NCBI GenBank assembly: GCA_051313645.2
Contig: JBNRSN020000014.1
Location: forward strand, 34,348,001-34,412,000
Source of the DNA: Centroscyllium fabricii
Lineage: Eukaryota
Length of the DNA: 64,000 nucleotides
Direction: 5' to 3'
The notes beneath the pieces were generated by a model, which searched no databases, was not told the origin of the DNA, and worked only from the letters and a program-made list of their open reading frames with translations. Made by a program: the position numbers and the translations under genes. Within the stretch, counting starts at the first letter, position 1. The number at the start of each line of letters is the position of its first letter. Below, in pieces: positions 1-64,000 of this stretch.

Positions 1-650
1 CTGAAATGAGCTTCCAACCACACATCAGCGGAATAACTAAGCCTACCTATTTCCACCTCTAACATCGACGTCTCCGCCCTTGCTTCAGCTCATCCGCTGC
101 TGAAACCCTCATCCGTGCCTTTGTTACCTCTAGACTTGACTGTTCCAATGAACTCCTGTCTGGCCTCCCACATTCCACCCTACGTAAACTTGAGGTCATC
201 TAAAACTCCGCTGCCCGTGTCCTAACTCACACCAAGTCCTGTTCACCCATCACCCCTGTGCTCACTGACCTACATTGGCTCCCGGTTAAGCAACGCCTCA
301 ATTTCAAAATTCTCATCCTTGTTTTCAAATTCCTCCACGGCCTCACCCCTCCCTATCTCTGTAATCTCCTTCAGCCCCACAACCCCCCCGAGATATGTGA
401 TCCTCGAATTCTGCCCTCTTGAGCATCCCTGATTATAATCGCTCAACCATTGGTCTTACCTTCTGTTGTCTTGGCCCTAAGCTCTGGAATTCCCTGCCTG
501 AACCCCTCTGCCTCTCTACCTCTCTACCCTCCTTTAAGACACTCCTTAAAAACAACCTCTTTGACCAAGCCTTTGGTCACCTGTGCTAATTTCTCCTTAT
601 GTAGCTCGGTGTCAAATTTTTTATCTTGCAATACTCCTGTGACGTGCCTT
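1..650 (+). mobile_element. L2 LINE 3' portion, degenerate
   Basis: Encodes LI(R)AFVTSRLDCSN, AARVLT and LHWLPVKQR-FKIL motifs typical of the L2 ORF2 C-terminus, followed by 3' UTR. Confidence 0.8.
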
Positions 651-682
651 GGGACCTCCAGACCACTGCACGACCATGCTGC

Positions 683-1195
683 TTAGCGGGAACGTTGATG
701 GATAAACGGGTCTTGGTGTGGGTTAGGATATCGGCAGCAGAGTCTTGTACGTGCTGAAGTTTATGAAGGGTGGAAGATGGGAGGTCAGCCAGGAGATCAT
801 TGGAATAGTCGACTCTGGAGGTAACAAAAGTATGGATGCCGGTTTTAGCAGCAGATGAGCTGAGGCAAGGGCGGAAACGGGTGATGATGTGGAGGTGGAA
901 GTAGGCGGTCTTTTTGATGGATGGGATATGCGGTTGAAAGCTAAGCTTGGGGTCATGTAGGAAACCAACGTTACGAACAGTCTGGTTCAGTCTGCGATAG
1001 TGGCCACATCGAAGACTGCAGACTGGTTGAGAAGAATGAAGAGGGTTCGTGGATCTTGGTCACATGAGGTCATTTGTGACTTTGATTAGGGCCATTTGTA
1101 CTGTGGCAGGGATGGAAACCAGAGTGGAGATATTCAAACATGACGTTGCGGGAAATATGAACACAGATTTGGGAGGCAACAACACATTCAAGGAC
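683..1195 (-). mobile_element. L2 LINE fragment, degenerate
   Basis: Purine-rich; reverse complement resembles the 1-250 segment (gcagatgagctgaggcaagggcgga vs ccgcccttgcttcagctcatccgctgc). Confidence 0.65.
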
Positions 1196-1318
1196 GACTT
1201 ATTCCTTTTTCAAGTGATACTGTATAACAATATGTTTTTGGCATTTACAGTACTGAGAAATTTATCTTGGATACAATATGTACTTGTATCTGTTGTAAGC
1301 ATGTAGGAATTTGGGGTA

Positions 1319-1724
1319 TAGAAACATAGAAGATAGGAGCAGGAGTAGGCCATTTGGCCCTTCGAGCCTGCTCCGCCATTCAATGCGATCACGGCTGATC
1401 ATCCAAACCCAAACCCAGCACCCTGTCCCTGCCCCGTCCCCATATCCCTCGATCCCTATCGAGCCTGCACCGACACATATCCCACCCTATCCCGTAACCC
1501 CACATATTCAATCGCCCTAACACTAAGGGTTAATTTATCATGGCCAATCAACCTAACCCGCACATTTTTGGACTGTGGGAGGAAACCGGAGCACCCGGAG
1601 GAAACCCACGCAGACACGGGGAGAATGTGCAAACTCCACACAGATAGTACCCAAGGCTGGATTTGAACCCGGGTCTCCAGTGCTGTAAGGTAACAGTGCT
1701 AACCACTATGCCACCGTGCTGCCC
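1319..1724 (-). mobile_element. HE1-like tRNA-derived V-domain SINE, long-tail type
   Basis: Minus strand: GGGCAGCACGGTGGCATAGTGGTTAGCAC (A box), GGTTCAAATCC (B box), V-domain gtggagtttgcacattctccccgtgtctgcgtgggtttcctccgggtgctccgg, and a tail nearly identical to the CR1 3' end at 11761-11880. Confidence 0.9.
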
Positions 1725-4700
1725 TGTGCGGAAGAAGTGGCTTCCTCCAAGCATGCCCCACCACCCCATCGCTGTAAATACTGAATTTCTGACCATGGTA
1801 AGCTACACAGAGTTTAATTCTCAGAATGGCACCTAACAGCCTTTGTATTATAGATTCTCTCATCGGGGTACCACTCTGTGTGGAATGGCGTATCTGTACT
1901 ACAGAAAGAAAGACTCCTCGATATCGGTACTTGGAGTAGCAACATCGTGACACCATTGCACAGCGCTCAGCAAAAAGGCTGTTTTTATTGGTGCAAAGCA
2001 ATTTAAGGGGAAGCCTTTCCTACAAGATGAGAACAAGAATGGCCTTCGCTGCTTTCAATGCAATCCCTGCAATAAGTGCTTGATTTGGCACAGTAGAGAG
2101 TTGGGATGTGTCTGAAAGAGCATAGAAGATAAAAAGTTGGGGAAACCTGTTGTGGCAGCTGGTGAGATGATGCCAGTCCAGTCTGGACGACCCCCCCCCT
2201 TCAAAAAAAAAAAAAAAAAACAGCCACACTGGTTAGGAGAAATAGTGATGGGACATCAACTTGAAAGCTAATTCTAAAATAATTGGAGTTCAACCTTTCA
2301 ACAAAGAATGGAAGGAGGTTAAGGTTGTCCTCAGTGCTGGATAATGTCATGGTGACAGTTGATATCAATGGTGTGAGCTACATTGGAAGAATAATTGTAT
2401 CAACGTATCTCTTCTGATTGGGATGTCCTGGTGTTCCCTACAGAAGTAGGCTATGGATAAAAGCTGAGACTTGAGTTTGCTCAGTTCGCCTGATAACCAG
2501 GAATAGTGCCCAAGTGTTCCACTGAAAGGTAGCCAGAGTCTGGAGTACATCATTCAAACACCCTGAAGGTGACAATCTGGTTACTTGGACCTTGTCAGAG
2601 ACGACATCCACATCAAGTGACAGAGGCTGGTGGAAGCACTGACCCAATTTTTTAAAATATCAGACTGTTGAAGTAATTCCCCAGTCTGATTCCGAGAAGG
2701 TCCGTACATTAAACTACTGAAAAACTTGAAATCCTGAATATGTACAATATAATTTTTTAAAAGTTTTTATCTCATTGAGTTGTTACACTGATGTCATGAG
2801 TTGAATGACTGGCTGTTGCCATGGTCTTGGACTTGTGACATCATTCAGAGGACTAGTTAGCAGTGAACAGGAGCTGCTGTCATTGTGGCAGCCGTGAAGA
2901 TGTTGGTTATGGGTTTTGGTGGGGGACCCGGTTGCTGTTTGAAATGCCTCCACTACGAACTTGAAGAGCAACACAAAAATGCCTGTCTTGCATTTTGTTG
3001 ACTTTGTTGTGAAATTCTGTGTATTGGGTGTAAGTTTTGGAGCTATTTGATAATACTAAGTATTTTTGAAAAGGCAACTGAAAAGTCTAAAATGAAATGC
3101 TTTGTAATAGAAGTTCACTGGCGTGTTGGAAGGGCTCTGGGGGCAGCTGTCTACTGCCGGACAATGTGGCTTCATCCAGACCCCTCTGCTGCATTGGCCC
3201 ATAATCACCCAAGGGCTCGGCGAGAGCTGATGTTGCAGGGGTGATAGCTGTTTTAGGGCTCGCTAGTTCCCAGCGAGTGACATTTTCCTGATGTTGGGCA
3301 GTTCCATTTGGCTCCGAAGTTACAGTCCCCATTAAAACAAATGCAGCTGCTCCTGAACACCGATGACCTCTCCTGGAAAGCAGGTGGCCTGAAATGGCAG
3401 GAGGCAATTAAAGAAAAAGTTCTCTGTAAACTTTGCTTCCCCTTTTTGGAGTATTTTTATCCTACACTGTTCCTTTCTTGAAAAGAGAGCCATTGAAAAG
3501 TAAGGAGTCAGATAATCAGAAACCGAACAAGGCCTTCCTGTGAGCCAGATGGTGCGGGCGGGCCATCCAGCAACACATTTCCTGCAAAACGATGTTTCTG
3601 TAATTGTGTCACAATAATAAATAGAAGGTGGGAGAGGAAAGGCAGGGTAACTGAGGTAAGGTGCTGCTTTGTGTGTTCAGCTTAACCTCTGGGTAGCCAG
3701 GATTCCACTTCCTTATGACATAAAAATCAATCTGACAGGCTTTCAGGGGGAGTGGGCGAAGAGCTTCAACATTACACAACTGAAGATCCAGCCTCTGAAT
3801 ATTCTTAAATCCACTGGAAGGGTCACCTGTGCTATTGCCCCTGGTAACGGGCGATGAGCTGTCTTATGACCGGAGTGGTGTTCTATTTATGCACTGCATA
3901 GTATTCAGCTGCTGAGATGCAGCTGTGTTTAAGTTGGTCTGTGCAATGTCTCATTGCTTTAGTTAAATACAAGCGGAGATTAATTGTTTTAATTCCTGTT
4001 CAGAAGTCTGCACATGGAAAAGTTTTATGTAAATTTGTGCCTGAGTCAAGTGGGGTGAAACAGCATGAAAAGGAATACCATTTGTCTCTGTATATCGATA
4101 TAGATAATGAAATATTAATAGATAATGTAGACTGCTGATGATGAATAAGGATTCTGCTACTTTGGGAATAGACAGTAGAAAATGGGTCAATGCTGATGAG
4201 TTGAGTAAAAGCACAATGGCATATGAATGGGGTACTGCCAGATCTCTCTCCTAATAAGCTGGTGTTTGCCCTACTGCACCAAACACCGTGACAGCTTGGC
4301 ACAGAAGGTGTGTGCAGTATTGGGACAGTGGAACAGATTGCAGCTCCAGTCAGAGCAGCAAAACAAAAGCTGGTTACCAAATTCTCTCTCCACTATACCA
4401 AGTATGGTCAGCTTACAGTGCATTTTAGTGTGGTGTGTGTGTGAGAGAGAGAGAGAGCATATTTGAAACTTGATGCAGGTGACAAATGTTGTGTAGCTCC
4501 GTACAGTGCCGTAGACGTTCACTGCAAGCCCTCCCACAGTGACACTTGCTGCAGATTAATCGATTGCTGCGTAAAGCCTGCAGTGCTTGAGGGATGACAT
4601 ACTCATTGTTACAGGCATATTACAGCATCAGCTTATCTCCATAACTAGTCATAGGATTATGCCACTCTGAAAAGAATTGGCCTAATTCGAAGTCCATCCG

Positions 4701-4984
4701 TTAACACTATTGGCGCAGTGAGGATAATGTGGCACAGAGTGGCTGTCTCCCTGATTAGTCCAAGAAATGCATTTGGAGTTGGTCAGCTCTTGCTGCAGTG
4801 TGTACCTTCACTAAAAACTGTCTTCAGCACATTTGGCAACTAAGAGGGAGGGTTTCTGTGATCGGTGTCTGAAATTATGACTTGGGGAAGATTGAGTGAG
4901 GGATGATTTCAGAACAGACGGTGGATACTAAAGCATGTGGCAATACTATCTTAAATTTTTATTAAAATACAGTTTCTCAATTTG

Positions 4985-5665
4985 AGTCTTCCTGGGGGTT
5001 ACCATTGATCAGAAACTGAACTGGACCAGCCATATAAATACTGTGGCTACAAGAGCAGGCCAGAGGCTGGGAATTCTGCGGCGAGTGTCTCACCTCCTGA
5101 CTCCCCAAAGCCTTTCCACCATCTACAAGGCACAAGTCAGGAGTGTGATGGAATACTCTCCACTTGCCTGAATGAGTGCAGCTCCAACAACACAAGAAGC
5201 TCGACACCATTCAGGATAAAGCAGGCCGCTTGATTGGCACCCCATCCACCACCTTCAACATTCACTCCCTCCACCACCGGCGCACTGTGGCTACAGTGTG
5301 TACCATCTACAAGATGCACTGCAGCAACTCGCCAAAGCTCCTTCAACAGCACCTTCCAAACCTGCGACCTCTTCCACTTAGAAGGACAAAGGCAGCAGAC
5401 GCATGGGAACAGCACCACCTACAAGTTCCCCTCCAAGCCACACACCATCCTGACTTGGACCTGTATCGCCGCTCCTTCACTGTCGCTGAGCCAAAATCCT
5501 GGAATTCCCTTCCTAACAACATTGTGGGTGTACCTACACCATATGGACTGCAGCGGTTCAAGAAGGTGGCTCACCACCATCTTCTCGAGGGCAATTAGGG
5601 ATGGGCACTAAATGCAGGCCTAGCCAGCCAGCGACGCCCACATCCCATCAATGAAGTAAAAAAAA
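4985..5665 (+). mobile_element. CR1-group (Zenon-like) LINE 3' end
   Basis: Frameshifted IYKAQVRSVMEYSPLA...KLDTIQDKAGRLIG...WNSLP...FKKVAHHHLL; tail gggcaattagggatgggc...gccagcgacgcccacatccc followed by A-run. Confidence 0.75.
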
Positions 5666-5907
5666 CATGCCGAGAGGGCGGGGTGGCCCTGTTCCAGACC
5701 TATACCAATATCTGTCTAATCCCAGCTACAAGGAGGTGCATGAAGAGAGCCCAGGATATGAGATCGACCATTCCTTAGTTGTCTCTAAAGCTGAATTTGG
5801 TACTGTGAGGAGGTTTGCAGATTATTGAGACTCTGAACCCACTGCCCCCCTCATGCTTTACTTTCACAGGGTGAAGGGTTGTGCAATAGGGACATGGATA
5901 GAACGAT

Positions 5908-6182
5908 TTCTAGGCATAGTTTCAAGGTAAGGGGCGGGAGGTTTAGGGGGGATTTGAGGAAGAACTTTTTCACCCAGAGGGTGGTTGGAGTCTGGAACTC
6001 ACTGCCTGAAAAAGTGGTTGAGGCGGGAACCCTCACCGCATTTGGATGAGCACGAGATGCCATAACATACAAGGCTACGGACCAAGTGCTGGAAAATGGG
6101 ATTAGAATAGACAGGGTTTGATGGCCGGCGCGGACACGATGGGCCGAAGGGCCTCTTTCCGTGCTGTATTGCTCTGATTCTA
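5908..6182 (+). mobile_element. CR1 LINE 3' end (family B)
   Basis: Encodes F.QRVVGVWNSLP; tail gggccgaagggcctctttccgtgctgtat matches the reverse complement of 20850-21120. Confidence 0.85.
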
Positions 6183-7607
6183 TTTAAACACATTATCCTC
6201 AAGAAAGCAGTCAGCATCTCACCAATTCTACCACCTTGAAGAGGCTTGGGGAGAGTTGCTGGTGAAATTCTTTCCCCCTTTTGCAAAGCATACTTTTGAG
6301 GCTATGGGTACCTGGAAGATCTGATTAATTTCAGTGTGGGTATGTGGCCTGACTTTAAATGTTTAATAATGTCCGACTCTCTGGAACTCACTTCTAAGAA
6401 CCACTCCATCCTACCACCTCGTTTCCCCTTTCAAAATCCTCCCTTAAAACTCCAGCTGTGCTTTGTCTCCCTGTCCTCCAATCACTTGGCGTCTCGCACT
6501 CAACCCCTACCTCTCCCCCTCTGTAAAGCACCAGGACAGTCTGCATGAGGACGGTTGTGTATAAGTGGAGGGTGTGAAATCTCGCTTCCACCTACCTGTC
6601 GGTTGCACTCGAGAAACTTGGGGATCCGGATGAGTTAAGTGGAGAGCGTGTGGCCATGTGGTGGATGTGCAGACACACAGTCCAAGCAGTTTTGCGCAAT
6701 TGTTGCTTGGCTACTGGCCTGCATCAAAAAGAAATGTCGGTATTTGTTTAGCACTTTTCACACTCGCTTTCCGAAGCGCTTTGCTTCTTGAAATGCGGTG
6801 AGCGTTGTGTTGACTAATTGCACAGGAGCCCGAGATGAAGGTCAGCCGGGTGCTCGGGAAGCGTGTGGTTTACACTGAAACCGTTGGCAATTCTTGTTTA
6901 TGATGCTACCTAAGCTGTTTTGTTTCTGCATCGTGCAAGGCTGGGGAGTGTGTTGTGAGTGAACAGTTTTAAAAAGAAGCTGAAGATGGACTGTTTGTTC
7001 ACCACCTGGATTAAAAATAGACGGGAGAGGATTCTTTTGTGCCCGGAAATGCTCTTTGCGGAGGTTCCCATTTGTACCGCTGTCTTGGCAGCAATTCTGA
7101 AGCAATCTGGCTGCAATTTTGAAGCAATCTAGCATGAAGTGTGTGAAGTGACCGGACTAGATTGATGGGTCCTGTTTGAAGAAACTCGTACCTCCACCCT
7201 TCAAAAGAACCCCCCCCCCCTCGAAAATCTCGGGATATCCGGTTGCAGTAGGTTCTCTGTTCTCACACCAGTTTCTTTGAATTTCTTGACAAACTGAATT
7301 CTTGGCAATCTTAGCATTGCAACTTGATTTTAGAGTACAGCTCACACGACAATGCCGTGTTCAGGGAAGTCCCCGATGGTGACTGGCAGCAAGCTGTTCA
7401 GCAAAGGGAGAGATGTTGCACCTGAACCCCGCCCTGTCCCTGTTAACACCCACACATGTACTTCAACACTGGCTGCTCGCTAGCAACCTTTTGCTCTCCG
7501 CCTCTCATTCCCCCTCCAACCAGCCCCCTTCCTACCTTGGGGTCATTGAAAATCCCTACTGGCCTGATTTGAGAGCAGCTAATTTTTTCACTAGGCTGGA
7601 AATTGAA

Positions 7608-7900
7608 TCTCAATTCAATTCAATTAAATTTTATTGTCATTGCAGTGTACTAGTACAATACAACAAAACGAAGACTCGCCGCTCCCGAGAGTAGTGCAAA
7701 TAAGTTGCATACAATAAAGTACATTTCAGGTGTGCAGATACTGGAGTTTTTTGTTAGAGTTCAGGAGACTGACAGTCCTGGGGAAGAAGCTGTTCTTGAA
7801 TCTGGTCGTGCAGGTGCAAATTGATCTGTAGCATCTCCCAGAGGGCAGGGGGGCGAACAGACTATGGCTGGGGTGTGTGGGGTCTTTAATAATCTGGGAC
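7608..7900 (-). mobile_element. Rex1/Babar LINE 3' end
   Basis: Minus strand encodes IIKDPTHPSHSLFAPLPSGRCYRSI...RFKNSFFPRTVSLLNS*, then UTR ending caatgacaataaa..(gaatt)n. Confidence 0.8.
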
Positions 7901-8006
7901 CATTGGTACAGTATGTATGGTTCAGCTAGTCAATTCAATTCAAATCGCTTTATTGGCATAACAAGATACATCTTATGTTGCCAAAGCACAGAAAAAGGAC
8001 ATATAC

Positions 8007-8402
8007 GGCACGGTGGCATAGTGGTTAGCACTGTTGCCATACAGCACTAGAGACCTGGGTTCAAATCCAGCCTCGGGTACTATCTGTGTAGTGTTTGCAC
8101 ATTCTCCCCGTGTCTGCGTGGGTTTCCTCCAGGTGCTCCGGTTTCTTCCCACAGTCCAAAGATGTGCGGGTTAGGTTGATTGGCCATGATAAATTGACCC
8201 TTAGTGTTAGGGGGATTGAATATGTGGGGTTACGGGGATAGGGTAGGATATGTGTCGGTGCAGGCTCGATAGGGATCGAGCGATATGGGGAGAAGGCAGA
8301 GACAGGGTGCTGGGTTTGAATGATCAGCCATGATCTCATTGAATGGCGGAGCAGGCTCGAAGGGCCGAATGGCCTACTCCTGCTCCTATCTTCTATGTTT
8401 CT
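8007..8402 (+). mobile_element. HE1-like V-domain SINE, long-tail type, nested in the RTE-X-like 3' UTR
   Basis: Full head, V-domain and CR1 tail; candidate TSD atatac at 8001-8006 and 8403-8408. Confidence 0.9.
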
Positions 8403-8690
8403 ATATACAATTGAACATACAAACGCAGAACTAGACATAGTGAATTGATAACTATGCAAACGTATACCTATATACCCACATATAAATCTCATATACTCTT
8501 CTTAGCTTCAGTGGTCACTGGTTGTCCCTCTGCTTATGGCAAGCTGTGACGTAGTTTGCCGCTAATTTTATACAGTCCCTCTGTTCCCCCAATAGATATG
8601 GGCATTTTTGGTGGTCGTGCAAATTTTTGAATTCAGGGCATGTTTTTATGAATTTTGGGTAGAAATTCCCCCTTATGTCCTGATGGTTTT

Positions 8691-9127
8691 TGTTGAGTCT
8701 GTGTTATTTGGAGGACAATAACGACAGACACAGGTTAACGTTCCAACACTGGGTGATGTTTACTGTGCATGGTAAAATCACAACTTAACCTGTAGCGCTC
8801 ATCGCGCTAACATATATACATACAGGAGCTCACAGCAGGGCATAGCAGAACTGAAACAAACTACACACCTGAGCTTATATACACGATAGTGGTTGGTAAG
8901 GGTACTGCAGCCTGGTGGCATCACATGATGCAGTGCCAGTATCATCCTTAAAGGCACAGGCACCACAATGATGGCCTTGGTCACTCCAGTGTGGAACTAG
9001 AAGAAGTTATGCCTCAGCCAAGACTGGAATTGAGCACAAGCACTAGGATAGCACCGGGGTGATATAGAGAGGTGATGCAGAGGTAGAGTCTAGCATCATC
9101 ACATGTGTATGTTGTACATACACCACA
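8691..9127 (-). mobile_element. Solo LTR (437 bp)
   Basis: TG...CA termini and exact 5-bp TSD gtttt (8686-8690, 9128-9132). Removing it rejoins the host LINE frame (..LTTCEN|HQDIRGNFYPK). Minus strand has TATA-like TATATAAG and polyA-like AGTAAA. Confidence 0.8.
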
Positions 9128-9969
9128 GTTTTCACAAGTTGTGAGGAAATGCAGCTCTGTCTCCACTCCCTGACTGCAGTGAGAGCACAGCCTTTCCTAT
9201 CTGAGCAGCCAAGTAAGCCTGTCTGTGTCTGCCTTTTTCGATGGCTAGGCTATGCTCACTAAGTCTGTACATTGTCAGGGTTTTTCTCAGTTTGCTATTT
9301 TTCACCATGGTCAGGTAATCAGCCATGGTGTACGGTCTGTTTAGGGCCAAGTAACAATCTAGTTTGTTTGGGGATTTTGTCGTTTCTGTTCAGTATGACA
9401 AGTATTTTTCTCTTTGTTTAGTAATAATTGTGTTGGGTCGAATTCTGTGTGCTTGGATGTCACTGTGCTGGGGCTGGTTGTTACCAGTAGTGTTAGTTAC
9501 TTCGCTGAGTCCCAGGACCAGTTGGCTGAGGGGACTTTTCTTTATGTTCGCTTCTTGGCATTTCAGGGCTTTGTAGTGATAGCTGTGGGGGTTGCTCAAT
9601 TTTAGATGTTTCCAAAATTTGATGGCTCTTTCTTGGATATTAATTAATAGTGGATATTGGCCTAACTCTGCCTGCATGCACTGTTTGTGGTTTTCCTCTG
9701 AATCCAGAGGATACTTTTACAGAATTCAGCATGTAGGGTCTCAATTGGGTGTTTGTCCCATTTTGCAAATCCGTGGTGTTAGCAGACCCCACACCTCACT
9801 GCCATAAAGTGCGATTGGTTCAATTACTGATTTAAATTTTTTTATCCAAATGCCAATTGGAATTTCTATTTGGATTGACTTTTTAATGGCATAGAAAGCC
9901 CTTTTTGCTTTCTCTTTCAGTTCATTCACAGCCAAGTGAAAAGTCACTGGGTGAACTGGCGGAGTCGTC

Positions 9970-10267
9970 GTGAGGGTCACAGTCTAAGGATGAGGGGTAA
10001 GCCATTTAGGACAGAGATGAGGAGGAGTTTCTTCACCCAGAGAGTGGTGAACCTGTGGAATTCTCTACCACAGAAGGCAGTAGAGGCCAATTCATTAAAT
10101 ATATTCAAGAAGGTGTTGGATATATTTCTTCAGGCTAAAGAGGTCAAGGGATATGGGGAGAAGGCAGGGACAGGGTACTGAATTTGTATGGTCAACCACG
10201 ATCGCATTGAATGGAGGAGCAGGCTCGAGGTGCCAAATGGCCTACTCCTGCTCTTATCTTCTATGTT
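9970..10267 (+). mobile_element. CR1 (HER1-like, family A) 3' end
   Basis: GHSLRMRGKPFRTEMRRSFFTQRVVNLWNSLP; tail ...cctactcctgctcttatcttctatg. Confidence 0.85.
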
Positions 10268-10317
10268 TATCACAGCACCTTTAATGCCCATTGCCATGCA
10301 GCTGGGAATGGTCTGTG

Positions 10318-10460
10318 GAATAACAACAGAAAATGCTGGAAAAACTCAGTAGGCCAGGCAGCATCGGTGGAGAGAGAAACAGAGTTAACGTTTCGGGTCG
10401 ATGACCCTTCAACAGAACTGGGAGAGGCTTCCAGCATCCGCAGTATTTTGCTATCGTATT
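10318..10460 (-). mobile_element. Mini Penelope-like insertion (family 2) with degenerate hammerhead
   Basis: 11-bp direct repeat aatggtctgtg (10307-10317, 10461-10471). Minus strand agttCTGTTGAagggtcatcgacccGAAAcgttaact. The terminal tip ttccagcatccgcagtattttgct is on the opposite strand. Confidence 0.75.
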
Positions 10461-10721
10461 AATGGTCTGTGTGGTATTGGAGGGAGGGTGACAGTGTGGT
10501 GCTTTGTGTTGCAGGGGTGGCCGGCTGTGTTGTGTGGATTGGCAGTTACTGAGCATGTGCGCCTTTTGGAGCGCGATGTAAAGTATCGGGTTCAAAGGCA
10601 GAGTCTTCATAAAATCAGGCCTTTGAGAGGCCCTGGGATGTTTCCATGATCTGGAGAGCACTGAAGGCAGGGCTAGTCTTCACGTGAATGAACCGTGATT
10701 TTGGTTGCAGAAGAATAACTT

Positions 10722-11715
10722 ACAGAAACATAAGATAGGAGCAGGAGTAGGCCATTTGGCCCCTTGAGTCTGCTCTGCCATTCTGAGATCATGGCTGATC
10801 ATTGAAATTTAGCACCCTGTCCCTGCCTTCTCCCCATATCCCTTTAGCCTTAAGGAATATATCCAACTCCTTCTTGAATGTATTTAATGAACTGGCCTCC
10901 ACCGCCCTCTGTGGTAGAGATTTCCACAGGTTCACCACTCACTGGGTGAAGAAATTCCTCCTCATCTCAGTATTAAATGGCTTACCCCTTATCCTTAGAC
11001 TATAACCCCTGGTTCTGGACTCCCTGGCCATTGGGAACATCCTTCCTGCATCTAGTCTATCCAGGCCTGACCGCAATTTTATAAGTTTCGATGAGATCCC
11101 CTCTCGATCTTCTAAACTCCAGTGAGTATAAGCCCAATCGACCCAATCTCTCCTCGTACGTCATTCCTGCCATCCCAGGTATCAGCCTGGTTAATCTTCT
11201 CTGCACTCCCTTCATGGCAAGAACGGATCCCTGATTCGGACTGCAAGGGACCTATGCTTGACTTCACCAATCTTTTTCTCTTCACATGTCCATAGAAGCT
11301 TTTACATCAGTTTTTATGTTCCCTGAAAACTTACTTTCATAATCTATTTTCCCCCTCTTAATGAATTCCTTTGCTGAATCCTAAACTGCTCCCAATCCTC
11401 AGGTTTGCTGCTCTTTTTGGCCAATTTAAATGTCCTCTCTTTGGATCATATGGTATCCCTAATTTCCCTTGTTAGCCACGGTTGAATCACCTTTTGATTT
11501 TATTTTTGTCAAATTGGGATAAACAAATTCTGTAGTTCATTCATGCGATCTTTGAATGTTTGCCATTGCCTATCCACTGTCAACCCTTTGGAGTGACATT
11601 ACCCAATCAATCCTACCCAACTCGTGTCTCATACCATCATAGTTCCCTTTGTTTAAATTCAGGACCTTGGTCTCTGAGTCAACTACTTCATTCTCCACCT
11701 TAATGAAGAATTCTA
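10722..11715 (-). mobile_element. CR1 family A copy with a large internal deletion
   Basis: 10722-11224 is the 3' end; 11225-11715 is upstream ORF2 (KSF..VKRKRLV..GPLQSES region). Confidence 0.8.
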
Positions 11716-11760
11716 TCTGCTTCATTCTCCATCAAGAAAATGCCGGTAATACTCAGCATA

Positions 11761-13530
11761 AAAACATAGAAGATAGGAGCAGGAGTAGGCCATTCGGCCC
11801 CTCGAGCCTGCTCCGCCATTCAATGAGATCATGGCTGATCATCCAAACTCAGTACCCTGTCCCTGCCTTCTCCATATCCCTTGATCCCTCTAGCCTTAAG
11901 AAATACATCCAGCTCCTTCTTGAATATATTCAATGAACGCGCCTCCACCGCCCTCTGTAGCAGAGAATTCCACAGGTTCACCACTCTCTGGGTGAAGAAA
12001 TTCCTCCTCATCTCTGTCCTAAATGAGTTACCCCTTATCCTTAGACTATGACCCCTGGTTCTGGACTCTCCGATCATCGGGAACATTCTTCCTGCATCAC
12101 GTTTGTCCAGACCAGTTAGAATTTTATACGTTTTGATGAGATCCCCTTTCAATCTTCTAAACTCCAGAGAGTACAAACCCAGTCTACCCAGTCTCTCCTC
12201 ATACATCATTCCTGCCATCCCAGGTATCAGCCTGGTTAATCTTCTCTGCACTCCCTTCATGGCAAGAACGTCCTTCCTTCGATAAGGAGACCAAAACTGC
12301 ACACAGTACTCAAGGTGTGGTCTCAGCAAGGCCCTGTACAACTGCAGCAAGACCTCCCTGTTCCTGTACTCGAACCCTTTCGCTATGAAGGCCAACATAC
12401 CATTTGCCTTCTTAACCGCCTGCTGCACCTGCATGCTCACCTTCAGTGACTGGTGCACAAGGACACCCAGGTCTCATAGTACTTCCCCTTCTTCCAATCT
12501 ATTGCCATTCAGATAATAGTCGGCATTTCTGTTTTTGCCCCCAAAGTGGATAACCTCGCATTTATCCACATTATACTGCATCTGCCACGTCTCAGCCCAC
12601 TTGCCCAACCTGTCCAAATCATCCTGGAGCTTCCTGGTATCCTCCTCGCAGCACACACGCCCTCCCAGCTTTGTGTCATCTGCAAACTTGGAGACATTAC
12701 ATTTAGTTCCCTTTTCTAAATCATTAATGTATATTGTTAATAGCTGGGGTGCCAGGACCGATCCCTGCGGTACCCCACTAGTCACTGCCTGCTACTTGGA
12801 AAAAGACCCATTTACTCCTACTCTCTGCTTTCTGTCCGCCAACCAGTTCTCAATCCAAGTCAATACCTTGCCCCCAATCCCATGTGCCCTAACTTTACAT
12901 GCTAATCTCTTGTGTGGGACCTTGTCAAACCCCTTCTGAAAGTCTAAGTACACCACATCTACTGGTTCTCACTGATCAATTTTCCCAGTTACATCCTCAC
13001 AAAATTCCAGCAGATTAGTCAAGCACGATTTACCTTTTGTGAATCCATGTTGACTTTGTCCGATCCTGCCACTGATTTTCAAGTGCTCAGCTATTACACC
13101 CTTTATTATGGACTCCAGCATATTCCCCACTACCGATGTCAGGCTTACTGGTCTGTAATTTCCCGCTTTCTCCCTACCACCCTTTTTGAATAGTGGGGTA
13201 ACATTAGCCACCCTCCAATCCATGGGTACAATTCCCGATTCCATCGATTGCTGGAAGATAATCAGTAATGCATCCACTATTTCTGGGGCCACTTCCTTAA
13301 GTACCCTAGGATGTAGATTATCAGGCCCTGTGGATTTATCGGCCTTTAATCCCATCAATTTCCCTAACACCATTTCCCTGCAAATACGGATTTCTATCAG
13401 TTCCTCCCTTTCATCAAACCTTATGTTCCCCAATATCTCTGGGGGATTACATGTGTCCTCCTTTGTGAAGACCGAACCAAAATATGCATTTAATTGGTCT
13501 GCCATTTCTTTGTTCCCCATTATCACTTCC
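11761..13530 (-). mobile_element. 5'-truncated CR1 (HER1-like, family A) LINE with most of the RT domain, frameshifted
   Basis: ORFs 12969-13526 (KSTGPDNLHPRVLKE, NYRPVSLTS, QHGF), 12474-12785 (SGVPQGSVL, FADDTK), 11829-12458 (YRALLRPHLEYCVQFWSP). Confidence 0.95.
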
Positions 13531-14074
13531 CCAGCAGCCCCATCAGTCCGTGCAAAAGGAAACGACTGGCCGTCTCCTATTTTTAGATGCTGACAGACCT
13601 GATGTCATTCTAGCATTTTCTATTTTCGCTTCAATTTACAGCATATCTACTTGTTTTTCAATGCCAGTTAGAAGATGCTTACAACCATAATTTTTACAGT
13701 TGTGAAGTACTTCCCAGGAGCATATTCTCATCTGTTGAAATGCTACTTTATAAGGTTTGCAGTGATTTTGTAATTTGTACAGTTCCACTTCTTGGACCTG
13801 GATTTGAGTCTGGAAGTTATTTCCTGTTGAGGGTCTTATTTAGCCGGTTTTATATTTTGATTCAGATTCCAGAAGTCCACAAGTGGCACCCAGTTTTCAC
13901 ACTGTTAAATCCATATTCCATAGCGCAGTGGCAAATTCAGCGATCCAGAGCTCCTAGAATGTGAATGAAGAGCAGCTTTTTCAAAAGAAAGCGGCTCATG
14001 AAATGGCGCTGGGGCGGTTTGCGATCTGAGTTGCTGGTGAACGTGAGCCTTTAGCACCAAATCGGCAATGTCAA

Positions 14075-14203
14075 TCCACCTAGCTTTGATCTTTCTGTAC
14101 ATTGCAACAGTGGCCACACTTCAGAAAGCACTTCATTGGCTGTAAAGCGCTTTGGGATGTCCTGAGGTCATGAAAGGTGCTATATAAATGCAGGTCTTTC
14201 TTT
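14075..14203 (+). mobile_element. Deu/SacSINE1-like SINE 3' tail
   Basis: tacattgcaacagtg...ctgtaaagcgctttgggatgtcctgagg...gctatataaatgcaggtctttctttc; reverse complement of 36975-37080. Confidence 0.7.
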
Positions 14204-14731
14204 CTGTGCCGTGTAGCCGATCTTGGTGGAGTCATTGCTGGAGCTGCTTCTCGTGGCCTCAGTGCCCATTTTATTCAGGGATTGGGTGATGAGGAGGGAA
14301 CGTTCTCGCACCTGTTCGCCATCCAGTGACTCCTAGAATCATAGAAACCTAGTGCACAGAAGGAGGCCAGTTGGTCCATCGTGCCTGTGCTGGAGTTTTG
14401 AAAGGGCAATCATGCTTAGTCCCACATCCCTGCTTTTTGTCCCTAACACTAACTTCCTCATCCTCCAGTATCTGTCCAACTCCCCTTTTTAAAATTATGG
14501 ATGGAATTGGCTTCCGCCACCCATTCAGTTTCCAGATCCCAGCAACTCTTGAGTGGGGGGAAAAAATTCTCCTCATCTCCCCTCGAGATCTTTTGCAGTG
14601 ATTTTCAATCCATGGCCTCTAGTTATTGACCCACTCTCCAGAGGGAATAGCTTTTCTCGATGAAAACTTTTCATCATCTTGAAAACCTCTATTAGGTCAC
14701 CTCTTCACCTTCTCTGATCCAAGTGGAACAG

Positions 14732-15066
14732 AAAGAACAACCGAAAACACTGGAGAATCTCCGCAGGCCAGGCAGCATCGGTGGAGAGAGAAATGGAGTT
14801 AACGTTTCAGGTCGATGACCTTTCTTCAGAACTGGAGAAGCCAGGAGGGGGGTAGATTTTAAAGCTTGTGGGGGCTGGGGAAAGGTGGGGTGGGGGGGGG
14901 GGGGCTGAAAGAACAGGAAAGATCAGCGACAGGCTAGAAGACTGGGAAGATGAGAGACATTAGGAGTAATTCAAGGAACTCTGGATGGGTGTGAACGGCC
15001 TGCTGAGCTTCTCCAACGTTTTCTGTTATTTTGGATTTCCAGCATCTGCAGTATTTTACTATCGCC
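14732..15066 (-). mobile_element. Mini Penelope-like insertion (family 2) with inverted arms
   Basis: Near-TSD agtggaacag/agtagaacag (14722-14731, 15067-15076). Minus-strand subterminal arm, then plus-strand terminal arm ggcctgctgag...ttccagcatctgcagtatttt. Confidence 0.75.
14797..14833 (-). ncRNA. Minimal type I hammerhead ribozyme motif, core intact
   Basis: Minus strand agtt-CUGAAGA-a-aggtc/atc/gacct-GAAA-cgt-t-aact: stem I agtt/aact, stem II, palindromic ACGU stem III as in PLE-associated minimal hammerheads. Confidence 0.7.
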
Positions 15067-16464
15067 AGTAGAACAGTCCTAATGTTTGCAACCTCTCCTC
15101 CTATCTGAATTCCCTCATCCCTGGTAACATCCCAGTATATACCTCTGTACCCTTTCTAAGGCTGTTACATCTTTCCTGAAGTCTGGTGCCCAGAGTTGTC
15201 CACAATATTCCAGCTGAACGTAACCAGTGATTTTCAAGTTCCAGCTCCTGGTGGAAAGAAGTGTGTGGGTTAATGTGTTGGCAATGCTAATCATTAACTT
15301 CCAAAAGGTTTTTGTAAAATCCCATTTATTAGTGTGATTGTCCTTCTTGCTGATCAGTGTATGCTTTTTTTTTTTACGTAGCCTACTTTTGAAGATCCCC
15401 TGTGGCATGTTATTGTGGTGTAGCAATAGAAAGCAGAGGTGATGCTTCATTCACCAGGCTCTCTGGAGACTGACTGTAGCTGATCTGTTCCCCACTGTAA
15501 AATGGAGGCATTATTTGTAGTGTAAATTGATTTGCTTTTGGCCCAGAGGTTCTCCCATGTGGCGTGGCAGGGTCTAGAGACTGGTCTTAAGCAGTGGACT
15601 GGCCTGGTGCAGTTGGGGGAGATGCATCTGCAGTATCACAAGCATGGGCCTTCTGCAGCAGCCAAGATACCAGATGCTGTTGGCTGCTGCTACTGGGTTT
15701 ATGAAGCATGGTGGGGAAGATTGAAGTTGATGAGAGAAGGATGTGGGAGAGTGTGGTGCAGAATTCAGGAATAGGTGGTTGGTGACATGATCAAGTCTGA
15801 GGTCACAGTGATGAGTTGCATATCTTCCATGGCATGACTACTGATTGTGGTTACAATGGGAGTGCTGGTGTGCACACTATTTGAAACTTGTGGCTTTGTA
15901 TGCAGTTTCATTTTTATGGCTATTGAGCTTTGGTTACCCCTAAGCTAGATTCCTTTGAATGAAAATATGGACTAGTAAATGACTGGTGGATAAAAGCAAG
16001 TTACATATATAGGAACAGGAAATATGATGGCAGGTTGTCCATTGACCAAGATGGAAGCAATTTGTGAAACTTGGACTCGAATTGCAGGAAGAGGACACAA
16101 GTACCATGGCCAGAGACTTAAAGAAAATACACAGAAGTGGATATACATTTCTGCTTCAAGTAAAAGCACTTATTGGTATATTAACTCCTTTGGATGAGCT
16201 GTGTAAGTTACTTACTGTAAGAACAAAATGGAAAAAGTGTAAATGTAGACAGAGCTCCAATACTACATGGAACATCATGGTCCTTGTGGTGCTGGGACCA
16301 TGGAATTGTAAATTCTGGAAAGTCATGGTTGAATAATAGAAACATTTGTACAATGCCTTGTATTTCTCAATTGTTTCTGCAGACCTTGAATATGAGTTAC
16401 TTTGAAGTGCAGTTACTGTTATGGGGGCTGTTTTATATTAATGAATATAATGGGTTGTAATAAG

Positions 16465-16655
16465 AACATAACAAATAGGAACAGGAGTCGGCCACACGGC
16501 CCTTTCGAAACTGCTCCACCATTCAATAAGATCATGGATGAACTTCTACATCAGCTCCACTTTCCCGCCCGATCCCTTGATTCCCTTCGTGCCAAAAATC
16601 TATCGATCTCTGTCTTGAATACTCAACGCCTGACCATCCACAGCCCTCTGGGGTA
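16465..16655 (-). mobile_element. Old CR1 family A-like 3' tail
   Basis: aacataacaaataggaacaggagtcggcc...ctgctccaccattcaataagatcatgg. Confidence 0.7.
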
Positions 16656-17026
16656 GCGAATTGGTTGACTTGAAGATTTCCACGATTATCTTGGCATTCG
16701 GGGGAAACTTCACAAGATCTTGTGTTTTGCCCAGTTATCCTTCTCTTTCCGAGTATTTGTTTGGTCAAGCACATGAAGCAAATCCCATGTGACCAGTAGA
16801 AGTGGGCTGAGTGGCCTTTGGAATCCAGTTACAGTCAGAGTAGCAGTTTTGGTGGTCTTGCTCTGCAGCTTTTTTGATTTATTTTTCAGATGTTAAATAT
16901 TCGGACATGTTTTCGTAGCTCTTGATTATTGAGTGACTGTCAACTGGTTTCTATTGAGGAACACTGAAGCAAAATGAATAAGAAGTTGCCACCTCTTTGT
17001 GATCTGGAGCCCCATTGTTATCCATT

Positions 17027-17150
17027 TCAATTCAATTTTTCAATTTAAAAAACTTTATTGGCATGACAGGATACATCCCTATGTTGCCAAAGTATAAAAC
17101 ATAACATACATAGTTAAAATGCATAGATACAGATACAGGTATACAATGTA
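17027..17150 (-). mobile_element. RTE-X-like 3' tail fragment (a similar one lies at about 19550-19680)
   Basis: ttcaattcaa...ctttattggcatga...atgttgccaaag, same as the tail at 7930-7990. Confidence 0.6.
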
Positions 17151-17954
17151 TCCTTGGATCAAGCTATCTGCCTCTTTTGCTATCGTATCTGCCTCTTTAT
17201 TTGACTGGACTGTCCAGATCAGCCTGCACTGACTTGGGGCTGGTGGGTCGGGCTTTTTTTCTGAACTCTTCAATTTCCTACCCCCTTGCACGGGTCGTTC
17301 TGGTGGTTTAAGTGGCTGATGTCTGCTTGTTTGCTTGTTAACTTGAACAGGATTGGGAACTTGCCTCATGGAGTCTGGGATCAAGGATTGTATTACAATG
17401 TGTGGGTAAATGTTCTGATTTTACAGTTAAGCCCAATAATTACATACTGAAGAGCAGCATTACAGCACATCTTCAGTTGCCTGCAATGTACAGACGGCTG
17501 TATTAAGTTCCACGGGGGAGGAGGCACAGGATGCAGCTAATGTTGCATCTCTTTTTTAACGTTCTCTGGGAAGACCTGTTAAATTTGTTTTGTTGATTAA
17601 ACCCGAGGTTGTGTGATTGAACTTTGTTCATATTTGACATGAAAAGCCAAGATGTGCTTTGCAACTGATTTCACCAGATTTTTCTTTTCATCCAATTTAA
17701 AGAACAAATAAAACTTGAAACTCTGAAGGCCTATTTTAACCATGTGGTTTTCCCGTCGTCATGGACAGGTTACTAACCCATTTGGCAGTGAGCTGCTTTA
17801 GAGGGCCCAGCTGACCTGTGTAAGGGCCTTCGCTTCATTGTGGGTATCTTGGCCACATCAGGAAGCTTCCCACTTGGTGCGAAAATAACTGGAACCTCTT
17901 TTGGGGGGGGGGGGTTTGTCCTAAACTACTCATTTGTTGCTGAAGATTCATGTA

Positions 17955-18460
17955 ATAACAGAAAATGCTGGAAAAACTCAGCAGGCTAGGCAGCATCGGT
18001 GGAGAGAGAAACCGAGTTGATGTTTCAGGTCGAAGACCTTTTGTCAGAACTGGGGGAAAAACAGGAGCGGGGATAGATTTTAAAACAAGTAGGGGCTGGG
18101 GAAAGGGGGAGGGGTGAAAGAACAAAAGGGAGGGTCAGCGACAGGATAGAAAGCGGGAGAGATTGAGACATTAAGAGATATTCAAGGAACACAGGATGGC
18201 TCTGGATGAAGTGTGTGGCTCTGGCAGCGAGAAGAAAAAAGCCCAGACAAAAGTGTGGATTAAAAAAAATAATAAAAAAAAATATGCGTGCGTGTCAGAC
18301 GGTGAGGTCTGAATGGGAGTGGAGTGGAGAATTAAAGTGACAGGCCACCGGGAGCGTGGGTCACCCTTACAGACAGTACCGGAGGTGTTCTGCAAAGCGG
18401 TCGCCCAATCTGCGTTTGGGCTCCCCAATGTAGAGGAGACCACACCGTGAGCAACACCAT
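17955..18460 (-). mobile_element. Penelope-like element family 2, 3' fragment (GIY-YIG remnant and pLTR)
   Basis: Minus strand SRCGLLYIGEPKRRLGDRFAEHLR, then 3' UTR with mutated hammerhead CTGACAA..GAAA near 18015-18051. Confidence 0.8.
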
Positions 18461-20847
18461 GTGAAGATTCGCGTGATGCCGATTGATTAGAAATTTAGTT
18501 GAACTCCCTATGAGATCCAGATTCATTGAATTTGCCTGGAAAATCAAGCCATGTGAAAGGCCAGACCAGCCTTCTTCAGATTTAAGTCTCCATTTGTGCA
18601 AACTGAGTCCAATTTGTGCCAGTTTTTGTTGTGAACTTTTCCTTCATTCTGTTACTCATTACTTTTGGCATGCGGACTTGCATTTCTATGTGACTGACAA
18701 GGTGTCGGGTTTTCTTTGTTCCGTAGTACGCTAGTGGCCGCATCAGATATGTTACCAAATCCAAATTCTTGGGTACTATCCCCCTTGCACTCAGCGTGTG
18801 GGATTCTGTGCGACCAGACCAGCTCCCATTCATGCCCAGCACCCGGAATTTGTTTTCTAAACATCGTGCTCTTTTTCTGCACATCGGTACACTAAGTAAA
18901 ACCACTGCCAAGTATCACTGAGCTGCCAATAAATTTTGGATTTCTAAGCATTTTTGTGCAGAATGTTGGGCAGTGTTGTTCAGATTGAATTGCTGACTGT
19001 GCCTGTGGTTCAAAGATTAGTCGGTGACTTTTTCACCAGTTTACAGAAATCCTGATCTGAGCCCAACAGGAGTACAGTCTGATTCTGGTAAAGGAGGGGC
19101 GATCAGGAGTACCCTAATCCCTATAGAGGCAGCCAGTTTGGTTAATTATTTCGTTGGGAGTTTGAAATGTGGTATGGTTTCTATCTCGCTAGTTCTAGGG
19201 GCAATGTAAAGAAAGTAGGAGCATTTCAGTTCCATTATTCATTTCATTCTGGTTTATCTTCTTTATAGATTTTCTAATATCCCTCTGCTTGAATCTTAAT
19301 AAAAATATTTTGTATTGTAAATCATTGGGTCTGGCCTTTTGTGTTAACTTGCTTTCTCTCTCATTTGCTTATCTATTTATCCTTCCATTTCTGCTTTCTT
19401 GCCCACCACATTTAACGATTCTTCATTGGGTCTCTTGTGGGATTTAATTAGGTTTTGTGAAATCGGGTCTGTTCATCTTCTGATCGTCCAATGTAATGAC
19501 TGTCCAATCACTGGTTTTCAAGTATTCCCCGACAACTCCAATTTCTTCCAAATTCAAATTCAAATAGCTTTATTGGCATGAATGGTATCAACCGTTGTTG
19601 CCAAAGCATTGTAATATACACAAAAATAGTACATTAATAGACGTAATAACAACAGTACAAACAGAATATATACATCTTCAGCTTGATGCTTCAACACTGT
19701 CAGGACTGGGCTCTTGCCTGATCCCTGCTGTCCTGTACTTTAAGCAATCCTACATCTGTAAGCTGAACTGCCTCTTTTGAAAGTCCCTCCCTCAGTGTAA
19801 ATTATAGGGTAATTAGGTTCACCACTGAATTAATGCCTTTTTAATTGAAGTAATTGTCCACCAAGTTTCGAGAATAAACTGTAGTGGGAGAATAAGGAAG
19901 TTTGAGCCTTTCATTTCGTAAAACTAACTTTCGCTCGTGTTTAAAGGGTCTGCAATAAAGCAGAACATTTGTACACCAGGGAGTTGCTGGGAAATAAGTA
20001 ATTTTCTCGGAGGCTGTGATGCAGTCATGCGGGACAGAACTTGTTGATTGCAGAATTTGTGCTGGAGCTTCTATTTTTATCATGAAAGTAACCAGCCAAT
20101 TCGGTTTGTTAAATGATGTGCTCCTAAGAAGCTGTAAAGTGTAGTTTCCAGCTAGAGATTCTACATCTTGTCCAATTAATCATGAGCCGGCTGCTCTCCA
20201 TTGCTTTTCTGGGTTGCCACATTCCTGTCTGCATCCCAGAAACTGCAGCTGAATTGTGTATGGAGTGGGGGGAAAGAGGAGGACCAGTTGGCCGCTTTGT
20301 TGGGTAGTTATTGCATCTCCTAGGGCTGTTTGCTGAACAGGAAAACCAGCATTTTACTGTGTGCCTGGATTTTGGTGGTTTTGTTACATAATTAGGGTTA
20401 ACCTGACTAATGACGGCTGTGGTTTTATTGTACTGCTATCAAGAAATAGACTGACTTCTGTGAGGTGCTTACGTGGCTTACATTAACCCTTGGATTTATG
20501 GAAGCTTTGTAGAGCTTTTGAATTCTTTAAGTGTTTAAAAAAACACTTGCTATTCTCGAGTTTGCTCTTTCACGTGCTTTCTTTCTGTCTCTCACCATGG
20601 CCGCTGCCCCACCAATTCACCCTCTTGCTGCCTCTTCAAAATTCTCATTATCGACCTCTTTCCTGAGATCGTCTCCTTTCTTTGTTCCGCCTCTACACTG
20701 CGCATCTGCTTGTCCTCTGTGATTTCAATCTTCACCTTGGATTCCCTTGCCTGCCCCCCAAGCCCCTCTCCAAATCACCATCCTCCTGGCTTCTCTAAAC
20801 CTCTGCTCTGTTACTTACAACCGTACTTTGAAACTGCCTAACCTTTG

Positions 20848-21980
20848 TCATAGTCATAGAGTTATACAGCACAGAAAGAGGCCCTTCGGCCCATCGCGTC
20901 TATGCCGGCCATCGAGCCCTGTATTCTAATCCCATTTTCCTGCATTTGGTCCGTAGCCTTGTATGCTGTGGCACTTCAAGTGCTCATCCAAATGCTTCTT
21001 GAATGTTGAGGGTTCCTGCCTCTACCACCCTTTCAGGCAGAGTGTTCCAGATTCCAACCACCCTCTGGCTGAAAATGTTCTTCCTCAAATCCCTCTAAAC
21101 CTCCCGCCCCTTATCTTGAAACAATGTCCCCTGGTTATTGGCCCCTCTACCAAGGGAAAAAGTTCCTTTTCTATCTACCCTATCTGTGCCCCTCATAATT
21201 TTGTACACCTCAATCAGGTCCCCCTCAGCCTTCTCTGCTCCAAGGAAAACAACCCCAGCCTGTCCAGTCTTTCTTCATAGCTGAAGTGCTCCAGCCCAGG
21301 TAACATCCTGGTGAATCTCCTCTGCACCCTCTTCAAAGCAATCACATCCTTCCTATAGTGTGGCGACCAGAACTGCACACAGTACTCCAGCTGTGGCCTT
21401 ACTAGTGTTTTGTACAGCTCCATCATAACCTCCCTGCTCTTATATTCTATGCCTCGGCTAATGAAGGCAAGTATCCCATATGCCTTTTTAACCACCTTGT
21501 CTACCTGTCCTGCTGCCTTCAGGGATCTATGTACATGCACACCAAGGTCCTCTGATCCTCTGTCTTTCCTAGGATCTTACCATTCATTGTGTATTCCCTT
21601 GCCTCATTAGTCCTTCCAAAATGCATCACCTCACACTTTTCAGGGTTAAATTCCATTTGCCACTGTACCACCCATCTGACCAACCCATCTATATCGTCCT
21701 GCAGACTGAGGCTTCCCTCCTCGCTGTCTACCACCCCACCAATTTTCGTGTTATCTGCGAACTTACTGATCATACCTTCTACATTCAGATCCAAATCATT
21801 AATGTAGACTACAAACAGCAAGGGACCCAGCACCGATCCCTGCAGTACCCCACTGGACACAGGCTTCCAGTCACAAAAACAACCTTTGACCATCACATTC
21901 TGTCACTAAGCCAGTTTTGGATCCACTGTGGCAAGGTGGCCTGGATCCCATGGGCTCTTACCTTCTTGACCAGTCTCCTG
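20848..21980 (-). mobile_element. 5'-truncated CR1 family B LINE
   Basis: ORFs 21519-21896 (SGVLQGSVLGPLLF, FADNTK) and 21214-21540 (YKTLVRPQLEYCVQFWSP). Confidence 0.92.
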
Positions 21981-22149
21981 TGCCCTTCCATCTGCCACGA
22001 TACCTCTGCAGTTGTCAATTTTTGCCAAACCACAACTCTCCCTCAATCTCTGAAACCCTATACTGTCTACCCATCCCTGTTATTGCCCCCAATATGGACC
22101 AATTTTTTTTCCTGACGTCTGAGGCGCACAAACTTGACTGTACCTGGAG

Positions 22150-23100
22150 CACAACAGTCTATTGCCAGATCGAGCTTGGCAACATCTGAGTTTTACTGGG
22201 CCTCCACCTCATCTGCCAAAATTGGCCACAACACTTGGATCACCCTGGAGGGATCAAGATAACCCCAGACTCCCTTCCTGTACTACCAATCATTCCCCTT
22301 AAACCACTCTCCCTTGCCCCTCCACCACCTTCTCTAAACAAGTGCGAGGAGCTAATTGATTTCTTCATCAATCATGAGGTTATTTCTTCAATAATGAGAT
22401 TTTGCCCAACTGGCTCCACCTTTCCCCCTTTCCCTTGCTTCCTAAGCTGCACCACCATCATTGCTTCCCTGCACTCAAAAGATCATCTTGCCCATGGGAC
22501 CTACCTCCTGCTCCCTCGACTCCATTCCCATTAAATTAATGGCTTCCCCACTTGGCCCCCAAGCTATCTGACATTGTAAATTGTCCTCATCCCCTTTCTT
22601 CTTAAACTGTATCACCCTGCCCTCACTTCAATCTCTGAGCTTCCCTCCCGTTCTTTTTAAAGATCCTTTGATGTGTTGCCTTCCATCTCCGTGCCTCTGT
22701 CTTCCACAGCTCCAAGTCAATCCCTCCCTCCTACAGCACTAAAAAGTCCTAATCAAAGTTATGAGCAACACTGTTTGTGACTGTAGTCTCTTCATCATCC
22801 TCTGGACTATCATCGCAGCCGAGACATCTCGAACGGGTTCTCTCCTACCCGTGTATCATTCTCGCGCCATTGCTTCTGCAGTCCTCCAAAGATCCAACCA
22901 TGACGCACTCTCTTCCCCATCTACATGCCGCCCCTCAGCGACCACATCCACAGAGATGGGGACAGATTCCTCATGTATGCTGATGATACCCAGCTCTACC
23001 TTGTCACCACCACTCCCTCAATATGTCCACAGCATCTGTGCTATTGGAATGCTTGTTGACATCCAGTCTTGGATGAGTCTTTCAGCTAAACCTTGGGAAA
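22150..23100 (+). mobile_element. Highly degenerate L2 LINE
   Basis: C/T-rich; acaagtgcgaggagcta..gatttctt, atgtatgctgatgatacccagctctac (YADDTQLY) and gacatccagtcttggatgag motifs. Confidence 0.65.
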
Positions 23101-23289
23101 ACAAGTCTTTGGCCCCTGATACAAACTTTGCTCCTCAATTTCATCCTCCATCTTTTAGTTTTGTAAAGACATTAACTTGAGCATATAGTTAAATGAGCAT
23201 AATTTGAATTGCTGTCTGAGTATTTCTCAATGTATGTCTGCATTGTAGGTGTAGAACTTTTCTGTGGTTTCTTTTGCCCAACAATAGAA

Positions 23290-25310
23290 CAGTGGTTATG
23301 TTACTGGACTAGACTTGGACTAATGACCCAGAGCCAAGAGTTCAAATCCCACTGCCGCAGCTGGGGAATTTAAATTCAGATAATTAAATAAAACTGGAAT
23401 CAAAAGCTAGTATCGTGATCATGAAACTATCGGATTGTTGCAAAGATCCTTCTGGTTCACTAATGTCCTTTTAGGGAAGGAAACTGGCCGTCCTTGTCTG
23501 GCCCATGTGTGACTCCAAACCCACAACAATGTGGTTGATTCTTCAATGCCCTTTGAAATGGCCCAGCAAGCCACTCAGTTGTAACAAACTGCTGTGAAAA
23601 ACAATAATAAGAATAAAACTGGACAGACCACTCGGCACCGGCTATCGTCACGACAACGGCAGACCCAGCCCAGTCGACCCTGCAAAGTCCCCCTCACTAA
23701 AATCTAGGGACTTCTGCCAAAATTGGGAGAGCTGTCACACAGACTTTTCAAGCCAATAACCTGACATTGCCCTACTCACAGAATCATACCTTTCAGCCAA
23801 TGTCCCAGACTCCTCCATCACCATCCCTGGGTATGTCCTGTCCCACCGGCAGGACAGACCCACCAGAGGTAGTGGCACAGTGGTATACAGTCGGGAAGGA
23901 GTGGCCCTGGGAGTCTTCAACATTGACTCTGGACCTATGCAGTCTCAAGGCTTCAGGTCAAGCATGGGCAAGGAAACTTCCGGCTGATTACCACCTCAGC
24001 TGATGACTCCGTACTCCTCCATGTTGAACACCACTTGGAAGAAGCACCGAGAGCAGCAAGGGCACAGAATGTACTCTGGGTGGGGGATTCAATGTCCACC
24101 AAGAGTGACTCGGTAGCACCACTACTGACTGAGCTGGTCGAATCCTGAAGGACATAACTGCCAGACAGGGCTTGCAGCATGTGGTGAGAGAACCAACACA
24201 AGGGGAAAAATCTACTGGACATCGTCCTCACCAATGTTCCTGTTACAGATGCATCTATCCATGGTAGCAGTGACCACCCCACAGTCCTTTTGGAGACGAA
24301 GTCCTGTCTTCACACTGTGATGCCCTCCATTGTGTTGTGTGGCACTACCGCCATGCTAAATGGGATAGATTCAGAACAGATCTAGCAGCTCAAAACTGGG
24401 CATTCATGAGGCGCTGTGGGCCATCAGCAGCAGCAGAATTGTATTCCACCACAATCAGTAACCTCATGGCCTGGCATATCCCTCACTCAACCATTAACAT
24501 CAAGCCAAGGGAACCAACCCTGGTTCAATGAGTGTAGAAGAGCATGCCAGGAGCAGCACAAGGCGTACCTAAAAAAAAGTGCCAACCTGGGGAAGCTGCA
24601 ACACAGGACTACATAAACAGCGGAAGCAGCATGCTATAGACAGAGCTAATTGATCCCACAATCAACAGATCAGATCAAAGATCTGTAATCCTGCTGCTTA
24701 CAGTCATGAATGGTGGTGGACCATTAAAACAACTAACTGGAGGAGGAGACTCATGAATATACCCATCCTCAATGATGATGGAGCCCAGCATGTGAGTGTA
24801 AAAGTCAAAGCTGAAGCGTTTGCAACCATCTTCAGTCAGAAGTGCCGAGTGAATGATCCATATCATCGTCCTCCTGAGGTCCCGACCATCACAGAAGCCA
24901 GTCTACAGCCAATTTGATTCACTCCACGTGATATCAAGAAACAGCTGAGCGCACTGGATAGAGCAAAGGCTATGGGCCCCAACATCATCCCAGCTGTCAT
25001 GCTGACGTCTTGTGCTCCAGAACTAGCTGTGCCTCCAGCCAAGCTGTTCCAGTACCACTACAACACTGTCTGATAGATACCAATGTGGAAAAGTGCCCAG
25101 GTATGTCCTGTCCACAAAAAGCAGGACAAATCCAATCCGGCCAATTACCGCCCCATCAGTCTACTCTCGATCATCAGCAAAGTGATGGAAGGTGGCATCA
25201 ACCGTGCTATCAAGTGGTACTTATTCATCAATAACCTGCTCACTGATGCCCAGTTTGGGTTCTGCCAAGACCACTCGGCTCCCGACCTCATTACAGCCTT
25301 GGTCCAAACA
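23290..25310 (+). mobile_element. Zenon-like CR1-group LINE 5' portion with tRNA-like head, APE endonuclease and N-terminal RT, disrupted and 3'-truncated
   Basis: Head agtggttatgttactggac...gagttcaaatccc; PDI.LTESYLSANVPDSSITIPGYVLSHRQDR (APE); WKSAQVCPVHKKQDKSNPANYRPISLLSIISKVME...QFGF (ORF 25083-25412). Confidence 0.8.
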
Positions 25311-25619
25311 TGCCTGGTTCCAAGCCACTTCCAAGCGGAGTGGAAAAATATTGAACGCAGAGTAATGAGCAGGTACCAGCATCAGGGCAATTCTTCCCTT
25401 CCTGGAGTTTGACTGGGTAGTTTGTACAACTGCACAGTGGGCGAGGTCGGTACGGCCGGATACGGCCTGCTTTATACATTCAGAAATTAATAATTCACCT
25501 TTTTCATGGTGGGATAGTTCCCAGATCTTTCATGTATATTAAAGACTGACTATATAAGCTAACCTAGAAAAGTAGTAAAAGCCAACCGCCTTAAACAGCT
25601 GAGTATATAACAATAATTG

Positions 25620-26580
25620 ATATTTCTACATCGCTTATTATGTATGAAGAGATGCCTCCGTGCTTTAGTGTGTTATCAAACCATGGGGACTGGTAAAGGA
25701 ATGGAGAAAAATGGTTGAAATGAAAGGCCTTGAGCAGTGGTTTTTGAGGGCACAGAGGGAGGTGGCATGCTGGGGATGCTGACTGAGAATGTTCCAGTTG
25801 AAGGGGGGAGGGGAGAACCAGGTGGCTGATGGAGTGGCTGCCAATATATGGAGCAGGAAATGAGAATGAGGTCGGTGTTGGGAGAACTGGGAGGTCTATA
25901 CAGACGTGGGGCTGGAGGACGTCATGTAGGTGAATCAGATCCAGGGATTTGAATGCGAGGGCCAGAATCTTTAAAGTCAACTCTCTGGGATTTGAGAAGC
26001 TGGTGGAGCTCGGTGAGGATGGGAGCAAGGGGGAATAAGGCCTTTGTGTGGGTGAGGACATGGGCTGCCCAGTTCTGGATGACTTGCAGTTCATGAATGG
26101 TTGGCGTGAAGAGCTTTGGAGAACAGTTGAGGCGATTAAAGGCATTGATTTAGGATTTTGGAGGAGTGGGGCAATGGCTGGCGATGTTGTGGCAGTGAGA
26201 GAATGCATTCTTGGTGATGGGTCAGGCTTTGGCAGGAAGGGAGCTCTGGGCATGCACTGCACCAAGGTTCTGCACCTTGAAATGCTAGAATCGAGGCAGC
26301 AGCTGGGGAGGGAGATGGATTTGAGACCAGAGACTCTAATCTGTTTGGGAGAGCCAAAGTGGATGGCTTTGGGTTTGCTGGAGCTAAACTGGAGGAAGCT
26401 TTGGCTGGTCCAAGTCTTGATGTCTGATAGGCAGCTGAAGATGGTGGTAGCAGCTGTGGGGGTCATTAGTGAGGTGGAGCTGGATGTCATGAGCACATGA
26501 AACATAACCTTGTGCTTCCAGGTAAGGTCACTGGGTCGGGGCAGGGGCAGGGTTGGAGAATGATGGGGTCCTGGGGTACA
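25620..26580 (-). mobile_element. Degenerate L2 LINE 3' half
   Basis: ORF 25591-26610 retains CLSDIKTW.SQSFLQF...K and LKILALAFKSL L2 motifs amid frameshifted sequence. Confidence 0.7.
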
Positions 26581-26932
26581 CCGCCGATTATCAAGCGAAC
26601 ACCGGAGCATTGATCATTTGAGGTGATTTAAAGACTATGGTGCAAGAATTTAGATCTATTACTTACTACATTTTGTTACAACATACCCAGCATTTCATCC
26701 CTTTGGCAGATGATTGTGGGAAAGATTGCAGGGACTTTGCATGAGAAATTGTACATTATTCTAGTTTATTGGCAATCTGTTACTAAAACTGTTTTTGTTT
26801 AACTGACCTGACACTCGCTTCACTCTCTCTTTCTCCCCTTTCTGTTTACACAGGCATTCTTTTCGCTCTACTCCACAACCTGATTCAAGCTTACACAACA
26901 CCAGGTTATAGTCCAACAGTTTTATTTGAAAT

Positions 26933-26967
26933 CACAAGCTTTCGGAGCGTAGCTCCTTCATCAGGTG
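26933..26967 (-). ncRNA. Minimal type I hammerhead ribozyme motif, core intact, in the inverted pLTR
   Basis: Minus strand cac-CUGAUGA-a-ggagc/uac/gcucc-GAAA-gcu-u-gug; palindromic AGCU stem III. Confidence 0.75.
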
Positions 26968-28528
26968 TAACTAAGAGAGATTCATTTAAACACAGCATAT
27001 ATAGAGGGAGAGAACAATGTAATCTTTCCAACTGTTCAACAACATCACCTCAGCAGAGAGACATTCAAAGCAATCAAAGGTGTTTTAACATATCAGTCAG
27101 GCACCAGCCTGAGATCAATGAGGTGCAGTCACAAAGGGTCGAATGTTGCAGACTTGTGTCTGTGTGAAAACCCACAGTGATTTAAAAAAAAAAAAGAAAA
27201 GATTTTTCTTACTGGAAATTGCAGCCGCATCCGCGTAGTGAGGACGAGCCAAAGATGACTGGAGTCTGGATGACTCTACGTCCGGCGGGGTCACATGTAG
27301 CGTGACATGAAGCCAATATCATGGTTGATGCCGTGCTCATGAGTGTGGAACTTGGCTATCCGCCTCTGCTCGACGATTTTGCGTTGTCGTGTGTCTCGAA
27401 GGCCACCTTGGAGAGAGATGCAGGAAAGCAGACAAGATCCCAAAAGGACCACGGATCACGAACCCACTCAAGTCGGCCTACAACACAGACTACGCTGAGA
27501 GACTCTGCCGCCGTACCTCTTGCAAACTCCTCGACCAACTGGTACACCAGCTCTACAGCAGACGCCGCAACCTCGAAACCAAGATAGAGTCCATGTTCTC
27601 AGCCTGTGCCCAGGACACAGCAGACCAGCTACGAGACACCGCCAAACAGACGAGGCAATGGAACTACACTGCCTACATGCATACCAAGAACAGTAAGCTT
27701 GAGAAACTCTGCATCACCACCAGCAGCAACCAAGCCTCCCCCGGTACTACGGTTGAAACCGCAGGGAAATCCATCATCAACTTGTCCGACCACACCCTTC
27801 AACCAGATGAAATCGAAGTTCTCAGCCGAGGGCTCAATTTCTGCCCCACCACCAAAATGGACCCCATCGGTCTCGCGGCAGACACAGGAATTCATCAGGA
27901 GAATGAGGCTCCGGGAATTCTTCCACAGATCCCAAGAGGTCAGCAGCAAACCCAATGAGACAATCAATGATCCAGAACAGCAGACCGAGGGATCCGCAGT
28001 GCAGCAATCGAAAGAATCAAATTGGACCCCTCCAGAGGGCCGCTGCCCTAAGTTGACATGTATGCTCAAGCTGTGAGGAGATGCATCAATGTCAGATTCA
28101 TCAGCCGCACTCGCAAGACTGCCCAGAATGTCACCCGAGCACAACGCAACACCATCCGTGCTCTCCAGACCAACTGCAACATCGTCCTCAAACCAGCAGA
28201 CAAGGGAGGAGCCATCGTCCTACAGAACAGAATGGACTATTGCAAAGAAGCATACCGACAACTGGACAACCAAGAACACTAGTTACCCACAGATCCGACC
28301 AAGGAACACACCCGCCAACTCAACCGACTGATCAAGACCTTCGATCCAGACTTTCAGGGCACCCTGCGTGCCCTCATCCCACGGAATCGCCGCATGGGCG
28401 ATTTCTACTGCCTCCCAAAGATACACAAAGCCAACACACCTGGACACCCTATTGTATCAGGGAACGGAATCCTGTGTGAGAACCTCTCTGGATACATCGA
28501 GGGCATCCTGAAACCCATCATACAGAGA

Positions 28529-28850
28529 GCTGGTGTTTCTGCACTTGTAGTCCATGATGGACTACAAGTGCAGAAACACCAGCCCCCCCCGACCAGCGAT
28601 GCCTCCCTACCGGAGGAACTCAACAACTTCTACACTCACTTCGACAGGGACAACAGGGAGCCTGCCACCAAAGTCCTGCAATCCCCGGAAGACCAGCCAT
28701 TAACACGGTCCTCCTCCGACGTAAGAGGTGCTCTACGTGGAGTGAACGCACGGAAGGCCGCGGGTCCTGATGGCATCCCCAGCCGGGCACTCAAAGAATG
28801 TGCCGACCAACTGGCTGAAGTCTTCACCGACATCTTCAACCTGTCACTGT
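28529..28850 (+). mobile_element. Rex1/Babar RT fragment nested in the PLE
   Basis: DASLPEELNNFYTHFD...VNARKAAGPDGIPSRALKECADQLAEVFTDIFNLSL in ORF 28394-28888. Confidence 0.85.
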
Positions 28851-28921
28851 GCAAACTCCACACAGATAGTACCCGAGGCTGGATTTGAACCCGGGTCTCT
28901 AGTGCTGTAAGGCAACAGTGC
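28849..28921 (-). mobile_element. HE1-like SINE head fragment nested in the PLE
   Basis: tgtgcaaactccacacagatagtacccgaggctggatttgaacccggg..., as in the other SINE copies. Confidence 0.85.
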
Positions 28922-29951
28922 CGTCATCGTGGGGGATACTGGTGTAGAGTGCTGAGACGTCCATCGTGGCGAGGAGTGTTCCTGGTTCAACTGGTCCGTG
29001 GGTGCTGAGATTCTGTAAGAAGTCTGTAGTGTCGCGACAGAAGCTGGGGGTTCAATTCAATTCAAGTTTTATTGTCATTGCGTACCGGAGTTGTTTTTAT
29101 ATATCCCCACGCCTCCACTACTTGCCTTCAAACAGCCGCCTAACCTCAAACAGACCATCGTTCGCAGCAAATTACCCAGCCTTCACGAGAACAGCGACCA
29201 TGACACCACACAACCCTGCCACGGCAACCTCTGCAAAACATGCCAGATCATCAGCACAGATACCATCATCACACATGAGGTCACCACACCAGGTACATGG
29301 TACATACTCATGTGACTCGACCAACGTCGTCGACCTCATAAGTTGCAGGGGGGGATGCCCCGGAGCATGGTACATCGGCGAGACCATGCAGACACTACGA
29401 CAACGGATGAACGGACACCGCACAACAATTACCAGGCAGGAGTGTTCCCTCCCAGTCGGGGAACACTTCAGCAGTCAAGGACATTCAGCCTCCGATCTTC
29501 GGGTAAGCATTCCCCAAGGCGGCCTTCAAGACACGCGACAACGCAAAATCGTCGAGCAGAGGCTGATAACCAAGTTCCGCACTCATGAGCACGGTCTCAA
29601 CCGGGATCTTGGCTTCATGTCGCGCTACATGTGACCCTGCCTGATGTAGAGTCATCCAGACTCGAGTCGTCTTTGGCTTGTCCTCACTGCGCGGATGCGG
29701 CTGCGATTTCCAGTAAGAAAAATCTTTTTTTTTGTTAAATCATTCTGTGGGTTTTCTCACACACACCAGACTGCAACATTCGACCCTTTGTGACTGCACC
29801 TCATTGATCTCAGGCTGGTGCCTGACTGATGTGTTAAAACACCTTTGATTGCTTTGAATGTCTCTCTGCTGAGGTGTGATGTTGAACAGTTGGAAAGATT
29901 ACATTGTTCTCTCCCTCTATATATGCTGTGTTTAAATTAATCTCTTTGTTA

Positions 29952-29986
29952 CACCTGTTGAAGGAGCTAAGCTCTGAAAGCTTGTG
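29952..29986 (+). ncRNA. Hammerhead motif copy in the 3' pLTR, core mutated (CUGUUGA)
   Basis: cac-CTGTTGA-aggagctaagctct-GAAA-gcttgtg; paralog of 26933-26967. Confidence 0.6.
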
Positions 29987-30658
29987 ATTTCAAATAAAAC
30001 TGTTGGACTATAACCTGGTGTTGTGACTTCTTACAATTGTCCACCCCAGTCCAACACCGGCACCTCCACATCATGATTCAAGCTTGCACTCTTCTATTTT
30101 GCCTCTTTGCATCTGTACTTTATATTAAAAAATCCTGATCTCTGCCTCCAAGGTTTGGCATCCTTTCCCTTACCCATTCCTATTATTTCCCTCATTTGTG
30201 AAGCCCCACGGATTTTTTTAAGTTGAAGTGCTATGTAATCAAGTTGTATACATTATATCTCCGCATTCCTTTTAACTTAATACTGGATGGTCCCATGTTT
30301 TCTCAGCGTGTCTAATACTGTACTTTGCATTTCTTACCGTTAAGAACTGTACTATGTTTCTTCCGATTTGTATAACTGATCGAAATCCTTAGCAAACCTC
30401 GTGCTGTGTATGTGTCAGAGCTGGAAGGGCACAGTGTATGGTTGGTGTTGCTATGCATCAATATGACAAAGATGGATAGCACCAATCCATTTTGTGCTAT
30501 TTTTCCAGCTCCTGAAGACCGAAGTGCTTTTGTCGTGTTTGAGATGTCAGCCTTTGGGTTCCTCTATTTCTTGACTTTTTTGAAAAGTCAGCGCAGGAGT
30601 GACTGGGTATTTGCTTTCTCTTTAATAACCTGCATCAGGCACTGCTCTTGCTTGAGGA

Positions 30659-31184
30659 AAAACATAGAAGATAGGAGCAGGAGTCGGCCATTCGGCCCCT
30701 CGAGCCTGCTCCGCCATTAAATGCGATCATGGCTGATCATCCAAACTCAGTACCCCGTACCTGCCTTCTCCCCATATCCCTTGATCCCTTTAGCTCTAAG
30801 AACGATATCTAACTCCTTGAATATATTTAATGAATTGGCCTCCACCGCCCTCTGTGGTAGAGAATTCTACAGGTTCACCACTCTCTGGGTGAAGAAATCC
30901 TTCTTCATCTCTGTCCTAAATGGCTTACCCCTTATCCTTAGACTATGATCCCTGGTTCTGGACTCTCCAACCATCGGGAACATTCTTCCTGCATCTAGTT
31001 TGTCCAGTCCTGTCAGAATTTTATAGGTTTCGATGAGATCCCCTCTCATTCATCTAAACTCCAGCGAGTATAAGCCCAATCGACCCAATCTCTCCTCATA
31101 CGTCATTCCTGCCATCCCAGGTATCAGCCTTGTGAATCTTCGCTGAACTCCTTCCCTGGCAAGAACATCTTTCCTTCGATAAGG
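30659..31184 (-). mobile_element. CR1 family A 3' fragment
   Basis: MRGDLIETYKILTGLDKLDAGRMFP...; near identical to 11761-12285. Confidence 0.9.
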
Positions 31185-31949
31185 GTGTGCCAGCATCACC
31201 CAGGTGACAAATGTTTCCTTCCTCTCTGAGCAAGTGTCCGGCCTCTGTATAGTGCGTCGCTCACTGTCTTAGATTGAGGTCTGGGTCATTTTTTGGAGAG
31301 GGACGGGGTGGTGTTGGGGTGTAAGATGGTGGCTGGTTATCACACCAGCCAGTGGGATGTAATGGCTTGCTGTGTAAATGTGAGCTATCGATTGCACCAT
31401 TGGCATTCTCCAAAGGATGTTTACTTGTTGCTTGGATACAGAGCTGATAATTTATCCTGTTTTATGGTATCTGTGTCATGTTGTTGTCATCAATATTTGA
31501 TGTAGGTTCTGTTGCGTAGGTCAGTGATGGTGTAAAACTACACATACTGCATGACTCGAGCGCCTGAGTACCTCTGTACATTTCACGTATATGTGTGTTA
31601 ATCTGTGAAATTTGTGCAAATGTTCAGTTAAGCAGCATTCAACAAGGCCTCTCATCTCTTCCCCCTTGTTCACATTAAGAATCTGTTCTGAACCTTTCTC
31701 TTGGTGCAATCCATATTACGTTAGCCCTTTCTAGACTGTGCATTTTCCATTGTGGATTAAAATTCTTAATTAGGTGCAGAGTAGATGCTGTTTTGTATAT
31801 CTTTCATCTATCAGCATGATGTACTCAGTACAGATATTGCAACTATAGTGTAGAAAATGTATACTCTGGACTTTTCCTTCCATGAGGTCCTACTGCAGTT
31901 AACTTTTTTTAATATCCGAAGTATTGTCTGAATTCTTGCAAGATGTGGA

Positions 31950-32250
31950 ATCATAGAATGCCTACAGTGCAGATAGAGGTCATTTCGGCCCATCGAGCCT
32001 GCACCGACACATATCTCACCCTATCCCCGTAACCCCACACAGTTAATCCCCCTAACACTTGGGGTCAATTTATCATGGCCAATCAACCTAACCTGCACAC
32101 CTTTGGACTGTGCGTGGGTTTCCTCCGGGTGCTCCGGTTTCCTCCCAGACACTGGGAGACTCCACACAGATAGTCACCCGAGGCTGGATTTGAACCCGGG
32201 CCCCTGGCGCTGTGAGGCAGCAGTGCTAACCACTATGCCACCGTGCTGCC
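31950..32250 (-). mobile_element. HE1-like SINE, short-tail type, with internal micro-inversion
   Basis: Candidate TSD gtgga (31945-31949, 32251-32255); tail atcatagaatgcctacagtgcagatagaggtcatttcggccc. Confidence 0.85.
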
Positions 32251-33014
32251 GTGGAGGCATGCCACTCTGTAAATAGCTGCTATGAGGTGTGTTGGTGCCC
32301 TCGTGAGGGTAATGGCCTTGTTTATACTCAACAGGCCAAGATTGACTGTGACCGGAATTAGTTGAAATTCCCTGACACTTCTTTGCATGTTGCATTGTCT
32401 ATTGTCCAGTAGGACACGGACGGTTTCCTTGTGGTCCTCTTCAACTAGAAGGCTGCGTTATACTAGTGGGTTTCCCTCGAATGGGAGGGTGCAGCCTGCA
32501 GATGTTTTCATAGACAACATAATATGACTTTGTGCCTGGATAACATGTAGATTATTGTATGGTGAGCTCACTCTGTGAAATTCTATTGCTCGGTCAGGGG
32601 ACGTGGAGCTGTGAATTGGTTCACGGTAATATTGGTGGGTTAGATGTGAAGTAACGGTGTAGCCATCTTGTTTGGAATACATCTTGGGTGTCTCAGCAGA
32701 GCTTGTACGAATGGGTTTGTCAAAGTAATGCTGAACTTTGAGACACTTGTACAATAAACTTACAGGGTTACAGACAAAAGCGGGGGGTGGGACTAAGCAC
32801 AACTGCTCTTTCAAAGAGCCAGCATGGGCACAAAGGGCCGAATGGCCTCCTTCTGTGCTGTAAGTTTCTATGATTCTTCAATGGATCCAAATTGTATTCT
32901 TGTATCATATCTTACCTCTGTGCATTGCAGTCTGAGTTTCTGTGCTGTGTGTGCAATTGCCAGCTATTGATTTGGTTGTGGGGACAGAGCTGAGCATTTT
33001 TACGTGGTCTGTTG

Positions 33015-33625
33015 CGCAGATCGAGTGACCGTTTTGCGAAACACCTCTGTTCAGTCCGTAAGGGGGACCCCGAGCTCCCGGTCCCCTGTCACTTTAATTC
33101 TCCACTCCCACTCTGATCTCTCTGTCCGCGGCCTATTACATTGTTCCTCGGAAGCTCAACGTAAACTCGAGGAACAACACCTCATCTTCCGATTAGGCAC
33201 TTTACAGCCCTCCGGACTCTATATCGAGTTCAACAATTTCAGATCATAACTTCGGCCCCCATTATATTTTTATCCACACCTTTTATTTGGCCTTTTTTTT
33301 TTTTTCTTGTCTCTCTCGCTCTCTCGTAGCAGCCGCTTCCCATTCTACCTGTGCTTTTCACACCTAATCTACAGCTGTCTCCTGTCCACCGCCCCATCAG
33401 CATTGAATACCTCTTAACGTCTTTTCTCTTTGTTCTCCTCTTGTTTTCTGTTCCCTCCCAGCCCCCGGCCTTCCTACCTCTTTCATTTCCTGGCTTTAGT
33501 CTTGATAAAGGGTCCGAACATGAAACTTCGACACTATTTCGCCACGGGTGTTGCCTGGCCGGCTGAGTTTTTCCAGTATTTTCTGTTATTTTGGATTTCC
33601 AGCACCTGCAGTATTTTGCTGTTGT
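33015..33625 (+). mobile_element. Penelope-like element family 2, 3' fragment ending about 30 nt before the exon acceptor
   Basis: HSHSDLSVRGLLHCSSEAQRKLEEQHLIFRLGTLQPSGLYIEFNNFRS (GIY-YIG C-terminus), then UTR and tip ttccagcacctgcagtattttgct. Confidence 0.85.
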
Positions 33626-33653
33626 TTATAGATTACTCTCTTTGTCTCTTCAG

Positions 33654-33750
33654 GTGAAGGAGTTGACTAAGTACCTAGATCCTGCTGGTCTTGGGGTCAT
33701 TGCCTTTGACGACTTCTGTCGTGGAATTGCTGCTATCAAGAATAATGGAG
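33654..33750 (+). CDS. RAB11FIP3: Internal coding exon (probable exon 2, second EF-hand) of a Rab11 family-interacting protein 3-like gene
   Basis: Polypyrimidine tract ctctctttgtctcttcag acceptor and GAG|gtaagg donor. 97 nt translating VKELTKYLDPAGLGVIAFDDFCRGIAAIKNNG(+1 nt), closely matching the recalled RAB11FIP3 segment VKDLTKYLDPSGLGVISFEDFYQGITAIRNG and less well RAB11FIP4. Confidence 0.9.
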
Positions 33751-34016
33751 GTAAGGATTGTGCAAACTAACCTGCAGGGTTTGTGCAGACTGCATGCTGC
33801 AGGAATGCTCCATTTAATTTGCTTCTGTTCATATATTGACTCTACATAACCAGTTTAAATCAGGAACAAACTGAAAGAATTCAGTATAATGAATAAAATG
33901 AGTTGACTATAAACATCTCACATTCATCTTTAACTGTTAATGATGCACACTACCCCACAAACCCTCAGTTTGCTTCAAGGCTATTCCTCTTACCTGGGGG
34001 TTAACGTAAAGTACTG

Positions 34017-34644
34017 CAGGTTGAACTTCGTTGATCCGGCAAGGTCGGGACCAGGCCCATGCCGGAATACTGAAAAAAACAAATGAATGAAGCTGTCCCG
34101 AGCGCATGCGCGGACCATTCAAAATGGCCGCAGCACGCGCAGACCAGTGCAGGTGGCCGCAGTGGAGGCAGAGCACGGGGCGATTTCCGGTGGAGCAGTA
34201 CAACTCCTCGCGGGTGCAAGATGGAGCTCTGTAGCTCGCCGGTGAGGCCTCAGCGGATTGGAGCACTCGATGGGGACACGCTCCAGAAGGTCAGGCATGG
34301 TTGTGGACACGTCCCAGAAGGTCAGGTGCTGCTGAAGCCATGCCGTCGGGACACGCCCCGGAAGTTCGGGTGCGGCTGAAGCCGCGCCGTCAGGACCAGT
34401 GCGCATTCGGGAAAGGCCCCGGGAGGAAGCCCGGTCCAACACGTCACGGGGCCCGAGCTTCATGTCCGGTACGGGGGTTTTTTGTAAAGCGCAGGAAGCG
34501 TCTAAGAGCGGCGCTGCGCAGGCCAGTCGGGAATTGTGGACGGTGAGGAGCATCACTGCGCATGCGCCGACCACTCGGGGATATCTATGCCGGATGTCTG
34601 AAGCTGCCGGTTTTTCGGGTGCCGGATCAACGAAGTTCAACCTG
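34017..34644. mobile_element. pogo/Tigger-like MITE (subfamily 1)
   Basis: Perfect TIR CAGGTTGAACTTCGTTGATCCGGCA / TGCCGGATCAACGAAGTTCAACCTG; flanked by TG (probably mutated TA) and TA; CpG-rich interior. Confidence 0.85.
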
Positions 34645-34774
34645 TACTTGTTTTTAGTCTTGGTATCCCATCTCCACGAGCAGTGTGCACACAGATCCTA
34701 ACTTGGTATCTGTAAATGAAATGCTGAACTCCCTATTGGCCAATGAATGTGTTCTACACGGACTCTGCCCTGTA

Positions 34775-35020
34775 TCCAAAGATGTGTGAGTTAGGTTGAT
34801 TGGCCATGATAAATTGACCCTTAGTGTGAGGGTGATTGAATATGTGGGGTTACGGGGATAGGGTGGGATATGTCCGTGCAGGCTCGATAGGGATCGAGGG
34901 ATATGGGGACAAGGCAGGCGCAGGGTACTGGGTTTGGATGATCAGCCATGATCTCATTGAATGGCAGAGCAGGCTCGAAGGGCCGAATGGCCGATTCGTG
35001 CTCCTATCTTCTATGTTCTA
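34775..35020 (+). mobile_element. 5'-truncated HE1-like SINE, long-tail type
   Basis: Matches 8155-8402. Confidence 0.85.
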
Positions 35021-36974
35021 TATCACTGGGGAGTGAACCTCTGGTCTGCAGGGTTAAAATTGAAGCCTCTGCCTTTAGTGTTGGATAACTGGAATATGCT
35101 TAAAAGCCACTGTTGAGACATGTACAAAAGGTGGTCTGTAACCTGATAGTAATCCCTCTTATAATTTGAGCACAGTTAATTCACATCAAACTTGCAAATG
35201 TTTAGGCTGATGATAGGGGAGGGTGTTCTTGCCTTTGCAGCAGTTGCCATCCTTGTTAACTGGTGCTGGTGAAATTGAGATTTTAGTCTGAAAACGCTGG
35301 AATAAATTAGTCTTAAAACATTGGAATAAATTTGTTGTTTAGTTTTAACTGTCACACATGACATCATCCTCCTGATACTGTGCAAATTCCAACCTGTCCC
35401 CATTTTAATATCATCTTTCCCAGGCAGGCAGCTCAGTTGCTTTAGTTGTCACACAGTTTGTGGCCTCTAATTTGCATTCATACTTCATGCATTCCTGTAA
35501 CTCTGGGAAAGCTTGCAATGATGGAGTTTTATCATGTTTTGAATCTGAGCCTATCTGCTTTTAATATTGGAGGAGAGGCTGCAGATAAATTTATTCGGCC
35601 GGAGCTGCACGTTTAAATCTCCAAGAAACTCTGAAACCAACTGTGATGAGATGGGATGCTTCATATGTTTATATACTAATTGCAAGCTTGTTTGCTGTTT
35701 TACTGTGGATGGTCAATTGAGTTAGTTGGAGTCTAGACAGACTTAATATCTTATGTTTTAATGGAAAAGCCATGGACATTGATTAAAGTTAACCTTCTGC
35801 TTAACTGTCTATGGATAGGTATTTTAGGAAACCTATTTTGGATAGCTGTGTTCAAATTTATATATGTCATTTAATCACCCTTTGATCTTCTGAAATCAAG
35901 GAGATACGTAGAATTATAATCCCAAAGGGAGTTTCTGTTTACCAATTGTGTCCCCCAATGCAGGTCATGCGGAGGTGGTCTTGGGCAGCTTTGGGGACAT
36001 TACAATCCCCTGTGTATTAAAATTGTAGAACACCTGTTAGTCCAGGTAGTAGAGTTAGTGAAGTGTTGTGGTGTTCTTGTATCCAAGGAGGGAGTGCAAG
36101 GTAAAAGTTGGTAGAAACGGTGCATACTGCTGCGTTGTATCTTGCCATTGCTAATCTGTTACTTCTAATCAACCAGTTCTTACTTTATAACCTAAACTAC
36201 AGCTTGATGAATGTTGATTCTTCTGCTATCTGACATCCAGGAGCTCATGAGGGCTCATGTCATCGCTCAGTGGGCTGAATACAGGGAGCAAGGTTTCTGC
36301 TTGACTCCTGGGCAGTGCTACAATACCAGATGTTGTACAAGTAAGGTGTCACTCCAGGTTGCAGGGAGTGGGTCTTGATGCCGAGGAACCGACTTTAAAT
36401 GAGTAAAACCTGAAACTTTCCTGTCATCTTGGATTAAATGTTCTCCAATTCCTACTTTAGAGTCTTGGGAAGCATCTCAAGGGATGTTACTTTTACCTGT
36501 ACAAATACCTTTTGGATGCAGCATTGATCCACGTTTTATTGCTGAATAACCAGGAGACGCTACAGCAGTATGGCAAACAATGCGAGTCTCTCTCCCACTT
36601 CCTAAGATGGAATTAATCTATCTGTTTTAGAAAAGCTGAGCTGGGATTTGAGTCCCAAGATCTTCTGGCCCTGAGCTCAGTGCTCAACCGACTGACTTAT
36701 CTGATCTGTCCAGTGAAATATCTTGCATCGGGGTCATTGTCCTGAAATCACAAGGTACCGAGGGTAGAAAGTAGTCGCCTCCAACAAATACCTGTGTTTG
36801 CACAAGTGTTTCAGCTGACTGCCCATTTTGCAGTCATGAGGAGGCCATGCTCCACATCTAAATACTGCTGTCTCTAATTTATCAATTGAATCTGGCTCTA
36901 TTTGAAATTTCTGGTGCAACTCCTCACCAGTTGATGGTTGTGTGGTACATAAGGCAAGCAAATCGGAGGTGAAA

Positions 36975-37205
36975 AAGAAAGACATGCATTTATATAGCGC
37001 CTTTCACGACCACTGGATGTCTCAAAGCGCTGCACAGCCAACCGTTATTTTTCAAGTGTAGTCAGTGTTGTAATGTAGGAAACGCAGCAACCAATTTGCG
37101 CGCAACATGGTCCCACAAACAGCAATGTGATAAATGACCAAATAATCTGTTTAGTGATGTTGGTTGAGGGATAAATATTGGCCAAGACACTGGGGTGAGC
37201 CTCCA
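36975..37205 (-). mobile_element. Deu-domain SacSINE1-like SINE 3' part
   Basis: gcatttatatagcgcctttcac...cccacaaacagcaatgtgataaatgacc...gttggttgagggataaatattggcca. Confidence 0.75.
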
Positions 37206-39601
37206 AATGATAGATTTGACACCATGCAAGTGTTGTATACGTAGAATCACCAGGCAGGATGCCCAGTAAGGTGCTGGACTTGATGGTGGCTCCCAGGCAA
37301 ACACATGCTCCAGGAGGATTGGCTCGACTGGGTGCCCCAGGTAAAAAGTGCAGGCTGCGGCAAGTGGCAGCACCATTTTAAATTGTGATGCATTGAACTC
37401 CCCTTTCAGGCCAGAAATACACTTACCTATTCCTGCCCCTACCTTGACCATACTGAAGGTCCCAGGGAATCTGGCTAAGTTTGTGAACGCTGCTTGGAAC
37501 TGACTGTGTTTGTGCAAATCTTCTGAATGTGCAGTTCTTGTGAAGTTGTTGGCATCCTGTGATATAAACTGACCGTTGGAACCCAACCCAATTAAAAGGT
37601 GGCCTGTGGTGTGCAGTGTCTGCTGGATTCATTGGAAATTGGACTGAAATACCAGGGGGGAAAGCTACTATTTTGTTCTGTTTACAAAGACCACCCAATT
37701 TCAAATAGTAGTAGCACAACCCTCCCTTACTGGTCACTTGTTTAGGGGAAACATTTTTAAGTTGCTGTAACTACTTAGGTCATCTCCCTGAAGTGTCAGC
37801 CAGTCAATGCCTCTTCCCTGCAGTCAGGAATTTATCTGCCCATCACTCCAAATGAGTTGGATCACAATGGTTGTGTTGATCCTTGATCTTTTCAGCGGCA
37901 AGTGCAATATGAAATGAACCACAACCCTTTTGGGATCTGCTGGTATTATAAAAATAAAAATAAAAAATAAACTACGAAATGTTCCACTAAAGTGACCATC
38001 TTAACAATACAAACTGCGGCCTTTGCTGAGGGACAGTGACGGGTGTTGATATTTCTCCCTTGGTGCTCAGTACGGTTTGTTAGCCCAGGCGGGATAAGTT
38101 GGCCTGGGAATTTGTGTGTTGGAGGGAGGGAGGGGCTAAGTGAAAATGCAGCATATAGAATTTGTTACATCATTGATACCACTATTCCAGGTGGGGGGTG
38201 GTGTGAATTTTTCCTTTGTTTTGGCACCCTACTGCTCCTCTCTGCTGGTTATCCCTAACTTTACTATTAATAAGGAGTTCAGGTGTGATGGAATGGCATT
38301 TATGGAAATTGCAGAACCTGAGTGACACTGGAATCATCGTTCCAGTGGGCATCGGACAAAAGCAGTGAGGCACGGAACTCCCATTCCCTCACTTGGGTTG
38401 ATCTGACAAATGAAACCTGGTCTTCACTGTGGCCAGTGTGTGAATTTCTGCTCTGCGGATGTGGGAATAGTCGTCGCGCTAGTGTCTGGCGCTAGTGTCT
38501 GACACTAAACCAGTTTTGTGCTTTTTGAAGTCTTGCTGTAAGCGCATTGACATGCTGTATTGTGTGTATACAGGTCCAACGAGGAGGGTCAGAGTACCAA
38601 CAATTGTACCAGTATTGCCAGCTGTAAGCAGGTGATTGCATGAGACTCTTGCGTTGGGAGTTGATAGCGTCGCAGTACTGTAAAAGCATCATGATTCTAG
38701 TGTAAGGCACTTGGAATATTGTCCTATTTGCACCCCAGTCTGATTAAATGTAATCACTTGGTGAAAAGTGGTAACTCTCACGAGTCAGTGTAAATCTGGA
38801 TAGTATGTGACTTGTATAAACTACAAGATTGGGAATGGGTTGGAGTATTGAGGGGAGAGAAAGAGTTGGGGTGGAAGATCACATAACGCAGAGCTACTTC
38901 ATTTTAGGTGTGTTTAATCCAGATGGGGACGAGACACAAATTGCAATCCTGGATCGAGTTTTACTTCTAAAGGTTCTGTACAAAGGGTGGCAGTAACATG
39001 ATACCCATCGCTGGATATTCTCCAACCCCTCCCCCTGCGTTCAGTGTCTGTCTCCCCCGCCCCCCCGCTAGCCCTGTTTGTAGATGAAGTGAGAGGATTG
39101 ATGGGTCTTGACCCACAAGTTGAGAATGCCGCCCTGCACGTTGTTGATATCCAGCTGCAAGGATTCTGAATGCTGTTCAGGCGCTGTAACCGGGAGGTTG
39201 GTGCAATACCAAAGGATTGGAATGGAAATCTGTATTGCATCCATGATGGTATGTTGCATGTGGTTTAAAAGTAATGTTACTCCACTGTTGTGCATGTAGT
39301 TGCCCTTATTAAGAAACTAGTCTGTTTTGAACATCAAAGCTGTGTGCACTGTGGGAGGCATTTTGAGGCTGCCACTCAGACTGTTGTATGCACTGATAGT
39401 TTGGCACAGCCAAGGGCGGTATGCTGCATTGTAAACCTTGCTGCCTAAACAAATTCCAGTCTATTATAGTGCCTGTGAAAGTGCAGCACGTCTCTTGTGG
39501 GGGGTGGGGGGTGGGGGGGAGGTAGGGGCCAAGAGGGTAGTGGCATCAAACCGTCTAAACTTGCATTGTAATTGTATTAGTCCCAGAGTCCCTGCTTTCT
39601 C

Positions 39602-39632
<31 letters not shown>

Positions 39633-40399
39633 ACCAACCCAAGTATGCTGAGCAAGTTTTTTTTATTTAAAGGAGAATGCTGCTCAGAGTGCAGGGGCAC
39701 ATAACTGAGTTAAATTAGTTGTCGTGCTGTTTCCAAACTATATTGGCAAAATTTATGGATGAAATAATTCACCAGCTTATCCTGCTTTTTAAAAAGAAAT
39801 CCCCCATCTCCTCCATCCAGTCATAATCCGTCTCATGGTTTGTAACTCCCAGTATCTCTGTCCCTCTTCTTTTCTCCCCCCCCCCTCCCCCCCCCAATAC
39901 TTTTATTCCCCAAATACTAGATAGTACTACTGAGTGAAGCTGCACACAGTTAATAAGGACAGGTGTCTCCTCAACCTGGTGGTTACTGAAGGCTTAGAGA
40001 CTCTTGGATAAATTGTACTGAGTTAACAAGTGGACAAGCCATAGTTCCTGATGTCTAATGTTTCCTTTCATAAGTAATGGTTACTGTGCAAGGATTGAAA
40101 TCCAGGGAACAATCCTGACATTTCCACTACTGGCACTATGATATTCTTTGTGGGTCTTTTGATTTGATACAGCACAAGGTTCTAATGCTGCAGCTATGCC
40201 CCTGGGGATAGCTTAAGTGATTGATAGCTCTTCTGGTGCCCCGGATGTCCAGTTCAACCACGAGAGTCCAGTCCCTTGGATTAGATGCCACATCCTAGGT
40301 GAAGGCTATAGAAATGTTGGCTACAAGAATCACTTTCGGAACCATTGGATTGGTTCAGGAGTTGACCATGTTAGCATACGGTAAAAGGAGGAACTTGTA

Positions 40400-40790
40400 C
40401 AGTGCCATATCATGTTTCTCTCATTACATTTCTCCAAAGTGTCCCAAAGCGCTTCATATATAATCAATTACTTAGAATTGGAGTCATTGTTCAGCAGAGT
40501 TCCACAAACAGCAATGAATTTAATTGTCAGTTAGTCTGCTTCTGGTTAAGGGAAGAATGTTGGCCAGCACACTGGGAGAACTGTCTTCCCAGCTTCAATA
40601 GATTGTTAACACTTGAAGCATTTGGTGGAAGCAGACAGGGCATCAATTTAAATGCGTTATCCTCCAAAGGGTGATCCCCTCCTGCCGCACTGAAGTGTTG
40701 GCTGAGAATAAGTGCTCAAGTCCTGGAGTGGGGCTTGAACCCACAACCTTCTGACTCGGACGGTAGTGCTACCAACTGAGCCAAACTGAT
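40400..40790 (-). mobile_element. Degenerate Deu-domain SacSINE1-like SINE with tRNA head
   Basis: gtgctcaagtcctggagtggggcttgaacccacaaccttctgactc...ctaccaactgagcca (reverse tRNA-like head) plus Deu-like core. Confidence 0.65.
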
Positions 40791-41749
40791 ACTTGATGGC
40801 TTCTCATTTAGTGATTTTTGTGAGCTTTGTAAAGAATAAGGGTACTTCTCCAGTTATTAAAATCTGAATTTGTAGTGAAGTGCATTCCCTTAAATTTACC
40901 TGTTGGAAATTTAAAATCAATATCCTTTGGTTATATTTTTCTGCCTTGCATTGAAATATTCAACGTCTACCTTATCTGTGCTGTTGAATATTTCACATAC
41001 CTCGATGAGTTTTCTCTTGGCTGACTTTTCTCTAGATTAAGCTTCTTAAATCTCTCCCCTGCTGATTGTGGTTCAGATTCTTTCAACTGTTAAATGAATT
41101 GCAGCTTCCATGCCCCTTGTGATCTGAAACATAATTTTGAGCATTGCCACGAGCGGGAGTACTGTGCACACACCACCTTCCCTTTCTAGCAATCAGTGAA
41201 TCTCAGCCTTCAAACACCACTAGTTTTAGCACATTGTCATTTGCTTCTGCACCAGAGGGTGGGACTGTGTTGGGGGTTTGTTTTGTGTGTTTATAAGGCG
41301 AGGGACATCATTGGCTGGGGGAAGGATCCATTTTGGAACTTGAGACTGGTCACATGAGGCTTCCAGCAGTCAGATCATTTTTACTCCTTTGTGGCTGAAT
41401 TTTTTTCCAGCTGTTTTTGTTCCAGTTCAGTAGTTTCCTCTGTCTGAGTTCATTTTTTTTCATCGTACCCTGACTGGTTCGCTACACAATTATGCTGTTA
41501 TTAATGGAGCTCATTTCTTCCTATAGTGACCTGATTTGTGTTGACATCTTTGCCCAAATTAGTGACAACAGGCCTTTTTATAAAAAAAAATAATTAAATC
41601 CATGTTCGCCTGTATCTTAATGATTATAGAATTACACTGAAGCAATTAAACAGTGCTAGAACTCCAAATCCTGCTGCCGGGGACATGCTACTCCTGCTAC
41701 TGTTTTGAGAACCAAATGGAAAGAGAGTGCCCCCCCCCCCCCCCCCCGC

Positions 41750-42027
41750 CCCACTTTCAAAAGCACTCTGACACCTACCAAATGGTGGTTGGGTGGAGGC
41801 CAATCAGCCCATCATGTCTGTGCCAGCCCTTTGCTAGAGCAATCCAAAACGAATCCCAATGCCCTCCTTTCTCCCCATATAGCCTTCTGCTTAAAATACA
41901 AAATTTTCTCCAGATGCACTTGTCACTGCCTCAGCCACTCTGTGGCAAAGCATTCTGTGCCCCAACAGCCCTCTTGTGCAGAGAAATGTCTCCTAACCGT
42001 TCTCCTCACTCACACTCTCTCTCTCTC

Positions 42028-42078
<51 letters not shown>

Positions 42079-42360
42079 AAATTGATACCCCTCATCCCCA
42101 ACCAGAGGAAATAGTTTACCCCTCTTCACGCTATCAAAACAGTTCATAATTTAAGATGTCTATTAAATTTCCTCTTAACCATCTGTGTTCCTGTGGAAGT
42201 CATACTAGTATCTCCAGGCTCACCTCATAACTATAGCTTTCAATCCCTGACGACATCCATGTGAATCTATACTGTACACACTCTATGGCTTTAATGTCCT
42301 TTTTTATCTTGGGTACCCAGTGCGACACACCAGTACTTCAACTGTGATCTAACCAATGTT
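41750..42360 (-). mobile_element. Very old CR1 3' fragment containing a (CT)n microsatellite
   Basis: ggaggccaatcagcccatc tail; degenerate ccagtacttcaactgtgatctaacc (LEY region). Confidence 0.55.
42014..42072. repeat. (CT)n microsatellite
   Basis: About 29 CT units with one interruption. Confidence 0.95.
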
Positions 42361-42399
42361 CTTTACTCTGTGCTCTATACAACAACAGTGATGGCTTGC

Positions 42400-43260
42400 A
42401 GTTAGGTATAGTTCCTTTAACAGAAAAACCTCCCTCGACATTTAGAGGCATAATAAAAAATTAAAAAATGGATGCTATGCCAAAGAAGGAAACATCAAAA
42501 GCTCAATCAAAGATTTGGGTTTAAGGAAGATCTTAAGAGGTTGAAAGATTGAGGAGTTTGGGGAGAGTATTGTAAAGCTTGGGGCATAGGCACGGCTGCC
42601 AATAGTGGAGTGAAAGGAGTGGGGGGTGCACGAGAGGCCAGAGTCAGAGGACTGGGAGTGGGGTTGTGTTGGGTCGGAGGAGGTTACAGAGCAAGGCCCT
42701 GAAGAGATTTAAATGCAAGGATGAGAAGTTAAAACTTGAGGCGTTGGTGGATCGGATGCCAATGTAGGTTAGAGTGATGGGTGGGTGATGACTTGGTGCT
42801 GGGTAGGATACATGATTCAGAGTTTTGGATGAATTAAAGTTTACAGAGGGTGAAGGATGAGAGGCCGGCCAAGAGAGCAGTGGAATAGTCGAGTCTGCTG
42901 GTGACCGAAGAATGGGATGAGGGTTCCAGCGGCGCAGAGGCTGAGGTAGGCGCACGGATGGGCGATGTTGTAGAGGTGGAAGTAGACGGAAGCTCAACGC
43001 AGGGTCAAATAGGGTGCTGAAGTTGCAAATAGGCTGGTTCAGCTAGATGGCCGGAGAGGAGGATGGAATTGTTGGCAAGGGTTCAGAGTTTGCGGCAAGG
43101 TCCCAGATGATGGCTTCAGTCTTCCCAGTGTTAGCTGGCGGTAATTGCGGCCCATCAATGATTGGACGTCAGGCAAGCAGTCTAATAATAACTGGTCGTG
43201 GAGCAGTTGAGAGGTGGGTGGTGTTCATTTATATGTGGAAGCTGACCCTATATCTGCAGA
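42400..43260 (-). mobile_element. Degenerate L2 LINE 3' part
   Basis: Similar to 683-1190 and to the reverse complement of 1-650 (gcagtggaatagtcgagtctg, gctgaggtaggcg). Confidence 0.6.
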
Positions 43261-43446
43261 TACCCCAACTTCTAATACCTGTAACGTTATTGGCCTTTTT
43301 TCTGTGGCTCAAGCAGACTTCAAACTATCAAATTTTGTGTGTGTGTGAATGAGAGAGACTGAGAATGTACACCTGGACGAGGCATGCATCTACCCTGCTG
43401 TGTGATGAAACTTTGAGGATTAATGCTTGTACTTATGTTCCTGCAG

Positions 43447-43538
43447 ATTCTGACAGTCAGAACTATGATGCTGGATTTGGGAATGAGGATGATGTGCTGC
43501 CCTGCACGGACGGGTTTGAAGACTTCACCTGCTTTGAG
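43447..43538 (+). CDS. RAB11FIP3: Next internal coding exon (probable exon 3) of the RAB11FIP3-like gene
   Basis: Acceptor ttatgttcctgcag. Phase-1 join to the previous exon gives (D)SDSQNYDAGFGNEDDVLPCTDGFEDFTCFE, aligning with recalled RAB11FIP3 DPDGQCYGG...LACPDEFDDFVTYE. Ends at GAG|gcaagt (GC donor), phase 0. Confidence 0.8.
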
Positions 43539-43785
43539 GCAAGTACATGAGTGGTGCAAAAGAAATCTCCGCTTCAGTCCTGTAATTTTTTTTTCAATGT
43601 TCCCTGGTGTTTCAGTTAGTAATTAGACAACTTCTTGAACTGATTACGTAGACCAGCAAAGTTCCAGGTTTGAGCTCTGGTCTTTTAATGAGTTGTCTGA
43701 TCTCTGGTCAGTTTGGCTCACTCACTTGGGTCAGAAGGTTGCGAGTTTGTCATCTGCACCAGGATTGGGTCAAAAGAGCCAAATA

Positions 43786-44181
43786 CAGGTTGAAGTTCGT
43801 TAATCCGGCACCCGAAAAAAAGGCAACTTCGAACGTCCGGCAATAATTTCCCTGACTGCCCCGCGCATGCGCAAAATGGCCACCGCGATCGATGCTTCAG
43901 CGAATGATCTCATGCGCAGATCATTCACCATGGCCGAGCCGAGCCTGGCCGCTGCGCACCTCCCCGAGCCTGGCCACTGCGAGCATCCACGAGCCTGGCC
44001 GCTGCGAGCCTCCCCAACGATCAGCGCATGCGCAGACCACTCAAAATGGCTGCCGGCCTTTCGTGGCAGCCATTTTGAATGGTCTGCGCATGCGCTCGCC
44101 GAAACATCAATCGTTCGGGATTTTCACTTGTCCGGTGCGGGCCTGGTCCCGCCCGTGCCGGATTAACGAACTTCAACCCTG
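43786..44181. mobile_element. pogo/Tigger-like MITE (subfamily 1), opposite orientation to 34017-34644
   Basis: TA|CAGGTTGAAGTTCGTTAATCCGGCA ... TGCCGGATTAACGAACTTCAACCCTG|TA. Confidence 0.85.
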
Positions 44182-46218
44182 TACTCCCTTTTTTTTGTAC
44201 CTTGGCTGGGCTGTGGTGGTGCTGCAACTGGTACCTGTGCTCGACTGTTCTGGCTGTGTCCCAGCATTCTATTAGCTTTAATTGCTTCCCCACATTGTCT
44301 GGATATTGGAAGTGAGATATCTACTACTCTCCGCTCGCTGTGCTCATTCAGTTCTGTATGCTTATATCCTTTTTTTACATATAATCTGTTAAATTCCATC
44401 ACCATCAATATGCCCTACTTTTATATTGGCAAATATGACCATCTAGCTATTACTTTACTTTTCAGGCGATCTGTGCGGATTAGAAATGATCAGGTTTAAC
44501 CCCTCGGAGGTATGCTGTTCTTTTAAACTTGTTTCACTTCCAGTCCCATGTGCAGAGATTAATCATCTCGGGTGCCCCATTTTCAAGCCATGCCTATAGG
44601 ATGTGACTTCCTGTATAGCAGGGTGCATGGACCCTGTTATAACTGTTTTGTGGCGTATGTAGCTTTTCTTCATTTCAGTTAGGCAGGTTGGCATTCTGCC
44701 CTCTGCTCATCCAGTGTCCGCAAGTCTTTGTTTGTGGACTCAATCTGGAATCCTTCCCAGACCAAGAAATTGTTTTTGAGAAGAGAAGAAAAGACAAACC
44801 GGGGCTTGTTCCAGACTTGAGCCCCTTCCTCCATTCTACACGTGCACACTGCTTCATCTATTGGCTCAAATGGTTGGCAGTGAGGAGGCCTCAAACCTCC
44901 TATAGACAGGCGGCAATGCGCACACACTGGCGTCTATGTTCTGTGGCTGGTTTATGTGGGGCACAGGTACAGCAGTGCCAGTTTGAGTAGGTGGCATAAA
45001 TTAGAGCCACTGCGCTCTCCCATGGGCAGACGGGAGTTTGGAGACTGTGCCCTCCAGCTCTGCCCACTTGAGAAATGGTCACTTAGACCCTTTACTGTTT
45101 TTTTTGAAATTGCAGTAAGTTATTGAAATGCATGTTTAAATGTGTGATCTGTAGTGTACTTTATCTCATTGGTCCTCTGACTAGGACCCTGCCACATTAT
45201 TTAGTAATTCTTACCGATCGCGTCCCTAATGGTGATGTTGCTTTTGACACAGTCTATGTTGAGATTTTCTTTTGCAGGGTGGATTTGGCAGTGAGTGTGC
45301 AGCAGAATATAGTAGTCATTAGCTTGTAGATTCCTCAATGTTTTTTGGGTGGGGGAGGGGAAGGGGATTCTGTGCAGACCAGCAGTGACAAAAGCACATT
45401 TCCATCCAGCTAGTGGCAGCACTTTGTGACGACTTGGGAGTTTCTAACCCTCAGTTGGGCTGCAAGTACTCGGATGGGTTACCTGTCGTGGTTTAGAGCT
45501 GGGGTGTCCAAACTGCAACCTGTGGGCTGCATGTTACCCTTGAGGCCTGTCTGTTTGTGTCAGGAAGCCCTGGCAGCTCTGCTTCTATTTACATTAATAT
45601 TTCTTGCTCTGCTGGTTCCCCTGTTTACCAAGCAGTGCACCAAAGGGTTCAGGTGACATTAAAAACAACTTTTCAGTATTTTCCTCAACCGATTTGTTCC
45701 TATTAGCAAGTAGTTATGTGAAAATCAAAGAATGAAAATGTAAATGTTGTACGTGGCCCGCAGGGGTCCATGGTATACAGCTCATTAAGATGAAAACTTT
45801 GGTTCGTTAGTGCTAACTTTGAAATTTGGGGAGAAAACACATCATCTCTGAGCCAGGCAGATTAGAAGTTTGTTTGCAATGAATTAGCTGATCTTAATGG
45901 GGCAATGGTTTGGGTGCTGTTGCAGAGGGGATCTGCTGCTGTGTTGTCGTCGTGCGGGGTGCAGCCGTTGTGTGGCTCGAGGTGGACTCTGGTGGTGCAG
46001 AGTGGAGGAGTCGTGCAGGGTTTCTGTTGTGGGGCGAAGCTCGTTCTCCCTTGCTGAGCTGGTATGACCTTCAGTCACGTGAATTGCCGCTGAATGTGAG
46101 AATGAATTTTGGGAATTACAAGGAAATTGATAGCCTGGCTGTTCAAGGGCGGGTTTGTCAGGTTTGCAAACAAACAGCAATTCAGATTGTGGTTGCTTCC
46201 TCACCTGCAGTCTCATGA

Positions 46219-46314
46219 TGTGGAGGTGCCGGTGTTGGACTGGCTACGCTCCGAAAGCTTGTGATTCCAAATAAAACTGTTGGACGAAAACCTGGTGGTG
46301 TGTGACTTCTTACA
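46219..46314. mobile_element. 96-bp mini Penelope-like insertion (family 1)
   Basis: 12-bp TSD gcagtctcatga (46207-46218, 46315-46326). Inverted tip tgtggaggtgccggtgttggactgg (reverse complement of 30046-30070) joined to forward subterminal ctacgctccgaaagcttgtg...cttcttaca. Confidence 0.85.
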
Positions 46315-47707
46315 GCAGTCTCATGAATCATTCAGTTGAGCCTTCAGACCTGACTCAACGAACTAAGCTGTACTTTGTGTTTTATTTAGCTTCTTTACTC
46401 CTCTCTGCTGTTTGCACATATGTGGCTGCAGCAAACAGTCACTCCACAACCTCCAGTGAGTGCAGCGCAGCCACTCCAGAGTGACTACAGAGAACACTGG
46501 CTGATATTTCGGAACCGAGTTAACCAAGACAAGCTATTCAGCTTTAAAGGAAACGGCTGAGAGGGGTCCTCGGGGAGCTGTGCAACATGGTATACTGTAT
46601 AGGAAAGGGAATTCTGGAAAAATATTTCACACTGTAGGGAAATGGGGCATAGGGTCAAAGTCGGGAAAGGCAAGTAAAGGACTGAGGCTGGGAAATTCTT
46701 CACCGAACAATTGTCACATGGAGAAGGCTTTTGGCCCCTAACCGCCCTGTCGAAGCCTGTCCCTCCAGTCCCCTAAATCTTCCATTACAGTATCTCGATG
46801 CATTTGAATGTCTTCAGTGATGGGTTTTTTGGTCTCCATGACCTTGACTGGTAGATTACTTCCCGTTTAAGTATAAACAGTTCTTCATAATTTTGGTATT
46901 AAAAAATATTTGAAGTCCCTTGCTCTTGCTTCCCTGACGTTCATTTCCCTTCAAGCTCCCGCCCCTCCCATTACCCGATCTACTGGGTCTCGCCATCAAT
47001 CCTGCCATAACCTCGCACTACCCTACCCCACCCATCTGTCCCAGCACATGCCTTCTAACACTAACCCTTTGTTCTCCTTCATTGTTGGTGGTCGGTCCTC
47101 CTTCAGCTACTGTGGCTCAGCCCCTGGGGCTTCCTTCCTGATTTCCAGAGCATTCTAAAGACCTTTTCACTCCCTTCTCTTCCCTCCCCTTCTACACATG
47201 TATTGCCCTGTAACGTACTTTGCTGTTTCTTTTGCCCATGGGGAATGTTGTAGAAATGTAAGTTGGTACAAGTTCTGGGTTTACCTTCTAGCCGATTTAG
47301 ATGGAACAAATTGCTTTTGTTGACCCTTTCATATGCTCAGGCCATCTCTTTGCATTCCCAGCCAATGCATTACTTTGAAAGTGCAGACACTATTGGGCAG
47401 GTGCAAACAGCCGCCAGTTTGAGCTCAGTGAGGTCTCACAAGCTGCAGTGAGATGAATTTAGTATTTTATATACCTGAAGTTCCCATCCCCACATCTTTA
47501 CAGACATTCCCTCCAGACTGTACTGCTGGAGATTTTTAACCTCGCATAGCTCATCCCTGCACTCTTCGGATCAGTCTTGTTGCTCTTTGTACCCTCTTTG
47601 ATGTATGTTAGGTTGTGGCATAGAGACCAGAACGGAACTGAACCCAGAGCTGGAGTATGATCTGCCCAGTGCATTGTAAAGCCCCAGTATAGCTCTAGAC
47701 TTGCACT

Positions 47708-47794
47708 AAATAACAACAGAAAACGCTGGAAAAACTCAGCAGGCCAGGCAGCATCGGTGGAGAGAGAAACAGAGTTAACGTTTCAGGTTGATGA
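47708..47794 (-). mobile_element. 87-bp mini Penelope-like insertion (family 2) inside an old CR1 remnant
   Basis: Exact 15-bp TSD ctctagacttgcact (47693-47707, 47795-47809); truncated within hammerhead stem II. Confidence 0.85.
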
Positions 47795-48460
47795 CTCTAG
47801 ACTTGCACTGTCTGGCTATATATCCCGACATCCTGTTTTTTAAATTGCTTCACCACATTGTCTCAATGCCAAAGGTGATGAGTCCATTGTAACTCCCAGG
47901 CTCTTCTCACTTTCACTAGGAATATCCAGTTTCACTAGTTTTCTTTGCCCCAGGCAATAGCTCATGAGAAGAAATCCTGGGTATAGTATTTAGGCGTGAA
48001 GTATCCTCTGCTGGGCTTTGCCTGTGAATTCTTCCTCCTTCATCCCACTGGTTACACCATACCCAGCTCTCAGCCCCTGCCAATGCCCACCTGCTTGACA
48101 CTGGTGAGGTGGGGGAGAAATCAATTACAAGTAGCTGTGTTTTGCACACACAGACAGCAGAGGCTATGCTTTTTAAAACTATCACAAATGGACACCAGTA
48201 ACCGTAGAGTGGTTACAATGTTCCCTTGGTCCGACTTCCTTGATCGGCCTCAAAGTTTGTGATTACACTGGACGAGAGTTCCTGCATTGAGAACACAGAT
48301 TGTGCAACCTCCTCTCCTGCAACACAAAAAAAACTTTCACCTGCTGTATCGGTTTGCTTTATTCTCTCCTTTCACGAACTGTTCTATTTCCTTAGCTGTG
48401 CTGTTTCATGTTGCCTCTCGCAACAAGCCTGTTCCCACCACAAGTACAGCTGATTCCTTG

Positions 48461-48725
48461 TAAATAATAATAATAATAATAATTCAACTTTATTGTCATT
48501 ATACAATGTACAAGTACATGAACAATGAAATGTGATCTTGCAAGCTCCCAAGAGTCCCGCAAAGCCGCTGCGTCTGTGCGCGCCGCCATCCATCTTTCCA
48601 TCATTCCGACAATCTTCAGCCAACCGCCCCTCCCCGGGGCTCCTTTCGTGACCTTCTGCACCTGGTATTCCCTGGTGGTCACCCCTCCAAGTACTAACCA
48701 GGCCTGTCTCTGCTTAGCTTCCAAG
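48461..48725 (-). mobile_element. 5S rRNA-derived SINE (SINE3-type) with Rex1-like tail
   Basis: Minus strand GGAAGCTAAGCAGAGACAGGCCTGGTTAGTACTTGGAGGGGTGACCACCAGGGAATACCAGGTGC matches the 3' part of 5S rRNA (A box, IE, C box). Tail resembles the Rex1 UTR at 7608-7695 and ends (ATT)n. Candidate TSD ccttg. Confidence 0.8.
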
Positions 48726-49391
48726 CCTTGCCAGTGGCCCTGTCCCTAGTCCCAGGAGCAGGGACAGTGTAAAACCAAAATATTCAAGATAAAAGTTGGA
48801 AATAAGGAAATATTTCCCCCATTTTTTTATCTTGGTGTTGTCTTGCCGCATAAATATTGTACTGAAAGTGAAGAGCTTTTTGCGGCTTTAGAATTTGCAG
48901 GTCAGACAATTGAGCAGCTTGTTTGGCCTCTACGCTAAGAGCTTGTAAACGAGCAGAAGAAGCCTGAGCCTGGGTTCCATACTGTCGGGAATCTGCAGTA
49001 GAACAGGACAGCTACACCTAATCAGATCAGAGACCTGGTGTCGACCTCCGTATTGCAATTCACGCAAATTATTTGCGATTCTCTGATAACATGAGCAATC
49101 GGTTACGCTGGTGCAGTTGCTTTATTTATTTAAATAAATTCTCAGTATGTGGGCGTCGCTGGCAAGGCCAGCATTTATTGCCCATCCCTCATTGCCCTGA
49201 CAGCTGATTTATACAACTGAGTGACTTGCTCGGCTGCTTTGGAGGGCTGTCAAAAGTCAACTACATTAGTGTTGGACTGGAGTCATGTATCGGCCACATC
49301 AGGGAAGGGCGGCAGATTTCCTTCCCTAAACGATATTGGTGAACCAGTTTTTTATGACAATCCAACAACCTCATGGTCACTTTTACTGATA

Positions 49392-49816
49392 CAGGTTGAG
49401 CACCTTTAATCCGGTACCCTCGGGACCAGGCCGATGCCGGACCACTGAAAATTCTGAACCACTGAAGGTTCGGGGGGAGCGCGCGGGTAGCACACTGCCC
49501 GGGGCCCGGAGCGCGCGGTTAGCACACTCCCCGGGGCGCGCGGGTAGCACACTCCCCGGGGCACGGGGCGCGCGGGTAGCACACTCCCCGGGGCCCGGGG
49601 GTAGCACACTCCCCGGGGCGCGGGGGTAGCACACTTTGAAGACCTAAAAAAACAGAAACCCAACTGCCCGACGCCTTCAGCATTCGCTCACTCTTCCTGG
49701 GAAACGGTGGCACCGCCGAGCGGCTGCTCCACAAAATGAAGAGCGCCGACTTCCAGTCGTGCCGGACCACTGAAGCTGCCAGACCATCGGGTGCCGGATT
49801 ACCGGTGCTCAACCTG
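49392..49816. mobile_element. pogo/Tigger-like MITE (subfamily 2) with internal minisatellite
   Basis: TA|CAGGTTGAGCACC..TAATCCGG ... CCGGATTACCGGTGCTCAACCTG|TA; removing the element plus one TA restores the host SINE. Confidence 0.9.
49477..49636. repeat. GC-rich minisatellite, six imperfect units of about 25-32 bp
   Basis: Core ggtagcacactccccggggc repeated with variable gcgc/cccg linkers. Confidence 0.85.
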
Positions 49817-52319
49817 TACCAGCTTTTTTATTTCCAGAATTATAAATTGAACTCAAGTTCAAATCTCTCCATAGTTTGAGAATTTGCGTTCTCTTGATTA
49901 TTGATCCAGTAACATAACCACGACACCACCGTACCCCTTTTTCATCTGCATTAAATGCTGTTTTCTTCTCAACATGACATGGGAAAGGAGAGTGAGGAGG
50001 TGCCGTGTGGAGGAGTGGGTGCAGCTGTGGGTTGGTTTGCAGGGAATGCTGCCATGTGATGGTGATGGGGGCGATCAATCTGGAATTGACACCAGAGACT
50101 TGGGCCTGTCAGCCTTACAAGGAGGCATCTGGGTGGTGATCTTGTAGAGGGCATATAAGCTAGTCAATGGCGTGGAAAGGGTAGATCCAGTGAAGGAAGT
50201 TAAATTGCAGGAGTCGTACAAGAGGTCACAGCTTCAAGCTAGTAAACATTGAGTAGTTTTTCTTCAGTAATCAATATACAGAATCGACTCTTGAATAGAG
50301 CCATGGCGGCAGAATGCCTGGAATCATTACAACTGGATGATGCAGTGAGGGAGCTTGTTGGATCATTGTGAATAGTTGAATGAAGATGGACCTAATGGCC
50401 TTCCTCAGCCGTAATTATCTTGTCACTGACATGCGATGCAACAATTTATATTGATTTTGGGAGTGATCCAACCTCTGTCCAGGTAAACGGTGTTGAATTT
50501 AAAACACCTGCAGTTTGTGTTTCAGAATGCACTGAGAGTCCTGTTGACATTGACTATATATTTTTATATGTGCATATCTCGCCTCTTCTATGTGCTTGCT
50601 GCCGCCAGTATTTATCTCTCCACCAAAATGTAGTGTTGAATGGCGCTGGTTGTATGGAAAATAGTTTTGCAAACCTTTGGAGAGATATAATCCCCCGAGG
50701 TGCCTGTGTTATGGTGATATTCGACCCAAAGCAATACCATGGTGTTTCTCGATGCCATTCACAGTGATGAATCATCTGTTCGTTTTGCAGTTGTGTGTAA
50801 ATTGGTTACTGGCTGAAAAGAAATGTGGAAAGAACTACCGAACCAGAGAGCAAACATACTGGAGGTGTAAAGCAAGTGTCCGATAGACCCTTCGTCACAA
50901 CAGGAAAGGACTTGCGCTTATCAGTGTTGCTGTTGCCTCTGCTTGCTTTGTGCCCCATGCGTGCATGTTTGTATGTGTGCGCATTTGTCCCTATGGCCAG
51001 GGAGAGGCGTGGGTGTTTTAGTTCCAAGTTGAGCTTCAGTAACAAACTCCAGCATAGTCTTGTCAGTCTTTTCTGAGCTATGCTCATCTATATTGCAGTG
51101 ATCACATTCCAGTTGACTGAGAAGTTGCCTAAATTTTTTGTCTGACTTGTACAGAACACCCCAGCACTAAGTCTGTACTCTGCTGAAAGGGTTGTCTAGT
51201 TTACTTAAAGTGAGCCGTGTTTAACAATTGAATGTGGTCAGATTATTCTCGCAAGTTTCGGTGTGATGATGGCATGTTAAAATAGAGGCTGCTCACATAA
51301 CCAGGAAGTGCCTTTCTGATGGGTTAAAGTCACATAACACGCAGTTGATTTTCGATACTCGATGAAATATTCAAGTGGGGGGAAACTGTAGATGGGAATG
51401 TTCCTCCACTAACTTGCAACCCAGCTAGTGGCTGCATCTTCTGGGATTCATGTGGCCAGCACTGCCGACACTCTGAAAATTAAGCATGTGCGTTGAGGGG
51501 AGAGGGGAAGAGAGGGAGTGAGTCAGTGCGAAGTGTTTGGGTGAGTTTGGATTTCCTGATCAAATGAGCTGTGGAAAGAAAATAGACGCATCTGCAAGGG
51601 CTGTAATTAATGGTTTCAGCTGATATCAAATGAAAAAACGTGAAAAAAAATGTTAAGGTAGCAGGGCGGGTGGTATCTTGTCCTTCACAGCTGTAATGTG
51701 ACTGGCGATGGATCTTGTATTTAAGTTGAGACTTTGTTGTATTTTGCATGTTGCAATGGGAATGTGATGCTGGCTGGTGTCGGTCCTGCTTTGCATATCT
51801 CTGTACAGTTCAACAACCTCTTTGTGTTGAATTGATGTACAGAGAGATTCAAATGCACCGGAGGAGAAACTGAAACCTTTTGAACATTTCCAATAAACCC
51901 AAGAGCGAGTGCTCAGAGGGTTTAGATTGGCCATCTCGCTAGTAATGTGCAAGCTATTTTTCCATTTCTAGAGGTGATGCCAGGTACTTGGAGCGAGTGT
52001 GTGAGCAGTGGGATTGACTCTACATGGTTCTAAGGGAGGTCTTGTACTGGTCGTGCTGTGGTGCGTGTGCAGATATGGAGTGCATTTGGGTGCGAGCAGC
52101 TGTGGGCTTGCACCTATAAACTTTCTTGTTTACATAAGTAGCCTAGATACTGAAATCAACTGAAAGCTGATCAAATTTTCAGGAAATGTCAAAACGAGAG
52201 CAGAGGATACAGCAAGATTTGCAAGTTCGATTATTGTGCAGTTCAGTGGGTTAACACAGAATTGTGAAATATTGCACATAGGCTAAAAAAAAAAATGTGG
52301 GCGTAAACATACAATTTTT

Positions 52320-52590
52320 CATTCTGGGGATGTGGGCGTTGCTGCAAAGACCAATGTTTATTGCCCATCCAGCCCTAATTGCCCTCTAAGGTGGTGGTGG
52401 GCCTTTTTCTTGAACCGCTGCAGTCCGTGTGGTGAAGGTGCACCCACAGTGCTGTTAGGGAGGGAGTGCCAGGATTTTGACTCGGCGACGATGAAGGAAC
52501 GGCGATTTGTCCAAGTCAGGCTGGTACGTTGACTTGGAGGTGATGGTGTTCCCATGCACCTGCTGTTTTTGTCCTCCTTCGTGGCGGACG
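52320..52590 (-). mobile_element. Zenon-like LINE 3' end fragment
   Basis: RSFIVAESKSWHSLPNSTVGAPSPHGLQRFKKKAHHHLRG; homologous to 5390-5650. Confidence 0.8.
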
Positions 52591-52835
52591 AGCCTTGACA
52601 CAATTGGATGTTTTAGGTTTTCAGTCAGCACGGGAACAGTGACCTGTGAGTAGCAATGCACATGTTACGTTAAATATCCAGGCAGTACAGTGCAGGTGAA
52701 TGTTGGTCTGGAATGTTCATGCTCAGGCTTTCTGATGCACTGGGCAATGTACTCTAAGAATACTGTACTCCGTTTTTGTCAACACATCACCGAAGGGGAC
52801 ACTTACAATTCAGGCTGGACACCAATATTTAGATA

Positions 52836-53514
52836 CAGGTTGAGCACCGGTAATCCGGCACCCTCTGGACCAACCCAGTGCCGGACCACTGAAAATTCCG
52901 AACCACTGAAGGTTGAAGAAGGGATCGAAAACTTACTGATTAGCAGAGCTACCTTGTACTTCAGAGTGAGGGAATGGCAGAGATAATTGATGGGGCTGAA
53001 TTTGTGGTCAGAGGCTTCCCGCGGGGAAATGCCACCGATCCACAAATAAATTGCCCGCCTACCTGGTGGTCCAGGAGGTATGTAGATTCGCGGTCCTGGG
53101 ACTCTCCGGGTACTGGCGGGTAGAGACCCACGTATCCCGGGGTGCAGGCGGTTCGCGAGCGTCCCTGGGATCACGTGGGCCGGCCTAACGAATGAGCGAA
53201 GGGAATCCCCATTCATTCTTATCGGTATTCCGTATGTATGGAAACCCCATAAGTATGAATTGGAAGACCCCAGAAAATACACCTAGACATCAAATAAATA
53301 AAAATAATCACATATTTAAAATTAATTAAAATGGTATTAAATTAAATATTTAAAACAAATAAAAAAAATTGAAAAATAAATTTACATGCTTTACAGCGGG
53401 AAACGGTGGCGCCGCCGAGCAGCTGCTCCGCAAACAGCAGACCGCGGTTTCAGTTCGTGCCGGACCACTGAAGGTGCCGAACCATCGGGTGCCGGATTAC
53501 CGGTGCTCAACCTG
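52836..53514. mobile_element. pogo/Tigger-like MITE (subfamily 2) carrying a foreign internal segment
   Basis: Perfect TIR CAGGTTGAGCACCGGTAATCCGGCACCC / GGGTGCCGGATTACCGGTGCTCAACCTG; TA on the left, CA on the right. Confidence 0.9.
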
Positions 53515-56500
53515 CACTTGATGAAAAGTCTGTTCCGTGTGTGATTGGTTACTGAACTCTGGTGCAAACATTCATACCGTGCCCATTACAGATCGCCCAG
53601 GATTAATTTTTGGAATGAAATGAGTTGTGTATTTTGAGTATGTCTCAGACTGCTAAATAATATTTTAATCAGCAGTGTAAAATCTTATGGAGGAAGATGT
53701 CTGACTAGAATACTGCACAGGATTATTCGGCACATTATTTTTAGTATTTAAAAGTATGGGTTTTGCGTTACTTTACATGATGATGAAATCTTTGGTGTGT
53801 TGAAATTAAGTTGTTTGTTGGGAATTTTTTCAGTACTTCTGTTTGAAGGAAGCTCCTCTTACCTTCCTGTTCTCTCTATTACACCAATTGTTGTCACAGG
53901 AATGTAAAAGAGACTTCCTTATTACAGAAGTATTGAAAAGTTCCCCTGCCACCATCCCTTTGCTCAGTACGCTTTCAGAGACACTGCTACAGGAAGGTCT
54001 GGCTGCATTGTATTTCACAGGTTGGTCAGCTGTTGACAGTTCTTGATTCATTGCATGGTGACTGCTACTTACTGTCTAAGGCACTGGTTGAATGGGGTTG
54101 TACTTAGCCAGGCAAAAGTCGTGTTGGACATGCTTCGTGTGTGTTGTATGTACACTGCTGCCGCACAGATGCATTGACGTCTCTGTGTTGGGTGGCACGG
54201 TACCCCGTGTGAGGGGACCGGCACCACAGTTGGAAGAAGTTCATCACAATTGAGTGCGAGTGGAGGAGAATCCAGTTCATCCGGTATGGGACCAGTGCAT
54301 GATCGGAGCTCTGACATACTGATGGAATAAGTCGAATTCCGTTGTTAAAAGGGATTTTTCCCGCCACTTTGCGGACCACATTTTCCTGATTTAACTCCAT
54401 TTTCCCCCCGGCACACCAGTGGCCCAGCCTATGGCTGTTGCAGTGTTTAAGAGCACCTGGTGTCTGGACCACTGGTTTTTAGGTGTAGAGGACTTGTATC
54501 CCACTGTTGTGCTCCTGAGTGTGCCATCAGTTATGGTTTCCTCTGCGTAGCGGTATTTTTATTTTTTAAACAACCAGTTATGTACTCCTGTACTGCGTAA
54601 TTATAGTTTGCTGGAGCTCAGTCACACAATTGGAGAGACTGCAGTTGATTGCTTGTACTGATTTATATAACATTTGAATAGCAGTTTAAAAAGCTGCTGC
54701 AGGGAATGATGTAGGAAACTCTCCAATTGTTTTATACAAACAAGCATGAGACAGTTTGATTTTTTTTTTTTAAACTTCAGTTTGAAGCGATTCTACCTTT
54801 CATTGCATTCTTTCTCTCCACGACTCCTGCCCTGTGTATGATCACTTTCCTAGACCAGGGCAGCGAAGATGGAGACTGGGGCAGAAAATTGAGGTCTGAC
54901 ATTGATGGAAGCCCGACGACCTTTGCAAGATTCGAACTGTATCTTTGCTCTGTATATTCAGCATTGTGTGTGGATAAAACTGACTAGCGCCCCTGCAGTT
55001 GGCAGAATTGTCGTGTAAATGTCTGTTCAACACCTGTACCCTCATCCAGCTGAAGTGCCTGGTGCTGTTTTGATAGAGGCAGTTTTAAGTGTGTGGAATG
55101 GGCTGGGCTGTGTTGGCGTGAATGCCCGCTCCCTGTTGCTGCCCATGTACACGGCTGCCTGTGAGCGTAAGTAACTGGTCCCGGCTTAGGCCGGTGAGAC
55201 TCGAGCGACCAGTTAGAACCTCCCTCTATATTCTAATGAGGTCATCTATAAACGTAGTGCTGATTGGTGGGTGTGTGCAGAGGAATTACAAGTCTCGGCA
55301 TTTCTACTTGAACTTTGGACTTAACTCGCAAAGGTGGAATCAGCATTGGGAATCAGGCTAAATTGCAGTACTTTCACCGTGCGTGTTTGTACTGAGGACG
55401 TCAAGGAACGGTAACCATAGGACCTGGCAGCACCGATGTCCCATGATCCTGGTTTGGTTTTAATGTTCCTTGTTCGGGTTTTTATCCACAATCTGATGTG
55501 CAGTGTGCTGAGAAATATGAAATCTTCAACTACTTCATAAGAGGTGCTTGTTGTAGGTAAGGTGTTTGTGTACAGATTGTGCGACTCAATGCTGGCCTGT
55601 TTTTGTCGGCAGGTATTTTTAGCTCACTTGCTGTAGGTCGAGCTCGGGTGATTCAAAGGGCTTGTCCTGAAGGTTGAAAGGCCTCGCGTAGAGATTTCTC
55701 GGTCAGTGGTGTCGGGTCTTGAGACGGTCTTGTGACCGAGGCTGACTGGTTATTGATCCTTGCTTGTGCTTCCCATCTAACCAGTTTCTATAGGGAATGG
55801 GAAGACTAGCTTTTGTACTGTTGGTTTGACAGAGCGTGGGTTGTGCTGGTGTCATATCTGCCCCGACAGTCCCATAGATGACTCCCTTGTTTTTGCTAAA
55901 CTGATGCATGTGCTGCTTCACTGGGACCACTGGTTTCAGGAGGATGCTTGTCCATGCCTGCTCATTCTTAGACTTTGTGTATGACTTTGGGGCCATCCGT
56001 GACTGTTGGCATGCTCTCACTCCCATATGTTGGGAGTGTATCAAAGCATTTTCAAGTAATGAAGTAAGAATGGTTTGGTTCTCTTAATGTCTGCTAGTGA
56101 ATGGAGCACCATATGTGGTGCTGAGCTAAAGGCCTGGGTTCCAGTCCATTACCTGTGCTCTTTGTAGTTCCCGGCTGGGGTGCTGGCAGAGTTGCTGCAG
56201 TTGACCTCCATGACTTTGGGCTTGGAGAGAAGAAAAATAAATTGAGCTAGGTTCTTGCTCGCTATCCAGTGACCTCTTGAAGGGCACACTTGGATGTTGA
56301 TGACCGAATTGGACTCGATTCATGGTTGAACCCCCGAGGCTGGTGTATGAAAGGATCGCTGCTTGAGTGAAGCGCTGGCACGGTGGAGTGACTTCCAGCA
56401 TGTATTACCCAGCATAGAGAAATTTCAAGGAGAACATTTTGAAGGAAGGTAGTGAAGAGAGAACTGTGGTGGAATGGAAAGCATGCAAGACAGTTGAGGG

Positions 56501-56966
56501 GGAGGTCTGGGTCACTGAATGCTGCTGCCCAATGTTGCAGTAAATGTGCAAATGCTGCACTGTTGGAATAAGATTGACTGTTCTTGAATTGATTGGAGAA
56601 GGTTTATTGCTGAACTCTCTGCCCTTCACTCTGCTATCGCAGTGATCACCTTTGTGCTGTGACACTTCAACCTTCCTGCTGACGGTTTTCCAATTGCTGG
56701 CTTACTTTGGATCGGGCAACATGGCATCTGTGTGCCAGCTCACTGCATCTATAATCGCTTCAGTTCTGCCATCGGAGTCGGGGAGTCAGCTTAGAGTGTG
56801 AAATCCATGATGGCCAAGAGGCATTGCACTGATTGTGAATTAAGACAGTTATGGTGCAGGCCTGAATTGGGCTTTCTGTAATTGTCTGCTTTTTCCAAAG
56901 CACTTGAAACCGTATTCCATACCCCTACTCCTGAAACCCTCTGACATACCCCCATCCCAATATAAT

Positions 56967-57687
56967 GGCCCAGACATTCGGGTCCCAACGTGTGAGTACG
57001 CGCTGGGTACTCGCCCGTAGGCCATCCAAGGTGCCGGTTTCGTGCATGCACAGCGCATGTGCGCGAAACCGGCACTTCCGATCCCCTGACAGAAGGGTTC
57101 AGGGGTTGAAACGCGGCAGCGGGTGCGCACTGCACTTCCGATTTTTTTGGAAGATTCTGTGTCCGGGTAAGTATGGAAAAGTTACGGCTGCTTTTTGAAT
57201 GTGTAAAGACTGGTTTTCAGAAGGTAAGTGGTGAATTAATTCAAATTAAAACACTTTCCACAGATTTATTATTTTTAAATAATTTAAGAAAGGTAAGTTT
57301 ATTTTTAGCCCTGTTCAAAACTGTAATTAATTTTTTCAAAAATTTAAATTATTGTTTAAAAGTTATTTAATGTAATTGGTAGTTATTTTTAAAAATGTGA
57401 TTTTTAAAAGTTTATTGGAAGGTTTTGTGATGTTTTGGGGTTGTAGTATTCATACGTTTGACACTGTCAAACTTATGAATGGAGCATTCTGTGCTCCAAT
57501 TGGCTCTCCATGGCCCACGTGATCCCTCGCACTAACTGGGCCACGGACACGTGAGCGCGGCACACCGGCAGTTGAAGGCCCTGCATCGGAATTCCACGCG
57601 GGCCCACAGCTCAACAGCCGGCGCGCTAGGTAAATGCAGGTTGGAGGCTTGCACTCGTGGGAAGCCTCCAACCCGAATTTCTGGGCC
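56967..57687. mobile_element. Non-autonomous DNA transposon, ISL2EU/PIF-Harbinger-like
   Basis: TIR GGCCCAGACATTCGGGT / ACCCGAATTTCTGGGCC (1 mismatch), flanked by AT on both sides; GC-rich subtermini and AT-rich core. Confidence 0.7.
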
Positions 57688-57806
57688 ATTGTCTGAAGCA
57701 CCGTTTCATGCATTGATATCCCGTGTGACAATCACCTGTTGTGCTCCCTCTCGCGCCCCCCCATCTCTCTTCCCCTCCTCCTCTCTTTTCCCCCCCCCCC
57801 CCTCCT

Positions 57807-58199
57807 CACGGTGGCACAACGGTTAGCACTGTTGCCTCACAGCACTGGAGACCCGGGTTCAAATCCAGCCTCGGGTACTATCTGTGTGGAGTTTGCACAT
57901 TCTCCCCGTGTCTGCGTGGGTTTCCTCCGGGTGCTCCGGTTTCCTCCCACAGTCCAAAGATGTGCGGGTTAGGTTGATTGGCCAGGATAAATTGACCCTT
58001 CGTGTTAGGGGTTTGAATATGTGGGGTTACGGGGGATAGGGTGGGATGTGTGTCAGTGCAGGCTCGATAGGGATCGAGGGATATGGGGACAAGGCAGGGG
58101 CGGGATGCTGGGTTTGGATGATCAGCCATGATCTCATTGAATGGTGGAGCAGGCTTGAAGGGCCGAATGGCCTACTCCTGCTCCTATCTTCTATGTTTC
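57807..58199 (+). mobile_element. HE1-like SINE, long-tail type, inserted in a C/T-rich tract
   Basis: Matches 8007-8402 along its length. Confidence 0.9.
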
Positions 58200-59180
58200 C
58201 TCTCTCCCCTCCTCCTCCTCTCTCCCCTCCTCCTCCTCTCGCCCACTATGTCTTGCCCGGTTGCTGACTCTAGAGCGCCTCTTGATTGTCTGATATGCCA
58301 GCATCGCACCTCTCGGTGCCCCTTTTTCACTACCCTCATGTTCACTTGTATCTCTGCATCCCATTGCTCCACTCTGCTTTTATCACTAACCCCCCCTGGT
58401 TAGGTGGGTGCAGCAGTTTCAGCACCCCACTATGCATCCTCTGCCCCCATTCTCAGCTCATTGTTTATGGTTCCTTCTCCCCTGTTTTGTTGCCACTGCT
58501 GTTTTTGGGAGCTTGCTGCTGGTGCAATCCTACATTACAAACAGTGACTCAACTCCTAAAGTGCCTCAGGACATCCTGAGGTGCTATATAAATGCAACCT
58601 TGGTTGCTCGCTGCCCCCTCATCTTGTGCTCTTTGCCTCCTGTTCAGTGTGCGTGCCTCCTTGTCCCCCCCCCCAACATGGTGCTCACTGGTGGTTCGTG
58701 TGTGTGTGGGGTCTTGCCTAATCCGAACCCAGCACCCCTCTCCCCCGATACCCCCAACTGTAAGAACTATATCTCTCACACATACTCATGGGCAATTTCT
58801 TTTTATTTTATTTTTTTAACTTTTTTTACTATCCAATTCACCTAACCTGCATCTCTTTGCCACATAACGCTTCATCCTCTTGCAGTACAAACCACAAGTT
58901 TAAAGAGAAGGCCTGTCTCCTGGATCAGGACAGAAGGTATCTGATAGCTGGGTGGAGGCACAATGCTGTAACACAACCAGTGCTTCAGATGATGTAACTA
59001 CAAGAACAAAGCTTGAGTGACAGCAGACTGTGAGATTACACTTCGTTTATGCCACTTGGAAGTGTGCCCTTATCATGTGACCTGTGTCCCTGAATAAGAT
59101 ATAAACAAATTAAACTGTAAAAATGTCCGCAAGTAATGTGCACCATCAGGGCCTTGGTTCGGAAGTACAGGATTGGAGGA

Positions 59181-59537
59181 TGAGCTTATCTTCATGGCCT
59201 GATCTCCGTTTAACAGGAGGTGGGTGATGCACGATCAATTACTGCGAGTCCAGGAGAAAAGTAACTGAGGCTTTTATTGACAAGAACAGGAGTACAGGTC
59301 TAGGTGATAGCTGGTCCTGGCAATGCCATGCGGTCAACATGGCTGCCACCTTTATACCTGAGTATGTGGGTGGAGCCAGGAGTAGGGGCTGGGTGGAGCC
59401 AGGAGGAGGGGCCGGCTGAGGCCTCCCAGGTAGACCAGACGTGACCCTGTACAATACAGTGAACTATTTACAATACAGGCAAGAGTGAACTATGTACAAT
59501 ACAGATTGGTGGTAAACAATAATAATGGTTTACCACA
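59181..59537 (-). mobile_element. Probable solo LTR
   Basis: TG...CA ends (same ..accaca end as the 8691-9127 LTR), near-TSD gagga/gtgga, minus-strand TATAAA (about 59350) upstream of AATAAA (about 59275), internal tacaatacag repeats. Confidence 0.55.
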
Positions 59538-60241
59538 GTGGAGTGAGATTGTGTGTGGACAGTACCTCAGTTCACTGGGAGATGGGGAGGTTATGTTGAG
59601 TTCAGAAGCTGCCCATCCAAACATTACTAACTTTCCATGTGAATAATGGTCGTGGCCATGTTCTTATCGTCTCAGATCAGGGCGTTATCACTCTCTTGCT
59701 GCAGACATCCTCAGAACTACCCTCTCACTCTGAACTCTGTGTCCAGAGCAGTGATCCTAATATTTCATGCAACTGCTTCCTGGGCTTTAGTTCCTGTTTA
59801 AACTGAGTGTATCTGGTGTTAAATCCAGTCAGTAGTTTTGGACTTCCTGATGTGGTGTTGGGTTTGGCAGGGGCTGACTGGACTGTGTGGCTGGATGGTG
59901 ATTCACAGTAAAAACCCAGCTTCCTCGTCATAAGTGCCAAAGGGAAAAAACACTTGAACACCCCTCAACGTTCATCCAGTGTTGTAGTCGAAGGCCACGA
60001 AGGCTTAATATTTTCCAACTGTTAGTATCCAACTTAGGATCTAGGAAACAATTGTGGAGCCGTCCTTTTTCCTGTTTTCTGAGGCTCCACAGTTTGTTTT
60101 TAACTTTTGTGCTTGTTTCTCCGCTGTTCAGTCCTGTTTGTTGAACTTTTCCTCACATCCAGCCAGGCTTCTGCTATAGAAGTAATGCATCTTTTCTGAG
60201 GGAACTAATATGGGCACAGATCTGGGAGACGACACCATGTT

Positions 60242-60551
60242 ATCATAGAATCACTGCAGAGCAGATAGAGGCCATTTCGGCCCATCGAGCCTGCACTGAC
60301 ACATATCGCACCCTATCCCCGTAACCCCCACATATTTAATCCCCCTAACACTAAGGGTCAATTTATCATGGCCAATCAACCTAACCTGCACATCTTTGGA
60401 CTGTGGGAGGAAACCGGAGCACCCGGAGGAAACCCACGCAGACACGGGGAGAATGTGCAAACTCCACACAGATAGTACCCGAGGCTGGATTTAAACCGGG
60501 GCCCTGGCGCTGTGAGGCAACAGTGCTAACCACTATGCCACCGTGCCGCCC
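60242..60551 (-). mobile_element. HE1-like SINE, short-tail type
   Basis: Full head and V-domain; tail atcatagaatcactgcagagcagatagaggccatttcggccc. Confidence 0.9.
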
Positions 60552-61815
60552 ATATGTTCAAGGACTTTGAGAGGGAAGCGAGGTTGAGATGAGTTAGTAG
60601 TTGGTGAGGATCGAGGAGACATGGTTAGGTTATTTAGAGAGAGGAATTATGGCAGTTTTGAGTGAAGCGACCAGTGCCTGAGGAGAGTGAGCCATTTAAA
60701 CCAGGAAGGGTCGTTGGGTGGTCAGAAGTTTGGTGGGAATAGGTTTGAAGGGAGTAGGAAGGGTGAGTCTTGGATGTAAGTTGGGACATGGTGGAGGGGC
60801 AATGGGGTGGTGGGGGGGGGGAATGGGGGGGTGGGGGGGGTGGAGGAGGAGAGTTGCGATTCAGGGCTATAGTGGGAGGGAGGCTGGGATTTGTCGCTAT
60901 TTCCTATCTGTACCGTGCCCTAATATTACACAGCATAAAACACACTCCATAGACTCAACCCAAGTTTGGACACAGGATCTCTAATTGTATTACTGGATGT
61001 TTTTCCACTGTTCTTGTGCACGCTGTGCTGTTAAGTTCACACACCGACTATTGTGCTTTTCTGAAATCCTAGTGCTAACACTGGCTTTGCCTGACTGGGT
61101 AGTCTTGTGGAGCATCTCAGCTGGGATATTGTGGAATTTCATGAATTTGTTTTTCAGGCAGTTTTAATCTTTGTTGATTTCTGATTGTAGTCATTTCTTT
61201 GATTGATTAACCACTTTAGGTCATTGGAAGTGAACTGTTTGAATGCTCATCATTTCATGGGAGGAAGAGTAAACACACTGCAAACACTGGGGAGCGTGTC
61301 CAGGGTTTGGATTTTGGTTCGGCCAGCACAGACCTGCTTGGAGCAGAATTCCACTGCCCTGGTAACGCTCTGTACTGTCTGCACTCCAGGCTGGGCACCA
61401 GCTCCTGGGAGGGTGCTGCAGTTTACTTGCATTTGACTGAAATTTGAGGATCCAGCTTGGATGTATATCCTACCCAGGAACATAATGGGCATGTCTGAAA
61501 CACGCTCCATCCAGGCCTTTCATTGGATTTCTAAAAGACCCTGCCAAACCTATCTCTACTGTGGGTGCACTGATTTGTGGCTGTTTGACAATGACTGTGA
61601 ATGGGAAGGGGTGGGGTGCTGAAGGTGGAGATGACCTGCTTGATGGGCTTGAGTAAAATGAAAACAATATAGTAAGACCGATTAGCCCTTGGTGAAACTG
61701 GTCAAAATCCTTGCTAGGATAGTACTTAGCAAAACCTGTATCTGGCCGTGTGCTATTCAACTGGGCGAGATATAAATTATTCAGCTGTAATCAAACCAAT
61801 AGTTTCATGTACAGC

Positions 61816-61964
61816 AGCATATAATAGCAAAATACTACGGATGCTGGAAATCTGAAATAACAACAGAAAATGCTGGAAGGGTCCAGAACCCGAAACGTTA
61901 ACTCAGTTTCCCTCTCCATGGATGCGGCCTGGCCTGCTGAGTGTTTCCAGCATTTTCTGTTGTT
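61816..61964. mobile_element. Mini Penelope-like insertion (family 2), inverted tip plus forward arm
   Basis: Near-TSD gtttcatgtacagc/gtttcatgtatagc (61802-61815, 61965-61978); inverted arms caacagaaaatgctggaa / ttccagcattttctgttg. Confidence 0.8.
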
Positions 61965-63105
61965 GTTTCATGTATAGCGTCTGGCCAACCGCTTGCTCAG
62001 CGATGCAGATCACGGTGTGCAAGTGTGTGTGTGATTCTGCGTAACATGGGGAGAAAGGAATTGTGACTGAACTCGTAAAGGGGTGGCACTTGTATTGATC
62101 GAGTGTGCTGCAGACAGTTCATGGGATTGTCTCCCTGTTCCAGTGCTGATATTAAGCTGCCTCTGGTTCACGTACTGTCTTTGGGCTAGCTGCACATGAG
62201 CTCCTTGCTAAGGCCATCAGGTTTCAGGTGTGAAATTTCATACTGCTTAATGGTCAAATCAGCATTTTGAACCCAGGCATTAAGCTTCATGTAATAGCTC
62301 CAGTCTCCATACTGAAATATTGCTGTGACTCTGCGCTGTAGACCCTAGTCTGTGCAGAGTGTGTGGATTTCCCCACCCCGCCAGATTAGGGAGGGGGGAA
62401 TTTCCCGTCTGTTCTTGCTTAAAGCGGCCTGTGTGGGGTTATGGCTGAAGACAGGATCAGACTTGGCGGTGGTATTTAAGAGAGCTCATGGTGATTGGCC
62501 ATTTGAGCAAGGTGCCTGTGGGACCTGAGGCCAGGGAGAGCTGGTGCTGTTGGGAGAGGCGGGGAGAAAATTGCTGCGTGCGTGGTGCTATTTAACCTGT
62601 CTCATCCACTGACTTTTTAAAACCTATATAACAAAGGGTTGCAGTGTTTCAATGTGGCAAGAGGAAATGAAAGGTCTGTTCTAATTATACTCTGCGACAT
62701 CAACATTGTGGAAAAGATCCACTCCAGAAGGTTTCTGATCAGTTTGATTTGGTTTTAAATGCTGCAGCTGGGAATTCAAAATGTGAAGTAGATTTTTTTT
62801 TTGTTGGCTACCATTTACTATTGTGGTATTTACAAGGTGCAGACTTGGGATGGGTTTCAGTGAACCCGAGACTAATTGTATCCTAGATGCTCTTTCCCCC
62901 CCCCCCCCCCCCCCCCCCAAATCTAGTCCACAATATGTTCCCTGACTAGTATTGTGGCAGGAGGTACTTTGGACCACTGGCTGTCAGGATATTGAAGCAC
63001 TCCAGAGTACGGAGATCTGGTCAGAAATAAACCCTTGGAAATGGTCACATTAAATTGGAAGGAGACCTTATAGGTAGGGGATGATGAGCAAGTATTGTCC
63101 TGTTC

Positions 63106-63136
<31 letters not shown>

Positions 63137-64000
63137 TATTTTTACTGAACTTAAATTAAAGGCCAAGGCCCATAATGCAGGACATGATGAGCTTGTGAAG
63201 AGTAAAGGAGGAGACCAGCTCTCTACCTTGTGTGCTAGCAGTACCCCAGCTGGGTGTTGGCGTAATGCTGGGATTGTGATGCAGCTAATCTTCATGCAGT
63301 GGTGCCTGGTGGGAAGGGAGGTGTTTGATTGGTGGGATCGAGAATTACTCTGTTGCCGTAGCTAGTGTATGCTAATGAGGAAGGTAGACCGAGCAGAGTC
63401 CCAAATTCCGGCTGTCATTCAAGGCAGCAATGACCCAAAGCTGGGTGGCTATTGGGGGGTGTAAGGTGGCATCTGGGGAATGATTTTTCGCATGTTCTAC
63501 CTGATGGATTACTGGTAGACCAGAGCTCTGAGTATCAACCACATGTGATATGAGCTGATTTCATTAGATGTGGAATGTTGAACGTGTTGTCCTGTCAACA
63601 ATTGAACTGCCAGGTTGTGTGACCTTGCACCTGAATGCCTTTTTAAAGAAGCACTACTGTGAAACCTCACTGCAGCAGGACAGACTTACCATGAGGAAAG
63701 TTGGGTATGGTGTCGTGCTTCTGAGGGACTGTAATGTCCAGTTTTAGAATAGTTAGGTTCTGTGCGCAGAAGTACCTAATTGAGACTGGGTGAAATGAAC
63801 CGGCTGTGGCCAGGATAGTTGGTCCTAATATCCTTATTAGTTGGTGATTTATTTGTTTGCATGCCGTCCCGCTTGTTCGGTTACGTGTCGGCAGGTATTC
63901 AGTGAATCACTGGGTGAATACATGTGTCTGTTGGTAGCTACATCATTGCCTCTGCTTCAGGACTCCCTATTGATTTGATGTGCACTGCCACTGCCTGGGT

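What the first reader, a model, noticed from the sequence alone, without database searches (positions are those of the whole stretch)
10307..61978. TSD-flanked mini Penelope insertions share an inverted-tip architecture around hammerhead-bearing ends
Seen: five insertions of 87-335 bp (10318-10460, 14732-15066, 46219-46314, 47708-47794, 61816-61964) from two different PLE families, each flanked by a 10-15 bp direct repeat. Four of the five join the extreme 3' tip on one strand to the subterminal, hammerhead-containing segment on the other strand, so both outer ends are element 3' ends. The 3.2-kb copy at 26893-30073 has the same layout. Known: PLEs carry minimal hammerheads in their pLTRs and often have inverted pLTRs. 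Inference: integration is primed at both target nicks, one end at the tip and one at a fairly fixed subterminal point, so even ~90-bp RNA ends integrate. This may be a retrozyme-like non-autonomous class or a visible signature of PLE twin priming.
Basis: partly seen in the sequence, partly recalled or inferred. Interest (0 to 1): 0.7.

Follow-up and report, generated by a model that had tools for sequence, protein, structure and literature searches.

The report
Two-ended mini Penelope retrotransposon insertions
These short insertions are real, dead-end copies of two ordinary Penelope-type jumping genes in a layout already described; what they add is that the two ends almost always use two different fixed points of the element, and many copies stop at its predicted RNA start, which likely records copying from both cut DNA strands.

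Summary
All five insertions and the 3.2-kb copy have 10-16 bp direct repeats. Two of the five sites were checked in three related organisms and are empty there. Only 2 of 5 minis keep the hammerhead core. They are stubs of two protein-coding PLE families, not a separate retrozyme class. The layout (inverted pLTR, one-sided 30-40 nt tail, TSD) is published, and two RT start sites plus extension of both strands were shown in vitro (PMC11167929). In 279 de-duplicated genomic copies, 71 of 73 TSD-flanked two-arm insertions pair a tip end with an inner end; none pairs like with like. The two arms share subfamily variants. About 43% of arms that reach a predicted start of transcription stop there. 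That segment is also the 5' end of the coding unit. Best reading: twin priming on one RNA, with run-off at its 5' end (inferred, about 0.55). My six paper searches did not find this reading in print. This scan has noted the same thing many times on other DNA (134 notes in 14 or more genomes).

The parts
10307..10317 (+). TSD of mini 1 (second copy 10461-10471), 11 bp exact
10318..10428 (-). Mini 1, family A inner-ended arm (about -147 to -36 from the tip), hammerhead core variant CUGUUGA
10429..10460 (+). Mini 1, tail-only tip arm (-31 to -1); does not overlap the other arm
14722..14731 (+). TSD of mini 2 (second copy 15067-15076), 10 bp, 1 mismatch
14732..14994 (-). Mini 2, family A inner-ended arm, runs well past the predicted RNA start; core CUGAAGA complete; inner boundary approximate
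14997..15066 (+). Mini 2, tip arm (-75 to -4)
26881..26896 (+). TSD of the long family B copy (second copy 30074-30089), 16 bp, 1 mismatch
26897..27414 (-). Long copy, inverted inner-ended arm of about 520 bp (ends about -50); core CUGAUGA complete
27415..30073 (+). Long copy, tip-ended arm: 5'-truncated, broken PLE ORF (N-terminal part, GIY-YIG-like end at 29278-29583), 3' pLTR and tail ending at the ORF start codon sequence; interrupted near 28527-29075 by foreign repeat pieces
   Evidence: tblastn of family A endonuclease, E 4e-11
46207..46218 (+). TSD of mini 3 (second copy 46315-46326), 12 bp exact; site empty with one copy in organisms B, C, D
46219..46243 (-). Mini 3, family B tip arm (-29 to 0), tail only
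46243..46314 (+). Mini 3, inner-ended arm starting in hammerhead loop II (about -105 to -40); no core
47693..47707 (+). TSD of mini 4 (second copy 47795-47809), 15 bp exact; site empty in organisms B, C, D
47708..47794 (-). Mini 4, family A single inner-ended arm (about -127 to -36); starts in stem II, no core, no tip arm
61802..61815 (+). TSD of mini 5 (second copy 61965-61978), 14 bp, 1 mismatch
61816..61878 (-). Mini 5, family A tip arm (-60 to -2)
61877..61964 (+). Mini 5, inner-ended arm (about -129 to -39); no complete core

Best explanation
These are TSD-flanked stubs of two protein-coding Penelope-like retrotransposon families whose two outer ends sit at two fixed points about 35-40 nt apart, likely because the element's enzyme primes copying at both target nicks, once from each point, on one RNA. 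Shown here: real insertions with 9-17 bp TSDs; one tip end and one inner end; arms that share subfamily variants; 5' ends that pile up 5-15 nt upstream of the hammerhead core; and the same segment lying at the 5' end of the coding unit. Shown in vitro for another PLE: both strands cut and extended, and two internal RT start sites bounding the tail. Inferred: the staggered nicks are 10-16 nt apart; each nick takes a different start site; when the start sites used are those next to the RNA's 5' end, both cDNAs can be at most about 90 and 130 nt long and run off at the transcription start (predicted from TATA-like and initiator-like motifs); the two cDNA ends are then joined by end joining. The minis are by-products of the autonomous element, not a family that spreads by itself.
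For: End pairing: tip+inner in 53 of 55 (B) and 18 of 18 (A) TSD-flanked two-arm copies, 0 tip+tip, 0 inner+inner; in loci not chosen by an end, 41 of 42 and 8 of 8. Real insertions: empty orthologous sites for minis 3 and 4 in three related organisms; of 95 TSD-flanked copies, 27 had paralogous flank matches, 23 of them showing one copy of the repeat exactly and 2 within 3 nt. Neither arm is a copy of the other: minis 1 and 3 have non-overlapping arms; in 19 of 48 family B pairs the inner arm reaches over 10 nt further 5' than the tip arm, which alone has the tail. One template: arms differ at 42 of 438 polymorphic cells within an insertion against 46% between insertions (B), 12 of 59 against 48% (A); 5' ends correlate in B (rho 0.68, n 48). 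Stop point: 50 of 115 B arms and 30 of 69 A arms that reach the window stop in it, 3.8 to 6.9 times (B) and 2.8 to 4.8 times (A) the rate on either side; 47 of 115 B arms stop within 7 nt of the predicted initiator against 13 of 152 at the predicted ribozyme cut, 23 of 65 against 8 of 81 in A. The tip runs on into the coding unit: in 12 of 14 other loci found with the B ORF start a direct pLTR ends at the same place, at the ATG; in 2 of 25 loci for A the tail reads in frame into the ORF. Literature: PMC11167929 (abstract and main text to the start of Methods), PMC2377424 (passages: the transcript starts inside the upstream pLTR).
Against: No RNA evidence for the start site: it rests on motifs (TATATA about -159 and TCACTTC about -130 in B; a weaker TTTAAAA and CCAGTTC about -138 in A, with no TATA-like word in the young A subfamily). 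The stop windows were chosen after seeing the data, and arm ends come from profile alignments that can overshoot by 5-15 nt at junctions. In D. virilis the 5' end of helix I is a splice acceptor (PMC4209133) and the start site lies about 120 nt upstream of it (PMC2377424); family A's site also reads as an acceptor. More than half of the arms that reach the window pass it, so longer templates are used too. Within-insertion differences at polymorphic cells (9.6% B, 20% A) exceed background (4.7%, 8.0%), so some insertions may use two templates. 5' ends do not correlate significantly in A (rho 0.33, p 0.33, n 11). In vitro, RT start site did not appear to differ between strands (PMC11167929), so the pairing rule is not explained by that work. 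16 of 20 two-arm B copies and 15 of 33 A copies without a TSD call were not classed by this test; a few look like like-with-like pairs (L162, L117). Mini 4 has no tip arm.
Confidence: 0.55

Rival explanations
1. Twin priming is right, but the stop near -130/-138 is not the transcription start: it is a structural or protein barrier at the 5' strand of hammerhead helix I, or a splice acceptor.
For: The stop coincides with helix I in both families. Family A reads YnCAG|TT there. The D. virilis intron ends at the 5' end of helix I (PMC4209133, passage) and its promoter is TATA-less with the start upstream (PMC2377424, passages).
Against: Family B has no AG at that point in the aligned copies but has TATATA about 30 nt upstream of an initiator-like word. 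No common upstream-exon sequence was seen by eye at the junctions printed (not tested formally).
Confidence: 0.18
2. Minis are remnants of long copies: recombination between the two direct pLTRs of a full-length insertion, or internal deletion of a long inverted repeat, leaves a solo pLTR plus the inverted arm between the original TSDs.
For: L215 has a short inverted arm next to a direct pLTR starting at -132 and running into the ORF; losing the ORF would give the common 200-230 bp form. Empty sites do not exclude this.
Against: Minis are not more diverged than long copies (B 0.025 against 0.019, p 0.25, n 23 and 39; A 0.035 against 0.051, p 0.87, n 12 and 32; low power). Tail-only tip arms of 21-45 nt would need recombination over very short repeats. 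Short inverted arms that stop at the same point already sit on long copies (L205, L215; tail-only arms in L293, L295).
Confidence: 0.12
3. One nick is primed; the cDNA folds back and copies itself, and the endonuclease trims the second arm at the inner point (self-priming of PMC3846280; endonuclease resolution of the tail in PMC8557442).
For: Explains shared variants and correlated 5' ends; some junctions sit on palindromes, such as L086 at TATATA.
Against: Cannot make non-overlapping arms (minis 1 and 3) or an inner arm longer than the tip arm (19 of 48 B pairs). Single inner-ended copies with TSDs exist (mini 4; 8 in A and 3 in B).
Confidence: 0.1
4. The minis are a retrozyme-like non-autonomous class that is transcribed, self-cleaves and spreads as a unit.
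For: High copy number (51 insertions in 800 kb taken blind), TSDs, hammerhead-type motifs; animal retrozymes derive from pLTRs (10.64898/2026.07.22.740005).
Against: Junctions differ between copies. The recurring 74-bp-spaced pair in family A has identical flanks, so it is one insertion copied inside a larger repeat (L183/L198). 3 of 5 minis lack the core. Copies that stop at the predicted start lack the TATA-like word. Ends do not pile at the ribozyme cut. That preprint defines retrozymes as tandem units each with a complete hammerhead.
Confidence: 0.04

Closest known systems
Inverted-pLTR-plus-tail insertions of endonuclease-positive PLEs (Adineta Pen2a, PMC3846280; Fig. 2 legend of PMC8557442; passages read)
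   Same: Head-to-head inverted 5'-truncated arm, a 30-40 nt tail on one end only, TSD, pLTR that holds the start of the ORF.
   Different: Here whole insertions are 87-335 bp with no ORF body; TSDs are longer (mode 12-14 against 8-10 in those examples); the solo pLTRs described there had no TSD.
Anole Poseidon PAc in vitro (PMC11167929; abstract and main text read, supplements not opened)
   Same: Two internal RT start sites bounding the tail; both strands cut and extended; product length set by the template's 5' end; ribozyme cleavage not needed.
   Different: That work saw no strand difference in start site and in the text read did not describe a tip+inner pairing rule, inverted products or mini insertions. 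In PAc the starts lie at about +111-118 of the ORF; in family B the tip is at the ATG. Its supplements (Fig. S2) may bear on this and were not seen.
L1 twin priming (recalled, no call)
   Same: Both target nicks prime on one RNA and leave an inverted 5' part.
   Different: In L1 the second priming is at a variable internal point and arms do not overlap; here it is at a fixed point and arms often overlap over 90 nt or more.
Non-LTR (animal) retrozymes (10.64898/2026.07.22.740005; parts 1-3 of 5 read)
   Same: Short, non-coding, pLTR-related, type I minimal hammerhead.
   Different: Retrozymes are head-to-tail tandem units each with a full hammerhead; these are single inverted stubs, mostly with a cut-off core.

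Membership tests
Endonuclease-positive PLE | C-terminal GIY-YIG endonuclease in the family ORF | tested here: met
   Family A: Pfam PF01541, E 3e-06, above the cut-off. Family B: five window frames gave no Pfam hit, but tblastn with the A domain matched 29278-29583 at 38% identity, E 4e-11.
Endonuclease-positive PLE | pLTR: the 3' end sequence recurs just upstream of the ORF in partial tandems | tested here: met
   B: 12 of 14 other ORF-start loci. A: 2 of 25 loci, 0 of 18 and 0 of 25 in two earlier sets of 5'-truncated copies.
Endonuclease-positive PLE | Optional 30-40 nt tail at one end | tested here: met
   3' ends bimodal in blind samples; tip+inner in 71 of 73.
Endonuclease-positive PLE | Minimal type I hammerhead in the pLTR | tested here: met
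   Core pattern with stem II and a palindromic helix III in both families; no Rfam match; cleavage not testable.
Endonuclease-positive PLE | Telomerase-like RT by phylogeny | not tested
   No RT tree was built; no Pfam RT hit in the window's broken frames.
Neptune clade | Zn-finger-like motif between RT and endonuclease | tested here: inconclusive
   CxxxxCxxC seen in both families. The feature is from PMC8557442 (shared with Nematis); its exact form is recalled; no tree.
Non-LTR retrozyme | Head-to-tail tandem units | tested here: not met
   Single or head-to-head arms in all five.
Non-LTR retrozyme | Complete hammerhead in each unit | tested here: not met
   2 of 5.
Non-LTR retrozyme | Circular RNA, self-cleavage | not testable with these tools
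   No RNA run was available to lay.
Non-autonomous family spreading as a unit | One junction shared by independent sites | tested here: not met
   Junctions printed for 59 two-arm copies differ; repeated ones share flanks.

The most novel reading that the evidence does not exclude
PLE integration is an obligately asymmetric twin-priming reaction: a protein dimer holds one RNA and primes the two target nicks at two different fixed start sites, and because those sites also sit 90-130 nt from the RNA's 5' end, the element mass-produces strong-stop-like mini insertions (roughly 100,000 in this genome) that map its transcription start. This would account for the tail, the inverted pLTR and the TSD in one step.
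Probability: 0.4. Interest if true: 0.62.

Novelty: new member of a known kind. Interest (0 to 1): 0.38.

Why it matters
How Penelope-like elements, the closest mobile relatives of telomerase, make their inverted ends and one-sided tail is still open; PMC11167929 calls the later steps unvalidated. These stubs are a very large natural data set that constrains the mechanism: one tip end and one inner end, same template, a preferred stop point. Each constraint can be tested with the existing in vitro system. For genome annotation, they should be filed as truncated PLE copies, not as new ribozyme elements or MITEs.

Tried and rejected
Rfam scan: no hammerhead family matched. Folding of eight segments gave no special signal except mini 5, whose two arms pair (z -4.75). 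Ribozyme cleavage as the source of the 5' ends: rejected, the pile is about 35 nt upstream of the predicted cut. The 74-bp-spaced pairs in family A looked like a fixed mini family; the two inspected (L183/184, L198/199) share flanks. A guessed pattern for an ATG right after the family A tip found 16 matches with no shared continuation except duplicates; A's ORF probably starts inside the pLTR. Hidden tiny tip arms in one-arm copies: 2 of 20 in A (control 1 of 100), 0 of 12 in B (control 5 of 60), so not general. Target-site composition looked alike at both ends (C before the TSD in 30 of 55 and 32 of 55 B sites), but the longest-TSD rule biases that base, so it is not used as evidence. No RNA holder listed. 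Orthologous sites of minis 1, 2, 5 and the long copy remain unchecked, and none of the five minis had a paralogous host among my loci. The genome search holds no relatives of this genome. Paper searches found no description of PLE twin priming or of mini insertions stopping at the start of transcription; the library lacks most subscription papers.
Full report
OBSERVATION. All five insertions and the long copy are at the stated places, each between direct repeats of 10-16 bp. Four belong to family A and one, with the long copy, to family B. Taking the hammerhead strand as sense and the far end as position 0, the arms are (tip arm; inner arm): mini 1 -31..-1; -147..-36. Mini 2 -75..-4; past -229..-34. 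Mini 3 -29..0; about -105..-40. Mini 4 none; -127..-36. Mini 5 -60..-2; -129..-39. Long copy about 2.65 kb; about 520 bp ending near -50. The hammerhead core pattern is complete in only 2 of 5 minis, and Rfam does not detect it.

WHAT THE FAMILIES ARE. Family A copies extend into an ORF with a GIY-YIG domain (Pfam E 3e-06), and the long B copy matches that domain (E 4e-11). Both have a CxxxxCxxC linker, which suggests Neptune; no tree was built. One exact 19-20 nt word occurs 50,244 times for A and 78,285 times for B in the 7.2-Gb genome. Eighty 10-kb stretches taken blind hold 21 A and 30 B insertions, 14 of them TSD-flanked and at most 240 bp long, which scales to roughly 100,000 minis. In 12 of 14 other loci found with the B ORF start, a direct copy of the terminal segment ends at the same place, and its tip is the ATG of MATIDTTNC.... 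In A, 2 of 25 loci show the tail reading in frame into the ORF. The 'element 3' end' is therefore also the 5' end of the coding unit, as published for other PLEs (PMC3846280, PMC11167929).

REAL INSERTIONS. Contigs of organisms B, C and D skip 108 bases at mini 3 with 12 bases fitting either side, which is the insert plus one repeat. At mini 4 one run skips 102 (insert plus one repeat) and two skip 115 with two other letters, so the site is empty there too, with a small extra loss. Among 95 TSD-flanked copies, 27 had flank matches in paralogous repeats: 23 show a single copy of the repeat exactly, 2 within 3 nt, 1 only a filled paralog, and 1 is a within-locus artefact. The repeats did not pre-exist. 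Minis 1, 2, 5 and the long copy were not checked against relatives.

ENDS. Profiles of the two termini were run over the window and 275 loci (1.46 Mb); 327 hits with a 3' end in the last 60 model positions fell to 279 after removing edge hits and shared flanks. TSDs run 9-17 bp (mode 12-13 in B, 14 in A), with 4 false calls in 400 controls. Of TSD-flanked two-arm copies, 53 of 55 (B) and 18 of 18 (A) pair a tip end with an inner end; 2 pair a tip with another point; none pairs like with like. In loci not chosen by an end the counts are 41 of 42 and 8 of 8. Twenty two-arm B copies and 15 A copies had no TSD call and are outside this count.

ONE TEMPLATE, TWO PRIMINGS. The two arms of one insertion agree at subfamily-variable positions (differences 42 of 438 against 46% between insertions in B; 12 of 59 against 48% in A; background 4.7% and 8.0%), and their 5' ends correlate in B (rho 0.68, n 48) but not significantly in A. 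A fold-back of one cDNA would give this too, but it cannot give arms that do not overlap (minis 1 and 3) or an inner arm longer than the only arm with the tail (19 of 48 B pairs). Two primings on one RNA, or on sister RNAs from one source locus, fit all of it. This step is inferred.

WHY SO SHORT. Arms stop far more often in a narrow window just 5' of the hammerhead core: 50 of 115 B arms reaching -123..-140 and 30 of 69 A arms reaching -126..-147, at 3.8-6.9 and 2.8-4.8 times the flanking rates (windows chosen after seeing the data). The pile is not at the predicted ribozyme cut. In B it falls on TCACTTC about 30 nt after TATATA; in A on CCAGTTC, with a weaker upstream word that the young subfamily lacks. 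D. virilis Penelope starts transcription inside its pLTR (PMC2377424, passages), and in vitro the product length follows the template's 5' end (PMC11167929). If RT uses the start sites next to the RNA's 5' end, the cDNAs cannot exceed about 90 and 130 nt, which matches the cluster of B inserts at 198-228 bp. No RNA data test this, and a barrier or splice acceptor at helix I remains a live rival. Minis are not detectably older than long copies (low power), which weighs mildly against decay from long copies.

WHAT IS KNOWN. The inverted arm, the one-sided 30-40 nt tail and the TSD are the standard PLE layout (PMC3846280, PMC8557442; passages). Two RT start sites bounding the tail, extension of both strands, a predicted dimer and no need for ribozyme cleavage are in PMC11167929 (main text read, supplements not). 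Minimal hammerheads in pLTRs are in PMC4209133 (passages). Retrozymes are tandem units with full hammerheads (10.64898/2026.07.22.740005, parts 1-3 of 5); these minis fail that test. Six searches did not find the pairing rule or the stop at the predicted RNA start in print. This scan has noted such stubs often (134 notes in at least 14 genomes; 33 notes fitting in this genome), some with the same reading; those are unchecked AI notes, and my reading was written down before I saw them.

VERDICT. A real feature; the smallest form of a known PLE insertion; not a new element class. Its value is as a quantitative constraint on an unfinished mechanism. Interest 0.38.

Noticed in passing
window 28527-29075: The long B copy is interrupted by a near-perfect 59-bp palindrome (28527-28585), a short non-LTR RT-like frame and a 74-bp piece of a repeat family found four times in the window. 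The ORF also lacks much of its RT region there.
   Followed up: no
   Followed up: partly
G000:C689:8253-113334: A family A ORF piece recurs at about 13.4-kb spacing at least eight times, so a PLE copy sits inside a large tandem unit.
   Followed up: no
L156-L159 (G000:C1:247.5-247.8 Mb); L183/L198; L179/L182/L187: Single mini insertions copied onward inside larger repeats or duplications; these mimic a fixed mini family.
   Followed up: partly
L215:2021-2127: A 107-bp family B mini with an 11-bp TSD inserted into the ORF of another family B copy.
   Followed up: partly
L121: One long B copy has an inverted arm ending at about -441, not at the inner point, which looks like L1-type variable second priming.
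   Followed up: no
L195, L200: Tip arms of only 8-13 nt next to the TSD in two apparent one-arm family A copies.
   Followed up: yes
family A terminus: A young family A subfamily, and some B copies, fix CUGUUGA in place of CUGANGA in the hammerhead core, which would be expected to weaken cleavage (recalled consensus).
   Followed up: no
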